This document shows positions 1 to 64,000 of a stretch of DNA of 64,000 bases, in pieces. Positions within the stretch are counted from its first letter, which is position 1. Each line of letters opens with the position of its first letter. A program made the translations under genes and the position numbers. The notes beneath the pieces are model-generated. The model saw only the letters and a program-made list of their open reading frames with translations, ran no database searches and was not told the origin of the DNA. The DNA lies in IMG/VR virus record IMGVR_UViG_3300023174_002543, positions 62,001-126,000 of that record; one strand, written 5' to 3'.

Positions 1-168
1 GCATATGGCAATAGTCCAAACAGCTTTAAGTTCAAAGAAAAGGGCGAAGCAGCACCAAAAGCAAAACACGGCGATGACGGTCAAAATACTAAGTCTATTG
101 TAGGCGAAGGTAAAAAGTCTGTTAAAAAACCAGTAGCTAAAACTACAACAAAGAAAATTGTTAAGTAA
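1..168 (+). CDS. 3' end of a Lys-rich protein upstream of the prohead protease (position of T4 prohead core genes); function unknown
   Basis: Frame 1 is open from base 1 (AYGNSPNSFKFKEKGEAAPKAKHGDDG...KKIVK) to TAA at 166-168; truncated by the window edge. Confidence 0.6.
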   Translation, partial: AYGNSPNSFKFKEKGEAAPKAKHGDDGQNTKSIVGEGKKSVKKPVAKTTTKKIVK

Positions 169-182
169 GGTAACCTGAGATA

Positions 183-818
183 ATGGCTTTGTATCTTAAG
201 GAAAATTTAACATTCGACCGTGCAAGCATGGTGGTTGAGTCCGTTAAAGAAGACGGTGATAAAAAGAGCCTTTACATGAAAGGCATCTTCATTCAGGGTG
301 GGGTTAAAAACGCTAATGAGCGTGTTTACCCCGTTTCTGAAATTGAAAACGCAGTACAAACATTAAACGAACAAATATCAGAAGGTAATTCAGTTCTTGG
401 TGAAGTGGATCATCCTGATGATTTAAAAATTAACCTAGACCGTGTATCACATATGATTACATCTATGTGGATGGACGGAGCTAATGGTTTCGGTAAATTA
501 AAGATTTTACCAACTCCAATGGGACAACTAGTATCAACTATGTTAGAAAGTGGAGTGAAGTTAGGAGTAAGTTCCAGAGGCAGCGGCAACGTTGATGAAG
601 GATCAGGCAAGGTTAGTGACTTTGAAATAGTCACTGTGGATATTGTCGCACAGCCAAGTGCACCTAATGCATACCCTAAAGCAATTTATGAAGGAATGAT
701 GAACTTACGTCATGGTCATAGAATGTTGGATATTGCAAAAGATGCACAAACTGACAAAAAAGTACAGAAATATTTGAAGGATGAGGTAACTCGTCTTATC
801 AATAATCTGAAGTTATAA
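183..818 (+). CDS. gp21: T4-like prohead maturation protease
   Basis: Motifs YMKGIFIQGGVKNANERVYP, LGEVDHP (His), GVSSRGSG (Ser), VDIVAQPSAPNAYP (Asp); synteny with scaffold and capsid genes. Confidence 0.95.
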   Translation: MALYLKENLTFDRASMVVESVKEDGDKKSLYMKGIFIQGGVKNANERVYPVSEIENAVQTLNEQISEGNSVLGEVDHPDDLKINLDRVSHMITSMWMDGANGFGKLKILPTPMGQLVSTMLESGVKLGVSSRGSGNVDEGSGKVSDFEIVTVDIVAQPSAPNAYPKAIYEGMMNLRHGHRMLDIAKDAQTDKKVQKYLKDEVTRLINNLKL

Positions 819-829
819 AGGGGAACAGC

Positions 830-1930
830 ATGTTTGATGCTATCAAACCATTACTTGATACAGGAATCATCAATGAAGAAACCAGCCAAGCTATAAACGA
901 AGCATGGGAATCTAAATTGAATGAGGCTAAGGAACAAGTACGTGCAGAATTGAGAGAAGAATTTGCACAACGTTATGACCACGATAAAAGCATAATGGTA
1001 GAAGCCCTAGATAAAATGGTTACAGAAGGCTTGACAGCAGAAATTGAAGAATTTCAAGCTGAAAAGGCTGCAATGAACGAAGACCGTGTGAAAGCACATC
1101 AAAAACTACGTGAAAACGCAAGTAAATTCAATGAATTCATGGTAACAAAGTTATCAGAAGAAATCAAAGAACTACGTAGTGAGCGTAAACTACAACTAGA
1201 AAGTCAGCAAAAGTTAGAGCAATTTATTGTTCATGCTTTAGCAAGAGAAATTAAAGAATTCTCACAAGACAAACAAGCAGTAGTTGAAGCAAAGGTTAAG
1301 TTAGTTGCAGAAGGACGTAAACAGTTAGAAGCATTGAAAGCAAAATTTGTTGCTGAAAGTGGAAAACGTGTTAACGAATCTGTTGCTAAACATCTAAAAG
1401 GCGAATTAAGCCAATTAAAAGAAGATATTAAGACCGCACGTGAAAACGATTTTGGTCGCCGTATTTTTGAAAGTTTCGCTAGTGAATTCAGTACAACTCA
1501 TTTAAATGAGAAGGCTGATACTCGTAAGTTAATGCAAGCATTAGCTCAAAAGGAAGAACAATTAGCAGAATCCACACAGAAAATAGCCGAAGCTAAGAAA
1601 TTAGTTGAAAGCAAAGAACGTGAAGTTCGTATTATCAAAGAATCTAGTAGCCGTCAAAAAGCTATGGATGAGTTGTTATCTACTCTAAATGAGGAAAAAG
1701 CAACTGTAATGCGTGACTTACTAGAAAGCGTCCAAACACCTCGTCTACAGGCCGCTTTCGATAAGTATTTACCAAGTGTTTTGAATACAATTACAGAAAA
1801 GAAAGAAAGTAAAAAAGCTGTCTTGTCTGAGAGTGTAAAAGAAGTTACTGGTAATAAATCTGCCACAAAACAAGTTGAAGCCGAAGACCGTAATAACGTT
1901 ATCGACCTTAGACGTTTGGCAGGGCTTTAA
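830..1930 (+). CDS. gp22: T4-like prohead core scaffold protein
   Basis: 366 aa, E/K-rich predicted coiled coil between protease and capsid genes; several (L/I)xE motifs of the gp21 cleavage type. Confidence 0.85.
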   Translation: MFDAIKPLLDTGIINEETSQAINEAWESKLNEAKEQVRAELREEFAQRYDHDKSIMVEALDKMVTEGLTAEIEEFQAEKAAMNEDRVKAHQKLRENASKFNEFMVTKLSEEIKELRSERKLQLESQQKLEQFIVHALAREIKEFSQDKQAVVEAKVKLVAEGRKQLEALKAKFVAESGKRVNESVAKHLKGELSQLKEDIKTARENDFGRRIFESFASEFSTTHLNEKADTRKLMQALAQKEEQLAESTQKIAEAKKLVESKEREVRIIKESSSRQKAMDELLSTLNEEKATVMRDLLESVQTPRLQAAFDKYLPSVLNTITEKKESKKAVLSESVKEVTGNKSATKQVEAEDRNNVIDLRRLAGL

Positions 1931-1960
1931 TCAAAAAAGACATATTAGGAGAATATAAAA

Positions 1961-3157
1961 ATGTCACAAGTTCTATTAGAAAGCCGTTGGGATGAGACTA
2001 AAGAAGCCCTACTTGAAGGTCTTAAAGGTACTCGCCGCTCAACAATGCAAGTTATTCTTGAGAATACTCGCAAATCACTTCTTGCTGAATCTTCAGCAGG
2101 CACAACAACTGCAGGTAACATCGCTACATTAAACCGTGTGATTCTACCAGTTATCCGTCGTGTAATGCCAACAGTTATCGCTAACGAGTTGGTAGGCGTT
2201 CAGCCAATGACAGGTCCAGTTGGTCAAATCCATACACTACGTGTACGTTATGCAGGTACTTTGAGTGATACTTCAGCTGCCGCAACATCAGTTCAAGCTG
2301 GTGAAGAAGCATTGAGTCCATTCAAAATTGCTCAAGCATACTCTACACAACGTAGTGACAGCAATGCATCAAGCATTTACACTGGTAATAACACTGCTAC
2401 CCTAGAAGGTAACGGTGGTAAGAATATCAGCGTACAAATCTTGAGACAAGCTGTTGAAGCTAAGTCACGTAAGTTACAAGCAAGATGGACATTTGAAGCT
2501 GCTCAAGACGCACAAAGCCAACATGGTATTGACGTTGAAGCAGAAATTATGGCCGCATTAGCACAAGAAATTACTGCTGAAATCGACCAAGAAATTCTAT
2601 TGTCATTAAGCACATTAGCTACACAAGAGTATACATACAATCAAGCAACAGTATCAGGTACTGCTACATTCGTTGGTGACGAACACGCTGCTTTAGCGGT
2701 TCTAATCAACCGTGCTGCAAACTTGATTGCACAACGCACACGTCGTGGTGCTGGTAACTGGGCAGTTGTATCACCTGCAGCATTGACAGTATTGCAATCA
2801 GCAACTACTTCAGCGTTTGCACGTACAACAGAAGGTACATTCGAAGCACCTACAAACACTAAGTTTGTTGGTACATTGAATGGTGCAATGCGTGTTTTCG
2901 TTAACACATATGCTCCAGACACACAAGCTGTTCTAGTTGGTTACAAAGGTTCATCAGAGACAGATGCAGCGGCATTCTATTGCCCATACATCCCATTGAT
3001 GAGTTCTGGTGTTGTTCTAGATCCATCAACATTCGAACCAGTCGTATCATTTATGACACGTTATGGTTATATCGAATTGACAAACACTGCATCATCTTTC
3101 GGTAATGCAGCAGATTACTTGAGCGAAATCGCTGTAAGTAACTTGACATTCTATTAA
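1961..3157 (+). CDS. gp23: T4-like major capsid protein
   Basis: VIRRVMPTVIANELVGVQPMTGPVGQIHTLR, VEAKSRKLQARWTFEAAQDAQSQHGIDVEAEI, EITAEIDQEIL, FYCPYIPL, SFMTRYG; AGGAG RBS upstream. Confidence 0.97.
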   Translation: MSQVLLESRWDETKEALLEGLKGTRRSTMQVILENTRKSLLAESSAGTTTAGNIATLNRVILPVIRRVMPTVIANELVGVQPMTGPVGQIHTLRVRYAGTLSDTSAAATSVQAGEEALSPFKIAQAYSTQRSDSNASSIYTGNNTATLEGNGGKNISVQILRQAVEAKSRKLQARWTFEAAQDAQSQHGIDVEAEIMAALAQEITAEIDQEILLSLSTLATQEYTYNQATVSGTATFVGDEHAALAVLINRAANLIAQRTRRGAGNWAVVSPAALTVLQSATTSAFARTTEGTFEAPTNTKFVGTLNGAMRVFVNTYAPDTQAVLVGYKGSSETDAAAFYCPYIPLMSSGVVLDPSTFEPVVSFMTRYGYIELTNTASSFGNAADYLSEIAVSNLTFY

Positions 3158-3181
3158 TCTAACCTTAGATTACATGAAAAT

Positions 3182-3212
3182 AAAAAAGAGCACTTCGGTG
3201 CTCTTTTTATTG
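3182..3212 (+). terminator. Intrinsic terminator after gp23, possibly bidirectional
   Basis: AAAAAGAGCAC-TTCG-GTGCTCTTTTT: 11-bp stem, UUCG tetraloop, A/T tracts on both sides. Confidence 0.9.
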
Positions 3213-3239
3213 GGCAATAATTACTATTACATAATAATG

Positions 3240-3246
3240 ATAAATA
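3240..3246 (+). promoter_or_regulatory. T4-type late promoter candidate ATAAATA
   Basis: Matches the T4 TATAAATA late -10 core; intergenic, after the terminator and 27 nt before the ATG at 3273. Confidence 0.7.
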
Positions 3247-3272
3247 CTCAATAGGATATATTCAAGGCAACC

Positions 3273-3983
3273 ATGGCAGCACCAGATCCATTCAATTCAG
3301 TAGGCGGTTATACAGTTGGAATCCCACCGCTACCAATTATTTCAGCTAATGGCAATATAAGTGCGGGTAATATCTCTGCTGATAATCTAACTATTACCTC
3401 TAATGTAACAGTCGGCGGAGATATTCGTGCGACCGGAGACATATATGGAGATACTTTTTATGGTAAGTTCGATGGCGCCATATCAGGAACATTAAATGTT
3501 CCGGGATTGTCTACTCAAATACTTTACAATACAAATGGTAATGCCGATGCTAGCCAAAATTTAACCTTTAATGCATCTACAAATACCCTTACTGTTCTAA
3601 ATGGATCTGTAACAGCTAATTCAATTACATTGGGTACAGGTCAAAATCAATTTAATACATCTTCTGTGTTTCGTTTAACTACATCTAGTACTGCACCTGA
3701 TCAAATATTAAATACAGTAAACGCATCTACAGTTTGTAGTATGGATTATATGATTATAGCAACTGATCCTGTAGCAAGCCGTAGACAAACAAGCAAAATT
3801 ATGGCTACTATATTAAACGGAAATGTTGAATATTATGAATACGGTACAATACAGGTACCTAATACAAGCCCGGGAGTCGCGGATCTTAAAGTGGCATATG
3901 TTGGTGGCAACGTTAATTTAACAGTAACACCTCTAACTAATAGTGTCAACTATAAAATAATGATAACAAGTTATAAAGAATAA
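3273..3983 (+). CDS. Virion fibre/decoration-like protein; N-terminal FNxxxG motif, C-terminal ~100-aa beta domain (here 'X')
   Basis: 236 aa; starts MAAPDPFNSVGGYTVG; C-terminal domain shared with 6026 and 10234. Confidence 0.6.
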   Translation: MAAPDPFNSVGGYTVGIPPLPIISANGNISAGNISADNLTITSNVTVGGDIRATGDIYGDTFYGKFDGAISGTLNVPGLSTQILYNTNGNADASQNLTFNASTNTLTVLNGSVTANSITLGTGQNQFNTSSVFRLTTSSTAPDQILNTVNASTVCSMDYMIIATDPVASRRQTSKIMATILNGNVEYYEYGTIQVPNTSPGVADLKVAYVGGNVNLTVTPLTNSVNYKIMITSYKE

Positions 3984-3994
3984 GGAAAACAAAA

Positions 3995-6013
3995 ATGGCA
4001 ATAAGAACATTTAATTCAGTGGCAGGTTTCTCAGTAGGTGAAGTACCAGAGACAATTATTACAACGACTGGTAACGTCACTACCGGTAACTTACTAACTG
4101 ACAATTTATATAAAGCAGACGGAGTAACTACATGGAATCTAAACGAAGCAGCAGGCTCTGTTAATCAGATTCAATTTAGTGACGGTAATGATTTAGATGC
4201 AAGCGCAAACTTAACATTTGTCGATGGTGCAAATCCAGTTTTAACTATCACAGGTAATGCTAACGTTACTAACGATTTGATTACATCAACTATTGTTACT
4301 GCCACCGGTGATCTTGTTATTGCTCCTGCAGCAGGTGGTGTTGTTAGTATTGCTGATACAGATGGAGGATCAACTGGTATTCAAGTTGGCACACCTACTG
4401 TAGGTAGTTTAACAAGCAATGCAGTTACTATGACTACTGAAACTAGTGTTACAGATGGCATTGCACAACTAAATGAAATCTTAGGTAAACTAGTTCCAGC
4501 TGCACCTCCTGATTTCCCTGCAAGTCAAACTATTGCAATTCAGAGTTTGTCATCATATCGTATGACTAACTTTACGCAAACTGATAATACTAGCACACAA
4601 GGTCATTCAGTAGCAGGTGGAACTACAGTTAACAAAATACGTAGAGCAAGTTCATATACTACTAACACTATAACAAATGCAGGTCCAGGCAATAACGGTA
4701 GAATTACTGCATATTTAAATGGTGTTGATGCTGGCAACGTGACATTAACTAATGCTCTTACTGGCGCAGGTACATATGGTAATTTAGTAATTACTAACAA
4801 TGTTGATTATAATGCAGTTAGCCCAAGCACACCTGCTGATTTTTGGAGTGTATTTTCAGCGACGGCAACTGGATCAGTAAGCCAAGGTTGGAATGAAGTT
4901 TATATACGTGATTCAGCAACTAATGCTAATACTAACGTAGTTCAATGGTATTATGATGCAAGTAATCCAGGTACACCGGTATTCAGTAGTACTTCAATTA
5001 CTGCACCAGTTAGTCCAACATTAACTTATTCAAGTACAATTCCACATTATGATTCTAGCAATCAATTTACTATTAATTTTAGTGTTAACAAACTAAGCGG
5101 TGATGTATATCCAACAAGCGATACATTTATAACAGGTACTGCAGGTGGCGCATTTAATGCCCCCGCTAGCGTAACATACGCAACGGCAGGTGTTACAACT
5201 CCATTAGCAAGAAATTTACATGTATCTAGTGGAACACAATCAGTAACAACTACTGCAGGTATTATTACTGGATTTGGTTCAAGTTCAGGTAGTCCTTCAG
5301 TAACGGTGAATAATAGTTATAATACTGCAAGTCAATCATTTGCTCCTGGTAAAACTGTACTATACAAGACAGGTACTGGTAGTTTAATGGAAGAAACTTC
5401 TATAACTATTGGTAGTACTATTGGTTCAGGTTCTGGATCAGCATCACGTATTGTTAATCCAGGTAGTGCAGATACACCGGCTATTTCAGCAAGTGCTTCT
5501 TTATTCAACAGTCAAACAGGCACGTTGCAAACATATGATGCAACAATTTCTGCCGGCGTACTAAAAAATGATGTGACTGATTATTCAACTGGATATTTTC
5601 CAGCTGGACCTAATTTAAGCGGTCAAGCTGCATCACAATATTTCACATTTAGATTTATTAGAACTTCTGTGAGTAAGTTTGATATTAAATGGACTGGTAC
5701 ACTTGCCGGATTATGGGTAGCATTACCAGGTAGTGTTATTGATACTAGCTCTACTTTGAACGGTTGGTTAACATTAGCTACTGCATATGCAGGAGCAGGA
5801 CAACCAGGTGCAGGAACTGGAGGTAACGGTAGTAACGGTGCTTCATTGGGTGGTACTGCTCCATTAGGAACGGCACAAACTAATAAGAGAATTACTGCAA
5901 CATTTGGTACTGCAAGTAGTTCAGGATCCGCAACAAATGAAATTTATGTAAGAATTAAATTAAACACTGGTCATTCAATCACGGCTCTATCATTAGAGAC
6001 AGCAAGCAATTAA
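3995..6013 (+). CDS. Virion structural protein, S/T/G-rich beta protein
   Basis: 672 aa; starts MAIRTFNSVAGFSVG; contains the NLYKADG..WNL..AAG..QIQF module shared with 6026 and 14047; AAGGA RBS. Confidence 0.6.
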   Translation: MAIRTFNSVAGFSVGEVPETIITTTGNVTTGNLLTDNLYKADGVTTWNLNEAAGSVNQIQFSDGNDLDASANLTFVDGANPVLTITGNANVTNDLITSTIVTATGDLVIAPAAGGVVSIADTDGGSTGIQVGTPTVGSLTSNAVTMTTETSVTDGIAQLNEILGKLVPAAPPDFPASQTIAIQSLSSYRMTNFTQTDNTSTQGHSVAGGTTVNKIRRASSYTTNTITNAGPGNNGRITAYLNGVDAGNVTLTNALTGAGTYGNLVITNNVDYNAVSPSTPADFWSVFSATATGSVSQGWNEVYIRDSATNANTNVVQWYYDASNPGTPVFSSTSITAPVSPTLTYSSTIPHYDSSNQFTINFSVNKLSGDVYPTSDTFITGTAGGAFNAPASVTYATAGVTTPLARNLHVSSGTQSVTTTAGIITGFGSSSGSPSVTVNNSYNTASQSFAPGKTVLYKTGTGSLMEETSITIGSTIGSGSGSASRIVNPGSADTPAISASASLFNSQTGTLQTYDATISAGVLKNDVTDYSTGYFPAGPNLSGQAASQYFTFRFIRTSVSKFDIKWTGTLAGLWVALPGSVIDTSSTLNGWLTLATAYAGAGQPGAGTGGNGSNGASLGGTAPLGTAQTNKRITATFGTASSSGSATNEIYVRIKLNTGHSITALSLETASN

Positions 6014-6025
6014 GGATAAAATATT

Positions 6026-8329
6026 ATGGCAATATCAGACGCACAAAAAGTAGACCTGTTATTTAAACAGGCATTCGGTGTAACTAAAACAGATACATCG
6101 ACTAATAAAAGTCCAAGTAATGAAGCTATTGCTAGTCCAGCGATAGTTCGCGGCGATAAAATTTGGAGTCAATCCGATCAGATACCAGGAACAGCGGCGG
6201 TCACTAGTGGAATTGTTGAACTTAAAAAGGTAGAATGTACCATTGATAATACTACTGTTCCTATAGGAGGTATTTACCCTACTTGGAAGACTGCATATAC
6301 TAATTGGATTCCTGTAGAATTTGGTCCTACATATTCTGTAAAAGTTTACGTTAATAATACTGGACAAAGTGCTGATCCTAGCGCAGGTGGTACGCAAATA
6401 TTTGATGCTGGTGTAGGTGGAGTAGGTGAATTTTACTTTAACTATAGCTCAGGCGTACTAAACTTTATTGGTGGCACGATACCTGCAGCATTGACAGGTA
6501 GTAAGAAGATTTATGTAGTTGGTTATAGATATATAGGTAGCGTTGGCTCTGCCGCACTACCATCAAATACTAATATTGGTAACATTAATATTACCGGTAA
6601 TACAATTAGTACTACTGACAATAATGGTAATACTGTTATAAGTGGTAATGGTACAGGTGGTGTAGAAATTGGTGGTACTGGTAATCTATATGCTACTAAC
6701 TTTATCGCTAGCGGTAATGTATATACTGATTCACTATTATATGCAAACGGTCAAGCATGGGACTTGCAAGAAGCAGCCGGTACTGATGGACAAATACAGT
6801 TCAACACCGGTGATAATTTTGCTGCAGATGCAAATTTATCATTCGACAGCGGTAACGCTAATCTAAAGATTATTGGTAATATTAACGTAGGTAGTACTGG
6901 TAATATAAAACTATACGGTAATGGCGCAATTAGTGCAACATCTATTAATGCTAATATAAGCGGTGACGTTGCTAATATTGGTGCTAACCTAAATGTATTG
7001 TACAATTATAATGGTAAGCTATCAAGTAATTCTACATTCCAATACACACCAGGATCAAATGCATTAACAGTTGGTAATAGTGTTACTAGTAACTACTTTA
7101 TTGGTAAATTTGATAGTACATCAAGTAACCAGTCAAATATTACTACATTAGGTAACTTAACAGTATTACAAGTTGGTAATACATCTACTACCGGCATTGT
7201 AAAACTTGACACAAATGGTAATGCTAATGCAGTTAACTTTAATGCATCAGGTGACATCAATGCAGTAAATGCAACATTCACTGGTAACTTAACTGTAACC
7301 GGTACAACTACATTCGTAAACACAACCGTTACTAGTATCAAAGATCCATTATTAACCTTAGGTGGTAATACTGACGGTGGTAATGCTACTTCATATGATG
7401 GTAAAGATAGAGGTTTAGTATTAGATAACTATACGAATGGTGTAACTCCTGGCCCATTAAATCAAGCATTCATTTGGAGAACATCTACTGGTCAATTTGA
7501 AGTTGGTGCAAACGTAGAAGTAACAGATAACGTTGTTGATATAAAACAATATGGAAATATAAAGGCATTAACATTCAAGGGTAATATTGATGCAACTAAT
7601 ATTGCAGGTACTCTTACTACTGCAAGTCAACCAAATATCACTAGTGTTGGTACATTGACCAGTGCAAATATTTCTGGATTGGCTAACGTAAGTCAATTAA
7701 AAGTTGGCGCAGTAATTTATCCCAATGTTGTAGGAACAGATGGTCAATATTTAAGAATAAATGCTACAAGTAATACAGTATATTATAGCAGTTTAGATAC
7801 AAGTAAAGTAGCAAATGGTACTACAGAGATAGAGTTATTAGAAGACAGTGATATAACATTTACAGTCGACGGAATAGCTAATGTTGTCATATTCAACACT
7901 GACGGAGCAAATATTGATGGTAACGCAAATGTATCAGGTAATGTAAATGCAATCGGCTCATTGAATGCGGATAGCGCAAATGTAACAAATGTTGTTATTG
8001 GTAATAGTAGCATTAGGGCCGCTACAGTAACTACTACTACAACATCATTGACTACCTTAGTAGCGTTAGACGCAGGTACATTTAGAGGTGTAGAATTTAT
8101 AATTAAGGGTGAAAATTCAACTGGTGGTAGATACAGTATTGCTACTATATTAGCAGTACACGACGGCGACAATCCGGTTGCAGTAGACTTTACTTCATAT
8201 GGATTAGTTAATTTAGGTGGTCAAACCGGAGTACTTACAGTAACCGGAGACGTAGATACAGTATATTTAAAAGTAACACCTAATAGCAATCAGTCAACTA
8301 TTTGGACAATTCAGTATAGACTAATCTAA
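6026..8329 (+). CDS. Fibre-like structural protein ending in domain X
   Basis: 767 aa; DP..G..DG.DRG module, TASQPNITSVGTL repeat, C-terminal X domain. Confidence 0.6.
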   Translation: MAISDAQKVDLLFKQAFGVTKTDTSTNKSPSNEAIASPAIVRGDKIWSQSDQIPGTAAVTSGIVELKKVECTIDNTTVPIGGIYPTWKTAYTNWIPVEFGPTYSVKVYVNNTGQSADPSAGGTQIFDAGVGGVGEFYFNYSSGVLNFIGGTIPAALTGSKKIYVVGYRYIGSVGSAALPSNTNIGNINITGNTISTTDNNGNTVISGNGTGGVEIGGTGNLYATNFIASGNVYTDSLLYANGQAWDLQEAAGTDGQIQFNTGDNFAADANLSFDSGNANLKIIGNINVGSTGNIKLYGNGAISATSINANISGDVANIGANLNVLYNYNGKLSSNSTFQYTPGSNALTVGNSVTSNYFIGKFDSTSSNQSNITTLGNLTVLQVGNTSTTGIVKLDTNGNANAVNFNASGDINAVNATFTGNLTVTGTTTFVNTTVTSIKDPLLTLGGNTDGGNATSYDGKDRGLVLDNYTNGVTPGPLNQAFIWRTSTGQFEVGANVEVTDNVVDIKQYGNIKALTFKGNIDATNIAGTLTTASQPNITSVGTLTSANISGLANVSQLKVGAVIYPNVVGTDGQYLRINATSNTVYYSSLDTSKVANGTTEIELLEDSDITFTVDGIANVVIFNTDGANIDGNANVSGNVNAIGSLNADSANVTNVVIGNSSIRAATVTTTTTSLTTLVALDAGTFRGVEFIIKGENSTGGRYSIATILAVHDGDNPVAVDFTSYGLVNLGGQTGVLTVTGDVDTVYLKVTPNSNQSTIWTIQYRLI

Positions 8330-8333
8330 TCTA

Positions 8334-8347
8334 ATAAGTATATAAAT
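8334..8347 (+). promoter_or_regulatory. Late promoter-like ATAAGTA / TATAAAT
   Basis: Intergenic ATAAGTA immediately followed by TATAAATG overlapping the start codon. Confidence 0.4.
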
Positions 8348-10232
8348 GGCAATCAAAAATTTTAATGTTGAACATGGCTTATCTGTCAATGATGTAACAA
8401 TCGTAGACAGTAATGCCAATGTTACTGCAAATACTTTAATATCTAATAACATTATTAGTACTAGCGGCACTAATAGTAATATTACCATCAATCCTGATGG
8501 TACCGGTATTATTGATGTAAGCAATAAAAAGATTAGTAATTTAGCTGAACCAATACTTGCAACAGACGCTGCTACAAAGGGTTATGTAGATGCGACTGCT
8601 CAAGGATTGAGTATTAAAAACTCAGTTCAATATGCAACAACTACTAATATTTTATTAGACGGAACAGTAACTACAATAGATGGTAAAACAGTAACTACCG
8701 GAGATCGTGTTCTAGTTAAAGACCAAACAGATAAAAGTAAAAATGGTATATACATAGCAAATACCACAGGTTCATGGACTCGTTCAGCAGATATGAATAT
8801 TGCTACTGAGATTTATGGTGCATTTACATTCGTTGAGACAGGTACTGAAAATCAATCAACTGGATGGGTAACTACTAATTCACCGCTAGATCCATTCACA
8901 TTGAATACAACTGATATAATATGGACACAGTTTAGTGGTACAGGTTCAGATATCAGTACAGATATAAACACGTTACATGTAACAGGTGGTACAAAAGATT
9001 ATGTATTGGCAGCTTCTGATAGTTTAGGTAACGTTGCTTTTGCTAATATTGCAAATTATTTCTTAGTTAAAACTGATATAACTACAGTGGTTGCAGGATC
9101 TACATTGGCCTTTACAATAGACTATGCTAATACTAGCTATCCCGGTGGAATATATACATTACAGCAATTGGGCCCGGTAAGTATGTCAATAAGCGACCAG
9201 TGGTCAATATCAGGTTCTAACGTTGGGACAACAAAAAACGCTTATGCAAATTATGTAGCAACTCAAGTTAATACTGCAAATGTAACAATAGCATTTACGT
9301 TAGCTAATGCTAATTTTAGTTTACAAACAACGGATACATTAACTATTGGTAGCACAGTAATAAATGACAGCAGTTCACCTAATCTAAGAACATTGTTATC
9401 TTCAATAAATGGAGTAAGTTCAGGTACTGTTACTATTCCAGCTACGAGTTTAAATGCAAACATAAACGCTAATGGGTTGAATACGGTAACAAACATAGTA
9501 AGCGTCAACCTTACTAATAGTAGAGGATCAACCGGTGCAGGTGTAAGTACGGCAAGTGGTACGAGTTTAGTGGCGACTGCTCCTACTGCATATAGTGTAA
9601 ACTCTATATCAGGTAGCTTCCCAAGTAGCAGTATACCATATTGGAGTTTAAATCAAACGTTTAACTGGACAGTGAGTACTACGGGCACTACTAGTGCGGG
9701 CAATTTAACATATAGCGGTGGCGCAATAAGCACTACCAGTTTATCAAGTGTGGGTGGCGCAAGCGGAACTAGCGGTAGCATAGATAGCACAAGTAGTTAT
9801 ACTATTACAACTAGTGATTATTATGGATTAGGATTAAATGGATATGGTAATAGAACTATTCCTAGTGCAGTAAATGGTACAGTAAGTGCTGCAACTAAAT
9901 ATTATCCGTTGTTTTGGAAGACAACTTCCAGTAGTGCATTACCAACCATAACAGTTAGTGATAGCCGTAATTCTAATAACTATGCTCTAGGGCAAGGTGC
10001 TACTACATCAACCACTGCTAGTAATTATCTTTGGTTAGCTATACCAAACGCAGGTAATGCTGCACCTTTGGCAAGTCATACCTTTAAGCATGTGTTTGGT
10101 GGATTTGATATTGTTGATACTCCTACGGTAACGGGCACACAATCTATATCTTCAGGCGGACAGAGTTACAATTATTCAATATATGGCTTTAGTGGTTTTA
10201 CGACAGCATCACTTATAATAACAACATCATAA
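8346..10232 (+). CDS. Tail-fibre-like protein with DAATKGYVD stalk, GDRVLVKDQ domain and C-terminal ~380-aa region 'Y'
   Basis: 628 aa; ISNLAEP..TDAATKGYVD and GDRVLVKDQT..KNGIY..WTRSAD are common phage fibre motifs; C-terminal region paralogous to 19408. Confidence 0.65.
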   Translation: MAIKNFNVEHGLSVNDVTIVDSNANVTANTLISNNIISTSGTNSNITINPDGTGIIDVSNKKISNLAEPILATDAATKGYVDATAQGLSIKNSVQYATTTNILLDGTVTTIDGKTVTTGDRVLVKDQTDKSKNGIYIANTTGSWTRSADMNIATEIYGAFTFVETGTENQSTGWVTTNSPLDPFTLNTTDIIWTQFSGTGSDISTDINTLHVTGGTKDYVLAASDSLGNVAFANIANYFLVKTDITTVVAGSTLAFTIDYANTSYPGGIYTLQQLGPVSMSISDQWSISGSNVGTTKNAYANYVATQVNTANVTIAFTLANANFSLQTTDTLTIGSTVINDSSSPNLRTLLSSINGVSSGTVTIPATSLNANINANGLNTVTNIVSVNLTNSRGSTGAGVSTASGTSLVATAPTAYSVNSISGSFPSSSIPYWSLNQTFNWTVSTTGTTSAGNLTYSGGAISTTSLSSVGGASGTSGSIDSTSSYTITTSDYYGLGLNGYGNRTIPSAVNGTVSAATKYYPLFWKTTSSSALPTITVSDSRNSNNYALGQGATTSTTASNYLWLAIPNAGNAAPLASHTFKHVFGGFDIVDTPTVTGTQSISSGGQSYNYSIYGFSGFTTASLIITTS

Positions 10233-10233
10233 T

Positions 10234-12510
10234 ATGGCAGCAGCAACCCTTACCTTCCCCTCACAAACGTTACTTAAGAACGTTGTTGTTCCAGTTGACG
10301 GAACAGATGCTGCTACCAAAGAATATGTAGATGGTAGAACAGGCGCCGGCAGTGTTGCTGCAGCCGGTTCTAATACACATATTCAATTTAATGATGCCGG
10401 TAGTATAGGTGCCAGTGCAAATTTAACTTTTAATAAATCAGGTAATATACTTACTATTACCGGTAACTTAGTATCAAGTAACGCTAATCTTGGTAATCTA
10501 GCAACAGCGAACTATATAAACATTGCAAATAATTTATCAGTCGCCGGCGATGCAAATATTACTGGTAACTTGACAGTACTTGGTACAGTATCCTACATTG
10601 AATCTACTACTACATATGTTACAGATCCTTTATATGAAATAGGCGGAGGTTCGCAGGGTACAACTTTATCAACGGATGATAATAAAGATCGCGGTACTAT
10701 ACTTCACTATTTTGACACTACTCCTATAGACGCTTTTATAGGTTGGGATAATAGTAATGCTGAATTTGCTATTGCGAGTAACGTTTCTGTAACTGATAAT
10801 ATTGTAACTTATAATAATTTTGGTAATATCAGAGTAGGTAATATTTTTGCCGGAAACGTAGTAAATGCTAACTTCTATACCGGTGACGGTGGACTACTTT
10901 CTAATATTATAGCATCTAGTGGTACTGCAACTACAGTCACGGCAAGCACACAACCAAATATTACTAGTCTCGGCAACTTAGTAGAATTGACAGTAGGTCA
11001 AGGATTATCTAATGTATACATTAATGGTTTTGGTAATATTACGGTTGGTAATAAGATAACTACTACCAATTTAACTGTAACCGGTAACTCTATGTTACAA
11101 GGAAATACAGAATTTCAACAAATTGTAACTCTAACATCCTCAGCGAGTAGTACAAATTCTAGCACCGGTGCATTGATATTAACATTAGGTGGTTTAGGTG
11201 TATATGGTAATATACATTCAGGAATGGGAGTCACTGGAGTTACTTTAACTGGTAATATTACTACCGCAAGTCAACCTAATATTACCTCTTTAGGTAATCT
11301 AGTAAGTTTAATAGTAGGAAACTCTACTGCAAATAGTACGTTTGGTAATGGAACTATAACTCTAACAGGTGCAGGTAATATTACAGGTGGTAATCTAGTA
11401 AGTGCTAATTATTTTACCGGCACATTAACAACCTCAAGTCAGCCAAATATAACATCAGTCGGGACGTTAAATAACACAACATTAGGCGCAAGTAACTCAT
11501 TATCAGGTGGTAATCTAGTAAGTGCTAATTATTTTACCGGCACATTAACAACTGCAACTCAACCAAATATTACAAGTTTAGGAACACTAGTAAACGTAAC
11601 GGTGTCCGGTACATCTAATTTAGGAAATGTAGGAAATGTTAGGATTACCGGTGGTAGTTCAGGCCAATACTTAAAAACAGACGGTACTGGAAATTTAAAT
11701 TGGGCTACAGTAGATACATCAAGACTAGCGAACGGTACTACTGAAATAGAGTTATTAGAAGACGGTAATATTAATTTTACCGTAGGAACACAAACAAATT
11801 CAGTTATTTTTGTGGATGATGGTAGTGTTGTTCTTGGTTCAGGTACCGGTGGAAATATCGAAGGTGCCAATGTTGTAAATGCAAATACTTTAGCAGCAAG
11901 TAATACAATAACACGAAATGGAAGAAACGTACCAACATTTGTTAGTTCAGGCACAATGCCAACTAATCCGTTATTAGGTGATGAATGGTACGATCAGGAT
12001 GACGACAGAGTTTATCAATACATCTATGATGGTGCAAATTATAATTGGGTAGAGATAAGCAGTGGTTACATCGCTGCCAATGTAGCTGCTCAAACCGGAA
12101 CATTAGTAGTAAGAGATAGTAATGCCAACGTATATGCCAACACTATACATGCCAATGCTTTAAGCGTTACTGGTACTGCTAAAATGGGTAGTATAGTCAG
12201 CGCAGGAAATGGACAGTCAGTATCTAATTCAACTGAAACTATGATTGATACCTTTCCCAAAACTTTATACAGGTCTGCTAAATACATTATATCAGCAAGA
12301 AATGATGATGGTTTCGAAGTGGCAGAAATGCTACTAATACATGACAATATGATTAGTTTTATACAAACATATGGTGATGTTAGTACTGGGACAGTACAAG
12401 ATATTGTAACTTTTAGTAGCAATATTGTAAGCGGAAACGTCTGTCTATATGCAACAGGGAGTAATTCAAATACATACGTAAATTTAGTATCAACTTATGT
12501 AACTGATTAA
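10234..12510 (+). CDS. Fibre-like structural protein ending in domain X
   Basis: 758 aa; DAATKEYVD, QFN..ASANLTF, DP..DRG module, four QPNIT repeats, GDEWY module, X domain. Confidence 0.65.
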   Translation: MAAATLTFPSQTLLKNVVVPVDGTDAATKEYVDGRTGAGSVAAAGSNTHIQFNDAGSIGASANLTFNKSGNILTITGNLVSSNANLGNLATANYINIANNLSVAGDANITGNLTVLGTVSYIESTTTYVTDPLYEIGGGSQGTTLSTDDNKDRGTILHYFDTTPIDAFIGWDNSNAEFAIASNVSVTDNIVTYNNFGNIRVGNIFAGNVVNANFYTGDGGLLSNIIASSGTATTVTASTQPNITSLGNLVELTVGQGLSNVYINGFGNITVGNKITTTNLTVTGNSMLQGNTEFQQIVTLTSSASSTNSSTGALILTLGGLGVYGNIHSGMGVTGVTLTGNITTASQPNITSLGNLVSLIVGNSTANSTFGNGTITLTGAGNITGGNLVSANYFTGTLTTSSQPNITSVGTLNNTTLGASNSLSGGNLVSANYFTGTLTTATQPNITSLGTLVNVTVSGTSNLGNVGNVRITGGSSGQYLKTDGTGNLNWATVDTSRLANGTTEIELLEDGNINFTVGTQTNSVIFVDDGSVVLGSGTGGNIEGANVVNANTLAASNTITRNGRNVPTFVSSGTMPTNPLLGDEWYDQDDDRVYQYIYDGANYNWVEISSGYIAANVAAQTGTLVVRDSNANVYANTIHANALSVTGTAKMGSIVSAGNGQSVSNSTETMIDTFPKTLYRSAKYIISARNDDGFEVAEMLLIHDNMISFIQTYGDVSTGTVQDIVTFSSNIVSGNVCLYATGSNSNTYVNLVSTYVTD
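11384..11552 (+). repeat. 49-bp perfect direct repeat, 120-bp period
   Basis: CAGGTGGTAATCTAGTAAGTGCTAATTATTTTACCGGCACATTAACAAC at 11384-11432 and 11504-11552. Confidence 0.85.
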
Positions 12511-12542
12511 AATAAAAATAGCAATGGGGATTGTTTGGAACT

Positions 12543-13094
12543 ATGGCTAATAAGTATTTTAACGTAAGACAAGGTCTCCAGACCGGAAATATAACGTTAG
12601 ACGCCACGACGGGAAATGCCAATGTAGGCAATTTGTCCACTACGGACTTGAACGTAGCTGGAAACTTAAATTCGAACCTAATACCTAAGGTCGCATCTGG
12701 CGTACCTTCAGTTCTGTCATTAGGTACCAATCTACAACGATTCAAAGATTTATATCTGTCAGGAAATGTCAATCTTCCTGGTGGACAAACACTCACTGGC
12801 AATACGGATACTGCTAGTTTTTCTGGGAATGTATATACCCCAGGTGCACTAACAGCAAACGTCATAAATGCCAACACTATAGCAGTAAATACAGAATTTA
12901 CGCTAAATAGTACTATAAATTCAACTTCTACTGATACTGGTGCATTTACAACTATGGGCGGAATCGGAGTGAAGAAGGATGTAACAGTGGGGGGTGCTAT
13001 TAATTTAGCCAACTTTGCTGTTACAGGAACAACAGTTAGAAGCAGCATTTACCATGATGATACTTCTAACTCAATAACGTTTAAATTTAATTGA
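12543..13094 (+). CDS. Short fibre-like connector protein ending SITFKFN
   Basis: Track starts at TTG 12531; ATG 12543 gives MANKYFNVRQG, which matches the paralogous N-termini; C-terminus matches that of 14047. Confidence 0.6.
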   Translation: MANKYFNVRQGLQTGNITLDATTGNANVGNLSTTDLNVAGNLNSNLIPKVASGVPSVLSLGTNLQRFKDLYLSGNVNLPGGQTLTGNTDTASFSGNVYTPGALTANVINANTIAVNTEFTLNSTINSTSTDTGAFTTMGGIGVKKDVTVGGAINLANFAVTGTTVRSSIYHDDTSNSITFKFN

Positions 13095-13107
13095 TAGGAC
13101 ATAATAA

Positions 13108-14004
13108 ATGGTAGCACCAACAACAATCGGAGCAAGATTATTAAATGATGGTACACTCTACACAGTGGGTACATTTGATGACACCGGCACTACAACAACC
13201 GGACATTCAATCACAAAAGAACATATATTTGCTGATGAATTAGACGAATTAGCACTAAATACCGGTGCCCCATCTGGAGGCTCGGTGTTGCTTAATGGAT
13301 CTAGTCAACGCATAGATGTCACTGGGTCAGAGAGTTTTATGTTTGGCACACAGGACTTCACTATTGAAGGATGGTTCGTATTATCGTCAACTTCATACGC
13401 ACGACTATGGTGTTTCCCAGACGGAGATAACGTAGAAGCCGTAAATGGTACCTTATATTACTGGAATGGTACAGGTAGTGTTTTGACCGCAGGTACGGGA
13501 TCAGCTCCGCAAGGTCGTTGGTTTCATGTAGCACTAGTAAAACGTAACGGTGTAGCAAAAGTATATCTAAACGGTGTAGCAGTAATTACTGATAATAGTC
13601 CATATAATTCAATATCATCAAGACCATTAAGTATTGGCGGTGAAGTAGGTCTTAGTACAGTTGGACAAGATCCAACTGCAGGATCAAGAGACGGTTGGTT
13701 AAATGGCAACGTAACAAATTTTCGTATAGTAAAGGGTCTAGCAGTTTATACAAGTAATTTTAGTACTGCTTATAACCCTCTTACTTCAATACCAAACACA
13801 GTTTTATTACTAAATGTAGTAAATTCTGGTAATTTAGTAACAGATAGTTCGTCACAGAATCAAACTGTTACCAATATTGGCAGTGCGACTTATAGCGCAC
13901 TAACTCCGTTAAGTACATACTTCAACGGCGCAATGAAACAATTGAAAAATGGTGCATTGCTACTAGCAAATGAGTTAGTTGAAACAGACTCAGTATTATC
14001 ATAA
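13108..14004 (+). CDS. Small core protein 'Z' carrying one inserted LamG/concanavalin-A-like domain
   Basis: DFTIEGW, WFHVALVKRNG, VTNFRIVKGLAVYTSNF; N- and C-terminal flanks align with the 76-aa ORF at 19149. Confidence 0.75.
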   Translation: MVAPTTIGARLLNDGTLYTVGTFDDTGTTTTGHSITKEHIFADELDELALNTGAPSGGSVLLNGSSQRIDVTGSESFMFGTQDFTIEGWFVLSSTSYARLWCFPDGDNVEAVNGTLYYWNGTGSVLTAGTGSAPQGRWFHVALVKRNGVAKVYLNGVAVITDNSPYNSISSRPLSIGGEVGLSTVGQDPTAGSRDGWLNGNVTNFRIVKGLAVYTSNFSTAYNPLTSIPNTVLLLNVVNSGNLVTDSSSQNQTVTNIGSATYSALTPLSTYFNGAMKQLKNGALLLANELVETDSVLS

Positions 14005-14046
14005 ACGTAATACATTAAACTTAAACATTCTTAAAGGAAAAATAAA

Positions 14047-17000
14047 ATGGCAAAATTAAAAAGCGGTACTAGAGTTTATGGTGATGCAACAGTCGACCAA
14101 ACACTAACCGTAGGTAATATAACAATCAGCGGTAACTTAGTAGTTCAAGGACAAACAACGTCTGTAGATAGCACAGTTACTAGAGTAGAAGACCCAATCT
14201 TTGAGATTGGTGGCGGTGAAGCAGGCGCGGCACTTACATCAAATGACGGTAAAGAACGTGGCATATTGATGCATTATTATGATGGCGCCGTAAAAGACGC
14301 TTTCATGGGATGGCATACAAGTAATGCACGTTTTGAATTTGGAGCAATAGCTACTGAATCATCTGGTAACATTACAGTTGGAACATACGGTAATCTTAAA
14401 GCAGGTGTATTCTTTGGTGATGGCGGCGGATTAAGCAATATCGTTGGTGGTAACGTAAGCGGAGACGTAGCAGCTGCAAACTATGCAAACTATGCAGGTA
14501 CAGTAACAGGGTCAGCACAAAGTAATATTACCAGTACTGGTACATTAACAAGTTTAACAGTTAGTGGTACAAGTAATGTTGCGGCTATTAGTTCAAATGG
14601 TGCTATTACTACTAGCGGTAGTATTACTGCAAATGGTGCTAGTTCAAATCTTACAATTGGTACATCAGCAGCAAATAATAGCGTTGCAAACATTTATGGT
14701 GACTTGAATGTTACCGGTAATCTAAATGGTACATTTACTGGTACTATCGGTGCTAAGGGCTCTAACACACACGTTCAGTTCAATGATAATGGTCAACAAA
14801 ACGGTGTTGCTGGATTTACATTCGACAAATCAACTAGCACAGTAAGTATCGCTAATATTGTTTTAGCAGGGGCTGCCGGAACTGCAAACTTTAAGGGTGA
14901 TATTAACTTAACAGGTACAAGTCAGACTATTGCTGGTGCCAACATTAAAGTTGATGCATCAACTCAATTAGAATTAGAAGGCGGAACAGCAAATATTACA
15001 TTGACTAGTTCTAATGTTAAATTAGCAACATCAGGTGGTACTGCTAATTTAGACAACACTGGTAAATTGACTGTATCTGGTGCTGCTGATTTTGCAGGCG
15101 GTAACTTCACAGTCACTACAGCTGGTAATATTGATGCTAAACGCGGTGATTTCACAAGCATCAAAAACACCGGATTAACTGATAATCAACTAGTGTTCAC
15201 TACAGGTAATGTATTGGGTGGTAATGCAGGATTAACATATGCATCTAACACATTAAGTGCTAATAACTTTGCAACTACAAATGCAAATATTACTGGTAAT
15301 ATTACAACTAAGTATAACAGTGGTAAATTATTGACTACTGATGTTGGTGGTAATTTAATTGAATCAAATGTATCATTTTCGTCAAATGAATTAACAGTTG
15401 CTAATGCTAATATAACAAATACTGCAACAATTGCTAATTTAAATATTACTAGTTTAACAACAACAGGTGGATTGTTATTCACTGGCGGTGCTAGCGGTAA
15501 TGTTACCGAGTCAGCAACTTTAACATTCACAGCGATTACTAACACACTATCTACTACTAATATTACTGCTAGTGGAAATGTAGTAGCTAATGCAATAACA
15601 TCTAATAACTTAACTGCTACACAATTAGTATTTGCTGGTGCTAGCAAAGAGTTAACATCTGATTCACACTTAACTTTCACAACAGTTAGTAACACATTAT
15701 CTACTACTAATATTACAGCTAGTGGAAATATTATTGGTGCTAGAGTTACTGCAAACAATGTGGCTGATTCTGAAATCGCATATGCTAACATTGACCATAC
15801 ATTGGTTGGTGCGTCTTCATTCACATATAATGCCGGTACAAGTACTTTATCTGCTCCTAATGTTGTTTCAAGTTCTAGTATAATAGGTGCTAAAGTTTCT
15901 GCAAATAATATTGCCGATACTCAAATCGCATATGCTAACGTTGACCATACTTTAGTAGGTAGTTCATCATTCACATATACTCCACTTACAGGCACATTAG
16001 CAGCTAATAATGTCTCAGTAACTAGTAATGTAACAGCTGCTAATGTATTCGCTAGTACTGTTGGTAATTCAGCTACAATGTTATATGGTAATGGTTATAA
16101 CATTACCGGTGTAGTTGCTAGTTCTGCTAATGCGGAAACACTAACTGGTACATATATCAATGCAGGTGTTACTGGTTCTAGTTTAACTAGTTTAGGTACC
16201 ATGAATAATATCACTATGGGCGGTGCTAATAGCATCAGTGGTGGTAATTTATTAAGTGCTAATTATGTCACAGGTACATTAACAACTGCAGCACAACCTA
16301 ACATTACTAGCTTAGGTAATTTAACTGCTGCAAATGTAACTGGTAATTTACAAGCAGGTGGTATTTTAACTGATAACTTGTACTATGCAAATGGTGGTGT
16401 TTGGGACTTACAACAAGCCGCAGGTGACACTAGTGAGATTCAATTCAACAACGGTGACAACTTTGCCGCAAGTGCTAACTTCACATTTAACTCAGGTTCT
16501 AGTACACTAACTGTAACTGGTACTGGTAATATCACAACGGTAAATGCTACAACAGTAACCGCTACAACTGGTAATATCACAACTGTAAATGCTACAACAG
16601 GTAATATCACAACTGTTAACGGTACAACTGGTAACATTACTACTGTAAATGCTACAACAGTAACAGCTACAACTGGTAATATCACAACTGTAAACACTAC
16701 AGATATTGTTGCATCAGGTAATGCTAATATCACTGGTTGGTTAAAGGCTGCTGATACAGTTATTACTGGTAACTTAACTGTTACAGGTACAACAACAAGT
16801 GTCAATACAACTACATCACAATTAACTGATCCATTACTTGATTTAGGTAACGGTGCAAATGGTGCAGCATTAACAACTAATGATGCATTTGATCGTGGTT
16901 TAGTAATGCATACACGTGTTGCGGGCACAAACAAAGACTTGTTCATGGGTTGGGATACATCTAACGCTGAATTTGTTATGGCTAAAAACGTAACAGTATC

Positions 17001-19137
17001 AGATAACGTTGTTACAGTTCCAGGAACTACTGATGCTGAAAAATTAGCAAACTTGGCTGATTTGCGTTTAGCAAACATTTATGCATACAATGCAAACTTT
17101 GGTGGTGTCGTATTCTCACAAGGTAATGTTACATTAGGTGCTGGATCATTCTTGAACGGTAATGTTAATGGTAATATCAGTGGTACTATTACTGTAACAG
17201 GTGGTAATGGTGCAATTCAATTTGCAAATGCAACCAATGCAATGACATCTAGTTCTAATTTGAATTTCAATGATTCTCTTGCTAGATTAACACTAGGTAA
17301 TGGAACAACTACCGGTGAACTTAAGGCTAATGTAGTAACTGCAAGTTATGTAGCAGGTACATTGACAACTGCAAGTCAGCCAAATGTAACTTCAGTTGGT
17401 ACACTAACAAGTTTAGATGTTACTAATGCAGTAACTGCAGGTTCATTCAAGTCTGACACATATCAGTATGCAAACGGTAGTCCAATCGACTTCCAAACTG
17501 CTGCAGGTAGTGCAACACAGATCCAGTTCAAGTCATCAAGTGGTAACGACTTAGATGCAAGTGCAAACTTAACATTTAATTCATCTACTAGTAACTTAAC
17601 AGTTAATGGTAACATTATTACTGGTGCAGGTTCTGGTGGTAATATCAGTGGTGCTAACGTAGTTAGCGCAACATTGTTCAGTGGTTCTGGTGCTAACTTA
17701 ACAAATATTAACGGTGCAAACGTAAGTGAAGTTGCATTAGCAACTAATGTTACTGCAAGCGCACAAGGTAATATTACTAGCGTTGGTACATTAACTGGAT
17801 TGACAATTGTTGCTAACGGTGACATTACTCTAAGCGGAGTAGACTCAAATATCAGTGGTGCTAATCTAATAAGTGCTGGTTACTTTAGTGGTAATGGTAG
17901 CGCATTGACTGGTGTAACTGCTACGTCAATGAATGCAGCTAATTTGACTGGTTCAACATTGTCAAGCAATGTAACAGGTTCTAGTTTAACTAGTGTTGGT
18001 ACATTAACAAGTTTAACTGTAACTGGTTCTATCACATCATCTACTGGTGACTTAGTTGCAACACTTGGTAATGTAAGTGGTAATGTTATTACAGGTACTA
18101 CATTAACTGGTACATTAAGTACTGCAGCACAACCAAACATTACAAGTGTTGGTACATTAACAAGTTTAACTGTTGCTAATACAGGTGGTTCTGGTAACAT
18201 TACTGCTGATAATGTATTTGCTAATGCAGGTATTGTAAGTGGTCAATACTTATACGGTAATGGTATAAACATCTCTAACATTGCTGGTGCTAACGTAAGT
18301 GGTTATGTACAGAATGCTAATATTGCAAATGTTGCTTACGCAGTGGCTGCAGGTAACATCACAGGTACTACATTGAACAGCAACATTGTAACTTCTAGTT
18401 TAACAACTGTTGGTACATTGGGTAGTTTAAGTGTAACTGCTACTATTACTGCTGGTAATGTACTTGCTAGTAATATTGGTAATGCAACAACAATCTTACG
18501 TGGTGATGGTGCTAATATTACAGGTGTAACAGCTAGTGCAATTGATGCAGGTAATTTAACTGGTCAAACATTATCAAGCAATGTAATTTACAGTAGCTTA
18601 ACATCTGTTGGTACACTAAGTGGACTAACTTCTAACGGTACTGTAAACTTTACTACTGCAAGTAACGTATCATTGGGCCCAGTCGCTAATGTTCATATTA
18701 CAGGCGGTACAACTGGTCAATATCTACAAACTGATGGTTCTGGTACATTAAGTTGGTCAACTGTCTCATTATCAAATATCAATAATGGTACAAGTAATGT
18801 CTCAGTAGCTAACAACGGTAACGTAACTGCCGCAATAGCCGGTAGTAATGTCATCACTATCGCTACAGCTGGATTAACTGTAACAGGTATCATTGAAGCA
18901 ACAGGAAATATTCTTGGTAATAATATTACTAGCAATAATTTCATTACTGCTAATGGTACAACTGCTGCAACAAGTGCAGCAACTGGTGCAATTAAATCAG
19001 AAGGGGGTATATCTGCTAAAGGTAACATCTACACAGGTGATGCATTAGGTTTCGCACATGGTTCTGGTAACACAGATAGTGCTGCATACATCAAATATAA
19101 CGCAACTGCAGGTAGCATAGACTTTATCTTCAATTAA
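14047..19137 (+). CDS. Long repetitive fibre protein (1696 aa)
   Basis: Starts MAKLKSGTRVYG; two DP..DRG modules, several QFN modules and QPNIT-type repeats, pentapeptide repeat; ends SIDFIFN. Confidence 0.7.
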   Translation: MAKLKSGTRVYGDATVDQTLTVGNITISGNLVVQGQTTSVDSTVTRVEDPIFEIGGGEAGAALTSNDGKERGILMHYYDGAVKDAFMGWHTSNARFEFGAIATESSGNITVGTYGNLKAGVFFGDGGGLSNIVGGNVSGDVAAANYANYAGTVTGSAQSNITSTGTLTSLTVSGTSNVAAISSNGAITTSGSITANGASSNLTIGTSAANNSVANIYGDLNVTGNLNGTFTGTIGAKGSNTHVQFNDNGQQNGVAGFTFDKSTSTVSIANIVLAGAAGTANFKGDINLTGTSQTIAGANIKVDASTQLELEGGTANITLTSSNVKLATSGGTANLDNTGKLTVSGAADFAGGNFTVTTAGNIDAKRGDFTSIKNTGLTDNQLVFTTGNVLGGNAGLTYASNTLSANNFATTNANITGNITTKYNSGKLLTTDVGGNLIESNVSFSSNELTVANANITNTATIANLNITSLTTTGGLLFTGGASGNVTESATLTFTAITNTLSTTNITASGNVVANAITSNNLTATQLVFAGASKELTSDSHLTFTTVSNTLSTTNITASGNIIGARVTANNVADSEIAYANIDHTLVGASSFTYNAGTSTLSAPNVVSSSSIIGAKVSANNIADTQIAYANVDHTLVGSSSFTYTPLTGTLAANNVSVTSNVTAANVFASTVGNSATMLYGNGYNITGVVASSANAETLTGTYINAGVTGSSLTSLGTMNNITMGGANSISGGNLLSANYVTGTLTTAAQPNITSLGNLTAANVTGNLQAGGILTDNLYYANGGVWDLQQAAGDTSEIQFNNGDNFAASANFTFNSGSSTLTVTGTGNITTVNATTVTATTGNITTVNATTGNITTVNGTTGNITTVNATTVTATTGNITTVNTTDIVASGNANITGWLKAADTVITGNLTVTGTTTSVNTTTSQLTDPLLDLGNGANGAALTTNDAFDRGLVMHTRVAGTNKDLFMGWDTSNAEFVMAKNVTVSDNVVTVPGTTDAEKLANLADLRLANIYAYNANFGGVVFSQGNVTLGAGSFLNGNVNGNISGTITVTGGNGAIQFANATNAMTSSSNLNFNDSLARLTLGNGTTTGELKANVVTASYVAGTLTTASQPNVTSVGTLTSLDVTNAVTAGSFKSDTYQYANGSPIDFQTAAGSATQIQFKSSSGNDLDASANLTFNSSTSNLTVNGNIITGAGSGGNISGANVVSATLFSGSGANLTNINGANVSEVALATNVTASAQGNITSVGTLTGLTIVANGDITLSGVDSNISGANLISAGYFSGNGSALTGVTATSMNAANLTGSTLSSNVTGSSLTSVGTLTSLTVTGSITSSTGDLVATLGNVSGNVITGTTLTGTLSTAAQPNITSVGTLTSLTVANTGGSGNITADNVFANAGIVSGQYLYGNGINISNIAGANVSGYVQNANIANVAYAVAAGNITGTTLNSNIVTSSLTTVGTLGSLSVTATITAGNVLASNIGNATTILRGDGANITGVTASAIDAGNLTGQTLSSNVIYSSLTSVGTLSGLTSNGTVNFTTASNVSLGPVANVHITGGTTGQYLQTDGSGTLSWSTVSLSNINNGTSNVSVANNGNVTAAIAGSNVITIATAGLTVTGIIEATGNILGNNITSNNFITANGTTAATSAATGAIKSEGGISAKGNIYTGDALGFAHGSGNTDSAAYIKYNATAGSIDFIFN
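16525..16704 (+). repeat. Coding tandem repeat of 12 pentapeptides (GNITT/VNATT/VTATT)
   Basis: Read directly from the translation; 15-nt periodicity in the DNA. Confidence 0.85.
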
Positions 19138-19148
19138 GGAGATAGGTC

Positions 19149-19379
19149 ATGACATCTAATGTTGCGGCTAGACTAGATAGATCCGGAAAGTTCTACACCA
19201 GAGATGGTGTAGTGCTTGACGAGGTTACTCAATCAACTCACGGTATTACGCCAACAAAGGTATATGCAGGTGAGTTGGATGAAGTGACAACTCCGGACAG
19301 TAATAGGGTCATGCAGCAAAAGAAAACGGGTAAACTTATTATTTCAGGAGTTTTTGACGAGGTGTCTGGAATAACATAA
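19149..19379 (+). CDS. Small core protein 'Z' (76 aa) without insert
   Basis: AAGGAG RBS; ARL..SG.FYT..G..LDE and MQQKKTGKLIISG.FDE align with the flanks of 13108. Confidence 0.75.
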   Translation: MTSNVAARLDRSGKFYTRDGVVLDEVTQSTHGITPTKVYAGELDEVTTPDSNRVMQQKKTGKLIISGVFDEVSGIT

Positions 19380-19382
19380 GTA
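19376..19382 (+). promoter_or_regulatory. Late promoter-like ATAAGTA
   Basis: One mismatch to ATAAATA; overlaps a stop codon, 26 nt upstream of the ATG at 19408. Confidence 0.35.
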
Positions 19383-19407
19383 ATAGTATAGGAATAAACC
19401 AGAGACC

Positions 19408-21783
19408 ATGGCACTATTAAAATCAGGTACAAGAATATACGGTAACGCTATTATAGACACTAATCTGTCTATTGATGGTACTACCGTATCCTCTGATTAT
19501 CAAACAGGTGCATTAGTAGTTAAGGGCGGGGTTGGCATCGCCGGTAACGTTTTTATTAATGCCAACTTAAACGCTAAAGATACATTAATTACAGGTAATC
19601 TAACAGTTACCGGTACAACCACAACTGTAAATTCAACTACTACCCAATTAGTAGATCCAGTCATTGATATAGGTGGAGGGGCAAATGGTGCTGCACTTAC
19701 TACTAATGACGGATTGGCTAGGGGTCTAGCATTAAATTATTATAACGTTGGTGCAAAGACAGCATTCTTAGGATTTGATAATGCAAATGGGCAATTTGCT
19801 TTTGGTAGTAACGTAAGTAATACTACAGGCACATTGACTATAAACACTTACGGTGATGTAAAAGCAAATAGTTTTGTTGGAAACCTAGTAGGTACTGCTA
19901 ATTTATCTCAAATAGAAGTTAACGGTATATCAAGATTTGGCAACGTGGGTAATGTTAAAATTACCGGCGGCGCTGATGGGTATGTGTTAAGAACAGACGG
20001 ACAAGGTAACTTAACTTGGACAACACCGTCGACTGCTGTTGCAGCTGGATCTAATAATCAAGTACAGTTTAACAACACTAATGCATTTAATGCTAGTGCT
20101 AACTTTACATTCAATAGTTCAACTAAGACATTAACAGTAGATAATATTGTTAGTAACGGTTCCGGGCTAACAAGTTTAACAGGTGCTAATGTAACTGGAT
20201 TTGTACCAAATGCAAATATAGCAAATACTGCATATAATGTTGATGGCGGCAATGTATCAGGGCAAGTAGGTAATGCATTAATAGCCGGTACAGTATATAC
20301 AAACGCACAACCAAATATAACTTCAGTTGGGACACTAAGTTCATTATCAGTTACCGGAAATATAAGTTCAGGTAACGCTACTTTAGGTAACTTAACAACA
20401 AGTAATTATTTTGTTGGTAATGGTAGTTTATTAACTTCAATAACTGGTGCTAATGTAACTGGTCAAGTAGCAAACGCATTAATAGCCGGTACTGTATATA
20501 CAAACGCACAACCAAATATCACAAGTGTCGGTAATCTAAGCAATTTATTTGTAGGTAATGCAACATCAAATGTAGTTATATCAAATGGTAATATAACTAC
20601 CTCAGGAGCATTAAGTGTTGGCGGCAATATTACAGCAAATTATATTACTGCTAACTTAGCATATGCTACTGGTTTAGGTGGTGCAGGTGGCGCAGCCGCA
20701 ACATATGTTACAAGTAACATTACAAGTATTGTGGCAGGTAGTACTATTGCAGTTGTAGCGGATTATGCTAATGCTAGTTATCCAGGTGGTGTATTTACAA
20801 TCGCACAATTGGGTCCGGTAACATTAAGCGCAACAGATGTTTGGACTGGCGGGACATCAACTAAAAATGCATACGCTAATTTTCTTGCAAGTTCAATCAA
20901 TACCAAAGATGTTAATGTTACATTAACATTAGCAAATGCTACATTTGACGTAAAAAGCACAGATAGTATAACGATTGGTGGTAGTAGCGTAACAGGTGCA
21001 AATCTGTTAGCATTGAATATTACTGGTAATGGAACATACACTATACCAAATACATATTTTAGTAGTACTGTTCAAACCACTACTACTAGTGCGGTCAGTA
21101 TAAGTTTAACTACAAGTAGAGGTGTTTATTCTAGTAGCGGAACAACACTTACTGCAACTCAACCAGTAGCATTTACATTAAATGCATTAACAGGTAGTTT
21201 CCCAAGTAGTTCAGTTCCTTACTTTAACTTAAATCAAAGTTTCAATTGGAGTGCTAGTGTAACTGGGACAGTAAGTTCTGGTAACATTACTTATAGCGGT
21301 GGCGCAATAAGTCCAACAAGTTTAACTGGTGCAGGTGCAACTAGTGGAAGTAGTGGAAGCATTGACAGTACATATAGTTATACTATAACATCCAGTGACT
21401 ATTATGGTGCTGGATTATATGGTTATGGTTCTAGAACAATACCAAGTACAGTAAATGGTACTGTAACTGCAGCAACAAAATACTATCCAGTATTCTATAA
21501 AATAACAAATAATTCAACTATACCAACGTTGACTACTAGCGATAGTTATCTAACACGTAACTATGCAATAGGTGATGGTGCAACAACTAGCGCAACAACT
21601 AGTCAATATTTATGGATAGCAATTCCAGGCACAAGTAGTCATACTTTTGCTTATACATTCTTAGGCAGTCAAGTTGGTCAAGATCCAGCAGTGACTGGCA
21701 GTCAAACAATTTCTGGATATTCTTATAATATCTATGGGTTCACGAATTTCTCTGTGGCCACTGCTTTATATACGGTGACATAA
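19408..21783 (+). CDS. Fibre-like protein with C-terminal region Y
   Basis: 791 aa; starts MALLKSGTRIYG; C-terminal ~355 aa paralogous to 8346 (YPGG..T..QLGPV, FPSSS.PY..LNQ.FNW, TKYYP.F.K, Y.IYGF). Confidence 0.65.
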   Translation: MALLKSGTRIYGNAIIDTNLSIDGTTVSSDYQTGALVVKGGVGIAGNVFINANLNAKDTLITGNLTVTGTTTTVNSTTTQLVDPVIDIGGGANGAALTTNDGLARGLALNYYNVGAKTAFLGFDNANGQFAFGSNVSNTTGTLTINTYGDVKANSFVGNLVGTANLSQIEVNGISRFGNVGNVKITGGADGYVLRTDGQGNLTWTTPSTAVAAGSNNQVQFNNTNAFNASANFTFNSSTKTLTVDNIVSNGSGLTSLTGANVTGFVPNANIANTAYNVDGGNVSGQVGNALIAGTVYTNAQPNITSVGTLSSLSVTGNISSGNATLGNLTTSNYFVGNGSLLTSITGANVTGQVANALIAGTVYTNAQPNITSVGNLSNLFVGNATSNVVISNGNITTSGALSVGGNITANYITANLAYATGLGGAGGAAATYVTSNITSIVAGSTIAVVADYANASYPGGVFTIAQLGPVTLSATDVWTGGTSTKNAYANFLASSINTKDVNVTLTLANATFDVKSTDSITIGGSSVTGANLLALNITGNGTYTIPNTYFSSTVQTTTTSAVSISLTTSRGVYSSSGTTLTATQPVAFTLNALTGSFPSSSVPYFNLNQSFNWSASVTGTVSSGNITYSGGAISPTSLTGAGATSGSSGSIDSTYSYTITSSDYYGAGLYGYGSRTIPSTVNGTVTAATKYYPVFYKITNNSTIPTLTTSDSYLTRNYAIGDGATTSATTSQYLWIAIPGTSSHTFAYTFLGSQVGQDPAVTGSQTISGYSYNIYGFTNFSVATALYTVT

Positions 21784-21784
21784 T

Positions 21785-22714
21785 ATGGCATTAATATTCC
21801 CCGCACCAGCCCAGATTAAGAACTTATTAGCGCCGACTGATAATACTGATGCCGCAACCAAATTATATGTTGATAATCAAGTAAGTGGAGCAACTGTCAG
21901 TGTATCAGGTAGTAATACACAATTACAATTTAACAACGCCGGTTCTTTTGGTGCAAGTAGTAATTTAACATTTAATAGTTCAACTAATCTATTAACAGTT
22001 ACTGGTAATATTGCAACCAGTAATTTATCAGTAACAGGTAATGTGTCATTTACTGGTGCAAATGTAAGTTTAGGTAATATAAGTAATCTACGTATAAGTG
22101 GTGGTACTGCTGATTATGTTCTAAAAACAGATGGAACAGGCAATCTAAGTTGGACTGCACAAAGCGTAGGAACATTAACTGCTGACGTAGATGCATTTAC
22201 TGGTGATGGAAGCAATGTTGCATTCACATTAGCAAATACACCTGCAGGTGAAAACTTCACAATGGTTGCCGTACAAGGTGTACTACAGCCTAAAACAACT
22301 TATTCATTAAGTGGTAATGTATTAACATTTACTAGCGCACCCCCAAGCACAGCAGTAGTTGAAGTCACTACGTTTGGTGGCTCTGTTATGTCAGGTGGCG
22401 GTGGCGGCGGAACTAGTCCTGCGTTAACTTGGAACATTGCAAGTAGTAATGCAACAATGACTGCAAACAATGGATACTTTGTAGACACATCAAGTGGTGC
22501 AAAAACAATGACATTACCAACTAGTGCAACGTTAGGTGATACTATTCGTATCAATGACTTGGCTGGATCTTTCTCTACAAACAACTTAACAGTAGCAAGA
22601 AATGGTCATAAGATTCAGGGTATTGCACAAGATTTATTAGTAGATGTAGAACAAAGTAGTTTTGGTTTAGTATACAGTAACAGCACATATGGCTGGAAAG
22701 TATTGGAGTTATAA
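21785..22714 (+). CDS. Fibre protein with FTGDG domain and a C-terminal domain resembling T4 gp34 N-terminal repeats
   Basis: DAATKLYVD; VDAFTGDGSNVAFTL; GYFVDTSSGAKTMTLPT..LGDTIRIND..GSFSTNNLTVARNGHKIQG..GW. Confidence 0.6.
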   Translation: MALIFPAPAQIKNLLAPTDNTDAATKLYVDNQVSGATVSVSGSNTQLQFNNAGSFGASSNLTFNSSTNLLTVTGNIATSNLSVTGNVSFTGANVSLGNISNLRISGGTADYVLKTDGTGNLSWTAQSVGTLTADVDAFTGDGSNVAFTLANTPAGENFTMVAVQGVLQPKTTYSLSGNVLTFTSAPPSTAVVEVTTFGGSVMSGGGGGGTSPALTWNIASSNATMTANNGYFVDTSSGAKTMTLPTSATLGDTIRINDLAGSFSTNNLTVARNGHKIQGIAQDLLVDVEQSSFGLVYSNSTYGWKVLEL

Positions 22715-23964
22715 TGGCAACAAATTTAAAATCAGTTAAAGCATCTGCTCTTACTTCTGTTATAACTAGTGTTGCAAGCCCTGGTGTAAAGATAACTGGG
22801 TTAACATATCCAAGTGGTGCCAGTGCAGGAAATCCAGCAGGTGGCGAAACAATTACTGTTAATGGTAGTGGATTTAATACCGGTGCAATAGTGTATATTG
22901 ATACTACAAATTGCTCAACTACATATGTTAGTGCAACAAGTTTAACATTTACAAGTCCTGCTAAAAGCATAGCAAGTTATCATTTATTCGTTTACAATAC
23001 TGATGGTAGTTCAGGCATGTTGCCGGCGGGTATGATTTATAGCGCAATGCCAATATGGGTTACTAGTAGCGGATCATTGGGAATGGCTAGTATTGGATAT
23101 AGTTTTTCATCTACAGTGAGTGCTACCGGTGACGGTACAGTTACATACAGTTTAACTAGTGGTTCACTACCAACCGGCTTAAGTTTGAATACTAGTAGTG
23201 GTGTAATTTCAGGAACGACTGGTGGATCGGCATCAACCTTCAATTTTGTAATTTCTGCTACAGACAGTCAAAATCAAGTTACTACTAGAAGTTTTAGTAT
23301 AGAAACAAGTACTGGATCTGAATTACTCACCCCACCTAACAAAACTAAATTGTTAGGTTTACAATTTAATAGTAGTGGATTAACTGTTACTGGTTCTTGG
23401 ACAGTTACTACATATGGCTCATTGTCATATCAAACAACCGGTGGCGTAAGAAATACAGGCTATGCGACAGGATGGAGTACAACTAATTACCTAACAATAA
23501 ATCAAATAAATAATGCTACCGCCTCTACTATGAGAGATAAAACATACATGGCTTGGTATAAAGGCACACAAACTGCTGCTAAACCAACCGGAAATTATTC
23601 TCCGTCAGTTCCTATTTTTGCTGAACTAACTGGTTCAGTTTATTGGGGACTTGGCATAGATGACGGCAAAATAGCTGTATCTAATGGAGGTCAAAATAAA
23701 GGATCTACTTCAATTAATACCGGTAGTTGGTTTTTCTTAGCATGGGTAGTGAAATCAAATTCTGATGTTGACGCATATGTTAATGGTGTTAAAGAACTAA
23801 CAAATATTGCAGTAAACAATAGTTATCCGGGTACTAAGTATATAGGAAACGGATATAATTACGGGCCAATGGAAAATCCTACTGCATTAGACGCTATTCA
23901 AATAATAGATGGGGAGTTAACCGGTGCTGAGATACTTTCTATATATACACAAGGTACACAATGA
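22714..23964 (+). CDS. IPT/TIG + Ig-like + divergent LamG adhesin-like protein
   Basis: GGETITVNGSGF, YSLTSGSLPTGLSLNTSSGVISGT, WFFLAWVVK..YVNG; TAATG overlap with the upstream gene. Confidence 0.65.
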   Translation: MATNLKSVKASALTSVITSVASPGVKITGLTYPSGASAGNPAGGETITVNGSGFNTGAIVYIDTTNCSTTYVSATSLTFTSPAKSIASYHLFVYNTDGSSGMLPAGMIYSAMPIWVTSSGSLGMASIGYSFSSTVSATGDGTVTYSLTSGSLPTGLSLNTSSGVISGTTGGSASTFNFVISATDSQNQVTTRSFSIETSTGSELLTPPNKTKLLGLQFNSSGLTVTGSWTVTTYGSLSYQTTGGVRNTGYATGWSTTNYLTINQINNATASTMRDKTYMAWYKGTQTAAKPTGNYSPSVPIFAELTGSVYWGLGIDDGKIAVSNGGQNKGSTSINTGSWFFLAWVVKSNSDVDAYVNGVKELTNIAVNNSYPGTKYIGNGYNYGPMENPTALDAIQIIDGELTGAEILSIYTQGTQ

Positions 23965-24851
23965 GTTTAAGTATAGGACCAGGAATATCAATAGGCGGTG
24001 GAATAAACTTTCTACAAGAAGGTAGTGGGCCTACGATTGATTACTTAGTAGTTGCTGGCGGCGGCTCAGGCGGAACAGGATACTATGGTGGCGGTGGCGG
24101 AGCCGGCGGCGTTTTAGAATCATCTACTACTATCTCACCGGGAGTAACATACACTATCACTGTGGGCACAGGCGGTGTTGGTACCACGACTCAAACCAAT
24201 AGAGGTGGTAATGGTGGTAATAGTTCTATAAGTGGATCAGGATTTTCAACCATTACTGCTATAGGTGGTGGCGGTGGCGGCAGTCGCAATAATGATACAG
24301 CAAACGGAAACGCAACCGGAGCAAACGGTGGATCCGGCGGTGGCACGGCTTTCCCTCCTACTAGTGTGGGTGGTCGAGGAGTTTACCCAGGATCAGCATA
24401 TCTGAGCCAGACACGGCAAGGATATGATGGTGCTCCTGCGCCAGTGTACGGAACAGACTACGGGTCTGGTGGTGGTGGAGCCGGGGGAGAAGGAAAATGT
24501 CTCAGCGTTAATTCCACAGTCGACGGCGGCGTAGGAATACAATCATCTATAACAGGCACATCAACATATTATGGTGGCGGAGGTGGAGGCGCATATGGCA
24601 GCGGCAGCGGTGGCACAGGAGGTGGAGGCAATAGAAATACTGCTGGTACGGCAAATACAGGCGGAGGCGGTGGCGGCGCTACCGACAATAATGGTCAGGG
24701 TGGTAACGGTGGCTCAGGGGTGGTAATAATTCGCTATGCAGATACATTCGCAGCCGCAAGTAGTACAATAGGATTAGCAGCAGGATATCCTGTCGTTAGC
24801 GGTGGATATAGAATATACAAATGGATCACTAGTGGTTCAATTACATTTTGA
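23961..24851 (+). CDS. Glycine-rich-domain virion protein
   Basis: IDYLVVAGGGSGG..GGGGAGG, ANTGGGGGG, GGSGVVIIRY, YRIYKW..SGSITF; ATGA overlap. Confidence 0.7.
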   Translation: MSLSIGPGISIGGGINFLQEGSGPTIDYLVVAGGGSGGTGYYGGGGGAGGVLESSTTISPGVTYTITVGTGGVGTTTQTNRGGNGGNSSISGSGFSTITAIGGGGGGSRNNDTANGNATGANGGSGGGTAFPPTSVGGRGVYPGSAYLSQTRQGYDGAPAPVYGTDYGSGGGGAGGEGKCLSVNSTVDGGVGIQSSITGTSTYYGGGGGGAYGSGSGGTGGGGNRNTAGTANTGGGGGGATDNNGQGGNGGSGVVIIRYADTFAAASSTIGLAAGYPVVSGGYRIYKWITSGSITF

Positions 24852-24893
24852 GAGTAAGTAATAATTTGTACATATGATAAAAGCAAATTATAG

Positions 24894-24900
24894 ATAAATA
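24894..24900 (+). promoter_or_regulatory. T4-type late promoter candidate ATAAATA
   Basis: Intergenic, 26 nt upstream of the ATG at 24926. Confidence 0.65.
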
Positions 24901-24925
24901 TATACAATAAAAGGGGTTTTCAACC

Positions 24926-26491
24926 ATGTCAATTTTAAAAATTAAAGCATTCAGTATAGATTCAACCGATTCATTCACGTTTGGTAATGCTAATATAACA
25001 ACCACATTAAACGGTAATATTGCTAATTTTACTGGAAATATTACAAGTATCAATGCTAATTTAGGTAACTTAGTAGTTGCTAATTACTTTAGTGGTAATG
25101 GTAGTTTATTAACTTCAATAGCCGGCGCAAATGTAACCGGTCAAGTAGGCAACGCATTAGTGGCAGGTACTGTTTATGGTGCAGCTCAAGGTAATATCAC
25201 TTCAGTTGGTACATTAACAACATTAGCAATAGCAGGTACAGGTAGTATAACTGGTGCTAACTTAGTAAGTGCTAATTATGTCACCGGTACACTAACAACC
25301 GGAGCACAACCAAACATCACTTCAGTAGGCACATTAACTGGACTAACAGTTAATGGTGACATTACAAGTACTGGTAACTTGATTGTTGCTGGTACAACTA
25401 CATATGTTAACAGTACAGTAACATCTATTAAAGATCCTATCATTGAACAAGGTTCAGGTGCAAACAATGCAACATTAACATCAGATGATGGAATGGATCG
25501 TGGTCAATTATTACATTATTACACAGGTGGCGCAACACGTGATGCGTTCATGGGTTGGAAAAATAGTACAGGTGAATTCACATTTGCTAGTAACGTAACA
25601 AATTCAGATAACGTAGTAACAGTTAATACATTAGGTAAAATTAAAGCAGGAGATGCTAATTTAGGTAACTTAGTAACATCAAATTACTTTACTGGTAATG
25701 GTAGTTTATTAACTTCAATCACCGGTGCTAACGTAACTGGTCAAGTGGGTAATGCATTAGTTGCTGGTACAGTCTATACTAATGCTCAACCAAACATTAC
25801 AAGTGTTGGTACATTAGCCGGTGTAACTGCAACAGGTGTTATTAACTTAACTGGGGCAAGTAATGTAAGTTTGGGTGCAGTGGGTAATGTTAAGATTACC
25901 GGTGGAACAAATGGATATGTATTAAGTACAGACGGTTCAGGTAATTTAAGTTGGACAGCTGCTGCAGTAGGTACCGGTAATGCTAATATTGCTGGTTCCA
26001 ACACACAGATTTTCTTTAATAACGCAGGTAGCAATACATTAGGTACTAGTGCAAATCTTACATTTAATAACTCTACAAATACATTATCTGCAACTAACAT
26101 AACAGGTACATTAACAACAGCCGCACAACCAAACGTAACTAGTCTTGGAACATTAACTGGTTTAACAGTAAGTGGTCTAACTAATTTAGGTGCCGTAGGT
26201 AATCTTACGATTACAGGCGGAACAAATGGATATGTTTTATCAACTAATGGATCCGGAGCATTAGCTTGGATAGCACAAAAGGCAATAACGTCGGCAGTAG
26301 ACGAATTTACAGGTGACGGTACTACTGTAGCATTTACATTAAGTATGGCACCAACTAATAAAAACTATACAATTGCATCAGTTCAGGGTGTAATGCAACC
26401 GAAGAGTTCATATAGTGTAAGTGGAACTACATTTACGTTTAGTACTGCACCACCAAATACTTCATTAATTGAAATTACAACATTAAGTTAA
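24926..26491 (+). CDS. Fibre-like protein ending in an FTGDG domain
   Basis: 521 aa; QPNIT repeats, DP..DRG module, two GY.LST.G.G.L.W modules, VDEFTGDGTTVAFTL. Confidence 0.65.
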   Translation: MSILKIKAFSIDSTDSFTFGNANITTTLNGNIANFTGNITSINANLGNLVVANYFSGNGSLLTSIAGANVTGQVGNALVAGTVYGAAQGNITSVGTLTTLAIAGTGSITGANLVSANYVTGTLTTGAQPNITSVGTLTGLTVNGDITSTGNLIVAGTTTYVNSTVTSIKDPIIEQGSGANNATLTSDDGMDRGQLLHYYTGGATRDAFMGWKNSTGEFTFASNVTNSDNVVTVNTLGKIKAGDANLGNLVTSNYFTGNGSLLTSITGANVTGQVGNALVAGTVYTNAQPNITSVGTLAGVTATGVINLTGASNVSLGAVGNVKITGGTNGYVLSTDGSGNLSWTAAAVGTGNANIAGSNTQIFFNNAGSNTLGTSANLTFNNSTNTLSATNITGTLTTAAQPNVTSLGTLTGLTVSGLTNLGAVGNLTITGGTNGYVLSTNGSGALAWIAQKAITSAVDEFTGDGTTVAFTLSMAPTNKNYTIASVQGVMQPKSSYSVSGTTFTFSTAPPNTSLIEITTLS

Positions 26492-26500
26492 AGGATAAAA

Positions 26501-26857
26501 ATGAGTCATTTTGCACAAATAGATGAAAACAATATTGTAACAAGAGTCCTTGTTATAGAACAAGATGTGATTGATACGGGTTTATTTGGTGAACCTAATT
26601 CGTTTGTACAAACTAGCTATAACACACAAGGTGGAGTGCACCTATTAGGTGGCGCACCCCTACGTAAAAATTATGCAGGAATTGGATATACTTACGATAT
26701 AAGTCGTGATGCATTTATTCCCCCTAAGCCGTATAATAGTTGGGTATTGAATGAAAGTACATGCTTATATGATGCACCTACTCCAATGCCAACAGATCCA
26801 GATAAAAGATATTCATGGGATGAAGCAACAACGTCATGGATAGAAATTACACAATAA
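26501..26857 (+). CDS. Conserved small phage protein, possible fibre-assembly accessory
   Basis: MSHFAQIDENNIVTRV, QTSYNT, LRKNYAGIGYTYD..RDAFIPPKPY.SW; charged composition unlike its neighbours. Confidence 0.6.
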   Translation: MSHFAQIDENNIVTRVLVIEQDVIDTGLFGEPNSFVQTSYNTQGGVHLLGGAPLRKNYAGIGYTYDISRDAFIPPKPYNSWVLNESTCLYDAPTPMPTDPDKRYSWDEATTSWIEITQ

Positions 26858-26878
26858 CTTAGTTATGTAAATAACAAA

Positions 26879-26914
26879 ATATCCATGCTTGTAACCGGGC
26901 ATGGATATCCTTTT
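26879..26914 (+). terminator. Probable intrinsic terminator
   Basis: ATATCCATGC-loop-GCATGGATAT 10-bp stem followed by CCTTTT, intergenic. Confidence 0.6.
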
Positions 26915-26916
26915 AG

Positions 26917-26923
26917 ATAAATA
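26917..26923 (+). promoter_or_regulatory. T4-type late promoter candidate ATAAATA
   Basis: Directly after the hairpin, 26 nt upstream of the ATG at 26949. Confidence 0.7.
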
Positions 26924-26948
26924 CTATAATAAGATGGTATAAAAACAC

Positions 26949-29900
26949 ATGTCCCTAGTAAAAATAGAACCGCTAATAGCTAATAATGTTGCCAATTTTA
27001 CGTTTGGTGGACTTACAATCACCGCTAATGCGGTTTTTGGTAATGCAAACCTGGGTAACTTGGCTAGTGCAAATCACGTAATTGTAACAAGTAACATAAC
27101 TGCAGGTAATATAGGTAATACTGCAACTTATTTTTACGGTAACGGATATAATCTAACTGGAATAGTTGCCACAACTGCAGCATCATTGGTTAGTGGAAAC
27201 AGCAACGTAAGACTAGTTGCAAATGGTAATGCTAGTATTAGTATAACTGGATCTAGTAATATTGTAGTTGTTAGTAGCGCCGGTGTTAATGTAGCAGGAT
27301 ATTTAAATGCTACAAGTCTTCTAGGGGAAGCAGGCAATTTAAGTAATATACAAGCCGCTAATGTATCAGGAACAGTGGCAAATGCAAACTATTCTGCATA
27401 CGCAGGTAATATAACTATTGCCGCACAAAGTAATATAACAAGTTTAGGATTACTAACAGGCCTATCAGTTAACGGAAATACAAGTGTTATCGGTAACTCT
27501 AATGTTGTGGGTAATATCAATGTTTCAGGTGGAAACACCAATATTACCGGTAATCTAACTGCAAATAACATTACAACAAGTGGTTCAGGTGGCAACATTT
27601 CCGGTGCTAATAATATATCAGCAAATACATTTACCGGTACACTAACAACAGCATCCCAATCAAATATCACTTCACTTGGCACATTGACAACTTTAGCAAT
27701 TGCTGGTACAGGTAATGTATCAGGTGCTAACTTAGTAAGTGCTAACTATGTAGCTGGAACACTAACAACAGCTGCTCAACCCAATATAACATCTGTTGGT
27801 ACACTAAGCGGTATAACTAGTACAGGGACTGTAAATTTTACGGGTGCAAGTAATGTAAGTTTAGGTCCAATAGGTAATGTAAAAGTAACAGGTGGTACTA
27901 CCGGCCAGTATTTACAAACAGATGGTAGCGGTAATCTAAGTTGGGTAACGTTATCAATATCAGGTTCTAGCATTAGTAATGGTAATAGTAATATTAATAT
28001 ACCAAGTGCAAACGGTAATATAAACATAAGCGCAGTTGGCAATGCTAATGTATTAGTAGTTACGGGTACAGGGGTAAACGTATCCGGCACATTAAATACA
28101 ACAGGTAATCTAACTGCAAGCAATATCACAACAAGTGGTTCAGGCGGTAACATTTCTGGTGCTAATAACATATCAGCAAATACATTTACCGGTACTTTAA
28201 CAACTGCAGCACAACCCAATATTACAAGTTTGGGCACACTAACAAGTTTAAGCGCAGGTGATACTACTATTACAGGTAATCTAACAGTATCAGGCGCATT
28301 TGAATATGCAAACGTAACTTCATTCAGAGTTAAAGACCCAATTATTGAACAAGGTGGAAATACTGCAGGTGGTGCATTAACTAGTAATGATGGATATGAC
28401 AGAGGTCAATTATTACATTATTACACCGGTAGTACTGCAACAGATGCATTCATGGGTTGGAAGAACTCTGGAGCAGAGTTTATATTTGCAAGTAATGCTA
28501 GTGTTAGTAGCGAAGTCGTAACAGTTAATACTTATGGTAATATACATACAGGAAATGCTAATCTAGGTAATTTAACAACAAGTAATTATTTTGCGGGTAC
28601 ATTGACAACTGCGGCTCAACCTAACATTACAAGTGTCGGTACATTAACAAATACAACGTTAGGTGGAAGTAATTCATTTACTGGTGGCAACTTAGTAAGT
28701 GCTAATTATTTAACAGGTACACTAACAACTGCTTCACAACCAAATATTACTTCAGTTGGTACACTAACAACATTGGCAATTGCTGGCACAGGCAATGTAT
28801 CAGGTGCTAATTTAGTAAGTGCTAATTATGTTACAGGTACATTAACAACAGCCGCACAGCCTAACATTACAAGTTTAGGAACACTAAGTTCATTAATAGT
28901 TACAGCAAACATAACATCAGGTAATGCCAACTTAGGTAACGTAGCAAATGCTAATTTCTTTAGCGGTAGTGGTCAATATCTAACAAGTGTAACTGCGGTA
29001 ACAGCTGGAACGGTAACAACTAATGCACAACCAAACGTTACAAGTTTAGGTACATTAACTTCTGTAACTATAGGTAATAGCACAAGTAACACAACAATGA
29101 ATGCTAGTAGTATTACTAGTAATGTAAATGTAGCATTAACTGGTAATAATATAAACTTAGGTCCAATCGGTAATATCAAAATCAGTGGAGGAACTGCTGG
29201 ATATTTTATTACTACAGATGGCGCTGGTAATTTAAGTTGGGGTGCTGCATCAGGTGGTGGCGGGGTATCTGCTAGCGGTAGTAATACTCAAATTCAATTT
29301 AATGATAATGGTAGTTTGGGTGCAGTTGCTAACCTAACATTTGATAAATCAACTAATACATTAAGTACCGGTAGAGTTGTAACAAGCATAGGTGCTAATT
29401 TAGGTAGCAATATTAGTAATGTATATATTGGTGGCGGTTCAGCAAATCAAATATTAAAGACAGATGGTAGTGGTAATTTATCTTGGGTAGCACAACCAGT
29501 AGCAAGCATAACAGTAGATAACTTTACCGGTGATGGAACTACAACTGCATATACATTAAGTGTAACACCAACGAGTATTAATCAAACAATCGTTAATTAT
29601 AATGGTGTATTCCAATTACGTACAAGCGCATACACACTAAGTGGGACAACACTAACTTTCACTGAAGCACCTTCAGAAGGATCGACAATTGAAGTTACAA
29701 CTACATTAGGTGCTATGAGTGGCGCCGGCGCATTTGTGACAAGAAGTTATGCAGGCACCGGAGTTTTAACAACCTTTGCAGTCACTAGTGGATGCACAGT
29801 AAATAGCGTGATTGTATCTGAAAACGGATTGATTCAAACACCAACAACAGACTACACTATATCAGGTAGCACATTGACGTTTGTAGTTGCTCCAGCAAAC

Positions 29901-30137
29901 GGTGTAGTTATTCAAATTCGTGAATTAGCAGTAGCAGTGGCAACCGCAACGTCTTCACCAGTAACAATTCAAAATCAAGGTAGTAATTTAACAACATCTA
30001 CTTCATTAATAAACTTTACCGGTAGTGGAGTAACATCTACTAATAGCGGTGGTAACGTAACAGTAACAATTTCAGGTGGGTCAGGCGGTGCAAGTAACGC
30101 CAGACTTACTGGATATAATTTAGTATTCGGAGGATAA
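26949..30137 (+). CDS. Long fibre protein with two FTGDG-type domains, ending NLVFGG
   Basis: 1062 aa; many QPNIT repeats, internal duplications, DP..DRG module. Confidence 0.7.
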   Translation: MSLVKIEPLIANNVANFTFGGLTITANAVFGNANLGNLASANHVIVTSNITAGNIGNTATYFYGNGYNLTGIVATTAASLVSGNSNVRLVANGNASISITGSSNIVVVSSAGVNVAGYLNATSLLGEAGNLSNIQAANVSGTVANANYSAYAGNITIAAQSNITSLGLLTGLSVNGNTSVIGNSNVVGNINVSGGNTNITGNLTANNITTSGSGGNISGANNISANTFTGTLTTASQSNITSLGTLTTLAIAGTGNVSGANLVSANYVAGTLTTAAQPNITSVGTLSGITSTGTVNFTGASNVSLGPIGNVKVTGGTTGQYLQTDGSGNLSWVTLSISGSSISNGNSNINIPSANGNINISAVGNANVLVVTGTGVNVSGTLNTTGNLTASNITTSGSGGNISGANNISANTFTGTLTTAAQPNITSLGTLTSLSAGDTTITGNLTVSGAFEYANVTSFRVKDPIIEQGGNTAGGALTSNDGYDRGQLLHYYTGSTATDAFMGWKNSGAEFIFASNASVSSEVVTVNTYGNIHTGNANLGNLTTSNYFAGTLTTAAQPNITSVGTLTNTTLGGSNSFTGGNLVSANYLTGTLTTASQPNITSVGTLTTLAIAGTGNVSGANLVSANYVTGTLTTAAQPNITSLGTLSSLIVTANITSGNANLGNVANANFFSGSGQYLTSVTAVTAGTVTTNAQPNVTSLGTLTSVTIGNSTSNTTMNASSITSNVNVALTGNNINLGPIGNIKISGGTAGYFITTDGAGNLSWGAASGGGGVSASGSNTQIQFNDNGSLGAVANLTFDKSTNTLSTGRVVTSIGANLGSNISNVYIGGGSANQILKTDGSGNLSWVAQPVASITVDNFTGDGTTTAYTLSVTPTSINQTIVNYNGVFQLRTSAYTLSGTTLTFTEAPSEGSTIEVTTTLGAMSGAGAFVTRSYAGTGVLTTFAVTSGCTVNSVIVSENGLIQTPTTDYTISGSTLTFVVAPANGVVIQIRELAVAVATATSSPVTIQNQGSNLTTSTSLINFTGSGVTSTNSGGNVTVTISGGSGGASNARLTGYNLVFGG

Positions 30138-30138
30138 C

Positions 30139-30510
30139 ATGGCAGCACCAAATTTAATCGGGGCAACAACAATAAACGGTAAAACCGCAGGGGCAAATTT
30201 AACAACAACAAGCGCAACACTAGTATTAAACAATGCGTCAAGTTCTGGTAAATGTTTGAAAGTAAACACACTAAACGTTACTAATACTACTAGTTCAGCA
30301 GTAAACATAACTATTGCATGGTACAATCAAGCAAGTTTAGGCGGCACAGCTTTTGCTATAGCAAGTGGTATGAGTGTTCCTGGTAATGCAACATTGAACG
30401 TAATTGATAAAAGTAGTCAATATTACTTAGAAGAAAATACAAGTTTAGGCGCCACCGCCGGTACCGGCAGTTCATTGATAGTAACTTGTAGTTACGAGGA
30501 CATTAGTTAA
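30139..30510 (+). CDS. Small beta-rich adaptor-like protein
   Basis: 123 aa; paralogue of 41919 (MAxPN..TTI.GKTAG, YLEEN.SL, CSYE.IS). Confidence 0.6.
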   Translation: MAAPNLIGATTINGKTAGANLTTTSATLVLNNASSSGKCLKVNTLNVTNTTSSAVNITIAWYNQASLGGTAFAIASGMSVPGNATLNVIDKSSQYYLEENTSLGATAGTGSSLIVTCSYEDIS

Positions 30511-30512
30511 AA

Positions 30513-31664
30513 ATGGTTAAAAGATACGTTGGCGGAGTTATGAGTGCTAACACCTTTAGTGTTACTACTACTTCTGCCAGTGGATTTTTTAACCCATCTA
30601 ATCATATACAGTATAAACAAGCAAGTTTATGGCCCGCCCAATATATTAGACCAACTACAGTAGATTATTTAATAGTTGCAGGTGGAGGCGCAGGAGGTGG
30701 CTGGACATTAGATGGTGGCGGTGGAGGTGGTGGCGGCTTTGTAACTGCAACAGGCGCTTCAATAACTGCAGGAACATTAACCATAACCGTCGGTGGCGGC
30801 GGGACATATACGTATAATACAGTATCTCCTGGTCAAAATAGTAATATATCTGGTGCGGGGATTACAAATACTGTTGCAACAGGCGGTGGTGGCGGCTCAA
30901 GTTACAATGGAACAAGTTATGTTAACGGCGGATCAGGTGGTTCTGGTGGTGGCGCCGGCGGTTCTGGTACCGGCGGAGCGGCAAGTCCTGCTGGACAAGG
31001 TAACGCAGGCGGCAACGGTGCTCAAGGCAGTAAAAATGCAGCCGGTGGCGGAGGCGGTGCAGGAGCAGTAGGAGCCGTAGGTATCGCAAACGGAGCAGCC
31101 GGAAAAGGCGGAGATGGATTAACTTCCGCATTACTACCTTCAGCATCAAGTACATCTAGTAATACATTGGGCACCGGTACATTATCATTCACGGTGGCTA
31201 GTGGACTGCTTTTTGTTGCGGGACAATCGATACGTGTATACAATAGTGTAGGAAACTATATGTATGGTGTTGTTAATAGTTATTCGGGCACTACATTAAG
31301 TTTTAACAGTGTCTATTCTGTTGGGTCTGGTACATACACAAGTTGGACAATTGACTATGTGTTTTCTGGTGGTGGCGGTGGATCTTCAGAGGCAGCAACA
31401 AATGCCGGTGGTGCCGGCGGCGCAGGCGGCGGCGGCCGGGGTGCAGGAAATCAACAAGGTTTTACTGCTGGTTCAACAAATAGCGGTGGTGGAGCTGGTG
31501 GTGGATATAGTAGTTCCGGTGTTAATGGCGGCAGTGGAATGGTAATAATTAGACATAGTAGTAGTAGTTCACAAGCACTTAGTTCAATAGGTAGCCCAAC
31601 AATTTATACTTCAGGTGGATACACAATATATATGTTTACTGGATCAGGCAGTTTAACTTTTTAA
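30513..31664 (+). CDS. Glycine-rich-domain protein with a ~75-aa inserted module
   Basis: VDYLIVAGGGAGGG ... GGSGMVIIRH ... YTIYMFTGSGSLTF; non-Gly insert at ~31131-31357. Confidence 0.7.
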   Translation: MVKRYVGGVMSANTFSVTTTSASGFFNPSNHIQYKQASLWPAQYIRPTTVDYLIVAGGGAGGGWTLDGGGGGGGGFVTATGASITAGTLTITVGGGGTYTYNTVSPGQNSNISGAGITNTVATGGGGGSSYNGTSYVNGGSGGSGGGAGGSGTGGAASPAGQGNAGGNGAQGSKNAAGGGGGAGAVGAVGIANGAAGKGGDGLTSALLPSASSTSSNTLGTGTLSFTVASGLLFVAGQSIRVYNSVGNYMYGVVNSYSGTTLSFNSVYSVGSGTYTSWTIDYVFSGGGGGSSEAATNAGGAGGAGGGGRGAGNQQGFTAGSTNSGGGAGGGYSSSGVNGGSGMVIIRHSSSSSQALSSIGSPTIYTSGGYTIYMFTGSGSLTF

Positions 31665-31679
31665 CAATTAGAGAATACA

Positions 31680-34600
31680 ATGACAACAAAGATTGCACTT
31701 ACAAACATAGCAGATACTGCACTAGCGACACTGACAGGTCCAAAGATTACTACGATTGTTTATCCAGGTGATGATACTGCAACTGACGTAGCAGGTGGAC
31801 AAACAATTAACTTAACCGGTAATGGATTTCAAAGTGGTTGTAGTGTATTGGTTGCTAGTACTGCGTCTAGTGTAGTCACCTTTATTAGTGCAACACAAAT
31901 TAGTTTTCTTGCTCCTGCACTATCAGCAGGTACGTATGTTATATACGTTATTAATCCAGATGGTGGCACTGCTATTAGTATTCCAGGTATTAGTTATAGT
32001 GGAACACCAAATTGGTCAACTAGTGCCGGTACACTAGGTACTGTATATGAAACAGGTAGTATTAGTGCAACACTAACTGCCACAGGCGATGCACCAATCA
32101 CATATACATTAGCAACCGGTACATTGCCACCAGGTTCTTCATTGAATAGTAATGGAACATTGTCAGGTACTGCACAAGCAACAGGAAGTGCAACTACATA
32201 TAATTTTACAATTAAAGCAAGTGATGCACAGAATCAAGATACAAATCGTGCCTTTAGCATTACAATCAATCCAGACGTTGTAACATGGAGTTCGCCGGCA
32301 AGTCTTGCAACATATAACGTAAATACAAATACTCCGATTGCAAACGTGACGATGAGTGCAACTAGTGCGGCAGGTGGTAGTATTACATATACTGCTGATA
32401 CATTACCGACTGGTTTAAGTATTACTGGTGCAAATATTGCAGGTACACCAACCGTTGTTGCTAGTACTACAACTGTGTTGACTGCTACTGCAACAAGTAC
32501 AAGAACTGCAACAAGAACAATAAATTGGGTTGTTACTGTTGCTAATGATACATATTGGAAAAACACTACATTGTTATTGAACGGTGAGACAACGGTTACA
32601 CCATTTATTAGTGACGCAAGTAGTAACAGTTTTGGTTTAACTATTAATGGTGATACAAAACCTGTATTGTTTAATCCATATCAAGGTGGTTATTATAGTA
32701 ACTATTTTAATGGAAGTAGTGATTATTTAGTTGTCACATACAATTCTTCATTTGCTATTGGCTCTAATGATTTTACTATTGAAATGTGGTTAAATTTTGG
32801 TGCTGTTGGAAATCAACCGTTAGTAGGAAGTCTAGCATCTAATGGTACAGGAGCCGGATGGGAATTACTTTATAATTTTAGTGTCACTGCTTTTAGATTT
32901 TTCTTTAATAATGCTTATATTACTTTTAATAGTTTCACTCCTACTATAGGTACTTGGTATCATGTAGCACTGACTAGGGTATCAACTAATGCAATATTGT
33001 ATATCAATGGTGTTTCATATGGAACTCAGGCTTTATCAGCAAGTATTGCATGGTCATCCGGTAATATGTTAATAGGCGCCTTTACAGACCTTACAGTAGG
33101 TTGGTTTAATGGATATATTTCTAATTTGCGAGTAGTTAATGGTACCGCAGTTTACACATCAGCATTTACACCAAGTACAACACCATTAACCGCAATTACA
33201 AATACAAGTTTATTGACAAATCAAAGTAATAGATTTATTGATAAATCAACTAACGCATTAGCAATAACAATAAATGGTTCACCACAAATATCACCTAATA
33301 TACCATTCACTGCAAACAGTAGTTACAGTACCTATGGTAGTACATACTTTGATGGTAGTGGGGATTATCTATTACCACCGGACAGTTCTTTGAACTTATC
33401 TACATCTAGTTGGTGTATAGAATATTGGATGTACCCGACAACCATATCTAGCGGTTATTATGGATTATGGGCCTGTAATAGTAGTACAGGTTTTAGACAA
33501 GGTATCTATACTGATTCAGGCACACATTATATAGTTGTATTGAACGGAGGCGGCGGCTATGGTGGAATGGTTCTAACTGCTGCAAATAAAGTTATTACAA
33601 CTAATACGTGGTTTCACGTAGCTCTTGCTTGTGATGGTACTACAATCCGACAATTTGTTAACGGAGCATTAACAACTACTGGATCAGCATCAACATTTGC
33701 TTCATCTGGTCCTTCAATAGGTTCATGGGCCACTACTAATTATTTTAATGGGTATATGAGTGATTTCCGTGTAGTTAAAGGTACGGCAGTCTACACAACT
33801 ACATTCACCCCACCTACATCACCACTAACAGCAATAACAAACACAAGTTTATTAACACTACAATACAACGGTGGTGCAACTAATCAAGCTATTATAGATA
33901 ATAGTAACTTCAATAATATTATTACAAGAGCAGGTAACACAAGTCAAGGTACATTTAGTCCTTATAGTCAAACAGGCTGGAGTACTTACTTTAATGGCAC
34001 CAATGATAATGTAACAATAGCATCAAATACTTCTTTAAATATTGAAGCAGTTGATTTTACTATTGAAGCATGGATTTATATGAATGTAATGCCTACTGCT
34101 ACGTCAACGACAGGTTGGGGTAGTGATTATGATAGTTGGTTTGTGATATATGAAAGAAGTGCAGGTGGTACAACCGGTTGGCAATTTAGAGTTGGTGCAA
34201 CATTATTGACATTGGGTGGTACCGGTGATAGTTCAATATGTTGGGGGACACATGGAATGTCTGCTGGTACATGGTACCATGTAGCAGTATCTAGACAATC
34301 CGGAACTTATAAATTATTTGTGAATGGCACCTCATTATCATTGACTACTCAAGCAGTATCTATGGCAACCTCAGGAGCATACTATATTGGTTCTGAAGAC
34401 ACATCAGGTGCTAACTTTAAGGGTTATATTAGTAATTTACGTGTAATTAAGGGCACCGCATTATATACTGCCGGATTTACTCCACCAACAAGCCCGTTAA
34501 CTCCAACCACAGATACAGTTTTGTTAACTTGTCAATCTAATAGATTAGTTGATAATAGCAGTTCATTAAATACAATCAGTAGAACTGGAACAAATACATC

Positions 34601-36494
34601 AATTCAAGCCTACTCACCATTCGGTAGTATACGTGAAGCAGTGCCTATTAGCTATAGTACATCATTTACAGGAAGTAACACCGACTCACTGAGTATAGCA
34701 GATAATGACAAACTTGATGCATTTACTGATTTCACAATTGAATGTTGGGTATATTTTACTTCAGTGTCAGGTGGTGTTGTATTGGCTAAAGGGTGGGACG
34801 CTGGTTCATTATTCGCACCATATCTAATTTATATTAATGGTGGTGATTTATCATTTACCGGAACATCTGCTTCAGGTTCTTGGGATCAACTCAATAAAGT
34901 TATAATTTCAAGTGTTGCGGTGAATACATGGTACCATGTTGCCGTAACTAGATCAGGTAGTTCATTGAAACTATTTTCAAATGGAGCACTAATTACTACT
35001 ATTTCTTATGGTACTACTTTGATGAATAGTACATCTGCCTTTACTATAGGTTCTGCAGGTGCAGGATATAATCCTATGACAGGCTATGTATCAAACGTGA
35101 GAATTATTAAAGGTACAGCATTATATACATCAGCGTTTACTCCAAGTACAACACCATTAACTACTACAAGTCAAGGTGCGACTGCTAGCCAAGTATCATT
35201 TTTGGGTTGTCAAAATACAACACAACTGGATAATTCATCTAATGCGTTTGCTGTTTCACAAACAGGTTCACCTAAAATTTACAAATTCAACCCATTCGGA
35301 TACACCGCACAGAGTGTCGTAAGTTATACCCCAAGTTTACATGGTGGTAGTGTTTACTTTGATGGTACCAGTGACTATCTAACCCTTGCTAATAATACTG
35401 CATGGTCTTCTTTATCAGGCGATTTTACAATTGAATGTTGGTTCTATTTTATGAACTCTACTCAGCAACAACAGGTATTATTTACCCAGCGTAGTTCTAG
35501 TACCCAATATGTACCGTACTTATTTTGGACTACTAACGCAACAATTGTGATGTATTCAAGTTCAGATAATGGTAGTTGGAATATCATTAACAATACGACT
35601 GTGGTATCTAGTTGGACCCCACAAACATGGAATCATTTTGCTTTTACTAGAAGTGGTTCTACTAATAGAATATTCTTTAACGGTGTTCAAACATATACCT
35701 ATACTAACTCATCATCATTTACTAATAGTGGTACATTTAACTTGGGTATGAGTCCCGGCGAAACAAATGCAGCAGCATATGGATATATAGCAGATGCAAG
35801 ACTTACAAAAACTGCAATATATACAAGTAACTTTGTACCACCAACGCAACCATTAACAAACTATTCTGCTAGTGTTCCTTCAGCATTATTATTGAACTTT
35901 ACTAACGGTGGTATAGTTGACCAACACGGTAGTAATGTATTAGAGAATGTGGGTAATGCACAGTTAAGTACTGCGGTTAAGAAGTATAATAACAGTAGTA
36001 TCTATTTTGATGGTACCGGGGATTACCTAAGTATGCCTTCAAACCAACTAATGAATTTTGGTACTGGTGATTTTACTGTTGAAGCGTGGGTGTACCCTAA
36101 TTCATTATCTAGTGATTGGTTTATAATAACCGCATCTGGTTCAGGTGGTTTCTTCATTGGATACTCATCCACTACTACTCTAGGATACGGTTGGGGACGT
36201 GTAGGGACAGCCTGGGACTATCGTGTTGCTTCTACTGCAACAACCGGTGCTTGGCAACATGTTGCAGTAACAAGAAGTGGTACTAGTATGAGATTGTTTG
36301 TTAATGGAACACAAGCCGGGACAACACAGACTATATCGACATCATATGATATGAGTACAACTAGTACTACAGTAGGAAGTCAGGGAGCAAACTATTATTT
36401 GAATGGTTACATAGACGACCTAAGAATAACAAAAGGATACGCACGTTATACTAGTAACTTCACCGCCCCTACATCAGCATTAATAACTAAGTAA
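31680..36494 (+). CDS. IPT/TIG + two Ig-like + six LamG/ConA-like domains; adhesin-like virion protein
   Basis: 1604 aa; six (F/W)(T/C)(I/V)E.W ... W.HVA/WNHFA ... motif sets; N-terminal stalk paralogous to 22714. Confidence 0.8.
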   Translation: MTTKIALTNIADTALATLTGPKITTIVYPGDDTATDVAGGQTINLTGNGFQSGCSVLVASTASSVVTFISATQISFLAPALSAGTYVIYVINPDGGTAISIPGISYSGTPNWSTSAGTLGTVYETGSISATLTATGDAPITYTLATGTLPPGSSLNSNGTLSGTAQATGSATTYNFTIKASDAQNQDTNRAFSITINPDVVTWSSPASLATYNVNTNTPIANVTMSATSAAGGSITYTADTLPTGLSITGANIAGTPTVVASTTTVLTATATSTRTATRTINWVVTVANDTYWKNTTLLLNGETTVTPFISDASSNSFGLTINGDTKPVLFNPYQGGYYSNYFNGSSDYLVVTYNSSFAIGSNDFTIEMWLNFGAVGNQPLVGSLASNGTGAGWELLYNFSVTAFRFFFNNAYITFNSFTPTIGTWYHVALTRVSTNAILYINGVSYGTQALSASIAWSSGNMLIGAFTDLTVGWFNGYISNLRVVNGTAVYTSAFTPSTTPLTAITNTSLLTNQSNRFIDKSTNALAITINGSPQISPNIPFTANSSYSTYGSTYFDGSGDYLLPPDSSLNLSTSSWCIEYWMYPTTISSGYYGLWACNSSTGFRQGIYTDSGTHYIVVLNGGGGYGGMVLTAANKVITTNTWFHVALACDGTTIRQFVNGALTTTGSASTFASSGPSIGSWATTNYFNGYMSDFRVVKGTAVYTTTFTPPTSPLTAITNTSLLTLQYNGGATNQAIIDNSNFNNIITRAGNTSQGTFSPYSQTGWSTYFNGTNDNVTIASNTSLNIEAVDFTIEAWIYMNVMPTATSTTGWGSDYDSWFVIYERSAGGTTGWQFRVGATLLTLGGTGDSSICWGTHGMSAGTWYHVAVSRQSGTYKLFVNGTSLSLTTQAVSMATSGAYYIGSEDTSGANFKGYISNLRVIKGTALYTAGFTPPTSPLTPTTDTVLLTCQSNRLVDNSSSLNTISRTGTNTSIQAYSPFGSIREAVPISYSTSFTGSNTDSLSIADNDKLDAFTDFTIECWVYFTSVSGGVVLAKGWDAGSLFAPYLIYINGGDLSFTGTSASGSWDQLNKVIISSVAVNTWYHVAVTRSGSSLKLFSNGALITTISYGTTLMNSTSAFTIGSAGAGYNPMTGYVSNVRIIKGTALYTSAFTPSTTPLTTTSQGATASQVSFLGCQNTTQLDNSSNAFAVSQTGSPKIYKFNPFGYTAQSVVSYTPSLHGGSVYFDGTSDYLTLANNTAWSSLSGDFTIECWFYFMNSTQQQQVLFTQRSSSTQYVPYLFWTTNATIVMYSSSDNGSWNIINNTTVVSSWTPQTWNHFAFTRSGSTNRIFFNGVQTYTYTNSSSFTNSGTFNLGMSPGETNAAAYGYIADARLTKTAIYTSNFVPPTQPLTNYSASVPSALLLNFTNGGIVDQHGSNVLENVGNAQLSTAVKKYNNSSIYFDGTGDYLSMPSNQLMNFGTGDFTVEAWVYPNSLSSDWFIITASGSGGFFIGYSSTTTLGYGWGRVGTAWDYRVASTATTGAWQHVAVTRSGTSMRLFVNGTQAGTTQTISTSYDMSTTSTTVGSQGANYYLNGYIDDLRITKGYARYTSNFTAPTSALITK

Positions 36495-36500
36495 TAAATA
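36494..36500 (+). promoter_or_regulatory. T4-type late promoter candidate ATAAATA
   Basis: Overlaps the stop codon; only 4 nt before the ATG at 36505, so the transcript would be nearly leaderless. Confidence 0.45.
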
Positions 36501-36504
36501 CAGT

Positions 36505-39500
36505 ATGGCTTTAACTAAAATCCCCGGTTTTGCATTAGATAGAACAAGTAATGTTACATTTGCAAATGCAAATGTAGTAGGAAACCTAACGTCTGGAAAC
36601 GCCAATTTAGGCAATTTAGCAACTGCTAATTTCTTCAGTGGAAACGGTAGTTTATTAACTGGTATTAGCACATCTATTGTATCTAATGGTAATAGCAATG
36701 TAAATATTCCAAGTGCAAACGGTAATGTCAATATATCCGCAGTTGGCAACGCTAATATTGCAGTTATAACTGGAACGGGTGTTAATGTAGCAGGATATTT
36801 AACTACAACAGGCAACATAACTGCTAATAACGTAACTGCAAATATTCTTGTCAGCACTATTGCTACTGGTACTGCACCATTAACTGTCACATCAAATACT
36901 AAAGTAACAAATCTAAATGCAGATTTACTAGATGGATATAATACTGCTACTGCAAATACCGCAAATACAATATCAGTAAGAGATGCAAACGGTAATTTAT
37001 CTGCAAATTTCTTTACAGGTAATGGATATTATTTAACTGGTATTGACCAATTAGCAGCTAATTCCGCAGATGCTGCAAACTATATTGCCAACGGAACAAG
37101 CAACATTAACACTCCAGTCGCTAATGGAAACATTACGGTTAGTATTGCTGGTGTAGGTAATACAGTAGTGTTTACTAGTACTGGTGTTAATCTATCAGGT
37201 TATTTAAATGCAACTGGTAATTTAACTGCAAGTAATTTATCACTAACCGGTAATGTAACTAGTGTACTAAATGTTACCGGTAATGCAAACGTTGGAAACT
37301 TAAACACAACTGGTAGCGTAAATGCAAACAATTTAACACTTACTGGTAATTTAGTTGTAAATGGTACAACAACAACTATTAATTCAACTACTACATATCT
37401 TGACGATCCATTACTTGAATTAGGTGGTAATACAAATGGTGCTGCATTACAAGTAAATGATGGTAAAGACCGTGGTTTATATCTACATCGTTATGAAGGT
37501 GTAGCTGGCTCAGGTGGTAAATTAGTAGATTCGTTCATAGGTTGGGACGATAGTAATGCAGAATTTTCATTTGGTAGTAATGTATATGTAACTAATGATG
37601 TAGTAACATTTAACAATCTTGGTAATGTTCGTGCAAATTACTTCTTTGGTAATGGTAGTCAATTAACCGGATTATCGGCAACTACTGCTATATCATTAAT
37701 TAATGGTAGTAGTAATGTTGTTGTAACAAATAACGGTAATATAACAGCTGGTGTAGGTGGTAACGCTAGTATAATGACATTGACACCCACTGGTGCAAAC
37801 TTTGGTGGGTATATAACAACTATTGGTAATATAAGTGCCGGTAATAGTGTATCAGCAACTTATTTCGTAGGTAGTGGTCAATATATAACTGGATTAGGAT
37901 CATTAAGCAATGGTACTAGTAATATCAGTATCCCAACATCTAGTGGTAACATTGTTTTTAGTGCAGGTGGCAGCTTTGCAATTTTACAAGTAACACAAAC
38001 AGGTACTAATGCATCAGGATATCTAACAGTCAGTGGCAACTTACTTGCAAATACTATTACATCAAATGGTTTTGCAAACATTCAAGGATCATTAACTGCG
38101 GCAAATGCTAACTTAGGTAACTTAGCAACCGCTAATTACTTTAACGGTACATTAACAACATTATCAAATAGCCAAGCTAATATTGATACTGTTGGTACAT
38201 TACGATACTTAAATGTATCTAATAGTACCGGTGGCAATGGTAATATTGTTTCTATCAATGCTACACTGGGTAATTTAGCAAGGGCTAACTTCTTTCAAGG
38301 TGATGGTGGTCTATTAACTAACATTGGTGCACCTAACTTAGTATTCTTAGGTAATAGTAATATTAACATTCCGTCTGCGAATGGAAACATTACGGTAACA
38401 GTTAGTGGTAATGCAAATACAGTTGTGTTTACTGGTACAGGTGTTAATGTTGCAGGTTATGCTAATATTACTGGTACTACTACAACAGGTAATTTAACTG
38501 TAACTAGCAATATAACTAGTGGAAATGCTAACTTAGGTAATTTAGCAAGCGCAAACTTTATCTCAGTTACAAGTAATATTACAGCTGGTAATTTAATAGG
38601 TTCATATGCTAATGGTAATAGTAATGTTAATATACCAAGTGCTAATGGCAATGTAAACATAAGTGCTGCGGGCAATGCAAATATTGTTATAGTAACTGGG
38701 ACCGGCGCAAATATTACAGGTACAGCGAATGTTAGTGGTAATTTAACTGCAGGTAATGCCAGTCTTGGTAATTTAGCAAATGCTAATTACTTGCAAGGTA
38801 CTTTAATAACACAAAATCAACCAAACATCACTGGTTTAGGTACACTATTAAACATTGTTGTTACTGCTAATGCTAACATAGGCGGTAATGTATTCATTGG
38901 TAATAGTAGTTCAAATATAACATTAGCCAATACTGGTGTTATTATTGCTACTGGTAATTTAACTGCACCAAATGCCAACTTAGGTAACTTAGTAACTGCA
39001 AACTACACAAATGCAGTATTAACAACTGCAGCACAACCCAATATTACAAGCATTGGAACATTAGGTAACTTAACAGTTACTAATAACGTATCAGCAAATG
39101 TGTTAACTACCGGTTCAGGAACTAACGGTAATTTAGTAATCAATCCAGACGGCACTGGTCAGTTAATTATTGATGCATCCACTCCGTTATTATTATCAGG
39201 TAATACACTAACTAGTAACGGTAATATTGCATTTAGTGGTGCAAACGTAACATTAGGTCCAGCAGGTAATGTACGTATTGCCGGTGGTACAGTTAATCAA
39301 TATCTAAAGACAGATGGCAGTGGTAATTTAAGTTGGGGCACACCTAGTGGTGGAGGCGGTGGCGGAACTGCATTAACTTATACTGCGGCAGCAACACCTC
39401 CCGGAACTGCAAACATTGCCGATCAATGGTATAATACAACTACAAATACTCTATATGAGTATATGAATGATGGTACTACAAGTTTTTGGATTGATATACA

Positions 39501-39801
39501 AACACCGACAGTTAGTTCAGCAAGTACAGGCAGCGCATTATTAGTACAAGATGAAGGTACTGCATTAACTTATACTGCAAACACATTGAATTTTACAGGT
39601 TCCGGAGTAACTGCAACTAATAGTGGTAATGTGGTAACTGTAACAGTAGGTGGTACACCATTAGCAATTCAATTACAGGGTACTAACTTAACAACAACAG
39701 CAAACACAATCAATTTCGTAGGTGGCGGAACTAGCGTCACTGCTTCAGGTAATGTAGCAACAGTAAACATATTAAGCCCATTCTTGTTAATGGGAGCATA
39801 A
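36505..39801 (+). CDS. Long fibre protein ending PFLLMGA
   Basis: 1098 aa; repeated SNGNSNVNIPSANGN.NISA.GNAN modules, DP..DRG module, DQWY module. Confidence 0.7.
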   Translation: MALTKIPGFALDRTSNVTFANANVVGNLTSGNANLGNLATANFFSGNGSLLTGISTSIVSNGNSNVNIPSANGNVNISAVGNANIAVITGTGVNVAGYLTTTGNITANNVTANILVSTIATGTAPLTVTSNTKVTNLNADLLDGYNTATANTANTISVRDANGNLSANFFTGNGYYLTGIDQLAANSADAANYIANGTSNINTPVANGNITVSIAGVGNTVVFTSTGVNLSGYLNATGNLTASNLSLTGNVTSVLNVTGNANVGNLNTTGSVNANNLTLTGNLVVNGTTTTINSTTTYLDDPLLELGGNTNGAALQVNDGKDRGLYLHRYEGVAGSGGKLVDSFIGWDDSNAEFSFGSNVYVTNDVVTFNNLGNVRANYFFGNGSQLTGLSATTAISLINGSSNVVVTNNGNITAGVGGNASIMTLTPTGANFGGYITTIGNISAGNSVSATYFVGSGQYITGLGSLSNGTSNISIPTSSGNIVFSAGGSFAILQVTQTGTNASGYLTVSGNLLANTITSNGFANIQGSLTAANANLGNLATANYFNGTLTTLSNSQANIDTVGTLRYLNVSNSTGGNGNIVSINATLGNLARANFFQGDGGLLTNIGAPNLVFLGNSNINIPSANGNITVTVSGNANTVVFTGTGVNVAGYANITGTTTTGNLTVTSNITSGNANLGNLASANFISVTSNITAGNLIGSYANGNSNVNIPSANGNVNISAAGNANIVIVTGTGANITGTANVSGNLTAGNASLGNLANANYLQGTLITQNQPNITGLGTLLNIVVTANANIGGNVFIGNSSSNITLANTGVIIATGNLTAPNANLGNLVTANYTNAVLTTAAQPNITSIGTLGNLTVTNNVSANVLTTGSGTNGNLVINPDGTGQLIIDASTPLLLSGNTLTSNGNIAFSGANVTLGPAGNVRIAGGTVNQYLKTDGSGNLSWGTPSGGGGGGTALTYTAAATPPGTANIADQWYNTTTNTLYEYMNDGTTSFWIDIQTPTVSSASTGSALLVQDEGTALTYTANTLNFTGSGVTATNSGNVVTVTVGGTPLAIQLQGTNLTTTANTINFVGGGTSVTASGNVATVNILSPFLLMGA

Positions 39802-39810
39802 GGAAAATAT

Positions 39811-40140
39811 ATGGCAATAGTTTATAAAGTATTAGGACAATTAAATCCATCGGCAGCAACAGCAACAACATTATATACAGTACCTGCAAGTACAAGTACA
39901 GTAGCGTCTACTATTACAATTTGTAATCAAGCTGGAAGTAGTGACAATTATAGAATTGCAATTAGACCTGCAGGAGAAGCACTAGCCGCAAAACATTATA
40001 TTGCATATAACGGTGTTATTCCGGCATATGATAGTATAAGTTTAACAATTGGTATAACATTAGCAACAACAGATGTAGTTACCGTATATGCGGGTACTGC
40101 TAATTTAAGTTTTAATTTATTTGGTTCGGAGATTAGTTAA
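39811..40140 (+). CDS. Small beta-rich adaptor-like protein
   Basis: 109 aa; MAIVYKVLGQ..P.AATATTLYTVP ... FGSEIS; distant paralogue of 30139 and 41919. Confidence 0.6.
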   Translation: MAIVYKVLGQLNPSAATATTLYTVPASTSTVASTITICNQAGSSDNYRIAIRPAGEALAAKHYIAYNGVIPAYDSISLTIGITLATTDVVTVYAGTANLSFNLFGSEIS

Positions 40141-41087
40141 TGGCTGTAAAAACCCATAGCGTACAGAAACATAGTTCTAAGAATCTTAATAGTACTAATA
40201 TCACAAATCCACTTTCACCGTTCTTTTCTAGTATAAGTCCGGCAATCGGTGGTAAAACAACTTGGAATGCAACTGACGGAGATTTAGTAATTACTACTCC
40301 AGGAGAATATACTCTTATTGCAGGTACAGGCGGGTCAAAAATAATTAAAATGTGGGGTGCTGGTGGCAAGCCCACAAACGGTGGAAGTGTGTCTTGGGGC
40401 GCCGGCGGAGCCGGCGGTGGTGCAGTAGGAACAGTCACGTTTGTCGGTGGCACTACTTATAAAATAAGAGTGCCTTCGGCGGGTAATAATAGTGGCACTA
40501 ACCCAGCAACTGCATATGGTGGCGGTAACGGAGGCGGTACATACTCAGTGGGTGTTAGTGGAGGTGGTGGTGGCTATGCTGGAATATTCAATACCTCAGT
40601 TACACAGGGCAATGCAGTATTAATGGCAGGTGGAGGAGGTGGCGGTGCATCTCATAGAGGTGACGGACTTGGTGGTCGCCCCGGAGTAGCCGGAGGCGGA
40701 ACTACTGGACAAAACGCCGCAGATGCATATATCTCTAGTCCTGGAACACAATCTGCAGGTGGTATTACTGCTAGCGGCGGATCAGGTGGACAAACAGGCT
40801 CTGCACTACAGGGTGGTAATTCTAGCGGAGGTGGAGGTGGAGGTGGCGGTGGTTACTGGGGAGGTGGCGGAGGTGGCCCTCAAGCAACTCAATCTGACGG
40901 TGCCTGTGGAGGCGGTGGTGGAAGTGGATATTATAACCCGTCCGTAGTGACATCAGCTACACTATATACTGGCTCAGGTACCACACCGGGTAACTCAGGT
41001 GATTCAGATAGACCGACAAACGTGGGTGGGTCTGGTGCTGGTTTAGGTACAGCCTATGACGGTGCTGTAGTAATAAAGGCAACTTAA
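40140..41087 (+). CDS. Glycine-rich-domain protein
   Basis: IKMWGAGG..GAGGAGGG, AGGGGG, GGGGSGYY, DGAVVIK; TAATG overlap. Confidence 0.7.
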   Translation: MAVKTHSVQKHSSKNLNSTNITNPLSPFFSSISPAIGGKTTWNATDGDLVITTPGEYTLIAGTGGSKIIKMWGAGGKPTNGGSVSWGAGGAGGGAVGTVTFVGGTTYKIRVPSAGNNSGTNPATAYGGGNGGGTYSVGVSGGGGGYAGIFNTSVTQGNAVLMAGGGGGGASHRGDGLGGRPGVAGGGTTGQNAADAYISSPGTQSAGGITASGGSGGQTGSALQGGNSSGGGGGGGGGYWGGGGGGPQATQSDGACGGGGGSGYYNPSVVTSATLYTGSGTTPGNSGDSDRPTNVGGSGAGLGTAYDGAVVIKAT

Positions 41088-41091
41088 ACAA

Positions 41092-41098
41092 CTAAATA
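41092..41098 (+). promoter_or_regulatory. Late promoter-like CTAAATA
   Basis: One mismatch to ATAAATA; intergenic, upstream of 41117. Confidence 0.45.
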
Positions 41099-41116
41099 TA
41101 CATAGAGATAATAAAC

Positions 41117-41917
41117 ATGGCATTCCCAACATCACCAATAGACGGACAAGTAACAATACAAAATGGTATACGATATACCTATGCTTCCGCCACAAATAGT
41201 TGGACACGCAGTCCGGCGACTAGTTCTACACTAAGTGTTATTAGTGATAGTTTTACCGGTGATGGCACTACAGTTAGTTATACATTAAGCAACACACCGG
41301 CAAGTATTGATGTAGTGACTGCTATTGTAGACGGTGTACCTCAATTACGTGGTGCTTTTACACTATTAAGTAATGTTGTAACATTTACCGGTACCCCTTC
41401 AAATGGTGCATTAATTGAAGTACGTACAATGCAAGCAAGTGGTTTAGGTATATTAACTGGATTAGTCTATGATACTTTCACTGGAAACGGTAGTACAACT
41501 GCTTATACATTAACTACACAACCATCAAATAAAAATTTTACAATAGTAACAATTGGTGGACTAGTTCAAAATAAAGTTAACTACAACGTAAGTGGAACAA
41601 CACTTACATTCACTACAGCACCCCCAAACACATCACCTATTGAAGTAATCACATTAGGTCCTGCAATTACTACATCAACACCAAACACTTTACAAAACGG
41701 TACTAGTAGTGTAAATGTATTGCAAAATGGTAATGTAACTATATCAAGCGCAGGTACAAGTAACGTAGTTGTAGTAAGTAATACAGGTGCTACAGTAACA
41801 AATGCATCTATTACTGGAAATTTAACAGTATCAGGTAACATTATCACACCAAGTGGACAAGTGGTAAATACTTTAGGAAAAAGTATAGCAATGTCCATAG
41901 TATTCGGAGGAATTTAA
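41117..41917 (+). CDS. Short fibre/connector with two FTGDG domains, ending SIVFGGI
   Basis: MAFPTSP..GQ..GIRYTY; SDSFTGDGTTVSYTL and YDTFTGNGSTTAYTL. Confidence 0.6.
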   Translation: MAFPTSPIDGQVTIQNGIRYTYASATNSWTRSPATSSTLSVISDSFTGDGTTVSYTLSNTPASIDVVTAIVDGVPQLRGAFTLLSNVVTFTGTPSNGALIEVRTMQASGLGILTGLVYDTFTGNGSTTAYTLTTQPSNKNFTIVTIGGLVQNKVNYNVSGTTLTFTTAPPNTSPIEVITLGPAITTSTPNTLQNGTSSVNVLQNGNVTISSAGTSNVVVVSNTGATVTNASITGNLTVSGNIITPSGQVVNTLGKSIAMSIVFGGI

Positions 41918-41918
41918 A

Positions 41919-42281
41919 ATGGCAAATCCAAACATAGTAAACGTAACGACAATCACAGGAAAAACAGCAGGACAGGCTATAACAACATCACCAACTGCAA
42001 TAGTAACTAATAGCGCCAGTAGTGGAAAATTATTAAAAATAAACTCATTATATATTTCAAATGTTAACGGGACAGGAAGTGCAGACGTTACAGTAGATGT
42101 TTATAAAAATGGTGCTACTGCTTATAGATTGGCATATTTAATCACAGTACCGGCAAAATCAACTATAAATGTAATTGCAAAAGATGTACAAGTTTATTTA
42201 GAAGAAAATGATAGTTTAAGATTAACTGCTAGTAGTAGTAGTTACCTTGAAGGTGTATGTAGTTATGAGGAAATTAGTTAA
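41919..42281 (+). CDS. Small beta-rich adaptor-like protein
   Basis: 120 aa; paralogue of 30139, ends CSYEEIS. Confidence 0.6.
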   Translation: MANPNIVNVTTITGKTAGQAITTSPTAIVTNSASSGKLLKINSLYISNVNGTGSADVTVDVYKNGATAYRLAYLITVPAKSTINVIAKDVQVYLEENDSLRLTASSSSYLEGVCSYEEIS

Positions 42282-43426
42282 TGAGTACTAATCCGTTTAA
42301 GGGACTCGGGGCAATAAATCTATTGCCATCAGATCCTGCTATATATCCAACAATGAAACTTAACAGCATCGGTGCACGTAGTATATCTTTGGGTATGCAA
42401 TATTTCTATAGCTACAATGGTTATTGGCCAAATCTTGGAACTAGTATGGGTATAGCAGTAGCACACGCAGGTAGTCCATATGTTACTATATATTCACAAT
42501 CAAACGACTTACTTAGTAAAGTAAATGATCCAACTACTTTACCTGCGTCAACGGCGCAGAGTGTTTCAGTTAGTCCTGATACCATATACCTAACAGTATC
42601 ACATGCAACTACCCCGTATATTACTATATATAAAAGAAGTGGTGATACATTCACTAAATTACCTAACCCAACTACATTACCTTCTAATACCACCTGGGCA
42701 ACGATGTTTAGTTCTGACGGGGTATACCTTGCAACTGTACACACAAATCCTCCTTATGTTACTATATATAAAAGAAATGGAGACACATTTACTAAATTAA
42801 CTGACCCAGCTACATTACCTGCATCTCTTGGTAATGGTGTAGCATTTAGTCCAGATGTTACATATCTGACCGTAGCACACGATACTACCCCGTTTATTAC
42901 TATCTATAAAAGAAGCGGTGACACGTTTACTAAATTAACTAATCCATCTACCTTACCCACTGGAGCAGGCAATGGTGTTGCATTTAGTGCAGATGGTACT
43001 TATATGGCAGTAGCCCATTCAATTACTCCATTTATTACTATCTATAAAATCGATAAAGCAACAGATACGTTTACTAAATTATCTAATCCAAGTACATTGC
43101 CTACAAATACCGCCAATGCTGTGGCATTTAGTCCAGACGGTACTTATTTAGCAGTAGGACACTCAGTGAGCCCATATATCACTATCTATAAAAGAAGTGG
43201 TGATACATTCACTAAGTTAAGTAATCCATCTACATTACCTTCACCTTCAACTACTATTAATTGTGTAGCATTTAGTCCTGATAATATTTATTTGGCATTA
43301 ACACATGCTGGCGGTACTTTTCTTGCTATATACAAAAGAAGTGGCGATACCTTCACTAAAATGAGTGATCCTAGTGTGATACCTGCCAGTGCGGCTAATG
43401 GGGTAACATTTATACCCGTAATATAA
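42281..43426 (+). CDS. Seven-bladed beta-propeller (WD40-like) protein
   Basis: Seven ~46-aa repeats of the type VAFSPDGTYLAV.H...PYITIYKRSGDTFTKL.NP.TLP. Confidence 0.8.
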   Translation: MSTNPFKGLGAINLLPSDPAIYPTMKLNSIGARSISLGMQYFYSYNGYWPNLGTSMGIAVAHAGSPYVTIYSQSNDLLSKVNDPTTLPASTAQSVSVSPDTIYLTVSHATTPYITIYKRSGDTFTKLPNPTTLPSNTTWATMFSSDGVYLATVHTNPPYVTIYKRNGDTFTKLTDPATLPASLGNGVAFSPDVTYLTVAHDTTPFITIYKRSGDTFTKLTNPSTLPTGAGNGVAFSADGTYMAVAHSITPFITIYKIDKATDTFTKLSNPSTLPTNTANAVAFSPDGTYLAVGHSVSPYITIYKRSGDTFTKLSNPSTLPSPSTTINCVAFSPDNIYLALTHAGGTFLAIYKRSGDTFTKMSDPSVIPASAANGVTFIPVI

Positions 43427-43442
43427 AATAGGATAACAAACA

Positions 43443-44150
43443 ATGGCATTAACACAACTAGAATCATACATGGTAAACAGTACAGGTACATCGTTTACTT
43501 TCCCAAATGTTACTGTAACCGGTAACGTAACAGGAACTTATTTTAATGGCAATGGTTCAGCATTAACCGGTATAGTAGCGACTGTTGCACAAACAGTAAC
43601 AACGGCTGCACAACCTAATATTACAAGTTTTGGTACACTAACCAATACAATATTAGGTGGAAGTAACTCATTTACCGGTGGTAATTTAGTAAGTGCTAAT
43701 TATGTAGCCGGCACACTAACAACAGCCGCACAACCCAATATTACTTCGGTTGGTATATTGACTGGTTTAACAGTATCCGGTCCCACCTCTTATGGATTAT
43801 CCTCTGACATTCTTATTACTAAGTCCGGTTCAACCGGGGTAGTAGTACATGATATAGCACCTGGCGCAGTTTTTTATCATACTAGTGTTGCCGCAAATTT
43901 TACTGCAAATTTTACTAATGTGCCTACTACTGAGGGTAGAGTATTAATGGCAACTATTATAATTAGTCAAGGTGCTACACCCTACATATCAAATGGAGTG
44001 CAAATTGACGGATCATCACAAACTATAAAATGGCTTGGTTCAGCCGCACCAACCGGCACTGCAAGTAAAATAGACATAATATCGTTTAGTTTAATAAGAA
44101 CAGGTGCTGCTTGGATCGTTCTTGGACAAGCGTCAGTAAATTACGGATAA
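43443..44150 (+). CDS. Short fibre protein with a C-terminal phage-tail-type beta domain
   Basis: MALTQ..FTFPNVTV, two QPNIT repeats, IIISQG..IKWLG..APTGT..DIISF..W. Confidence 0.6.
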   Translation: MALTQLESYMVNSTGTSFTFPNVTVTGNVTGTYFNGNGSALTGIVATVAQTVTTAAQPNITSFGTLTNTILGGSNSFTGGNLVSANYVAGTLTTAAQPNITSVGILTGLTVSGPTSYGLSSDILITKSGSTGVVVHDIAPGAVFYHTSVAANFTANFTNVPTTEGRVLMATIIISQGATPYISNGVQIDGSSQTIKWLGSAAPTGTASKIDIISFSLIRTGAAWIVLGQASVNYG

Positions 44151-44155
44151 TAACA

Positions 44156-45034
44156 ATGAGACTTAACTCGTTTTCTGGATCAAAAATATCGTCAGCTGCG
44201 ATCCCGGGTTCTAGTGGCGGCGGGGCCAGTCCAACAGGTCAAGTAGTTTTTGCTGTGAATATTGGTGGATCTACTTCATTGAATACAACATGGACTGCGC
44301 CTGCAGGTGTTACTAGTGTTAGTGTTTTAGTAGTCGGTGGAGGTGGATATAATGCAAGTATAAATAACGGAGGAACAGGTGGAGGTGGCGCCGGCGCACT
44401 GGCATATAAGAATAACATAACTGTTGTACCCGGGAATGGTTATGTGGTTGTAGCTGGTGGCTCAGGTAATCCAGGTCCAGGTGGTAGTTCGTCTTTTACT
44501 GCAGGATTTGGCACAATAACTGCCGGAGGCGGTGGTGGTTCTTCAGTTTTTAACGTTAGTGCTAGAAACGGTGGCGCAGGCGGACAACCATCAGGTGTAT
44601 ATGATGCAGGATTTGCGGGAGGTAATGGTGGAAGTTACGCAACTGGTACAGGTTGGGGAGGTGGCGGTGGGGCAGCCGGATATTCAGGGGCAGGCGGTAC
44701 TGGAGGAAGTAACAATGCTGCTGGCAATGCCGCCGCTACAGATAGCGGAGGTGGTGGCGGGGGCGGAAGTGGCTCAGGCCAAGGTGGCACAACAGGTGGA
44801 AATATAGGTTTATTAGGAAAAGGCTCAACCGGGACAGGCGGCGCCTCTGGTGCAAATCCCGGCAACCCGGGTAGCGATGGAGGGGCGGGTGGGCTTGGTG
44901 GTATGTTTGGATATGGTGGCGGTGGGTCTGGTTGGAACGGTGGGTCTAGTGCTATGGGAGGCAGGGGCGCAGTACGCATAATATGGCCGGGTACTACTAG
45001 ACAATTTCCATCAACTCAAACAGGTGATTTATAA
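44156..45034 (+). CDS. Glycine-rich-domain protein
   Basis: TWTAPAGVTSVSVLVVGGGG, GGRGAVRIIWPG..RQFPST; ATG 44156 preferred over the track's TTG 44111, which overlaps the upstream gene. Confidence 0.7.
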   Translation: MRLNSFSGSKISSAAIPGSSGGGASPTGQVVFAVNIGGSTSLNTTWTAPAGVTSVSVLVVGGGGYNASINNGGTGGGGAGALAYKNNITVVPGNGYVVVAGGSGNPGPGGSSSFTAGFGTITAGGGGGSSVFNVSARNGGAGGQPSGVYDAGFAGGNGGSYATGTGWGGGGGAAGYSGAGGTGGSNNAAGNAAATDSGGGGGGGSGSGQGGTTGGNIGLLGKGSTGTGGASGANPGNPGSDGGAGGLGGMFGYGGGGSGWNGGSSAMGGRGAVRIIWPGTTRQFPSTQTGDL

Positions 45035-45044
45035 GGATTAAAAC

Positions 45045-45470
45045 ATGTCATTAACACTAGTCAGGTCAACAGGTACAGATTTTACAGGAAATACAGTAAG
45101 TATATCCACAAACTATGGTGGAAATGTCCCACCTATCGTATTAAATGATATAAGCAACTACTTTGATGGTCAAACTTGCTTGTTTCCATTGAAGCAGGAG
45201 ACAAGTAGCATAAATACATTCATAGATTCAAAAGACATAATGGTCACGATTAATGGTATGGTTTTAAACCCATATGTAACAGAAAATCGCTTGCCATGGT
45301 TAGTTGACTATGATTCATATAGAGGATATAGAGTGGTAGGAAGTAATGTTGTTATTTATAATTCACCGGATCCCGGTGACCGCGCCACTGTAATTATCAT
45401 AGGTCAAAGTCAGACAAAACAAGTAAGAAGATACCCATTCTCACCAACAACAATAGGATTAGGAGATTAA
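45045..45470 (+). CDS. Hypothetical protein
   Basis: 141-aa ORF with AAGGA RBS; FTGDG-domain-like segment (YFDG..LFPL..DIMVTINGMVL). Confidence 0.55.
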   Translation: MSLTLVRSTGTDFTGNTVSISTNYGGNVPPIVLNDISNYFDGQTCLFPLKQETSSINTFIDSKDIMVTINGMVLNPYVTENRLPWLVDYDSYRGYRVVGSNVVIYNSPDPGDRATVIIIGQSQTKQVRRYPFSPTTIGLGD

Positions 45471-45474
45471 TTAA

Positions 45475-48400
45475 ATGGCAAAGCACGTAATCGCGGAACA
45501 ATATTCATTTAGCCCGCTAACAAAAACACTTGTAATTAGTAATAGATACTTACGACAAGAACAATTAATGTTAATTACAAACACCACACGTAACGTGGTT
45601 ATGTACAACTTCAGTGATCCTACATTGGGTGCTACAGTTACTAACGTAATTAACCCATTAAACGCACAACCAACATGTACTATTGTATTAAATTATAATA
45701 CTGCGGCACATAGTTCTAGTGATAAAATCTCTATTTTAGTTGAAGAAACAAGTGAGACATTTATTCCCCAAGAAGTGTTAGTTGATCCAGTTAATAAATT
45801 ACGTGTTAGTCAACCCCAGTCATTGATTGATACTGACTTTGAATATAGCCCACAAAATACCAAATGGGAAACATTGAACCTGATTAATAATAGACCTTTT
45901 GCTTATATCAATTCGTTTCTCCCAATTACTATCAGTGATATTACTGCAACTAGTAATAGTAGAACCATAACAATTACTTCAAATGGACATGGGTTGACGG
46001 CGGGAACACCTGTTAACGTTCAAGATACATTGTTTGGTGGCGCCGACGGTACATATATGATTGATAGCGTTACCTCCAATACAATCGTCTATACTTGCAG
46101 ATATACATACACAAGTGCTACTGGTACAATTTTTAATGCTAATACAACTACTGCATATCAAGGATACGTTTACACTGGTTCAGCGATTGCAATGACAAGT
46201 GCAACATATTCAGGTAGTTTAATTACCGTAACCACATCTGTAGCGCATGGATTGGCAATTGGTAATGAAATTGCGTTGACTGGTGCTACTGCAAGTACAA
46301 ACGCACCAAACGGTAGTTGGACTGTGTGTACAGTATTAAGTCCAACAGTATTCGTCTTCAACTCAAATGCAACACCAACTGGTACATTGAGCGTTGGTGC
46401 AGCAAGTTTATATGGTCGACCATTAGGTTCTGTTAATCATAGAGCATTTGATGGTGGTGTAACATTTAGTACAAATGCCGCAAGTCATAATCAACAATTT
46501 ATTCGTCAAACACGTAGATATTTCCGTTATCAATCTGGTAAAGGCATGCAAATGTCTACTGGTACTATTTTAGAACCAAACATTACAGTAGACCAAATTA
46601 TTAGTTCAGGTACTACTGTTACCGTGTATACCAAGTACCCACATAACTTACAAATGGGCGCTGATGTAACTGTTACCGGTTGTAATGAAACTGCGTATAA
46701 TGGTACATTCAAAGTATTATATGTATTGGATACATATCGTATTCAATATACTGCATTGAGTACCCCAAGTGCAACTATTGCTAGTGGTAATTATGTTCTG
46801 TCAATTAGCGGATGGTATGGTGGTGCAACACGTGTTGGATTATTTGATAATCAAAATGGTGTATTCTTTGAATATGACGGACAAAATATATTTGCTGTAA
46901 AACGTGCAAGCACTTTTCAATTATCAGGATTAGTATCAGTAACTGCTGGTTCTAGTACTGTAACAAGCGCAGGTATTAATGGTATTAATACGGTTTTTAG
47001 CAAGCAATTAGTACCCGGTGATTATATTGTTATTAAGGGTATGAGTTATCGAATAGATACAATTGCAAGTGATACATCTATGACAATACTACCTGCGTAT
47101 CGTGGTTCAGTCAACGTAACAAATGCGGTGGTCACTAGAACAATAGATCAGAAAACAATATCAACTAATTGGAATATTGATAAATGTAATGGTACTGGTA
47201 TTAGTGGATTCAATTTAGATTTAACTAAAATGCAAATGTTCTATTTAGATTATAGTTGGTACGGCGCTGGCTTTATTCGTTGGGGCTTCCGTGGATCAAC
47301 CGGTGATATTGTTTACTGTCATAAACTACCAAACAATAACGTAAACTATGAAGCATATATGCGTTCTGGTAACTTACCTGCACGTTATGAAACAACCACA
47401 TACCCCGCAGTTACAGTGTTAACATACCCAATTGCACAAAGTGATACAACTATCACAGTTGCAAGTACTGCGGGATTTAACAGTGTTGGTAGTGTGGTAG
47501 TCAGGGGTAATAGCAATTACGAATATATTAACTATACTAGTATTTCTGCAACACAATTTATAGGTTGTACCCGTGGTCAAAGTGGAGGAACAATTACAGT
47601 TTCTAGTACAACATTAGGTAGTAATGTACTATTAACAACTAATACGGGTGGTATACAAATAGGTCAATATATATTTGGTACTGGAATTCAAGCTACTGCA
47701 TATGTTACTGGTTTTGTACCTAATACAAGTATTACAATGAGTATTTCGGCTACTGCAAATGGAACAAACGTGAGTTTATATTTTGCCCCAATGGGAGTAA
47801 CTGCAGCAAGTAGTGGTACATTTGCATTAACTAACGCAACAACATCTCAACCAAGTGGTACTAACCCAATCGCAGTTGAACAACATTCACCTTTATATTC
47901 AAGTACAATCAGTCATTGGGGTACTTCAGTAATTATGGATGGTCGTTTTGATAACGATAAATCATATGTGTTTACTAGAGGTATGGTTACTGCGCTACAA
48001 GTTGGCGGCAACACGACAAATGCCATTATGAGTATTCGTATTGCACCTAGTGTAAGTAACGGTGTCGTTGGTACAGCATTGGGCATTCGTGAAATTGTTA
48101 ACCGCATGCAATTAGTTTTACAACAACTGGACGTTTTCAGTAATGGTCAATTCTTGATGACTTGTATATTGAACGGAATTACAAACAGTGCAACACCAAA
48201 CTGGCAACCAGTTGGCGGTTCTAGTCTAGCACAATATGTTTTCCATACAACTGGTACAACAATTCTAGGTGGTGAAACGGTTTATGGTTTCTACTTGAAT
48301 AGTTCAGGTGCTACAGGTGGTTCTACTACTCAGCAAGATTTGAACTTAGTTCGTGACTTGGGTACAAGTATATTAAGCGGCGGTTCTTTACTTGCTAACA

Positions 48401-48510
48401 CTGGCATCTATCCAGACGGTCCAGACGTTATTACAATTGTAGCGCAGAACTTAGCAGGTAGTTCAGGTAATTTACAGGCTCGTTTATCTTGGACAGAGGC
48501 TCAGGCTTAA
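45475..48510 (+). CDS. Large virion structural protein with FCCH-like inserted modules
   Basis: 1011 aa; LMLITNTT.N..MYNFSDP, RVSQPQSLIDTDFEY, RQTRRYFRYQSGKG, FYLDYSWYGAG.IRWG; repeated T.TT..HGL..G..V..G..NG module. Confidence 0.6.
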   Translation: MAKHVIAEQYSFSPLTKTLVISNRYLRQEQLMLITNTTRNVVMYNFSDPTLGATVTNVINPLNAQPTCTIVLNYNTAAHSSSDKISILVEETSETFIPQEVLVDPVNKLRVSQPQSLIDTDFEYSPQNTKWETLNLINNRPFAYINSFLPITISDITATSNSRTITITSNGHGLTAGTPVNVQDTLFGGADGTYMIDSVTSNTIVYTCRYTYTSATGTIFNANTTTAYQGYVYTGSAIAMTSATYSGSLITVTTSVAHGLAIGNEIALTGATASTNAPNGSWTVCTVLSPTVFVFNSNATPTGTLSVGAASLYGRPLGSVNHRAFDGGVTFSTNAASHNQQFIRQTRRYFRYQSGKGMQMSTGTILEPNITVDQIISSGTTVTVYTKYPHNLQMGADVTVTGCNETAYNGTFKVLYVLDTYRIQYTALSTPSATIASGNYVLSISGWYGGATRVGLFDNQNGVFFEYDGQNIFAVKRASTFQLSGLVSVTAGSSTVTSAGINGINTVFSKQLVPGDYIVIKGMSYRIDTIASDTSMTILPAYRGSVNVTNAVVTRTIDQKTISTNWNIDKCNGTGISGFNLDLTKMQMFYLDYSWYGAGFIRWGFRGSTGDIVYCHKLPNNNVNYEAYMRSGNLPARYETTTYPAVTVLTYPIAQSDTTITVASTAGFNSVGSVVVRGNSNYEYINYTSISATQFIGCTRGQSGGTITVSSTTLGSNVLLTTNTGGIQIGQYIFGTGIQATAYVTGFVPNTSITMSISATANGTNVSLYFAPMGVTAASSGTFALTNATTSQPSGTNPIAVEQHSPLYSSTISHWGTSVIMDGRFDNDKSYVFTRGMVTALQVGGNTTNAIMSIRIAPSVSNGVVGTALGIREIVNRMQLVLQQLDVFSNGQFLMTCILNGITNSATPNWQPVGGSSLAQYVFHTTGTTILGGETVYGFYLNSSGATGGSTTQQDLNLVRDLGTSILSGGSLLANTGIYPDGPDVITIVAQNLAGSSGNLQARLSWTEAQA

Positions 48511-48536
48511 TTTTTATATTATTGGATTTGATATAG

Positions 48537-49106
48537 ATGACATCAAGAATAGCAATTGCACATACTGTGAGTACTACTCAACCTATAAGCGGTGCTATAG
48601 GGGATGAGTGGTACAATCCAACTTCCAATAAATTATATAAAAATATATCATACAGTGCTACTAGCCCACAATGGATAGAATTATTTTCTACTACAGCCAC
48701 TACTAGTACTGCTAGTTTTGGTAATTTGAATGTTAGTGGTCAATTAAATGTTGGTGCCGGTGGCAGTTTAAACGTTAGTAACTTTGTACAAACTATCAAT
48801 CTTTCTATGCCCGGATCTGTATCAGGTCCATTAGTAGGAACTGCTAGATTTTATCCAAGTCGTACAGTTACATTAACGGCTGTAAACGCTAATTTAGGAT
48901 CTGCCCCATCCGGAAATTTTATATTTCAGATACTGAAAAATAGCTTTAGTATAGGATATAATTTTACAATTACTGCACAAAATCCATTAATGACTGTTAT
49001 ATATTTACCAAATATAACACTTACAGTTAATGATTTCTTAACAATAAATATTTTAAATGGTAGTGCAACAGGGAATGACCTAGCAGTAAAAATCAGTTAC
49101 ATATAA
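48537..49106 (+). CDS. Small fibre/connector-like protein
   Basis: 189 aa; GDEWYNP..LY..W module also seen in 10234 and 36505; beta-rich C-terminus. Confidence 0.55.
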   Translation: MTSRIAIAHTVSTTQPISGAIGDEWYNPTSNKLYKNISYSATSPQWIELFSTTATTSTASFGNLNVSGQLNVGAGGSLNVSNFVQTINLSMPGSVSGPLVGTARFYPSRTVTLTAVNANLGSAPSGNFIFQILKNSFSIGYNFTITAQNPLMTVIYLPNITLTVNDFLTINILNGSATGNDLAVKISYI

Positions 49107-49110
49107 AAAG

Positions 49111-49117
49111 ATAAATA
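49111..49117 (+). promoter_or_regulatory. T4-type late promoter candidate ATAAATA
   Basis: Intergenic, upstream of the AGGA RBS and the ATG at 49134. Confidence 0.65.
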
Positions 49118-49133
49118 CATTATAGGAAAAATT

Positions 49134-49550
49134 ATGAACAAAAGTTATTTAACAGAAGTGTTTGGCGCACAAGAAGGATTTGTATACGAATACACAGGAA
49201 CTGTTCCTGAGGGAATTAATCCTGAATCCGCCGAAATGTCGGAACATGTAACACTAGATTTCTTAGCAGGGCACGGTGATAATTTAATTGCTACTAGAGT
49301 AGTTCAGTTTCCATATCAACATAATAAAATTTTGCTTTATGCAAAAACAGATATGGATATGAATACATCAAGTGAATTTGCATTAATATCACATTTAGTC
49401 CCGGACGTAATAGTTGCCCCAGTAGAAGTTCAACAACCAACTGAAACTTCTGAGACAACTGAAACTGCTGAGACAACTGAAACTGCTGAGACAACTGAAA
49501 CTGCTGAGACAACTGAACCTTCAACAGATTCAAACGAACAAGGACAATAA
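49134..49550 (+). CDS. Acidic hypothetical protein with a TETAET repeat tail
   Basis: 138-aa ORF, E/T-rich C-terminus. Confidence 0.55.
   Translation: MNKSYLTEVFGAQEGFVYEYTGTVPEGINPESAEMSEHVTLDFLAGHGDNLIATRVVQFPYQHNKILLYAKTDMDMNTSSEFALISHLVPDVIVAPVEVQQPTETSETTETAETTETAETTETAETTEPSTDSNEQGQ
49440..49517 (+). repeat. 18-bp coding tandem repeat, 4.3 copies
   Basis: ACTGAAACT(T/G)CTGAGACA x4 plus ACTGAA. Confidence 0.9.
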
Positions 49551-49551
49551 A

Positions 49552-50385
49552 ATGTTAGTAAGATATAGAACAACAGGTAATCAAACACTAGCAAACTTTC
49601 AAACAGATTTAAACGCTATCATTACCGGCGGTGTTGCTGCAACAACTGATTTGACAGCCCCAGCTAGAACATTTAGTTCCATATTTGGAACATATCCAGC
49701 GGGTATTTATAGTCGTGTAAATGGATCTACTTATACATATAGCAAAGCACATAATGTCATTGCCGGTTATACTCATTATTTTAGATTTGGATTTACAGCT
49801 ACAACATTAAACACATTGGATTTAGCACAGAGTTACACATCAGGTACTGATACACTAGTCAATACATTTCAAAGAACTTCGTTAGGTATTAATCCAACTG
49901 TTAACTATGATCCTAATTATCCGATTGGTATGGATATTATTGTTAGTAACAAGGGTATTTTCCTTCAAGCACTACAATCTAACCAAGCACTTGGCATTTT
50001 TGATATTGGTCATAGCGGGGTCACACGTGCTTATACTAGCTCTATGTTAATGGTGTTGCAAGACATGCAAAACGTTATTAACTATGGTGCAAATACTGGT
50101 ATTACAATCCCGTATACATATAGTTTTGATACATTAAGTTACGTCACTAATTCAACTACATCACATATTAACATTACACCATTAAAGAAATTTACTGCAA
50201 CTTCACAATTAGCAGTATTTGAAAATCCAGTATATTTGACCAACACGCCTTCAGGTAGTACTATTAACTTGATATATGGTCTTTATAAACTTCCTACTGC
50301 TACTTTCTCAGGTATTCAACTTTACCAAGATAGCAACAGTTTATATCGTTTAAGTTTAAACGATTATGCAATATTAATTAACTAA
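49552..50385 (+). CDS. Hypothetical, probable virion protein
   Basis: 277 aa, T/S/Y-rich; 1-nt gap to the upstream gene. Confidence 0.5.
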   Translation: MLVRYRTTGNQTLANFQTDLNAIITGGVAATTDLTAPARTFSSIFGTYPAGIYSRVNGSTYTYSKAHNVIAGYTHYFRFGFTATTLNTLDLAQSYTSGTDTLVNTFQRTSLGINPTVNYDPNYPIGMDIIVSNKGIFLQALQSNQALGIFDIGHSGVTRAYTSSMLMVLQDMQNVINYGANTGITIPYTYSFDTLSYVTNSTTSHINITPLKKFTATSQLAVFENPVYLTNTPSGSTINLIYGLYKLPTATFSGIQLYQDSNSLYRLSLNDYAILIN

Positions 50386-50397
50386 GAGAATAAAAAT

Positions 50398-51918
50398 ATG
50401 TTAGTATCTTTCAATCCAATGATTAACACAGGCGCAACAGTTGATGCTGCCTACATGAATTTTTTACGTTGTGTAAAAGCAATTTGTACTGCGGCAGCAG
50501 GTACAAGTAGTTTGACTGTAAATCCAATACTTGCTATTAACGGTACTAGTGATAGTACTATGAATTGTATTACTAGAATTTATGCTAATGCAGAAGCAGG
50601 CGGCTGGATAGAAAGTACTAGCAGTAACGTAATTCAACCGGGTACTGCATTTACTGCTATTGCAAGTGCTAGTATATTCCTATATAAATTTGATGCATAC
50701 AATGGTTCTGGTAAAGGCAGCATACCTTATAACAAATTATGTTTTCACACTAATACTGATGGCGGTAGTGACTTTACAGGTATGAATCGTACTATACCGC
50801 CTAGAAGTCAGTTTGCAAGTTATCCACAAGTTATGATGACATTTGGTAGTAGCACAACTACTGATTGGACTGATACTAGATTTGTACCTACTGGAACGGT
50901 AGCGGGTACTAATTATGTGAATTATGGTTATGCAACAGCAGGTGCTAGTGGATCTGGATATCAAAATCAAAGTATGACATGTCATGGTTTTATGAGCACT
51001 AGTGCAAGCTATTGGGGATTAAACTCAATGAACCCGTTTGCGTTAAACAGAACTTTCTTTTTGTCAGTTACTGCCAGCTATTGTATATTGTGGGAACAAT
51101 CTAGTCTTAACAGTTATACAACAGCACCGTTCTATGCAAACGATTTACAATTAAATAGCAATGCCGGTGCACTCACCGGTCAATCACCTACTTATAGTAA
51201 TAGTAGTTATACTAGCCCATATTATGGTTGTCTATATTACGGTGGACTGCGTGAAACACAAGCATGGGAAAATGCTATTTCAACTAATCCACCTTGGGTA
51301 GTAATGAATCTTTCATTTCACCGTTATCCCACACCACCTAACAGTACAAGTAGTGTGATGAATGGTACTCCAAATTGGATGGGTGCATATATGTGTACTA
51401 TCAATGATAGTGGTGTTGTAAACACCACGCCCACTACATATGTATCTGGTAATAGAAATGGTGCCTATGATTTTGATTTACCTTCAGGACACAACACAAG
51501 TTATAACTGTTATATTAACTTATATGGCGGCGCACAAAATCATAACGGAACTAATCCATATTCAGGACTACTAAGCCCATTTGTAACTAGAAGTTGGACA
51601 GGTAATCCTAGTTATGCAAGTGTTTCAGGGGGTGTAGCTAACACAAATCAATTTTATATGCCAACAGTTGATCCAGTAACTGGTACTGCTGTTCCTAGTG
51701 CATATCCTATTGTTGCACGTAGACTTACATCAGGTTCTTGGACACCCGGTGGTGCTATTCGTGGATTATATAGAAGTTTAAGTATGCCAGTCGCAACTAT
51801 GAGAAACTATTTTGCCCCTGGTCAAACATTCAATATTTATAACTCCGTTACTGCAACAACAGATACTTACTTACCAGTTATTTGGGGTGAAGATATGTTC
51901 TTGGTTCGTTACGCATAA
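50398..51918 (+). CDS. Hypothetical, probable virion protein
   Basis: 506 aa, T/S/G/Y-rich; weak terminal similarity to 49552. Confidence 0.5.
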   Translation: MLVSFNPMINTGATVDAAYMNFLRCVKAICTAAAGTSSLTVNPILAINGTSDSTMNCITRIYANAEAGGWIESTSSNVIQPGTAFTAIASASIFLYKFDAYNGSGKGSIPYNKLCFHTNTDGGSDFTGMNRTIPPRSQFASYPQVMMTFGSSTTTDWTDTRFVPTGTVAGTNYVNYGYATAGASGSGYQNQSMTCHGFMSTSASYWGLNSMNPFALNRTFFLSVTASYCILWEQSSLNSYTTAPFYANDLQLNSNAGALTGQSPTYSNSSYTSPYYGCLYYGGLRETQAWENAISTNPPWVVMNLSFHRYPTPPNSTSSVMNGTPNWMGAYMCTINDSGVVNTTPTTYVSGNRNGAYDFDLPSGHNTSYNCYINLYGGAQNHNGTNPYSGLLSPFVTRSWTGNPSYASVSGGVANTNQFYMPTVDPVTGTAVPSAYPIVARRLTSGSWTPGGAIRGLYRSLSMPVATMRNYFAPGQTFNIYNSVTATTDTYLPVIWGEDMFLVRYA

Positions 51919-51927
51919 ATATAAGTA
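51915..51927 (+). promoter_or_regulatory. Late promoter candidates ATAAATA plus ATAAGTA
   Basis: Overlapping tandem motifs upstream of the GGGG RBS and the ATG at 51949. Confidence 0.65.
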
Positions 51928-51948
51928 TAACTTAATTTTAGGGGTAAC

Positions 51949-54900
51949 ATGGCAGACTCAAGCCTATCTAGTTTAGCACTATCCACATATAGCACAAATA
52001 CTTATTACAGTACATGGTTTAGTGGCACAGGATATTTAACTATACCAGCCGGATCTCAACTTGAATTTGGTGCTAATAATTTTACTATTGAGTTATGGTG
52101 GTACCCCACTTCAACAGTAAGACAAGCAATATATCATGGTAGTTTTGGTACAGATTGGTCTGTTGGTATTGACTATAATTCAGTCAGTACGAATAAAATT
52201 GGAATTTGGGCTAGTAGTAACGGTACTAGTTGGAATTTAATTAACAGTGACGCTGCTGGAAATGGTATAGGTACAATAACACCAACACAAAATGCATGGA
52301 ATCATATAGCGTATGTACGTAATGGTACAACATGGTCATTATATGTTAATGGTGTTGTAAGTGTAAATATTACTGGTTTGTCAGGTACGATTGTAAGTAG
52401 ATCCGCATCTACTAAAGCAATTGGTTGTTGGTGGTCAACAGGTGCTATGAGCCAAATACAAGGTTACGTAAGTAATTTTAGAATTCTTAATGGTACAGCA
52501 TTATATACCACAGCCTTTGATCCTCCCATCCAACAATTAACTGCAATTGCAAATACTGTTTTATTAACTTGTCAAAATATTACATCGATAGATAATAGTA
52601 CTGCTAATGGCGGAGTTGGTTTTGCTATTACCAGAAATAGCACTACCATCGGTGTTAGGCAGTTTACCCCACCATTATTAGTAACCAGTTCAGCAACATT
52701 AACTCCTACTTATAATAGCGGCACATTAACTTATACATTTAGTGCACCTACTAACATCTCTGTGATAAGAGTAATACCAACTGCAAATGATGCTGCAAAT
52801 GCAAGTATTAAATTCAACGGCAATGTTACATTAACTAGCGGTCAACCAACGGTAGCAAGTGCTGCACCATATTTGAATAGTGGCTATAGTGCAAACTTTG
52901 TTAGTGGTTTATTACAAACCGCACATAATACCAATCTTAACATAGCTGGATATGCTTGGACTATTGAGTTTTGGACATATATTACTACAAGTAGCCTTAC
53001 ATGTATATTTTTTACAAAAAAAGCAAGCGGCGCAAGTACCGGTATAGCATATCAAGGTGGATTGCAATCAGGGGTACCGAGTTTTAGCCAGGCAGGTAGC
53101 ACTAGTTTTGTCAACACCGGCATACGTATGCCATTAAATGCATGGACGCATGTTGTGTACGTATATGACGGTGGTGTTGCATCCACTAGTACGGGAAACA
53201 TATCCGTATACTTTAATGGTGAAAAGGTGGTTAACTTTGTTGTTAATACCTTTGTAGACAACACAGAACCATTGACTATTGGTGGTAGTAGAGGTTTAAC
53301 AGAATGGACAATTGGCAACATCAGTAACTTCAGAATGGTTAAGGGTTATCAATTATATAATGGTAATTTTACACCACCAACACAACCTTATGGTTTAACT
53401 CAACCTGCAAGCGCAGGTGTTCCTGCAATTATTAGTTCTGATATTAATAGCGGGTTTTTTAGTGGTACTAATGCATATCTTACTGTTCCTGGTACCAATA
53501 TAACTAATATTTTTACAGGTGATTTTACAATTGAAGCATGGTTATATCCAACTGCTGCCTTTGGCGCTTCTTGGGTTACGGCTGATGGTGGATTTTCAGA
53601 AATCCCAGTAATGATTTGTAACGCATCACCAACTGCGTTAAATTATTATTGGGCATTTGGTCCTAGTAGTACAGGTACTGTTAGATTTATTACTAGTTCT
53701 ATATATTTTAATACGGTAACTTCAACTGCAACTTGTACTGTTAATGCTTGGAATCATCTAGCACTTGTTAAAATTGGTACTACATATAAAATTTATGTTA
53801 ATGGCATAGGAACTTCAGGTACTACTATAACTACTTCGCCTGGTACAGCCTTTTCAGATGCTGTGGGTATTTCTATTGGTGCAAACAATAATAAATATGT
53901 CACTGGTTATATTAGTAATGCAAGAATAGTTAAAGGCACTGCCGTATATACTGAAAATTTCAGACCTTCAATCACACCATTAACTGCTATTTCAAATACA
54001 AGTTTATTAGTATTACAAAATAGATTAACCAGTGATGCAAGTACAAATAACTTAACACTAACAAACACTAACGTTACTGTAAATACTTCTATAACTCCAT
54101 TTGTTCTACCAGTTACAAGTTTAGTACAACCAAACGGTAGTAGCGTATTTTTTAACGGTAGCACATCACTAAGCGGTAGTGCTGACTTTACTGCAACAGG
54201 TAATTTTACAATTGAATGCTGGATTTATCCTACAGTATCTACTGAATGTGATATTTTAAAAATAGGTAATGAAGCAACGGGTCGTATAGTATTTGGTACA
54301 GGTTTGCCTGCAGCCGGTAATTTGTTTTATAACATTTATGGTGGAAGTAGCATTGTGATTGCTACAGGTATATCGACCAACACATGGCAACATGTCGCTA
54401 TTGTAAGAATCGGCACAACACTTACAGGTTATATCAATGGTGTTGCTGGAACTCCTGTAACAGGTGTGTCTGGAACATTAGGTAACACTAGTGGATTTAG
54501 TACAATGACTACTGGTACTGGATACATTACTAATTTGCGTTATGTTGTTGGCACTGCCTTATATACAAGTAACTTTAACGTATATAATTCACCACTAGTT
54601 ACAATAACAAATACAAAATTATTAATATTACAATCAAGTGTCACTACTGATAGTAGTACAAATAATTATACATTAACACCTACTTCACCTGCACCAACAT
54701 TATCAACTACAATCACCCCGTTTATAACTTACGGTGCAGCCAGTACACAATTCTTAAGCACTGCACTTGCATATCAAACTGTGGCAAATCCATATAGTCT
54801 TGCACTATCAATGGGTCAAGGACATAATAATTTTACTGCTGAAGCATGGGTATATTTAACCGCTAGTCCTGGTGGAGCACCAGGTGCTTTTATCATGCAA

Positions 54901-57900
54901 AAGGGTACAGGAGCAACAGGTGGCGTAGAGTGGGCTTTTAGTGTATACAATACTGGTATTTATTTTACATATGTTTCAGGTATCCCAACAGGCACTACTA
55001 CAAGCAATTCAATTACTGCAAATATTGTCACTGGTAGATGGATGCATTTGGCATTTACAAAAGTTGGAACTAGTTTGCATTTTTGGCTTAATGGAACTTA
55101 TGTTTATACACTTAATGGTGTGAACAATTTATATTATACTGCACAATATAATAGTTATTTTACTGTTGCAAATAATCAAGCCGCTAGTGGCGCTGCATTC
55201 CCAGGATTCATTAGTAACGCACGTGTAGTATACGGTAAAGCAATATATACTACCAACTATGATGCACCGTTTATACCAAGCACTACACCATTAACTGTTA
55301 CACAAACTGCAACCTCATCAATTGCTAGTATTGATAATGCTAATTCATATAATATAGTTAACGGTAATAGTGTATTCTTTAATGGTACTAATGACTTCTT
55401 AACATTCCCTGAGCCAGCAAACTTATTTAATAGTGCATTATTTAACGGAACGAATCAATTTTTAATTCTCAACTCTGCATCACCGGGCCCGGCATTTGCT
55501 TTTGGTACGGGTGATTTTACTATTGAATTTTATTTTAATGGACCACCACAAACTAACAGGTTCTTTTATGATAATAGACCTAGCTCACCTAACGGATATC
55601 CACATGTAACTACAGGACTTACTACCAGCGTACTACGTTGGGGACCTACCAATCTACAAGGATCAATAATTATAGGTGATAATAAATGGCACCATTGTGC
55701 AGTAACAAGAGAGTCAGGTACAATAAAACTTTGGATAGATGGAGTATTAGACACAAGCGGCAGTGATACAACAAATTATAGTACCAATTATGGCGTCTAT
55801 ATAGCTTTTGATTCTGTTCCTTCAACTTGGCTAGCAGGCTTTTTAAGTAATTATCGTATTATAAAAGGTACTGCATTATACACAACAAATTTCACACCAA
55901 GTACAACACCATTAACAAGAACAAGCCAAGGCGCTATAGCAAGTCAGGTTTCGTTATTGACTTTGCAAAATCCTACAATCGTAGACAATTCAACTAATGC
56001 ATTTACTATTACAAACAGCGGAACGCCGTCAACACCAACATCACTAAATCACCCATTCGCACTATACGTAGGTGATGGTACAAACGTAACAATTGAAGCG
56101 TGGATTATGTTAGGTTCGGTACCAACTGCTCCGAGAGGTTTTATTATTAATAATAGTGCAACCACTACAGGTTATTTTGGTATTGCGGTCGAATCAGGTA
56201 CAACAAATGCAGCACGTTCTATATCAGTATGGAGTGACAGTAACGCTACATCAGTACTAGCATCAACCACATTAGTTCCATTATATACATGGACACATGT
56301 TGCAGTAATGTTTGCTAATAATTTAATAACAGTTTATATCAACGGTGTACGTGATGCAACTACTGTTGCTAAAACTACTATTTGGCAAGCCGCGACATTG
56401 GGTACAGTGTATATCGGCAGACAGGCAAGTACAGCTGCACAATATTTTCCTGGATATATAACTAATTTAAGAGTAGTATATGGAACCGCTCTATATTCTA
56501 TAAATACAGTCAAGTTCACTGTACCCACAGGCCCATTAACTGCAATCACAAATACAGTATTCTTGGGATTACAGTCTAGCGTTACATTTGATGCCAGTAC
56601 TAACAATGCAACAATAACAAAAGGGTCAGGCGCAACTGGTTTAATACTAGCACCATTAACAAGTCCATTCCAAACTTATTTACCAAGTGTTACCAATGGA
56701 TATAGTATTGGGCTTGGATTTCTTGGTTCAGGAGCTAATGATTACATTAGCTATATCTTTGGTAATGGAGTTGCTGGCATTCAAATGACAGGTGATTTTA
56801 CTGTTGAAACTTGGGTGTTCTTACCACAATATCCTAGCAATAGAATTGCTATTCTCAATAGTCAAAACACAGCCAATGACGCTGGCGCCGGATGGGATAT
56901 TCTATCTACTGGTCAAGTTTCATTTAACTCGGGTGGTAACACGTGGCTTAGTAGTACTACTTTTATTGGAATTAACACTTGGTATCATCTAGCACTTACT
57001 AGACAAAATTCTACTGTTAGATTGTGGATTAATGGTGTGCAGGATGTCACAACTGGTACAACTACAGTTTCATTTGCTCAACCTAGCACTAACGTAATAT
57101 ATATAGGACGTAACGCATCAGGCTTAGTTGGAAACGCTTATTTTAGCAATTATAGATGGTTTATTGGTACATGTTTATATACCGGTACTTTTACCCCAAG
57201 TCTAACACCATACGCAACAACAACTAATGCAAATGCAAATGTATCGGCAGTAAATGGTATAACATCATATCCCAATATAGGAAGTTATGGTCTTACTTAT
57301 AGCGGTAGTATAAGTATGACTAACGCTGGTCATGCAGTTACTAGTACTACTGTAGGAACTTATACTGGTTATTGGGATTTGGCTACATATGATTTTACTG
57401 TTGAAGCATGGTTTAATAACACACTAATGACAGGATTTGGTAGTATTACTGCAATCGTAATTGCGGGTAATGGTGCAAATGCATCAGACAATGCGTGGTC
57501 ATTATCTACGACAAAATCTAGTTTAACTCAAGCAACACTAATTTTCTCTAGTGGTGGCTCTGGTCAAGCGCAACAACTAACACACACAACCCCAACACTT
57601 AATATTAACTCAAATCAATGGTATCATGTTGCAGTAGTTCGTATAGGAATCACACATACAATATATCTAAATGGTTTACCGGTTAGTGTATTCATATTGT
57701 CTAGCGGACAGTTGATGGGCGCTACAGCAATGCCTTCAACTTATGCAAAAATTGCGATTGGTTCTAATTTGTCAAATGGAACAGTAACACAACCCTTCAA
57801 CGGTTATATTAGTAACGTTCGTGCAATAAAGGGATATGGTGTGTATACTGGTCAATTCTTACCAAGTACAAGTCCATTAACAAACACACAAAGTGCAGTT

Positions 57901-60900
57901 AACAATAATAATGCAATTACAGGCACAGTTACCAGTTTACTAGCATTGCAAAATTCAACTACCTTAGATGCAAGTTCAAATAATTTAACATTAACTGCTA
58001 CCGGTAGCCCAACAGTAAGTTCAACAGTTGTTCCTTTTCTACCTGGTGTAAATGGTTATAGCACTTACTTTAATGGTACTACTGATTATATTCAGATGCC
58101 CATCCCAACATCAGCCGCTACTGCTGCAAATGGGCAGTTTACGCTTGAAACATGGATATATTGTACTAATATCTTAACTAATCCTTTTATTGTAAGTTCT
58201 TGGTATTTCTCAACTCCGTTGTCAAGTTCATGGCAATTGCAATTGTTTAATGGTTATTTACAATTTGGTTATGGAATTGGTAGTGTTACTAATACTATAA
58301 CCGGTACTACTAGAACAGTTTCATCTAGTACATGGACTCATGTTGCAGTAACAAGAGATTCAAACAATCTTATTACTTTCTATGTGAATGGTATAGCAGA
58401 TGCCACTACAACAACTGTAGTAGGTACATTTAATACCAACGTTAATCAAGGTGTAAGAATAGGATCAGGTGTTGGTTCTGGTCAGGCTTGGTTATTGGGA
58501 TTTCAAGGATATATCAGTAACTTAAGATTTGTCAGAGGTATAACTGTATACACCGGTGCATTCACACCACAAACAACACCATTAACTGTAACACAAAGTT
58601 CAGGTACTAATATTAGTGCAATTTCTGCTGCCGCATCAAATGCATATAGTCTTGCATTTGTTGGCAATAACGGTGCAGCATTAGCCAACGTTAATATTCC
58701 GCAATATCTTAGCGTATCAGGTGGGTCGTTATTCAACTTTGGTACAGGTAATTATACAATTGAATGCTGGGCATATGCAAATACTATTAGTGATGGTAGA
58801 ACTATATTCAATATGTATTCAAGTTTTTTTGGAACCTTTATCAGATATGCAAGCACAACCGGATGGCAACTATATTATAATGCCGGTGGAAGTTCAACTA
58901 CCTATACTTTTAACAGTACCAATAGTGGACTTGGTTTTTGGGTTCATCATGCACTAGTTAGGTCTAGTGGTACACTATATTGGTATATTAATGGAGTGAA
59001 TGTGTTCAGTGTAGCAGAGTCTACGAATTATGTATACACTACATTAGATATCGGATATTATAATTCACCTACATACAATTGGAGCGGATTCATTAGTAAC
59101 TTTAGAATTGTTAAAGGAACTGCAATCTATACTAGTGGTACAGCATCATTTACCGTACCTACTTCCCCGTTGACTGCGGTTGCAGGCACATTGATATTAA
59201 CTGGACAAAATGCAACTATCGTTGATAACGGTACTGCAAACTTTGGTGCTAGCTTTACTATTTTTAATAATAACGCAGTTACAACCACTGCACTTATTTC
59301 TCCGTTCATAAGTGGAAATACACAATTATTATTGTTGCAATCTCCCACATTATTTACATCAATGACTGATGCTGGACCTAGTAACTTTATGGGAACAGTT
59401 ACAGGATTACCAGTAGTTAATACTACTAGTATGACATTTTCACCGTTCTTGAATGCTAACGGACGTAGTGTATTCTTTACAGGAAGCAGTCAATATATAA
59501 CTGCACCAAGCAACAGTGTATTTACATTTGGTACAGATGATTTTACTATTGAGGGTTGGATATATTTAGTAAATGGTACTACAAGTGGCACATTATATGA
59601 TGCCAGAACAGGTTTAACTACCGTTAGCGCACAAATTTACATTCAATCAAACATTGTTAATTATGCAGTGGCAGGTGTTAGTGTCATTAATTCTAGTACA
59701 ACAATACAACCATTAAGTACTGCAACATGGTATCACATCGCAGTGGTTCGTATTTCAAATGTAACAAGATTATATGTAAACGGGTTGCAAGCAGGTAATA
59801 GTTATGTAGATAATAATAACTATGTTATCGGTGCACCGTATATTGGTACCGGCTTCGGTTCTAGCAATCCATTGAATGGATATATTAGTAATCTACGTGT
59901 AGTTGATGGCACCGGAGTATATTCAAATAGTTTTGTTGTTCCAATTACACCATTAACAAGTACACAAAGTAGTAGTTCAAGTATTATAGCATTGAATAAT
60001 GCAACACCAGTTTTAGGTAATAGTGTTTATTTTAACGGCGCTAGTGATTATATGAAAGTTTCTGGTGTAGTGTCTTTCATGAATACAGGCGACTTTACAA
60101 TTGAAACATATTACTATCCAACTAGTTTTGCAGCAGTCACTACATTATTTGGTCAATATACAGCCGCAACAACAGCATTGGGCTATTGGAACGTTCAAAT
60201 AACTACTGCAGGTATTATAACGGTATACTATAATGGTTCTACTAACTTTCCTGCAAGTACTGCAATTTTTGTTAATGAATGGGTACATATTGCACTAGTA
60301 AGAATTAGCGGTACTATTACATTATATGTTAACGGGGTAAGTTACGGAACAGCGAGTTTTGCAACTCAGTTTGGTTTAACAAGTATCTCATCACCGTTAT
60401 TTATTGGTGCAACACAGTTAAGTGGACCAGTGCAATATGCGTTAGGTTATATGAGTAACTTCCGTATTGTTAAAGGTTTAGGTGTTTATACAGGAGCATT
60501 TACAGTACCAACTAGCCCATTAGGTAGTACACAAAGTTCAGGTACTAATATCGCTGCAATAACCGGTACAAGTACAAGTTTACTTCTATTCCAAAATTCA
60601 CCTTATACCGACAATAGTACATTCAATAATCCTATAACAGGTTTTGGTAATCCATTATATTCACCAGTATTCAGTCCATCATTCTTTAGTTATCCAACTC
60701 CGGCAAACGGTAATAGTGGTTACTTCAATGGTTCAACTTCATATCTATCACTAACACAACCTAGCAATGCAAGTACAGGTGATTTTACAATTGAATTATG
60801 GGCTTATCCTACATCACTTACCGCTATAGGTTATTTAATGAGCACAAGCACTGCTGCATCTACTGCTTCTACTACTAACGGATATGTAGCATTAAACGGT

Positions 60901-63900
60901 ACAACTCAATATCTAACTGTACCTTCTAATAACGGATTTGTTTTTGGTACAGGAGATTTCACAATTGAATGTTGGGTACTAACTAGTCAGGCGGCTACGA
61001 ACGGTGCATCAACAACGGATAGATTCATATTTGGTGCTATTGGAAATACTCCTTCATGGTCTATATATCTTCAAAACGGTGCTACATTAATACCTAATTT
61101 TTATTCACCAACCGGATCTGTGGCTAGCTCAATATCTGTTTCAACGGGTGTTTGGACTCATATAGCGGTCGTAAGATATAGTGGAAACATGTATATATAT
61201 GTTAACGGTGCATTGGGAGGTACTGTAGCAAATAATACTAACTATACTGCTAGTGGAACACAATATATAGGTCGTGCTGATGATGCTGCTAATAAATTCT
61301 TCAACGCAAATATTTCTAACTTAAGAGTTGTAAAAGGTACAGCAGTTTATACTGGTGCATTCTCAGTACCAACATCACCGTTAACCGCTATACAACTTTC
61401 AGGATTGAACATATCGGCCATTAGTGCAGGTGTTGCAGGAACTAGTGGCACACAATTATTAGCATTACAGTCTGCTCTTACTACTGATGCTAGTGTGAAT
61501 GCACTTACATTAACTGCCATAGCTACTCCAACATTTACTGCCTCAGGTGGTCCAATCACCGGTAGCCCTCTTAGCGCAGGTTCTTTCCATCTATGGATAG
61601 CCACTAACGGTACAGTAAATTTGGCTGTAGATCAGGCTGCTGTAAGTATTGTTAGTGTATTCCCTTCAGTGGCTAAACAAAATACATGGACACATGTTGC
61701 GATTACACGAACCAACGGCGTAGTATATTTATTTGTCAATGGTTATAGAGTGGCTTCATCACTAGCTAAAACAACATTGTGGGGTGGTACTGATACATTA
61801 AACATTGGTCGTTATCAGCCAAGTGGAAATCAATACTTTGTAGGATATATCACTAACGTGAGATTTGTATATGGAACGTCAGGAATATACACAAGTAATC
61901 CATTAACTCCACCTTACACTACACCATTGACTGCTGTTACAGGTACAACATTGTTATTGTTACAATCAACACTAACTAAAGATAATAGTGCTAATAACGT
62001 AACAGTTACAAATAATAATGTGATATTATCAACGTATACCAATCCGTATACAACAATGAAGTTGCCATTCTTATTAAGTGCTCAAAATGGATATGGTATC
62101 AATGCCGGCACCGTAGTAAGAGATAATAGTATATTTAACACTTCATTACAAAGTACCAGCACTAGTTATGTAACATATATGGCTGCAGTAAGTCCTTTTG
62201 GAGTGACCCCCACTCTACTAGTTGGTCAATCAGCCATGCAACGTGATGAAAGTATCAACAGCCTAGTTCCACAAACAATTACCACAACAGCCACAATAAT
62301 GCCTTATGTAACACCATTCAGTGGTAATGCAGTTGCATTTAACGGCAGTACAAGTTATATTACTGGTACTAACTTATACAACAGTTTGGGCGGGGACTTC
62401 ACAATTGAATTCTTTATGATGGCAGGTCCACAAACTGCTACAGTCGGTGGATTACTGTTAGGCAGAAACATAAGCTGGTCTACTACAAATAATAATTATT
62501 ATATCATGTGTAGTTCACCCGGTGGAGTTGGGAAAAACTCATTACAAACTATACAAATTTATAACCCGCTTATTAGTATAACTTCACCTGTGTATTTAGG
62601 ATTAACCTCGGTTTGTGATAGCAAATGGCATCATATTGCTATTGTAAGAATTAATGGTATTGTAAAAATATACATCGATGGAGTATTAGATACAAGTCCG
62701 TTTAGTAGCTTTGCGAATACGGGTATTTGGGACTATAGCAATTATACTATTGGTAGTAATCCAAATGACGCTGGGTCAACAGTAGCCCAATTAGCATACA
62801 ACGGTATGTTAAGTAACTTGCGTATTATTAATGGTACCGGTATTTACACAGGCACGTTCACCCCTCCTACAAATAACTTAACAACATCACAATCTAGTAG
62901 AACAAATGTTGTTCAATATACATCAACAACACCAAGTTCAACAGGTTATAGTTTGCAATTTAATTCAGCGACTGGTAGTTATCTAACTACAACCTATTCC
63001 CCTGTACTAAGTTTAGGAACAAATGACTATACGATTGAGTTCTGGCACTTCTTATCAGGTAAATCAGCAGCAAATCAACCTTGTTTGTTCAGTAATGCTA
63101 ATAGTTCTAGTGCTGGCGTTTTAAATATGTATGCCGGACATGCTAGTGCCAATGTACTAAAATATCAACTTGCATTTAACACTCAGTCGGTAATAGCTAC
63201 TTATATAACCATGCAAAGTGTATCAAATATCATCTATGGCAAGTGGACACATATTGCATTGGTAAGAAGATCAGGGGTTGTGTATCTATATATTAATGGT
63301 ACACTTGATTCTACTAGCGGTTTAGGTAATTATTCTGTATACAGTTCTCAATGGTACATAGGTAATGATGTGACAAATTCAGCTTTAGGATATATTTCTG
63401 GCTTCATCAGCAACTTCCGTGTCACAAACGGTCTAGCAGTTTATACCGGTAACTTTACAGTACCAACTAGTGCATTAACAACAACACAAAGTTCAGGTAC
63501 AAACATTGCTGCAATAACCAATACAAGTCTGGCTAATGGTGGTGCAATATCTATTGTAGCCAGTGGTTCACAATATATAAATACCACCATGGTATTAACA
63601 ACTGCAACCACTAACATGACAGTTGAGGCTTGGGTAAATTTCACTTTATTCCCAACGTCAAATACTTGGATAGGTGGCACTGCAACTATTTTTAGTACAA
63701 GCGGTAATAGTTATTCAAGCGGTATACATTTTGTATTAGGTTCAACTAATATATATGTTGTAATAACAAATACTGTATACGGTGGTTATGCACACAACAT
63801 GGTTGCTGGAACTTGGTATCATCTTGCGTATGTTATAAATAACGGGGTCGTTACATTCTTTATAAATGGTATTTCTGTGGGTAGTATATCAGGTATCCCT

Positions 63901-63999
63901 GTTACTTTTGGAGCACCTAGTTATTCTGTAATAGGTGCATCTGATACCAGCGGATCATATGGTATCGGTAGTATTGGTGGCGGTAGCGTTGGGTACATT
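51949..63999 (+). CDS. Giant multi-LamG/ConA-like adhesin-like protein, at least 4017 aa, truncated by the window end
   Basis: ATG 51949 (MADSSLSSLALSTY); manual translation of many segments gives 18 xTxE.W cores in the same frame up to ...GSVGYI. The track lists no + ORF here, as expected if there is no in-frame stop inside the window. Confidence 0.9.
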   Translation, partial: MADSSLSSLALSTYSTNTYYSTWFSGTGYLTIPAGSQLEFGANNFTIELWWYPTSTVRQAIYHGSFGTDWSVGIDYNSVSTNKIGIWASSNGTSWNLINSDAAGNGIGTITPTQNAWNHIAYVRNGTTWSLYVNGVVSVNITGLSGTIVSRSASTKAIGCWWSTGAMSQIQGYVSNFRILNGTALYTTAFDPPIQQLTAIANTVLLTCQNITSIDNSTANGGVGFAITRNSTTIGVRQFTPPLLVTSSATLTPTYNSGTLTYTFSAPTNISVIRVIPTANDAANASIKFNGNVTLTSGQPTVASAAPYLNSGYSANFVSGLLQTAHNTNLNIAGYAWTIEFWTYITTSSLTCIFFTKKASGASTGIAYQGGLQSGVPSFSQAGSTSFVNTGIRMPLNAWTHVVYVYDGGVASTSTGNISVYFNGEKVVNFVVNTFVDNTEPLTIGGSRGLTEWTIGNISNFRMVKGYQLYNGNFTPPTQPYGLTQPASAGVPAIISSDINSGFFSGTNAYLTVPGTNITNIFTGDFTIEAWLYPTAAFGASWVTADGGFSEIPVMICNASPTALNYYWAFGPSSTGTVRFITSSIYFNTVTSTATCTVNAWNHLALVKIGTTYKIYVNGIGTSGTTITTSPGTAFSDAVGISIGANNNKYVTGYISNARIVKGTAVYTENFRPSITPLTAISNTSLLVLQNRLTSDASTNNLTLTNTNVTVNTSITPFVLPVTSLVQPNGSSVFFNGSTSLSGSADFTATGNFTIECWIYPTVSTECDILKIGNEATGRIVFGTGLPAAGNLFYNIYGGSSIVIATGISTNTWQHVAIVRIGTTLTGYINGVAGTPVTGVSGTLGNTSGFSTMTTGTGYITNLRYVVGTALYTSNFNVYNSPLVTITNTKLLILQSSVTTDSSTNNYTLTPTSPAPTLSTTITPFITYGAASTQFLSTALAYQTVANPYSLALSMGQGHNNFTAEAWVYLTASPGGAPGAFIMQKGTGATGGVEWAFSVYNTGIYFTYVSGIPTGTTTSNSITANIVTGRWMHLAFTKVGTSLHFWLNGTYVYTLNGVNNLYYTAQYNSYFTVANNQAASGAAFPGFISNARVVYGKAIYTTNYDAPFIPSTTPLTVTQTATSSIASIDNANSYNIVNGNSVFFNGTNDFLTFPEPANLFNSALFNGTNQFLILNSASPGPAFAFGTGDFTIEFYFNGPPQTNRFFYDNRPSSPNGYPHVTTGLTTSVLRWGPTNLQGSIIIGDNKWHHCAVTRESGTIKLWIDGVLDTSGSDTTNYSTNYGVYIAFDSVPSTWLAGFLSNYRIIKGTALYTTNFTPSTTPLTRTSQGAIASQVSLLTLQNPTIVDNSTNAFTITNSGTPSTPTSLNHPFALYVGDGTNVTIEAWIMLGSVPTAPRGFIINNSATTTGYFGIAVESGTTNAARSISVWSDSNATSVLASTTLVPLYTWTHVAVMFANNLITVYINGVRDATTVAKTTIWQAATLGTVYIGRQASTAAQYFPGYITNLRVVYGTALYSINTVKFTVPTGPLTAITNTVFLGLQSSVTFDASTNNATITKGSGATGLILAPLTSPFQTYLPSVTNGYSIGLGFLGSGANDYISYIFGNGVAGIQMTGDFTVETWVFLPQYPSNRIAILNSQNTANDAGAGWDILSTGQVSFNSGGNTWLSSTTFIGINTWYHLALTRQNSTVRLWINGVQDVTTGTTTVSFAQPSTNVIYIGRNASGLVGNAYFSNYRWFIGTCLYTGTFTPSLTPYATTTNANANVSAVNGITSYPNIGSYGLTYSGSISMTNAGHAVTSTTVGTYTGYWDLATYDFTVEAWFNNTLMTGFGSITAIVIAGNGANASDNAWSLSTTKSSLTQATLIFSSGGSGQAQQLTHTTPTLNINSNQWYHVAVVRIGITHTIYLNGLPVSVFILSSGQLMGATAMPSTYAKIAIGSNLSNGTVTQPFNGYISNVRAIKGYGVYTGQFLPSTSPLTNTQSAVNNNNAITGTVTSLLALQNSTTLDASSNNLTLTATGSPTVSSTVVPFLPGVNGYSTYFNGTTDYIQMPIPTSAATAANGQFTLETWIYCTNILTNPFIVSSWYFSTPLSSSWQLQLFNGYLQFGYGIGSVTNTITGTTRTVSSSTWTHVAVTRDSNNLITFYVNGIADATTTTVVGTFNTNVNQGVRIGSGVGSGQAWLLGFQGYISNLRFVRGITVYTGAFTPQTTPLTVTQSSGTNISAISAAASNAYSLAFVGNNGAALANVNIPQYLSVSGGSLFNFGTGNYTIECWAYANTISDGRTIFNMYSSFFGTFIRYASTTGWQLYYNAGGSSTTYTFNSTNSGLGFWVHHALVRSSGTLYWYINGVNVFSVAESTNYVYTTLDIGYYNSPTYNWSGFISNFRIVKGTAIYTSGTASFTVPTSPLTAVAGTLILTGQNATIVDNGTANFGASFTIFNNNAVTTTALISPFISGNTQLLLLQSPTLFTSMTDAGPSNFMGTVTGLPVVNTTSMTFSPFLNANGRSVFFTGSSQYITAPSNSVFTFGTDDFTIEGWIYLVNGTTSGTLYDARTGLTTVSAQIYIQSNIVNYAVAGVSVINSSTTIQPLSTATWYHIAVVRISNVTRLYVNGLQAGNSYVDNNNYVIGAPYIGTGFGSSNPLNGYISNLRVVDGTGVYSNSFVVPITPLTSTQSSSSSIIALNNATPVLGNSVYFNGASDYMKVSGVVSFMNTGDFTIETYYYPTSFAAVTTLFGQYTAATTALGYWNVQITTAGIITVYYNGSTNFPASTAIFVNEWVHIALVRISGTITLYVNGVSYGTASFATQFGLTSISSPLFIGATQLSGPVQYALGYMSNFRIVKGLGVYTGAFTVPTSPLGSTQSSGTNIAAITGTSTSLLLFQNSPYTDNSTFNNPITGFGNPLYSPVFSPSFFSYPTPANGNSGYFNGSTSYLSLTQPSNASTGDFTIELWAYPTSLTAIGYLMSTSTAASTASTTNGYVALNGTTQYLTVPSNNGFVFGTGDFTIECWVLTSQAATNGASTTDRFIFGAIGNTPSWSIYLQNGATLIPNFYSPTGSVASSISVSTGVWTHIAVVRYSGNMYIYVNGALGGTVANNTNYTASGTQYIGRADDAANKFFNANISNLRVVKGTAVYTGAFSVPTSPLTAIQLSGLNISAISAGVAGTSGTQLLALQSALTTDASVNALTLTAIATPTFTASGGPITGSPLSAGSFHLWIATNGTVNLAVDQAAVSIVSVFPSVAKQNTWTHVAITRTNGVVYLFVNGYRVASSLAKTTLWGGTDTLNIGRYQPSGNQYFVGYITNVRFVYGTSGIYTSNPLTPPYTTPLTAVTGTTLLLLQSTLTKDNSANNVTVTNNNVILSTYTNPYTTMKLPFLLSAQNGYGINAGTVVRDNSIFNTSLQSTSTSYVTYMAAVSPFGVTPTLLVGQSAMQRDESINSLVPQTITTTATIMPYVTPFSGNAVAFNGSTSYITGTNLYNSLGGDFTIEFFMMAGPQTATVGGLLLGRNISWSTTNNNYYIMCSSPGGVGKNSLQTIQIYNPLISITSPVYLGLTSVCDSKWHHIAIVRINGIVKIYIDGVLDTSPFSSFANTGIWDYSNYTIGSNPNDAGSTVAQLAYNGMLSNLRIINGTGIYTGTFTPPTNNLTTSQSSRTNVVQYTSTTPSSTGYSLQFNSATGSYLTTTYSPVLSLGTNDYTIEFWHFLSGKSAANQPCLFSNANSSSAGVLNMYAGHASANVLKYQLAFNTQSVIATYITMQSVSNIIYGKWTHIALVRRSGVVYLYINGTLDSTSGLGNYSVYSSQWYIGNDVTNSALGYISGFISNFRVTNGLAVYTGNFTVPTSALTTTQSSGTNIAAITNTSLANGGAISIVASGSQYINTTMVLTTATTNMTVEAWVNFTLFPTSNTWIGGTATIFSTSGNSYSSGIHFVLGSTNIYVVITNTVYGGYAHNMVAGTWYHLAYVINNGVVTFFINGISVGSISGIPVTFGAPSYSVIGASDTSGSYGIGSIGGGSVGYI

Positions 64000-64000
64000 A

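What the first reader, a model, noticed from the sequence alone, without database searches (positions are those of the whole stretch)
3213..64000. More than 60 kb of adhesin/fibre genes directly after gp23: candidate 'hairy' capsid or sheath coat
Seen: no gp24, hoc, soc, replication or metabolic gene follows gp23. Instead there are 34 co-oriented, mostly structural-looking genes holding 26 LamG cores, four Gly-rich domains and a propeller. Established: T4 has gp24 here and only a few fibre genes, while some T4-related jumbo phages (e.g. vB_PcaM_CBB, Atu_ph07) carry hair-like fibres on head and tail. Inference: this is too many genes for a six-fold tail-fibre set and may encode a surface coat for particle or mucus attachment or broad host sampling. 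The short 398-aa gp23 may belong to that wider lineage (from memory, untested).
Basis: partly seen in the sequence, partly recalled or inferred. Interest (0 to 1): 0.65.

Follow-up and report, generated by a model that had tools for sequence, protein, structure and literature searches.

The report
Giant fibre-and-adhesin gene array after gp23
An uncultured 367-kb freshwater jumbo phage gives a fifth of its genome (73 kb, 35 genes directly after the capsid gene) to fibres and sugar-binding adhesins, one of them 8,153 residues long; these most likely let the particle grip host surfaces, but sequence alone cannot tell whether they sit on the tail, the head or both.

Summary
The window is bases 62,001-126,000 of a 367,104-bp IMG/VR phage genome rated 100% complete by CheckV. 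Its 398-aa Gp23-family capsid protein is 65-68% identical to those of PA5oct, Vibrio phage 2.275.O, Asteriusvirus and Phosso.

After a terminator-like hairpin behind gp23, 34 co-oriented ORFs fill the rest of the window. The block ends 12.4 kb beyond it: 35 ORFs by my whole-genome call, 24,922 aa and 73 kb in all. It holds:
- at least 10 paralogous repeat fibres in five N-terminal classes;
- four Gly-rich proteins, one modelled as a Pam3 gp24 / Bxb1 tail-tip-type receptor-binding head;
- a beta-propeller;
- a CBA120 TSP4 XD1 domain;
- LamG bead strings of 1, 6 and 34 domains.

Baseplate, sheath and a classical long-tail-fibre-like gene lie elsewhere in the genome. Relatives share the array, reshuffled and diverged.

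Best reading: a hyper-expanded, modular host-adhesion arsenal grown from the fibre-gene slot that cultured relatives have behind gp23. The "hairy coat" placement is not shown, and the evidence is split. Folds and annotations point to the tail. A conserved gene pair homologous to phiCbK gp73/gp74, also present in capsid-hairy Atu_ph07, points to the head.

The parts
183..818 (+). Prohead maturation protease (T4 gp21-like). Context, not part of the array.
   Evidence: Pfam Peptidase_S77 1.7e-28; phrog_207 3.2e-61.
830..1930 (+). Scaffold-like protein (E/K/A-rich). Context.
   Evidence: phrog_10922 1.5e-85; composition; 33-42% identical to the gene in the same position in Vibrio phage 2.275.O and PA5oct.
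1961..3157 (+). Major capsid protein, Gp23 family, 398 aa.
   Evidence: Pfam Gp23 1.9e-98; 65-68% identical to the capsid proteins of PA5oct, 2.275.O, Asteriusvirus and Phosso; the only Gp23-family gene in the genome.
3189..3212 (+). Intrinsic-terminator-like hairpin (GAGCAC-TTCG-GTGCTC followed by TTTTTATT) between gp23 and the array.
   Evidence: Sequence read directly; consensus scan. Function is inferred.
3273..3983 (+). Short fibre, 236 aa, N-terminal class N5 ('FNSVGGYTVG'), with a C-terminal knob.
   Evidence: N- and C-termini; 43-52% identical in relatives, sometimes as the C-terminus of a longer fibre. No family hit.
3995..6013 (+). Most conserved array protein, 672 aa. Homologue of phiCbK gp073 and candidate anchor or adaptor. 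The C-terminus is a beta-sandwich followed by a jelly-roll (CBM-like).
   Evidence: More than 1,370 homologues, the best 120 being 55-94% identical; phrog_8578 3.4e-90; phiCbK gp073 33.5% over 526 aa, E 1.4e-55; AF2 model is poor (pLDDT 57.7) and fold matches stay at Z<7.
6026..8329 (+). Fibre, 767 aa. Residues 1-~230 are a conserved phiCbK gp074-like domain; the rest is variable repeat shaft and a knob.
   Evidence: phrog_9417 5.2e-26 on aa 1-177; phiCbK gp074 34.7%, E 3.9e-17; N-terminus 37-62% identical in relatives and always directly after the 3995 homologue.
8346..10232 (+). Fibre, 628 aa, class N5. Its N-terminal module is widespread in proteins mostly annotated as tail fibres. It shares its C-terminal 386 aa with 19408-21783.
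   Evidence: PHROG hits are mixed (head decoration, tail fibre, virion protein). tblastn hits are mostly annotated 'tail fiber', one 'head decoration'. 52% identical to 19408 over 386 aa.
10234..12510 (+). Repeat fibre, 758 aa, class N1 ('DAATKEYVD'), four 'QPNITS' repeats, C-terminal knob.
   Evidence: Paralogy; sequence; motif counts.
12543..13094 (+). Short fibre-like protein, 183 aa, class N5. ATG 12543 is a likelier start than TTG 12531.
   Evidence: Translation.
13108..14004 (+). Protein with a single LamG domain, 298 aa.
   Evidence: Pfam Laminin_G_3 2.2e-10.
14047..19137 (+). Long repeat fibre, 1,696 aa, class N2.
   Evidence: Paralogy with the other fibres. No family hit.
19408..21783 (+). 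Repeat fibre, 791 aa, class N2. C-terminal domain shared with 8346-10232.
21785..22714 (+). Fibre/adaptor, 309 aa: class N1 N-terminus, a DUF4183 module, a Gly6 linker, then a C-terminal XD1 domain.
   Evidence: PDB 7REJ (CBA120 TSP4-N) residues 70-174, E 4.5e-14. XD1 spans residues 80-178 and has the fold of T4 gp9 and gp10 domains. DUF4183 1.7e-5.
22714..23964 (+). Ig-like stalk, 416 aa (TIG + He_PIG), with a weakly LamG-like C-terminal half. Overlaps the next gene by ATGA.
   Evidence: Pfam; weak LamG-core similarity, E 0.03, with no Pfam hit.
23961..24851 (+). Gly-rich receptor-binding head, 296 aa (TNF-like sandwich plus glycine-rich lattice).
   Evidence: Pfam Gly_rich_2 1.9e-25. AF2 pLDDT 90.9. 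VIA-align: Bxb1 tail tip 9d93_Qa Z 13.6, Pam3 gp24 fibre 7ypx_A Z 12.7, next group Z about 6.
24926..26491 (+). Repeat fibre, 521 aa, class N3.
26501..26857 (+). Small conserved protein, 118 aa, role unknown (possible assembly factor).
   Evidence: phrog_7759 8.2e-37, function unknown. The role is inference only.
26949..30137 (+). Repeat fibre, 1,062 aa, class N3, six 'QPNITS' repeats.
30139..30510 (+). Small 123-aa protein, paralogue of 41919-42281. Lies between a fibre and a Gly-rich head.
   Evidence: 48% identical to 41919.
30513..31664 (+). Gly-rich head, 383 aa.
   Evidence: Pfam Gly_rich_2 9.7e-9; 27% Gly.
31680..36494 (+). LamG bead string, 1,604 aa: Ig-like N-terminus (class N4) and 6 LamG_3 domains.
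   Evidence: Pfam Laminin_G_3 7.6e-101 in 6 stretches, He_PIG; a LamG domain is similar to phiCbK gp076, E 7e-10.
36505..39801 (+). Repeat fibre, 1,098 aa, class N3.
39811..40140 (+). Small 109-aa protein whose stop overlaps the start of the next Gly-rich gene.
   Evidence: phrog_1276, and phrog_693 (N-terminus of a tail-fibre family); gene spacing.
40140..41087 (+). Gly-rich protein, 315 aa. Membership of the same fold is unproven.
   Evidence: 30% Gly; hhalign against the Gly_rich_2 profile gives only 7% probability; ALK_LTK_GRD E 0.53.
41117..41917 (+). Short fibre, 266 aa, sharing its C-terminal part with 26949-30137.
41919..42281 (+). Small 120-aa protein, paralogue of 30139-30510.
42281..43426 (+). 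Beta-propeller protein, 381 aa.
   Evidence: Pfam Lactonase 7-bladed propeller 2e-11 (over its cut-off) and WD40-type hits.
43443..44150 (+). Short fibre, 235 aa, class N3, with its own C-terminal knob.
44156..45034 (+). Gly-rich head, about 292 aa. ATG 44156 is a likelier start than TTG 44111.
   Evidence: 33% Gly; hhalign against the Gly_rich_2 profile gives 83% probability, E 8.5e-6; phrog_4474 2.2e-35.
45475..48510 (+). 1,011-aa structural protein shared with T4-like cyanophages.
   Evidence: phrog_5838 1.2e-296; 43-45% identical over its full length to S-PM2d173, S-RSM4 and other records annotated 'virion structural protein' or 'fiber protein'.
48537..51918 (+). Four ORFs (189, 138, 277 and 506 aa) with no family match. 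T/S/N-rich like the fibres.
   Evidence: No PHROG or Pfam hit; composition.
51949..64000 (+). First 4,017 residues of an 8,153-aa string of 34 LamG domains. The ORF ends at window coordinate 76410, outside the window.
   Evidence: ORF length. Pfam Laminin_G_3: 18 stretches in the window part and 16 in the rest. Internal DNA repeats at most 75.6% identical.

Best explanation
The block is the phage's host-adhesion arsenal. It is a late structural gene array grown out of the small fibre-gene slot that cultured relatives have behind gp23. It encodes many different surface fibres and adhesin heads, most or all of which end up on the virion.

How it is built:
- Shafts are assembled from one shared repeat family ('..AQPNITSVGTL..GNLVSANY..').
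- The shafts carry five kinds of N-terminus, so about five kinds of docking site can be presumed.
- Distal modules are interchangeable: TNF-like/glycine-rich heads of the Pam3 gp24 kind, knobs, a beta-propeller, an XD1 domain, and strings of 1, 6 or 34 LamG lectin domains.

How it would work (inferred): many weak, different glycan- or surface-binding sites give multivalent, reversible first contact with host envelopes, sheaths or appendages. Module shuffling between relatives retunes specificity.

Anchoring: the highly conserved pair 3995-6013 plus the N-terminus of 6026-8329 is the constant anchor on which variable parts hang.

Location is not shown. My estimates: 0.5-0.55 that the Gly-rich and XD1 cassettes form a branched set on the tail or baseplate, and about 0.4 that at least the gp73/gp74-anchored fibres and the LamG strings are capsid- or neck-borne filaments.

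Shown: gene content, folds, paralogy, conservation pattern and synteny. Inferred: virion incorporation, binding function, anchoring and location.
For: Structural context: the array follows the protease-scaffold-capsid genes on the same strand with gaps of at most 115 nt.

Fibre nature: more than ten paralogous T/S/G/N-rich repeat proteins. PHROG hits are to tail-fibre and virion-structural families.

Receptor-binding heads: the AF2 model of 23961-24851 (pLDDT 90.9) matches the Bxb1 tail tip (Z 13.6) and the Pam3 gp24 receptor-binding part (Z 12.7), against about 6 for the next group. [quoted passage not shown]

Lectin domains: 25 LamG_3 in the window and 41 in the block.

Assembly or glycan-binding module: an XD1 domain, E 4.5e-14 to CBA120 TSP4-N.

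Virion relatives: the 1,011-aa protein is 43-45% identical to cyanophage proteins annotated as virion structural.

Receptor-binding-type evolution: in relatives whose capsid protein is 79-93% identical, head genes stay 60-93% identical while the fibre genes are 30-60% identical and reordered. The 3995 / 6026-N pair stays adjacent and 37-62% identical. LamG strings of 1,016-4,525 aa lie 10-60 kb downstream of the capsid gene in three relatives.

Ancestral slot: CBB_260/261, Asteriusvirus A4_14-16, Vibrio phage 2.275.O tail-collar and short-tail-fibre genes, and PA5oct gp324 all follow the capsid gene.

The genome is real and recurrent: CheckV 100%; identical contigs in two studies.
Against: No protein of this phage has been seen in a virion. 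Every virion or location statement rests on homologues or on annotations.

Half of the ORFs have no family match.

No tail-fibre chaperone family (Tfa type) and no XD2/XD3 docking domains were found by the scans run.

The Asteriusvirus post-capsid genes are positional, not sequence, counterparts (no BLASTP hit).

The anchor idea got no support from the complex prediction, which gave no answer. The model of 3995-6013 is poor.

Two of the four Gly-rich proteins are not securely in the Pam3-like family.
Confidence: 0.72

Rival explanations
1. One reading: the products form a 'hairy' coat of fibres on the capsid and/or the sheath, in addition to a normal tail-fibre set encoded elsewhere.
For: Related jumbo phages have such hairs, and the genes responsible are unknown: phAPEC6 has fibres at hexamer centres and at three sheath rings, CBB has them on the tail, and Atu_ph07 mainly on the capsid.

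This genome has separate loci for the baseplate (gp5-like, gp6-like and a 5,727-aa neighbour), for the sheath, and for a 1,976-aa fibre with a Peptidase_S74 chaperone domain.

The conserved pair 3995 / 6026-N is homologous to phiCbK gp73/gp74. In phiCbK these lie after the capsid genes and beside gp76, the proposed head filament. Among 50,697 phage records the gp74-like domain occurs only in phiCbK-like phages, Atu_ph07, Phosso and SCTP-2.
Against: The link between gp76 and the head filament is itself only a proposal; neither gp73, gp74 nor gp76 was detected in phiCbK virions.

The solved look-alikes of array modules are tail parts.

A terminator-like hairpin right after gp23 argues against capsid-level copy numbers for a dense coat (inference).

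No Hoc- or Soc-type decoration family was hit. One PHROG labelled 'head decoration' is outnumbered by tail-fibre labels for the same module.
Confidence: 0.27
2. All array products belong to one hyperbranched tail-fibre tree on the baseplate, as in RaK2, phiKp24 or CBA120, but with lectin-type rather than enzymatic tips.
For: There are precedents for 10-14 fibre proteins in one branched baseplate apparatus.

The array has an XD1 domain and Gly-linkers like CBA120 TSP4-N, a Pam3 gp24-like head, and a few shared N-terminal classes suggesting a few docking sites.

The post-gp23 slot holds genes annotated as tail fibres and chaperones in cultured relatives.
Against: No depolymerase-type domain was hit by the family scans, and XD2/XD3, the known branching modules, were not found.

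The genome already has fibre candidates next to the baseplate and sheath genes.

An 8,153-aa string of 34 LamG domains is unlike any described tail-fibre branch.

The gp73/gp74 synteny points away from the tail.
Confidence: 0.33
3. The array is a library of alternatives: only a subset is built into any one particle, or some products are not virion parts at all (assembly factors, decoys, or proteins acting on the infected cell surface).
For: Several small ORFs (118, 123, 109, 120 and 141 aa) and four ORFs without any match (48537-51918) lie between fibres and heads. Members of one N-terminal class could compete for one site.
Against: All genes are intact, tightly packed and co-oriented. There is no invertase or reverse transcriptase for switching or diversification. 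Relatives keep comparably large arrays.
Confidence: 0.12
4. Assembly chimera: the array was joined to a phage head module by metagenome misassembly.
For: The genome is a metagenome assembly. Only 3070-7500 was checked against other runs.
Against: An 8.3-kb contig and shorter contigs with 0 differences occur in two studies. Relatives 5-12% diverged are colinear there. Composition and strand are uniform. IMG/VR relatives have the same order capsid gene, then fibres, then LamG strings. Repeats are too diverged to collapse.
Confidence: 0.03

Closest known systems
Branched multi-protein tail-fibre systems of jumbo and Ackermannviridae phages (RaK2 gp098 and gp526-534; phiKp24, 14 fibres; CBA120 TSP1-4)
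   Same: Many receptor-binding genes are clustered. The N-terminal parts are modular. One protein here has the XD1 domain of CBA120 TSP4 behind a glycine linker.
   Different: No depolymerase-type domain was hit here; the tips are LamG, Gly-rich, knob or propeller modules. XD2/XD3 were not found. The block is far larger (73 kb, 24,922 aa). It lies after gp23, with baseplate genes elsewhere.
Pam3 gp24 tail fibre, S16 gp38 adhesin and Bxb1 tail-tip Gly-rich proteins
   Same: 23961-24851 models as a TNF-like sandwich plus glycine-rich lattice: Z 12.7-13.6, 33% identity over about 165 residues. Pfam Gly_rich_2 is present in two ORFs.
   Different: These proteins lack the N-terminal alpha-helical docking shaft of Pam3 gp24. 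Most homologues instead carry TIG + He_PIG domains in front. No gp25/Tfa-like chaperone was found downstream. There are four diverged copies rather than one.
phiCbK gp73-gp74-gp76 locus (gp76 is the proposed head filament)
   Same: It has homologues of gp73 (E 1.4e-55) and gp74 (E 3.9e-17), adjacent and in the same order. They lie downstream of the capsid gene and are accompanied by a giant protein with a ConA/LamG domain and by glycine-rich sequence.
   Different: phiCbK is a siphophage with an unrelated capsid gene. It has one 2,799-aa protein instead of some 30 genes. The gp74-like domain is fused to a fibre here. The head-filament assignment has never been demonstrated.
'Hairy' jumbo myophages phAPEC6, vB_PcaM_CBB and Atu_ph07
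   Same: They belong to the same capsid-protein supergroup (64-66% identity to Asteriusvirus and Phosso). Fibre genes follow the capsid gene in CBB and Asteriusvirus. Atu_ph07 has the gp74-like domain inside its own fibre-like cluster.
   Different: The genes for their hairs are unknown, so no gene-level comparison is possible. The post-capsid genes of Asteriusvirus have no BLASTP match here. Their fibre slot is 2-8 kb, not 73 kb.
Giant LamG-repeat virion proteins of T4-like cyanophages (PHROGs 701, 18802, 1469, 32294)
   Same: The same LamG_3 bead architecture, with strong profile matches (up to 5.3e-281). A neighbouring 1,011-aa protein is 43-45% identical to cyanophage virion proteins.
   Different: Only the LamG parts of those profiles are matched, not their 'baseplate wedge' parts. 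At 8,153 aa this protein exceeds the longest matched profile (6,136 positions). The genome has no psbA.

Membership tests
Rak2-like / Asteriusvirus / Arenbergviridae supergroup of T4-related jumbo myophages | A Gp23-family capsid protein of about 390-400 aa, closely related to theirs | tested here: met
   Pfam Gp23 1.9e-98; 64-68% identity over the full length.
Rak2-like / Asteriusvirus / Arenbergviridae supergroup of T4-related jumbo myophages | Shared order: late sigma factor, SbcCD-like nuclease, baseplate hub, structural protein, portal, protease, scaffold, capsid gene | tested here: met
   tblastn and BLASTP of window and upstream proteins against the PA5oct and 2.275.O loci.
Branched (hyperbranched) tail-fibre or tailspike complexes | T4 gp10-like XD domains that dock one fibre on another | tested here: inconclusive
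   One XD1 domain was found (21785-22714 aa 199-306, E 4.5e-14 to 7REJ). XD2/XD3, the domains shown to mediate binding, were not detected by Pfam, PHROG or PDB sequence searches. No structure-based search was run for them.
Branched (hyperbranched) tail-fibre or tailspike complexes | Enzymatic (depolymerase) receptor-binding bodies | tested here: not met
   No lyase, hydrolase or beta-helix family was hit in any array ORF.
Branched (hyperbranched) tail-fibre or tailspike complexes | Attachment to the baseplate | not testable with these tools
   Needs EM or proteomics of particles.
TNF-like + glycine-rich receptor-binding heads (Pam3 gp24 / Pfam Gly_rich_2) | Glycine-rich motif lattice on a TNF-like sandwich | tested here: met
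   Met for 23961-24851: AF2 pLDDT 90.9, Z 12.7 to 7ypx_A residues 97-280. Pfam over its cut-off for 23961 and 30513. 44156-45034 is probable. 40140-41087 is inconclusive.
TNF-like + glycine-rich receptor-binding heads (Pam3 gp24 / Pfam Gly_rich_2) | N-terminal helical shaft docking to the baseplate, with a downstream Tfa-like chaperone | tested here: not met
   The model has only about 22 disordered residues before the head. No chaperone family was hit nearby.
phiCbK-type capsid-proximal filament locus (gp73-gp74-gp76) | Adjacent gp73 and gp74 homologues downstream of the capsid gene, with a giant ConA/LamG- and Gly-rich protein nearby | tested here: met
   E 1.4e-55, 3.9e-17 and 7e-10 respectively; same order and strand.
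phiCbK-type capsid-proximal filament locus (gp73-gp74-gp76) | The products form a filament on the head | not testable with these tools
   Not demonstrated even for phiCbK.
Capsid decoration proteins (Hoc/Soc type) | Match to a decoration family | tested here: inconclusive
   No Pfam decoration family was hit. phrog_2647 'head decoration' hits 8346-10232 aa 55-260 (2.2e-29), but the same module is mostly annotated 'tail fiber' in phage records.

The most novel reading that the evidence does not exclude
The gp73-like / gp74-like pair is a portable anchor for capsid-borne filaments. It is shared by phiCbK-like siphophages (head filament), Atu_ph07 (capsid hairs) and this widespread freshwater jumbo-phage clade. 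Under this reading the clade mounts on its head a variable forest of fibres and lectin strings up to 8,153 residues long. The pair would give the first gene-level handle on phage head filaments.
Probability: 0.25. Interest if true: 0.8.

Novelty: new variant of a known kind. Interest (0 to 1): 0.58.

Why it matters
Multi-fibre adsorption machines and 'hairy' jumbo phages are known. The genes behind the hairs and behind the phiCbK head filament are not.

This locus offers three things:
1. An extreme case: 20% of a complete 367-kb genome, and an 8,153-aa protein with 34 lectin domains. It shows how far a phage can invest in non-enzymatic adhesion.
2. A whole abundant, uncultured freshwater clade in which the array is conserved in place but reshuffled in content. 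That makes it a natural experiment in receptor-binding evolution.
3. A concrete, testable candidate for a filament anchor (gp73/gp74 homologues) that links three otherwise unrelated groups of phages.

If the anchor idea holds, head filaments of phiCbK and Atu_ph07 become genetically tractable.

Tried and rejected
(1) Early idea that the 1,011-aa protein (45475-48510) is the counterpart of PA5oct gp324 and Vibrio NVP2275O_464, marking a conserved end of a variable slot. This is wrong. It is a cyanophage-type virion protein, and NVP2275O_464 is a DNA polymerase.

(2) PDB sequence search with the Gly-rich protein found only chance hits, E>0.1. The fold search was needed.

(3) Structure of 3995-6013: AF2 mean pLDDT 57.7. 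The wide PDB search gave only generic beta-sandwich and CBM-like matches at Z<7. The ESM Atlas gave nothing usable.

(4) Complex prediction of 3995 (aa 137-672) with 6026 (aa 1-230): no answer, score 0.00 against a mark of 0.32. This is neither evidence for nor against binding.

(5) Diversity-generating retroelement: no reverse transcriptase in the genome.

(6) Cyanophage host hint: no psbA. The host remains unknown.

(7) T4-type late promoter TATAAATA: only 4 copies in 78 kb, not placed before genes. The sigma-70 scan is at or below shuffle expectation.

(8) The 'moraphage' aquatic jumbo lineage (PMC12619734) is a different, non-T4 group.

(9) Read laying shows presence and colinearity only. 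The runs are contigs, so within-population hypervariability could not be tested.

(10) The 26th LamG core (C-terminal half of 22714-23964): no Pfam hit, only E 0.03 by BLASTP.

(11) The big representative-protein search was not used. No claim here rests on the absence of relatives.

Full report
**What the window is.** The window is bases 62,001-126,000 of a single 367,104-bp contig. The contig is an IMG/VR virus record that CheckV rates 100% complete. GC content is 36-40% with a steady positive GC skew. Public runs that hold the first 9 kb are freshwater, lake, wetland and river metagenomes from 12 studies. Contigs with 0 differences cover 3070-7500 in runs of two different studies. Relatives 5-12% diverged are colinear there. 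This is therefore an uncultured freshwater jumbo phage that recurs in nature.

**The head module and lineage.** ORFs 183-818, 830-1930 and 1961-3157 encode a gp21-type prohead protease, a scaffold-like protein and a 398-aa Gp23-family capsid protein. The capsid protein is 65-68% identical over its full length to those of Vibrio phage 2.275.O, Pseudomonas phage PA5oct (Arenbergviridae), Sinorhizobium phage Phosso and the 121Q-like Asteriusvirus group. Upstream gene order matches PA5oct and 2.275.O: late sigma factor, SbcCD-like nuclease, baseplate hub, structural protein, portal, small proteins, protease, scaffold. The genome has only one Gp23-family gene, so no gp24-like vertex paralogue exists anywhere.

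**The array.** A 115-nt gap follows gp23. It contains a terminator-like hairpin, GAGCAC-TTCG-GTGCTC followed by TTTTTATT. After it, 34 co-oriented ORFs fill the window, with gaps of -40 to 91 nt. The last ORF runs off the window. In the genome it is 8,153 aa long (window 51949-76410) and is followed by ribonucleotide reductase genes. By my whole-genome gene call the block has 35 ORFs, 24,922 residues and 73 kb, a fifth of the genome.

Pfam finds 25 Laminin_G_3 domains in the window (1 + 6 + 18) and 16 more in the rest of the giant ORF, which thus has 34. Its internal repeats are at most 75.6% identical at DNA level. They are old duplications and not an assembly hazard.

Four ORFs contain 27-33% glycine. 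One ORF is a beta-propeller. No replication, metabolic, Hoc, Soc or gp24 family was hit.

**Anatomy.**

- *Repeat fibres.* At least ten ORFs are paralogues built from one repeat family, '..TTAAQPNITSVGTL..GGNLVSANY..'. They are 6026, 10234, 14047, 19408, 21785, 24926, 26949, 36505, 41117 and 43443. Two more copies lie elsewhere in the genome.
- *N-terminal classes.* The N-termini fall into five classes:
  - N1: 10234, 21785
  - N2: 14047, 19408
  - N3: 24926, 26949, 36505, 43443
  - N4, Ig-like: 22714, 31680
  - N5, 'FNSVGG(Y/F)SVG': 3273, 3995, 8346, 12543

  C-terminal modules are swapped among them.
- *Cassettes.* The order suggests repeated cassettes of fibre(s), a small 109-123-aa protein and a Gly-rich protein. 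Several starts overlap the preceding stop.
- *Gly-rich head.* The protein 23961-24851 was modelled with 43 homologues (pLDDT 90.9). It matches the Bxb1 tail-tip chains (Z 13.6, rmsd 3.0 Å, 167 residues, 33% identity) and residues 97-280 of the Pam3 gp24 tail fibre (Z 12.7). The next group, the ALK/LTK glycine-rich domains, scores about 6. In Pam3 that part is the TNF-like plus glycine-rich receptor-binding head, related to the S16 gp38 adhesin (PMC9608196). Most of its 1,565 homologues are about 470 aa long, with TIG and He_PIG domains in front. Here that stalk is a separate upstream ORF.
- *XD1 domain.* Residues 199-306 of ORF 21785-22714 lie behind a Gly6 linker. They match residues 70-174 of CBA120 TSP4-N (7REJ, E 4.5e-14). 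This is the XD1 domain, which has the fold of domains in T4 gp9 and gp10 and also of glycan-binding domains of secreted proteases (PMC8825819).
- *Cyanophage-type protein.* The 1,011-aa ORF 45475-48510 is 43-45% identical over its full length to proteins annotated as virion structural or fibre proteins in T4-like cyanophages.

**Where the ordinary tail genes are.**

| Gene | Genome position | Evidence |
|---|---|---|
| gp5-like hub/lysozyme | within 19-50 kb, minus strand | |
| gp6-like wedge | within 19-50 kb, minus strand | phrog_10646 1.2e-246; |
| 5,727-aa structural protein | 21,233-38,416, minus strand | |
| 406-aa protein with the N-terminus of PA5oct tail fibres gp316-318 | 19,190-20,410 | |
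| Sheath, 1,211 aa | 299,515-303,150 | phrog_10581 3.6e-203; |
| Fibre with a Peptidase_S74 chaperone domain, 1,976 aa | 285,740-291,670 | |

The phage therefore has plausible standard baseplate and fibre genes apart from the array.

**Comparative evidence.** IMG/VR holds at least 598 loci encoding a relative of this capsid protein. The best 80 are 79-93% identical. In every one with enough downstream sequence, fibre genes of the same families follow gp23. They are only 30-60% identical and appear in a different order, while head genes are 60-93% identical. Three larger relatives carry LamG strings of 1,016-4,525 aa on the same strand, 10-60 kb downstream of the capsid gene.

Two elements are constant. 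One is ORF 3995-6013, which has more than 1,370 homologues; the best 120 are 55-94% identical. The other is the first ~230 residues of ORF 6026-8329, always directly behind it.

In cultured members of the supergroup the same position holds a few genes annotated as tail fibres:
- CBB_260/261
- Asteriusvirus A4_14 with two chaperones
- tail-collar and short-tail-fibre genes in 2.275.O
- gp324 in PA5oct

The array thus looks like a roughly ten-fold expansion of an ancestral fibre slot. The Asteriusvirus genes are positional, not sequence, counterparts.

**The head-or-tail question.**

Pointing to the tail:
- The only solved look-alikes are tail fibres, tail tips or baseplate-complex domains.
- Most annotated relatives of the 8346 N-terminal module are called tail fibres.
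- RaK2 and phiKp24 show that 10-14 fibre proteins can share one baseplate apparatus, so gene number alone says nothing.
- The terminator after gp23 argues against capsid-like copy numbers (inference).

Pointing to the head or sheath:
- Relatives are hairy. phAPEC6 has fibres at hexamer centres and at three sheath rings, CBB along the tail, and Atu_ph07 mainly on the capsid. The genes are unknown in all three.
- The constant pair of the array is homologous to phiCbK gp73 (33.5% over 526 aa, E 1.4e-55) and gp74 (E 3.9e-17). In phiCbK these two lie just after the capsid genes and just before gp76. That protein is 2,799 aa long, has a ConA-lectin domain, is glycine-rich, and was proposed but never shown to be the head filament. 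Its LamG domain matches the strings here (E 7e-10).
- Among 50,697 phage records the gp74-like domain occurs only in phiCbK-like Caulobacter and Brevundimonas phages, Atu_ph07, Phosso and Salicola SCTP-2. In Atu_ph07 it sits in its own fibre-like cluster.
- As of late 2025 the proteins of such head fibres were still unidentified.

This co-occurrence with head filaments rests on two lineages and on a proposal. It is a lead, not a finding.

**Conclusion.** I am fairly confident (about 0.7-0.8) that the block encodes virion-borne, modular host-adhesion fibres and heads, and that it evolves like receptor-binding genes. Where they attach cannot be decided from sequence. Attempts to test the anchor in silico failed: the AF2 model was poor and the complex prediction gave no answer. 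No reverse transcriptase or psbA is present, and the host is unknown.

The feature is a new, extreme variant of known kinds (branched receptor-binding arrays, hairy jumbo phages), not a new category. Its main value is the scale, the natural diversity available in a widespread clade, and the testable gp73/gp74 anchor hypothesis.

Noticed in passing
window 3189-3212: A strong terminator-like hairpin (GAGCAC-TTCG-GTGCTC followed by TTTTTATT, with an A-run before it, so possibly bidirectional). It sits in the only sizeable gap (115 nt), right after the capsid gene, and probably lowers expression of the array relative to gp23.
   Followed up: partly
genome 21233-38416 (minus strand; outside the window, locus L084): A second giant gene of 5,727 aa (phrog_10938 'virion structural protein', 1.1e-223) lies directly next to the gp6-like baseplate wedge gene. 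With the 8,153-aa ORF, the phage has two proteins longer than 5,000 aa.
   Followed up: partly
genome 299515-303150 (locus L094:14515-18150, minus strand): The tail sheath protein is 1,211 aa, but only residues 651-1207 match sheath profiles. The roughly 650-aa N-terminal extension is unexplained and could be an outward-facing or fibre-holding domain.
   Followed up: no
genome 285740-291670 (locus L094:740-6670, minus strand): A 1,976-aa fibre with a C-terminal Peptidase_S74 intramolecular chaperone domain and similarity to a long-tail-fibre distal subunit. It lies between the sheath gene and a He_PIG protein and is a candidate for the 'ordinary' long tail fibre.
   Followed up: partly
genome about 155.2-164.5 kb (locus L089:10234-19493): A cluster of 18 tRNA genes, all on the + strand. 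One has an Ile-type tRNA with anticodon TAT.
   Followed up: no
window 22714-24851: The Ig-like stalk (TIG + He_PIG) and the Gly-rich head are two ORFs overlapping by ATGA. Most of the 1,565 homologues are single proteins of about 470 aa with all three domains. Here about 220 extra residues (weakly LamG-like) and a stop separate them.
   Followed up: partly
window 45475-48510: A 1,011-aa protein is 43-45% identical over its full length to virion proteins of marine T4-like cyanophages (Kyanoviridae). The capsid gene belongs to a different supergroup and the genome lacks psbA. This suggests exchange of structural genes between phage lineages.
   Followed up: partly
window 12531-13094 and 44111-45034: The ORF finder's TTG starts are probably wrong. 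ATG 12543 gives an N-terminus like that of 8346 ('MANKYFNV..'). ATG 44156 lies 5 nt after the previous stop, instead of overlapping it by 40 nt.
   Followed up: partly
window 49134-49550: A small 138-aa protein ends in acidic 'TETAETTE' repeats. It and its three neighbours (48537-51918) have no match in Pfam or PHROGs.
   Followed up: no
whole genome (G000): There is no second Gp23-family gene, so the capsid vertices are made either by the same capsid protein or by an unrecognised protein. The highly conserved 672-aa protein two genes after gp23 (with 3273-3983 in between) was not tested for such a role.
   Followed up: partly
locus L102 (Atu_ph07, record 240955-259449): In Atu_ph07 the gp74-like domain heads a 712-aa protein. 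This protein sits in a run of co-oriented genes: an S8 protease, a 'tail fiber protein', several hypothetical proteins of 300-700 aa and a 'hemagglutinin'. The run looks like a smaller counterpart of the array in a phage with capsid hairs.
   Followed up: partly
genome 271657-273942 (locus L093:3657-5942, minus strand): The phage encodes a 761-aa AAA+ protein matching the PHROG family labelled 'ATP-dependent protease' (phrog_4871, 9.5e-229).
   Followed up: no

What the first reader, a model, noticed from the sequence alone, without database searches (positions are those of the whole stretch)
3655..12590. Junction type 1: C-terminal domain X is always followed by a MAxxxFNxxxG N-terminus
Seen: 3273, 6026 and 10234 end in a related ~100-aa domain (SMDYMI/GVEFII/SAKYII ... 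YEYG/TSYG/QTYG ... GNVNLTVTP/DTVYLKVTP/GNVCLYATG). The next genes start MAIRTFNSVAG, MAIKNFNVEHG and MANKYFNVRQG. The first gene of the array (3273, MAAPDPFNSVGG) carries the same motif but follows gp23. Inference: the FN peptide inserts into domain X, and the first one docks on a partner encoded elsewhere, possibly on the capsid.
Basis: partly seen in the sequence, partly recalled or inferred. Interest (0 to 1): 0.7.

Follow-up and report, generated by a model that had tools for sequence, protein, structure and literature searches.

The report
Socket-and-plug joints linking phage fibre proteins
In this uncultivated giant T4-like phage, three fibre proteins end in a domain like the T4 gp9 fibre socket and the next gene always starts with a conserved peptide predicted to dock on it, so neighbouring genes probably encode fibre segments that snap together in gene order.

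Summary
Genes 3273, 6026 and 10234 end in one domain family, called X here. Pairwise BLAST does not see this, but iterated profiles do, and all hits lie at the extreme C-terminus. The genes after them (3995, 8346, 12543) start with an M-A-x-x-x-F-N-x-x-x-G module, called FN here. FN occurs four times in the 367-kb genome, always at a gene start.

In 85 related metagenomic loci, 185 X-ending genes (140 distinct junctions) obey the same rule. I found one true exception.

[quoted passage not shown] A 3+3 complex model places FN residues 2-10 and 15-18 on the most conserved surface of the X trimer. It scored 0.93 against 0.00 for the best control.

A fourth X domain lies far outside the window, in a 270-aa gp9 homologue. 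The genome therefore holds four sockets and four plugs. The first array protein more likely docks on this baseplate connector than on the capsid.

The FN module shows no detectable homology to the T4 gp34 N-terminus. X also occurs without FN in other phages.

Verdict: a new serial variant of a known attachment principle. It is supported by conservation and modelling, not by experiment.

The parts
3273..3983 (+). Gene 1 (236 aa), an adaptor or link protein: FN plug, short shaft, X1 socket
   Evidence: ORF. More than 200 homologues of about 230 aa. AF2 model pLDDT 88, with a low-confidence N-terminus of 1-20.
3273..3329 (+). FN plug of gene 1, subtype DPFNSxGGYTVGIPP
   Evidence: F7, N8, G12, I17, P18 and P19 are invariant in 40 homologues. 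Profile hit E 2.3e-16.
3645..3980 (+). X1 socket domain (residues about 125-236)
   Evidence: HMM 1e-36. Foldseek to T4 gp9 1qex E 2.3e-5. VIA Z 11.4 and 10.4 to tailspike and baseplate C-terminal domains. Modelled interface residues 174, 178, 184-194, 197, 200-201, 204, 206-209.
3995..6013 (+). Gene 2 (672 aa): FN plug (3995-4048), then from about residue 129-148 a domain of phrog_8578, shared with phiCbK-like phages; no X
   Evidence: Residues 2-10 and 15-18 contact X1 in the complex model. Residues 1-16 are nearly invariant.
6026..8329 (+). Gene 3 (767 aa): N-terminal domain of phrog_9417 (shared with phiCbK-like phages), shaft, X2 socket (7997-8326)
   Evidence: X2 1.6e-27.
8346..10232 (+). 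Gene 4 (628 aa): FN plug (8346-8399), subtype KNFNxxxGLSV; no X
   Evidence: E 9.4e-15. It starts 16 nt after the stop codon of gene 3.
10234..12510 (+). Gene 5 (758 aa): no FN; shaft; X3 socket (12181-12507)
   Evidence: X3 3.2e-30.
12543..13094 (+). Gene 6 (183 aa): FN plug (12543-12596), subtype KYFNVxxGLxTGNITLD; ends ITFKFN
   Evidence: E 5e-13. Homologues in relatives start at the same ATG.
3183..3212 (.). GC-rich hairpin with flanking A and T runs between gp23 and gene 1, followed by GATAAATA at 3241
   Evidence: It separates the fibre array from the capsid gene.

Best explanation
Domain X is a trimeric beta-sandwich homologous to the C-terminal domain of T4 gp9, the domain on which the T4 long tail fibre sits coaxially. 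In this clade of jumbo phages the same socket has been copied onto the C-terminal end of successive fibre proteins.

The first 16-18 residues of the next gene product (M-A-I-K/R-x-F-N-x-x-x-G-F/L-S/T-V-G) act as the plug. Three plugs from the next trimer lie on the conserved surface of the X trimer, each touching two subunits.

Gene order therefore mirrors assembly order. The inferred chain starts with the gp9 homologue, which is encoded about 280 kb from the array at G000:C1:346233-347045 on the minus strand. It continues through gene 1 (X1) to gene 2, then through gene 3 (X2) to gene 4, then through gene 5 (X3) to gene 6.

Three socket subtypes pair with three plug subtypes, which could fix the order of assembly. 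The shafts between joints vary freely in length.

What is shown: the homology of the X domains, the gp9-like fold, the colinearity rule and its conservation, and the 4-to-4 count. What is supported only by a model: the X1-plug contact. What is inferred: that gene 1 docks on the gp9 homologue, that the other two joints (gene 2 to gene 3, gene 4 to gene 5) also connect, and that the whole forms one linear fibre and not a branched one.
For: - X homology.
- Fold: the Foldseek top hit is T4 gp9 1qex at E 2.3e-5. VIA gives Z 11.4, 10.4 and 9.8 to tailspike and baseplate C-terminal domains. The X HMM aligns to gp9 residues 181-268 at iE 0.003.
- The genome's own gp9 homologue: phrog_677 'baseplate wedge tail fiber protein connector' at 2.4e-6. 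BLASTP to the T4 gp9 N-terminus gives E 3e-4. hhalign of its C-terminus against the X profile gives probability 97.5%, E 7e-12. Its AF2 model's top Foldseek hit is 1qex at 5.5e-6. It is present once in each of the 5 relatives checked.
- Colinearity.
- Subtype pairing of X1, X2 and X3 with distinct plug subtypes, kept even where links are duplicated as in L003.
- Constant order X1, X2, X3 with segment lengths of 350-2642 aa.
- Complex model: score 0.93 with best control 0.00. The tool's mark was reached by 58 of 80 solved complexes and 2 of 110 mismatched pairs. Runs agree in 100% of contacts and partner pLDDT is 80.
- Interface residues are more conserved than the rest of X, 0.81 against 0.67, p 0.018.
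- The plug is disordered in the monomer model.
- Literature: long tail fibres attach coaxially to the gp9 C-terminal domain (PMC3004832), via the N-terminus of gp34 (PMC10253068).
Against: - No experiment, and only one complex model, made with my own alignments. No non-cognate X/FN pair was modelled, so specificity is untested.
- The pass could partly reflect the model's memory of related solved assemblies.
- The pairing of subtypes is confounded by shared descent and conserved synteny.
- The FN profile does not match the T4 gp34 N-terminus.
- gp9-C-like domains at tailspike C-termini are usually read as trimerisation or glycan-binding modules (PMC10253068; bioRxiv 10.64898/2026.05.12.724579).
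- X occurs in tandem arrays, and without FN neighbours, in other phages.
- One X-ending gene (L007:12907-16401) is followed by a gene without the plug.
- Genes 2 and 4 lack X and genes 3 and 5 lack FN, so a continuous chain needs two further joints that I did not test.
Confidence: 0.65

Rival explanations
1. X is only a C-terminal trimerisation, folding or glycan-binding tip, as proposed for gp9-C-like domains of tailspikes. Each X-ending protein is then an independent fibre. The FN peptides all anchor to some other common site on the baseplate or a hub fibre. The X-then-FN adjacency would be inherited gene order, not a physical joint.
For: The best structural matches after gp9 are C-terminal domains of capsule-degrading tailspikes. 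The literature treats this ECOD group as a C-terminal receptor-binding or trimerisation module (PMC10253068; bioRxiv 10.64898/2026.05.12.724579). X occurs without FN in L103. X folds fully without the peptide.
Against: The complex model scores 0.93 against 0.00 for the best control, with the interface on conserved residues. The plug subtype tracks the upstream X subtype and is not uniform, as a common anchor would predict. Gene 1 is only 236 aa, too short to be a useful receptor fibre, and is strictly conserved. There are four sockets for four plugs in the genome. T4 gp9 itself is a socket (PMC3004832).
Confidence: 0.2
2. One reading: the chain starts on the capsid, as a head fibre, because gene 1 follows gp23. 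The phiCbK-like cassette would fit this, since phiCbK carries a head filament (that fact is from memory).
For: Gene 1 lies directly after gp23 in all relatives. Gene 2 and gene 3 contain domains shared with phiCbK-like phages.
Against: A hairpin with a T-run and a late-promoter-like box separate gp23 from gene 1. In L003 a homing-endonuclease-like gene sits between them. An unpaired X socket exists in the gp9 homologue. No X-like domain is detected in gp23 or elsewhere. The phiCbK-like genes are annotated tail proteins where they are annotated at all, and relatives lack the cassette altogether.
Confidence: 0.1
3. Chance or compositional artefact: low-complexity fibre sequence rich in N, T, S and G produces look-alike termini.
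For: Pairwise BLASTP finds no similarity between the X domains. The proteins are compositionally biased.
Against: Profile E-values of 1e-13 to 1e-36. A confident globular fold. Shuffles give 0.07-0.2 motif hits against 4 observed. The rule holds in 140 distinct junctions.
Confidence: 0.01

Closest known systems
T4 gp9 (baseplate-fibre connector) with the N-terminus of the long-tail-fibre protein gp34
   Same: A trimeric C-terminal eight-stranded beta-sandwich serves as a coaxial socket for the N-terminus of the next trimeric fibre protein. The fold is matched, and the genome has its own gp9 homologue carrying an X domain.
   Different: In T4 the socket occurs once, on a baseplate protein, and the genes (9 and 34) are far apart. 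Here the socket is repeated at the end of three fibre proteins, the plug-bearing gene always comes next, and there are three matched subtypes. The plug shows no detectable sequence homology to the gp34 N-terminus.
T4 long tail fibre gp34-gp35-gp36-gp37
   Same: Consecutive genes encode consecutive segments of one fibre, joined non-covalently end to end. The total length is comparable (3244 aa here against 2908 aa in T4).
   Different: The T4 joints use different, unrelated interfaces and a monomeric kneecap protein, gp35. Here one joint type is reused serially.
gp10-like XD branching domains of CBA120 TSP4/TSP2 and RaK2 gp528
   Same: Conserved modules let multi-protein receptor-binding complexes assemble from neighbouring genes in large myophages (PMC10253068, PMC8825819).
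   Different: XD domains are N-terminal and lateral, and they create branches. X is strictly C-terminal in this clade. No XD structure appears among the fold matches.
C-terminal gp9-like domains of tailspikes (Acinetobacter phages Fri1, AM24, APK09; RaK2 gp529)
   Same: The same fold at the same C-terminal position of trimeric tail proteins (PMC10253068).
   Different: In those proteins it is the free distal end, read as a trimerisation or glycan-binding module, with no plug-bearing downstream gene.

Membership tests
gp9 C-terminal domain-related fold (T4 gp9 residues 167-288; ECOD 3386.1.1 as named in bioRxiv 10.64898/2026.05.12.724579) | Eight-stranded antiparallel beta-sandwich at the C-terminus of a tail protein | tested here: met
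   AF2 pLDDT above 90 over residues 128-236. Foldseek 1qex E 2.3e-5, probability 1.0. VIA Z 11.4, 10.4 and 9.8 over 104-112 residues.
gp9 C-terminal domain-related fold | Sequence-level homology to gp9 proteins | tested here: met
   hhalign of the X profile against the C-terminus of the genome's own gp9 homologue family gives probability 97.5%, E 7e-12. The direct match to T4 gp9 is weak (iE 0.003 in a 9-protein set). The profile search of PDB sequences found nothing.
gp9 C-terminal domain-related fold | Forms a trimer | not testable with these tools
   The 3+3 model is confident (pLDDT 91 for X), but oligomeric state was imposed, not tested.
gp9-type fibre socket (function) | Binds the N-terminus of the next fibre protein coaxially | tested here: inconclusive
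   The complex model scores ipSAE 0.93 against 0.00 for the best control. This is a prediction only.
T4 gp34 N-terminal attachment region | Sequence homology of the FN module to the gp34 N-terminus | tested here: not met
   The FN profile finds no match in the T4 genome. hmmsearch --max scores gp34 at -2.4 bits, and not at its N-terminus. The F-x4-G-L spacing is shared by eye only.
T4_gp9_10_N (PF07880), the gp9/gp10 N-terminal domain | N-terminal I-D-x-G-x-x-N-D-G-T-G-D-x-L-R-x-x-F-x-K-I-N-x-N-F motif | tested here: not met
   The array proteins have no such hit. Only the distant 270-aa gp9 homologue matches, and weakly (E 0.003, below the cut-off; phrog_677 at 2.4e-6). The array proteins are therefore not gp9 or gp10 orthologues. 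They share only the C-terminal domain.
Any Pfam or PHROG family for X or FN | A curated model covering the domain | tested here: not met
   No Pfam or PHROG hit covers the X or FN regions.

The most novel reading that the evidence does not exclude
A clade of uncultivated jumbo phages builds its long fibres from a kit of interchangeable segments joined by three orthogonal socket-plug pairs. All three derive from the gp9 fibre socket. Gene order encodes assembly order. Segments can be lengthened, duplicated, fused or split without touching the joints, and in this window one was split by insertion of a foreign two-gene cassette. If the pairs really are orthogonal, they would be a natural, portable system for ordered assembly of trimeric fibres.
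Probability: 0.4. Interest if true: 0.75.

Novelty: new variant of a known kind. Interest (0 to 1): 0.6.

Why it matters
How multi-protein phage fibres find their correct order of assembly is understood in only a handful of cultured phages, and each of those uses idiosyncratic joints. This case offers a simple, repeated and sequence-recognisable joint: an X socket at a C-terminus and an FN plug at the next N-terminus.

The X family has 7264 cluster representatives at E 1e-3 or better in metagenomes. None was detected in cultured phage records, neither with three of the array proteins against 50,697 records nor with the X and FN profiles against the closest cultured relatives by capsid protein.

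The joint gives a rule for annotating fibre arrays in uncultivated jumbo phages. It assigns a function to a domain usually written off as a trimerisation tip. It also makes one idea directly testable: that gp9-type sockets were reused serially to extend and re-wire host-recognition fibres. Matched socket-plug subtypes could be useful parts for engineering fibres in laboratory phage systems.

Tried and rejected
- Pairwise BLASTP between the three X domains found nothing. Profiles were needed.
- Megablast and tblastn of the array against 50,697 phage records: no hit for gene 1. The other genes hit only shaft repeats or the phiCbK-like cassette.
- Pfam on all array proteins: nothing for X or FN.
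- Profile search of PDB sequences with the X alignment: nothing.
- I recalled from memory that the T4 gp34 N-terminus (MAEIKREFRAEDGL...) resembles the FN module. I fetched T4 and confirmed the gp34 sequence, but the FN profile does not match it. I dropped homology and kept only the functional analogy.
- Pfam scan of the 270-aa gp9 homologue gave no family. PHROGs, BLASTP, hhalign and fold search were used instead.
- The TATAAATA late-promoter scan shows no enrichment in the window (7 found against 14.6 expected).
- The sigma-70 and terminator scans are at or below shuffle expectation, apart from the hairpin at 3183-3208.
- The first run of the representative-library search was lost and re-run.
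- I did not attempt covariation statistics between X and FN residues, because the pairs are phylogenetically non-independent.
Full report
CONTEXT. The window is bases 62001-126000 of a single 367,104-bp virus record with 36.5% G+C. It opens with a T4-type head module. The prohead protease is at 183-818, the scaffold at 830-1930 and the major capsid protein at 1961-3157. The capsid protein is 65-68% identical to those of jumbo myophages such as Vibrio phage 2.275.O, PA5oct, Phosso and the large E. coli phages. After it come more than 40 kb of large genes for fibre-like and tail-like proteins. No cultured phage record resembles the array at the DNA level, and gene 1 has no tblastn hit among 50,697 phage records.

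THE OBSERVATION. Genes 3273-3983 (236 aa), 6026-8329 (767 aa) and 10234-12510 (758 aa) end in a beta-rich stretch of about 100 aa carrying the Y-G and G-N-V-x-L-x-V-T-P motifs. Genes 3995, 8346 and 12543 begin with M-A-x-x-x-F-N-x-x-x-G. For the last one the ATG at 12543 is the start shared by homologues in relatives. Gene 3273 also begins with this motif.

The similarity of the three C-terminal domains, called X here, is too weak for pairwise BLASTP. An HMM seeded on the C-terminal part of the gene-1 family and iterated over 86 sequences (the window plus loci L001-L085) picks up 6026 at 8e-20 and then 10234 at 2.6e-13. It picks up nothing else in the window.

The N-terminal motif occurs four times in six frames of the whole genome, against 0.07-0.2 expected from shuffles, and all four are at these gene starts. 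A 35-position profile of the module, called FN here, finds the same four sites at E 1e-13 to 1e-16, with the next best at 0.28.

CONSERVATION. The 236-aa protein has more than 200 metagenomic homologues of about 230 aa. I collected 85 related loci. Everywhere the order is gp23, then the roughly 230-aa gene, then the fibre genes.

There are 186 complete X-ending genes with at least 120 nt downstream (the three in the window and 183 in those loci). In 185 of them X ends at the last residue, and 164 are followed within 200 nt, most often 11-25 nt, by a start codon and the motif. Of the other 22, 21 are motif variants (MAIKALNSVGG, MTTKNFVVKNG, MVTKKFSSRSG, MVTKKFITKAG) or contig ends. Only L007:12907-16401 is followed by an unrelated N-terminus.

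In the converse test, the strict motif at a genuine N-terminus is found only after X (168 cases) or on the first gene after gp23. There is one exception, at L041:12963. All other regex hits are internal to long ORFs such as the portal. After removing duplicates, 140 distinct junctions remain.

The sockets fall into three subtypes in a constant order. X1 ends ...YKIMxTSYKE, X2 ends ...WTTQYRxI and X3 ends ...NLVxTYVTD. Each is followed by its own plug subtype. X1 is followed by FNSxGGFSVGE, X2 by KKFN(A/S)xxG(L/F)SVG, and X3 by K(Y/N)FNVxxG(L/I)xTGNITLD. This pairing holds even where a link is duplicated, as in L003. The segments between joints vary from 350 to 2642 aa.

WHAT X IS. An AlphaFold2 model of gene 1 (mean pLDDT 88) has a poorly defined N-terminus, with pLDDT 54-59 over residues 1-20. 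Its C-terminal beta-sandwich is very confident. Foldseek's best PDB match is T4 gp9 (1qex, E 2.3e-5), followed by the C-terminal domains of Acinetobacter and Klebsiella tailspikes and a baseplate protein of Klebsiella phage KP1. The independent aligner gives Z 11.4, 10.4 and 9.8 over 104-112 residues to the same set. The X HMM aligns, weakly, to residues 181-268 of T4 gp9.

In T4, gp9 is the 'socket protein'. The long tail fibres attach coaxially to its C-terminal domain (PMC3004832), via the N-terminus of gp34 (PMC10253068).

A FOURTH SOCKET. Searching all ORFs of the genome with the X HMM finds one more copy, in a 270-aa ORF at G000:C1:346233-347045 on the minus strand, about 280 kb from the array (E 2.5e-7). 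Its N-terminus carries the gp9/gp10 signature. The evidence for that is phrog_677 'baseplate wedge tail fiber protein connector' at 2.4e-6, 42% identity over 31 residues to T4 gp9 (E 3e-4), and PF07880 at 0.003, below the cut-off. Its C-terminal family profile matches the X profile at 97.5% probability, E 7e-12. Its AlphaFold2 model again has 1qex as the best match, at 5.5e-6 and aligned over the whole length. This is the phage's gp9 homologue.

Each of the five relatives checked has exactly one full-length copy of it, away from the array. Its downstream gene has no FN module. The genome therefore holds four sockets (gp9 homologue, X1, X2, X3) and four plugs (genes 1, 2, 4, 6). Three pairs are adjacent. 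The left-over socket and the left-over plug are the gp9 homologue and gene 1.

This makes the baseplate connector the most economical partner for gene 1, not the capsid. A hairpin with a T-run at 3183-3212, followed by GATAAATA, separates gp23 from gene 1. In L003 a homing-endonuclease-like gene lies between them. Adjacency to gp23 therefore carries little weight. I could not model the pair of gp9 homologue and gene 1, because only one complex job was allowed.

THE DOCKING MODEL. I folded three copies of X1 (gene 1 residues 100-236, 40-row alignment) with three copies of the gene-2 N-terminus (residues 1-60, 40-row alignment). The three runs scored ipSAE 0.93, 0.93 and 0.92, and the best of three controls scored 0.00. 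In the tool's calibration that mark was reached by 58 of 80 solved complexes and 2 of 110 mismatched pairs. The runs agree in 100% of their contacts and the partner's pLDDT is 80.

The tool warns that the calibration holds only roughly here, because I used my own alignments and multi-copy chains. It also warns that a pass may reflect likeness to solved complexes.

The contacts are plug residues 2-10 and 15-18 with X1 residues 174, 178, 184-194, 197, 200-201, 204 and 206-209. Each peptide touches two X subunits. These X residues include the invariant V185, E189, G191 and G201 and the nearly invariant T192, I193, P200, D204 and V207. The interface is more conserved than the rest of X (0.81 against 0.67, one-sided Mann-Whitney p 0.018). 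Plug residues 1-16 are nearly invariant and conservation falls off after residue 16.

X is fully folded without the peptide. 'Docks on an inter-subunit surface' therefore describes the model better than 'inserts into the domain'.

ARCHITECTURE. Proteins carrying both FN and X act as links. In L003 four links follow one another, of 230, 736, 1145 and 711 aa, before a terminal 434-aa protein.

In the window two links are split. L001 gene 2 (577 aa) and L005 gene 2 (462 aa) each align with residues 1-91 of window gene 2. They then align with residues 227-767 (L001) or 361-767 (L005) of window gene 3, all within a single polypeptide. In the window, most of gene 2 after its first 91 residues and the first 226 residues of gene 3 are extra. 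The domains they carry (phrog_8578 in gene 2 from about residue 129-148, phrog_9417 in residues 1-177 of gene 3) are homologous to two adjacent genes of phiCbK-like Caulobacter and Brevundimonas phages. Likewise, the 8346 plus 10234 pair corresponds in position to the single 1145-aa gene 3 of L003.

If those inserted halves bind each other, the fibre stays continuous. If they do not, genes 2 and 4 are side branches ending in their own distal domains. I did not test this.

HOW FAR THE FAMILY REACHES. A profile search of 1.84 billion cluster representatives finds 7264 proteins with X at E 1e-3 or better, and 3245 at 1e-10 or better. Among the best 150, all 103 single-domain proteins carry X at the extreme C-terminus. 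Fifty-one have an FN-like N-terminus. Forty-seven carry 2-10 X domains.

One such protein sits on a marine contig (L103). It has a gp9/gp10-type N-terminus and ten tandem X domains. The gene after it again has a gp9/gp10-type N-terminus and one C-terminal X, and there is no FN. X is therefore a broader module. The X-then-FN rule belongs to the fibre arrays of this clade.

T4 and the closest cultured relatives by capsid protein give no profile match to X or FN. The same searches do ring in the window's own genome and its relatives.

COMPARISON WITH WHAT IS KNOWN. The principle is the T4 gp9-gp34 attachment: a gp9-type trimeric socket receiving the N-terminus of a fibre protein. Three things differ here.
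- The socket is reused serially on the fibre proteins themselves.
- Socket gene and plug gene are strictly colinear.
- There are three matched subtypes.

The plug is not demonstrably homologous to the gp34 N-terminus. The T4 sequence was checked and the profile test was negative. The system is also distinct from the N-terminal gp10-like XD branching domains of CBA120 and RaK2 (PMC10253068, PMC8825819). I found no paper describing such a serial arrangement, but the library is not exhaustive.

VERDICT. The docking interpretation is well supported by conservation and one controlled model, but not by experiment. The capsid suggestion is replaced by a better candidate, the gp9 homologue. This is a new variant of a known kind, of moderate to good interest.

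Noticed in passing
window 4268-6013 and 6026-6703: Most of gene 2 beyond residue 91 (its phrog_8578 domain matches from about residue 129-148 on) and the first 226 residues of gene 3 (phrog_9417 over residues 1-177) match two adjacent genes of phiCbK-like Caulobacter and Brevundimonas giant siphophages, and also Agrobacterium, Salicola and Sinorhizobium jumbo phages. In relatives L001 and L005 the flanking parts form one uninterrupted gene. A foreign two-gene cassette therefore seems to have been inserted in frame and split a fibre gene.
   Followed up: partly
window 12940-13094 and 18980-19137: The 183-aa protein (12543) and the 1696-aa protein (14047) share a C-terminal domain of about 50 aa ending I-[TD]-F-[KI]-F-N. 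A Laminin_G_3 protein (13108-14004) lies between them. This may be a second joint type or a shared terminal module.
   Followed up: no
window 3183-3250: A GC-rich hairpin flanked by A and T runs lies just after gp23, followed by GATAAATA, one mismatch from the T4 late-promoter box. The fibre array looks like its own transcription unit.
   Followed up: partly
L103:8104-14372: A marine metagenome contig encodes a 1574-aa protein with a gp9/gp10-type N-terminus and ten tandem X domains. The next gene encodes a 514-aa protein with the same N-terminus type and one C-terminal X, and there is no FN plug. Forty-seven of the 150 best X-family representatives carry 2-10 X domains.
   Followed up: partly
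window 24000-26000, 30000-32000, 40000-42000, 44000-46000: Four islands of 42-43.5% G+C stand out against a 36-38% background. Two coincide with paralogous genes matching phrog_2295 (23961-24851 and 30513-31664).
   Followed up: no
window 21785-22714: In this 309-aa protein, residues 200-306 match N-terminal regions of many tailspike and tail proteins and the 'tail fiber protein proximal subunit' family (phrog_972). It may be another attachment module in the same fibre region.
   Followed up: no
L003:9089-9841 and L004:5666-6418: A 250-aa gene with a faint NUMOD3 hit, resembling a homing endonuclease, sits between gp23 and the first array gene in one lineage. An HNH gene lies upstream in the head module.
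   Followed up: no
L006:1230-2616: In one variant contig the second array gene is broken into two ORFs of 304 and 170 aa, while the near-identical contig L005 has it intact at 462 aa. This is either a frameshift or an assembly difference.
   Followed up: no

What the first reader, a model, noticed from the sequence alone, without database searches (positions are those of the whole stretch)
3273..45034. Gene-order-encoded docking grammar: a candidate head-to-tail chained, plug-and-play fibre system
Seen: four junction types recur, and the C-terminus of the upstream gene predicts the start of the next gene in every instance. These are X-domain to FN motif (3/3), region Y to DAATK motif (2/2), FxFN to core Z to KSGTRxYG (2/2), and FGG/MGA to adaptor to tip (3/3). 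The protein interiors are shuffled freely while the termini co-vary with the neighbouring gene. From 6026 to 22714 every junction is one of these types. Inference: the termini are cognate docking pairs, so gene order specifies the order of segments in a multi-protein filament that can be lengthened or re-tipped by cassette exchange. The logic resembles docking domains in modular PKS/NRPS assembly lines; I do not know of such a code being described for phage fibres.
Basis: partly seen in the sequence, partly recalled or inferred. Interest (0 to 1): 0.92.

Follow-up and report, generated by a model that had tools for sequence, protein, structure and literature searches.

The report
Conserved joints between phage fibre genes
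An uncultured giant phage carries about 30 consecutive fibre-protein genes in which the end of one gene predicts the start of the next, a rule that holds across about 180 related contigs, probably because neighbouring products join into composite fibres as in phage T4's long tail fibre; physical docking is still untested.

Summary
The rules hold in 278 non-redundant junctions from 186 related loci: X to FN 77/78, Y to DAATK 13/13, FxFN to Z 17/18, Z to KSGTR 10/11, and hydrophobic tail to small jellyroll protein 26/28.

I found two more junction types. The first, SL|QAFG (g5|g6, 19/19), is conserved as far as Caulobacter phage phiCbK. The second is an XD-type jellyroll followed by a TF/IAGQ start.

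A gene's C-terminal type almost fully determines the next gene's N-terminal type (MI/H 0.96). A protein's own two ends are only loosely coupled (0.34).

The docking interpretation is plausible but unproven:
- g13 carries CBA120 TSP4/T4 gp10-like assembly domains.
- Natural link units exist, such as CcrColossus gp088 (QAFG…SL) and g11.
- Junction termini are more conserved than shafts, and only the chain-end C-terminus is variable.

However, X to FN is equally explained by tandem FN…X paralogues. It is also not strictly orthogonal. Tight linkage plus recombination within the shafts is a sufficient neutral null for every junction.

This is a large-scale variant of known multi-protein fibres (T4 gp34-37, branched tailspike complexes), not a new category.

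The parts
183..3157 (+). Context: head genes g1-g3, which I read by position and relatives as prohead protease, scaffold and major capsid protein (g3, 1961-3157)
   Evidence: The MCP is 64-68% identical to Rak2/PA5oct/2.275.O-type jumbo phages. It is 79-93% identical to 80 IMG/VR contigs.
3273..3983 (+). g4: FN1 start (MAAPDPFNSVGGYTVGIPP), short shaft, X1 domain (3678-3980)
3995..6013 (+). g5: FN2 start; body matches phrog_8578 (the phiCbK gp073 family); SL C-terminal domain (5681-6010)
6026..8329 (+). g6: QAFG N-terminal domain (6026-6367; phrog_9417, the phiCbK gp074 family), shaft, X2 domain (8027-8326)
8346..10232 (+). g7: FN start, shaft, Y domain (9783-10229)
10234..12510 (+). g8: DAATK N-terminus, shaft, X3 domain (12217-12507)
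12543..13094 (+). g9: FN4 start (MANKYFNV; an upstream TTG at 12531 is also possible), short shaft, FxFN C-terminus
13108..14004 (+). g10: connector Z (conserved N- and C-terminal peptides) with an inserted Laminin_G_3 lectin-like domain
14047..19137 (+). g11: 1696-aa link unit, KSGTRxYG start and FxFN end
19149..19379 (+). Z' (g10b): 76-aa minimal connector without the lectin domain
19408..21783 (+). g12: KSGTRxYG start, shaft, Y domain (21334-21780)
21785..22714 (+). g13: DAATK start, XD2/3-like jellyroll (22187-22369), Gly linker, XD1-like domain (22379-22711). It is the chain-end protein; its C-terminus is only 10-18% identical in orthologues.
22714..24851 (+). g14 (TIG/He_PIG Ig-like domains) and g15 (Gly_rich_2): candidate adhesin or tip proteins
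24926..26857 (+). g16 (TF-type start, C-terminal XD-type jellyroll at 26297-26479) and g17 (118 aa, phrog_7759)
26949..31664 (+). g18 (TF start, two XD-type jellyrolls, hydrophobic tail …NLVFGG), then g19 (123-aa jellyroll 'adaptor', 30139-30510), then g20 (Gly_rich_2 tip)
31680..36494 (+). g21: 1604 aa, He_PIG plus six Laminin_G_3 domains (lectin-like)
36505..41087 (+). g22 (TF start, tail …SPFLLMGA), then g23 (109-aa jellyroll family member), then g24 (glycine-rich tip)
41117..43426 (+). g25 (two XD-type jellyrolls, tail …SIVFGGI), then g26 (120-aa jellyroll), then g27 (beta-propeller tip)
43443..45034 (+). g28 (TF-type short fibre) and g29 (glycine-rich, related to g15/g20/g24)

Best explanation
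The window comes from an uncultured jumbo phage; a 367-kb IMG/VR contig is 100% identical over the 76-aa Z' protein and encodes the same fibre gene series. Downstream of the capsid gene it holds a co-transcribed array of more than 40 kb of trimeric fibre segments, small connector proteins and lectin-like or glycine-rich tip proteins.

Consecutive genes most likely encode consecutive parts of composite fibres. The C-terminal module of one product is the seat for the N-terminus of the next, or for a small connector that bridges them. This is the logic of T4 gp34-gp35-gp36-gp37(-gp38), repeated many times.

I commit to these as physical joints:
- SL|QAFG
- Y|DAATK
- FxFN|Z|KSGTR, with Z as a gp35-like knee protein
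- hydrophobic tail | small jellyroll protein | variable tip
- XD-type jellyroll | TF/IAGQ start

X|FN may be a further coaxial joint. Equally, it may mark the end of one composite fibre and the start of the next.

What is shown: the modules exist, their positions are fixed, neighbours are near-deterministic, spacing is tight, g13 is homologous to TSP4 XD domains, link units exist, and tips are exchanged.

What is inferred: physical binding, trimeric stoichiometry, assembly order, and where on the virion the fibres attach (tail or head).
For: 1. All reader junctions are confirmed.
2. In 278 non-redundant junctions: X1-3 to FN 77/78, SL to QAFG 19/19, Y to DAATK 13/13, FxFN to Z 17/18 (the 18th is a GTG-start Z'), Z to KSGTR 10/11, tail to jellyroll 26/28. 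MI/H is 0.96 for junctions against 0.34 within proteins.
3. Junctions persist while the outer ends change. Y|DAATK has four upstream N-terminal types and five downstream C-terminal types. X3|FN4 sits behind DAATK-, QAFG-, FN- or other-start carriers. SL|QAFG sits in segment 1, 2 or 3 of the array.
4. SL|QAFG is conserved in phiCbK gp073|gp074.
5. CcrColossus gp087-gp088-gp089 and Gurke 04070-04060-04050 read …SL | QAFG…SL | QAFG…, a natural extension unit. g11 is the same for KSGTR…FxFN.
6. g13 residues 199-306 match CBA120 TSP4-N XD1 (E 4.5e-14), preceded by an XD2-like jellyroll. XD2/XD3 are experimentally shown docking platforms (PMC8825819).
7. The X model (pLDDT 90.8) best matches T4 gp9, the long-tail-fibre connector (TM 0.72), and a Klebsiella phage baseplate chain.
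8. Between orthologues, junction termini are 51-94% identical and shafts 35-62%. The only non-junction C-terminus (g13) is 10-18% identical.
9. Gaps are -1 to 13 nt at internal joints, and no terminator-like site stands out within 3273-23000 (8 weak sites found, 10.0 expected from shuffles).
Against: - No binding data, and no multimer model could be run.
- Modules 0-40 bp apart stay linked under neutral recombination within long repetitive shafts, so co-occurrence alone does not need selection.
- Many loci are orthologous, so the counts are not independent events.
- The FxFN-Z-KSGTR block is one conserved syntenic block in about 18 genomes.
- SL, QAFG and Y have no solved relatives by sequence.
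- No module matches T4 gp34-37 significantly.
- The literature treats XD1, the fold class closest to g13's C-terminus and possibly to X, as a spacer rather than a docking face.
- One hydrophobic-tail fibre lacks the jellyroll protein (L158).
- The small jellyroll could itself be a terminal lectin knob rather than an adaptor.
Confidence: 0.55

Rival explanations
1. History and linkage only. The array arose by tandem and segmental duplication of fibre genes. Recombination occurs preferentially inside the long repetitive shafts, so the C-terminal domain of one gene and the N-terminal motif of the next (0-40 bp apart) are inherited as one DNA block. Each protein attaches to the virion independently. 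The 'grammar' carries no assembly information.
For: - Typical relatives have four tandem genes, FN1…X1 | FN2…X2 | FN3…X3 | FN4…X4. The first FN has no X before it, and the last X (X4) has no FN after it. That pattern gives X to FN automatically.
- Distant contigs also show tandem FN…X genes.
- Shafts share generic repeats.
- Link units such as QAFG…SL are exactly what an unequal crossover or a duplication spanning a junction would produce.
- FN subtypes blur between X1- and X2-followers.
Against: - QAFG, DAATK (extreme N-terminal form), KSGTR and Z were never seen without their upstream partner module in about 60 non-redundant cases. Ordinary phage mosaicism favours breakpoints at gene boundaries.
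- Termini are under stronger constraint than shafts, while the chain-end C-terminus is free to vary.
- The SL|QAFG pairing survives between jumbo myovirus-like contigs and Caulobacter siphophages, where everything around it differs.
- TSP4-type assembly domains are present.
Confidence: 0.2
2. All junction types, including X|FN, are orthogonal cognate docking pairs. On this view g6 to g13 (about 5,500 residues per chain) form one head-to-tail filament whose order is programmed purely by terminal specificity, as PKS/NRPS docking domains do.
For: - Every junction from 6026 to 22714 is a recurrent type.
- FN subtype tracks the upstream X subtype: nearest-neighbour agreement is 29/31, 16/24 and 13/13.
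- X3|FN4 is invariant behind four carrier types.
- X3 is more conserved than the shaft.
- The X fold resembles T4 gp9, to which the gp34 N-terminus attaches coaxially.
- By eye, the FN motif resembles the gp34 N-terminus (F-x4-G-L-x2-G).
Against: - Tandem paralogy predicts the same adjacency.
- X occurs in 2-10 tandem copies and is a very common C-terminal domain (7,215 representative clusters). No X-FN fusion was seen among the seven retrieved representatives, which included five with an internal best match.
- In L115, X2 is followed by an FN 89% identical to X1-followers, so there is no strict orthogonality.
- The FN HMM does not match gp34 significantly.
- Which gp9 domain X matches is unresolved, and 7REJ was not among the fold hits.
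Confidence: 0.17
3. The small proteins (the 104-123 aa jellyroll 'adaptor', and Z/Z') are fibre-specific assembly chaperones or terminal lectin knobs that co-vary with the preceding fibre's C-terminus. Lambda Tfa, Mu U or T4 gp38 behave this way. On this view they are not bridges to the next protein.
For: - They lie immediately downstream of a fibre gene, 1-10 nt away.
- A homologue is annotated 'putative lectin'.
- The fold is a generic oligomerising jellyroll like TNF-type lectins and the Sf6 needle knob.
- Downstream 'tips' are very heterogeneous.
Against: - There is no Pfam or PHROG match to Tfa or gp38 families.
- The jellyroll is not a Tfa fold.
- In the core version of the module the next protein is a conserved 132-145 aa protein ending in an XD-type jellyroll. 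That is itself followed by a fixed fibre start, which looks like a relay rather than a dead end.
- Z is always flanked on both sides by fixed partners.
Confidence: 0.25

Closest known systems
T4 long tail fibre, genes 34-35-36-37(-38)
   Same: Co-oriented, tightly spaced genes (8, 62 and 8 nt gaps) whose order equals the order of segments. Trimeric segments are joined end to end, with a small non-fibrous knee protein (gp35) between two segments. The fibre N-terminus sits coaxially on a trimeric socket, gp9. Z/Z' between FxFN and KSGTR is the same layout.
   Different: No significant sequence match of any module to gp34-37. This array has at least six recurrent junction types and about 30 genes rather than one four-protein fibre. 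The junction cassettes are reused and duplicated.
Branched tailspike complexes built on T4 gp10-like XD domains (CBA120 TSP1-4, G7C gp63.1/gp66, RaK2 gp528 network, phiKp24)
   Same: g13 carries an XD1 homologue (E 4.5e-14 to PDB 7REJ) and an XD2/3-like jellyroll. The same 61-aa jellyroll recurs in g16, g18 and g25. In that literature these modules mediate trimer-trimer assembly, and modular exchange of receptor-binding proteins is documented.
   Different: In the known systems the XD modules lie in the N-terminal region of a hub protein, and the partners branch off it. Here they lie at or near C-termini, and the implied geometry is serial. The profile match of the jellyroll to 7REJ is weak (E 0.15).
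phiCbK-like Caulobacter/Brevundimonas phage genes gp073|gp074 (phrog_8578 | phrog_9417), next to the gp76 lectin-like head-filament candidate
   Same: The same SL C-terminal domain is followed by the same QAFG N-terminal domain. The pair lies downstream of head genes and upstream of a giant lectin-like or glycine-rich protein. The window has the same layout (giant LamG ORF from 51949).
   Different: Those phages are siphoviruses, and the function of gp073/gp074 is unknown. FN, X, Y and Z modules are absent there. gp76 as the head filament is itself only a bioinformatic proposal (PMC3556154).
T2/S16-type gp37-gp38 tip adhesin
   Same: The fibre gene is followed by a separately encoded distal protein. 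Here the tips are glycine-rich (Gly_rich_2 in g15 and g20).
   Different: An extra small jellyroll protein lies in between. There is no sequence match of g15 to any solved structure. Whether the fold is similar was not tested.
Docking domains of modular PKS/NRPS
   Same: In both, the C-terminus of one gene product would pair with the N-terminus of the next, so that gene order gives assembly order.
   Different: This is an analogy only. The modules here are 60-150 aa beta domains, or whole small proteins, of structural trimers. Orthogonality of the pairs is not shown and is contradicted in one case (L115).

Membership tests
T4-type serial multi-protein tail fibre (gp34-35-36-37) | Consecutive, co-oriented, tightly spaced genes for the fibre segments | tested here: met
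   Gaps are -1 to 42 nt from 3273 to 24851, and no terminator-like site stands out there (8 found, 10.0 expected from shuffles). T4 gaps are 8, 62 and 8 nt.
T4-type serial multi-protein tail fibre (gp34-35-36-37) | Small non-fibrous connector protein between two trimeric segments (gp35) | tested here: inconclusive
   Z (298 aa) and Z' (76 aa) always lie between an FxFN end and a KSGTR start. They show no homology to gp35, and their location in the virion is unknown.
T4-type serial multi-protein tail fibre (gp34-35-36-37) | Sequence homology to gp34/35/36/37 | tested here: not met
   The FN, KSGTR, X, SL, QAFG, Y, FxFN and Z HMMs against T4 gp34-37 all gave E above 1e-3, even in a 4-sequence database.
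T4-type serial multi-protein tail fibre (gp34-35-36-37) | Physical end-to-end joining of the gene products in gene order | not testable with these tools
   This needs multimer modelling, pull-downs or EM.
gp10-like XD-domain receptor-binding-protein assemblies (CBA120 TSP4/TSP2, G7C gp66, RaK2 gp528) | XD1 domain (T4 gp9/gp10-like beta-sandwich) | tested here: met
   g13 residues 199-306 match TSP4-N 70-174 (PDB 7REJ/7RFO/7RFV), E 4.5e-14. Domain limits are from PMC8825819.
gp10-like XD-domain receptor-binding-protein assemblies (CBA120 TSP4/TSP2, G7C gp66, RaK2 gp528) | XD2/XD3 small beta-jellyroll that docks a partner trimer | tested here: inconclusive
   g13 residues 151-219 match TSP4 205-270 with i-E 0.0017. 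Pfam DUF4183 matches with E 1.7e-5. The profile of 11 copies matches 7REJ only at E 0.15, but it matches a cyanophage fibre and a 'tail adaptor protein' at about 1e-7.
gp10-like XD-domain receptor-binding-protein assemblies (CBA120 TSP4/TSP2, G7C gp66, RaK2 gp528) | XD modules in the N-terminal region of a hub protein, after a baseplate anchor, with partners branching off | tested here: not met
   Here the modules are C-terminal or near C-terminal (g13, g16, g18). 28 of 86 copies in the data set are at the extreme C-terminus.
phiCbK gp073/gp074 gene pair (phrog_8578 / phrog_9417) | Full-length profile match and adjacency of the two genes | tested here: met
   g5 residues 129-668 match phrog_8578 (E 3.4e-90) and g6 residues 1-177 match phrog_9417 (E 5e-26). 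The SL and QAFG HMMs hit phiCbK gp073 and gp074 at about 1e-24.
Tail-fibre assembly chaperones (lambda Tfa / Mu U / T4 gp38, gp57A), considered for g19/g23/g26 and Z | Homology or fold of a known chaperone family | tested here: not met
   There are no Pfam or PHROG chaperone hits. The g19 model is a jellyroll closest to Ena pilins, nucleoplasmin and TNF-like lectins.
PKS/NRPS-type orthogonal docking code | Mutually orthogonal cognate pairs that alone fix the order | tested here: inconclusive
   FN subtype mostly follows X subtype, but 6 of 24 X2-followers are nearest to X1-followers, and one is 89% identical to an X1-follower. Binding specificity is not testable here.

The most novel reading that the evidence does not exclude
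The terminal modules, X|FN included, are true orthogonal docking pairs. On this reading gene order in this phage clade programs one or a few very long hetero-polymeric filaments (g6 to g13 is about 5,500 residues per chain) that evolve by inserting or swapping junction-flanked cassettes. The shared SL|QAFG core and giant lectin gene, next to the head genes, would identify the same apparatus as the so far unassigned head filament of phiCbK-like phages.
Probability: 0.15. Interest if true: 0.85.

Novelty: new variant of a known kind. Interest (0 to 1): 0.55.

Why it matters
If the junction cassettes are physical joints, they give a readable rule for how very large environmental phages build and diversify composite adhesion fibres from about 30 genes.

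They would also give a parts list of candidate connector domains with no solved structure: SL, QAFG, Y, Z and the small jellyroll.

Finally, they give a testable handle on two unknown-function genes (gp073 and gp074) of the laboratory phage phiCbK. Those genes sit beside its proposed head-filament gene.

If the pattern is only linkage, it is still a clean example of how recombination within repetitive shafts shapes fibre gene arrays.

Tried and rejected
- Idea: the small 'adaptor' (g19/g23/g26) is a free-standing X domain. Rejected: hhalign probability was 0.2%, and no two module families are detectably related. X against the g13 XD1 region also gave nothing.
- Recent gene conversion at junctions. 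Rejected: DNA around the two Y|DAATK junctions is 44-56% identical, no higher than elsewhere.
- Fused 'Rosetta-stone' proteins (X-FN, SL-QAFG, Y-DAATK in one chain). None were found in the local ORF sets, nor among the seven representatives I retrieved and read, five of which had an internal best match (P0015, P0021, P0030, P0085, P0143). Internal X copies were tandem X repeats or a read-through artefact.
- The search for related loci with the 12-sequence X alignment failed because the alignment was too divergent.
- Isolated phages have no close homologues of g7 or g8.
- PA5oct has a fibre gene after its MCP but none of the modules. Position next to the capsid gene therefore does not decide between head and tail.
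- Sequence searches of the PDB for X, SL, QAFG, Y, the g11 N-terminus and g15 gave nothing meaningful.
- The T4 late-promoter motif TATAAATA is not enriched. The sigma-70 and terminator scans were uninformative inside the array.
- The FN HMM against the T4 gp34 N-terminus was not significant, despite a visible F-x4-G-L-x2-G resemblance.
- The look-up of encoding contigs on distant X proteins mostly returned contigs too short to be useful.

Full report
**What the window is.** The plus strand carries 35 called genes plus one giant open-ended ORF. By position and relatives, g1-g3 look like prohead protease, scaffold and major capsid protein. The capsid protein is 64-68% identical to Rak2/PA5oct/Vibrio 2.275.O-type jumbo phages. 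It is 79-93% identical to 80 IMG/VR contigs. One IMG/VR contig of 367,104 bp (loci L083/L166) encodes the same proteins, and its Z' is 100% identical to the window's. The source is therefore an uncultured jumbo phage. From 3273 onward nearly everything is fibre-like: T/S/N/G-rich repetitive shafts with no Pfam family. These are interspersed with Laminin_G_3, He_PIG/TIG, Gly_rich_2 and beta-propeller proteins.

**Checking the observation.**
- X to FN: g4|g5, g6|g7, g8|g9.
- Y to DAATK: g7|g8, g12|g13.
- FxFN to Z to KSGTRxYG: g9|g10|g11 and g11|ORF 19149-19379|g12.
- Hydrophobic tail to small protein to tip: g18|g19|g20, g22|g23|g24, g25|g26|g27.

Iterated HMMs show the modules are genuine domains at fixed positions. 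X (98 aa), SL (110 aa) and Y (150 aa) are always C-terminal in the local set. QAFG (114 aa) and Z are always N-terminal.

One part of the description does not hold inside the window. Paralogous termini are only 26-55% identical, about the same as the interiors, and junction DNA is about 50% identical. These are old paralogues, not recently exchanged cassettes.

**Related loci.** I assembled 186 loci. They came from MCP relatives, a DAATK/shaft query, a Z' query and annotated phages. After removing junctions more than 80% identical, 278 remained:
- X1-3 to FN: 77/78
- X4 to non-FN: 8/8
- SL to QAFG: 19/19
- Y to DAATK: 13/13
- FxFN to Z: 17/18 (the odd one is a GTG-start Z' that my caller missed)
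- Z to KSGTR: 10/11
- Hydrophobic tail to jellyroll protein: 26/28

The C-terminal type of a gene almost fully determines the N-terminal type of the next gene (MI/min entropy 0.96; permutation maximum 0.32 bits against an observed 1.85). A protein's own N- and C-terminal types are only loosely coupled (0.34).

- g5|g6 is an SL domain followed by a QAFG domain, often with an ATGA overlap. It is the deepest-conserved pair. g5 matches phrog_8578 and g6 matches phrog_9417, which are phiCbK gp073 and gp074.
- A 61-aa XD-type jellyroll at a C-terminus is usually followed by a 'MAISKIAGQML'/TF-type fibre start (13/19).

In more distant relatives a conserved relay appears downstream of the capsid gene, after two small conserved genes. 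It reads: a fibre of about 200 aa with a hydrophobic tail, then a 104-aa jellyroll, then a 132-145 aa protein ending in the XD-type jellyroll, then an SL protein of about 1,135 aa, then a QAFG protein.

**Evidence that bears on docking rather than mere adjacency.**

(a) Junctions persist while the outer ends change. Y|DAATK occurs with four different upstream N-termini and five downstream C-termini. X3|FN4 is invariant whether X3 is carried by a DAATK-, QAFG-, FN- or other-start protein. SL|QAFG is found inside segment 1, 2 or 3 of the FN…X array, always leaving FNi in front and Xi behind. A two-gene unit thus replaces a one-gene unit.

(b) Natural link units exist. CcrColossus gp087-gp088-gp089 and Brevundimonas phage Gurke 04070-04060-04050 read …SL | QAFG…SL | QAFG…. 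phiCbK has only …SL | QAFG…. In the window, g11 (KSGTR…FxFN) plays the same role between Z and Z'.

(c) There is homology to known assembly domains. g13 residues 199-306 match the XD1 domain of CBA120 TSP4-N (E 4.5e-14), preceded by an XD2-like jellyroll and a glycine linker. In TSP4 and T4 gp10, XD2 and XD3 bind partner trimers (PMC8825819). RaK2 is proposed to use the same principle (PMC10253068).

(d) Structure predictions add context. The X domain folds with pLDDT 90.8 into a seven-stranded sandwich. Its best solved matches are T4 gp9, the long-tail-fibre connector (TM 0.72, rmsd 2.6 Å), and a Klebsiella phage baseplate chain. The small 'adaptor' g19 folds with pLDDT 90.3 into a jellyroll. 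It resembles oligomerising jellyrolls such as Ena pilins, nucleoplasmin, TNF-like lectins and the Sf6 needle knob.

(e) The constraint pattern between orthologues fits. Junction-forming termini are 51-94% identical against 35-62% for shafts. The C-terminus of g13, the only fibre end in that block without a downstream partner module, is 10-18% identical.

(f) Tips are exchanged. The same jellyroll subtype is followed by glycine-rich, LamG, beta-propeller or other proteins in different genomes.

**Evidence against, or limits.**
- X to FN is exactly what tandem paralogues of a whole FN…X gene give. Typical relatives have FN1…X1 | FN2…X2 | FN3…X3 | FN4…X4. The first FN follows a non-fibre gene after about 450 nt, and the last X (X4 subtype) is followed by a gap and a non-FN gene.
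- The X family is very large: 7,215 representative clusters at E ≤ 1e-3. It often occurs as 2-10 tandem copies. I saw no X-FN fusion.
- Distant contigs again show tandem FN…X genes.
- FN subtypes mostly follow the upstream X subtype, but 6 of 24 X2-followers are closest to X1-followers. In L115, an X2 is followed by an FN 89% identical to an X1-follower. A strict orthogonal code for X|FN is therefore not supported.
- More generally, two modules separated by 0-40 bp will stay together under neutral recombination if breakpoints fall in kilobase-long repetitive shafts. Co-occurrence alone does not prove selection.
- The FxFN-Z-KSGTR arrangement is a single syntenic block in about 18 genomes.
- No module matches T4 gp34-37 significantly.
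- SL, QAFG and Y have no solved relatives.
- The literature regards XD1 as a spacer rather than a docking face.
- I could not run any multimer prediction.

**Most likely mechanism.** I conclude that the array encodes composite fibres assembled from consecutive gene products, in the manner of T4 gp34-gp35-gp36-gp37 (PMC3004832). The joints would be SL|QAFG, Y|DAATK, FxFN|Z|KSGTR (with Z as a knee or connector protein), hydrophobic tail|jellyroll|tip, and XD-type jellyroll|TF. X|FN is either a further coaxial joint, like gp9-gp34, or the boundary between separate composite fibres. In the second case the fibres would be g4; g5+g6; g7+g8; and g9+g10+g11+Z'+g12+g13. The idea that the small proteins are chaperones or knobs (0.25) overlaps with the others.

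**Head or tail.** The attachment site is open. The array follows the capsid gene, and it shares the SL|QAFG pair and a giant lectin-like gene with the region of phiCbK that holds its proposed head-filament gene. However, PA5oct also has a mass-spectrometry-detected 'tail fiber' gene after its capsid gene.

**Novelty.** Gene order matching fibre order (T4) and plug-in receptor-binding proteins on conserved docking domains (CBA120, G7C, RaK2, phiKp24) are both known. What is new is threefold. The first is the scale and regularity, with at least six recurrent junction cassettes over about 30 genes. The second is the C-terminal, and hence serial, placement of the assembly modules. The third is the link between an uncultured jumbo-phage clade and the unassigned phiCbK gp073/gp074 pair. 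I rate this as a new variant of a known kind and of moderate interest. It deserves multimer modelling, and a simple genetic test in phiCbK or CcrColossus on laboratory Caulobacter strains.

Noticed in passing
window 51949-64000 (+): A single ORF starts at 51949 and runs off the end of the window (at least 4,017 aa). It consists of tandem ConA/Laminin-G-like lectin repeats. The ORF listing does not list it because it is open-ended. It parallels the 2,750-2,800 aa 'putative lectin-like domain protein' (phiCbK gp76, CcrColossus gp091) that sits just after the SL|QAFG pair in those phages.
   Followed up: partly
window 3183-3208: A perfect 11-bp hairpin flanked by an A-run and a T-run (AAAAAGAGCAC CGAA GTGCTCTTTTT) lies between the capsid gene and g4. 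It looks like a bidirectional intrinsic terminator. No comparably strong hairpin follows until at least 23000; the other seven terminator-like sites in 3100-23000 are weak and fewer than the shuffles give.
   Followed up: no
L003, L010, L012, L014, L016, L017 and others, between the MCP and the first FN gene: Relatives carry variable inserts between the capsid gene and the first fibre gene. These include proteins with C-terminal Cys/His-rich motifs, a conserved hydrophobic protein of about 235 aa (MxEILYTLIVTHITI…) and a 122-125 aa protein (MIVLAPISVGELIDK…). The first fibre gene is then preceded by an ORF-free gap of about 450 nt.
   Followed up: no
   Followed up: no
window 26501-26857 (g17); L183, L097: A conserved 117-120 aa non-fibrous protein (phrog_7759, MSHFAQIDENNIV…) recurs between an XD-jellyroll-ending protein and a TF-type fibre. 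It could be another connector or a chaperone.
   Followed up: partly
L158: 208-2682, 4982-9460 and 9489-9818: These are exceptions to the tail-to-jellyroll rule. A fibre ending …SPFLLMGA is followed directly by a TF-type fibre with no jellyroll protein. Separately, a g23-like jellyroll follows a LamG-type tip protein rather than a hydrophobic-tail fibre.
   Followed up: partly
window 10234-10335 and 21785-21880 (g8 and g13 N-termini): The motif 'KNVxxPxxxxDAATKxYVD' also occurs at residues 150-177 of solved capsule depolymerase tailspikes (9m4c, 9m4d). There it lies just after the N-terminal particle-binding region. It is therefore a widespread start-of-module motif, not specific to this phage.
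   Followed up: partly
P0085 (representative protein, 273 aa): An FN1…X1-type protein whose X domain is followed by about 40 residues of low-quality sequence. It looks like a read-through or frameshift in the source assembly, not a true fusion.
   Followed up: no
window 14047-19137 (g11, around residues 867-985); g12 around residues 60-140: The module that follows the KSGTR start (…DPxxDxGxGxxGxALTxNDxxxRG…FMGWxxSNxxFxF) is also a very common internal shaft module. It had 185 internal hits in the loci and also occurs in the PA5oct 'tail fiber protein H'. Only the first 15 residues or so are specific to the junction.
   Followed up: partly
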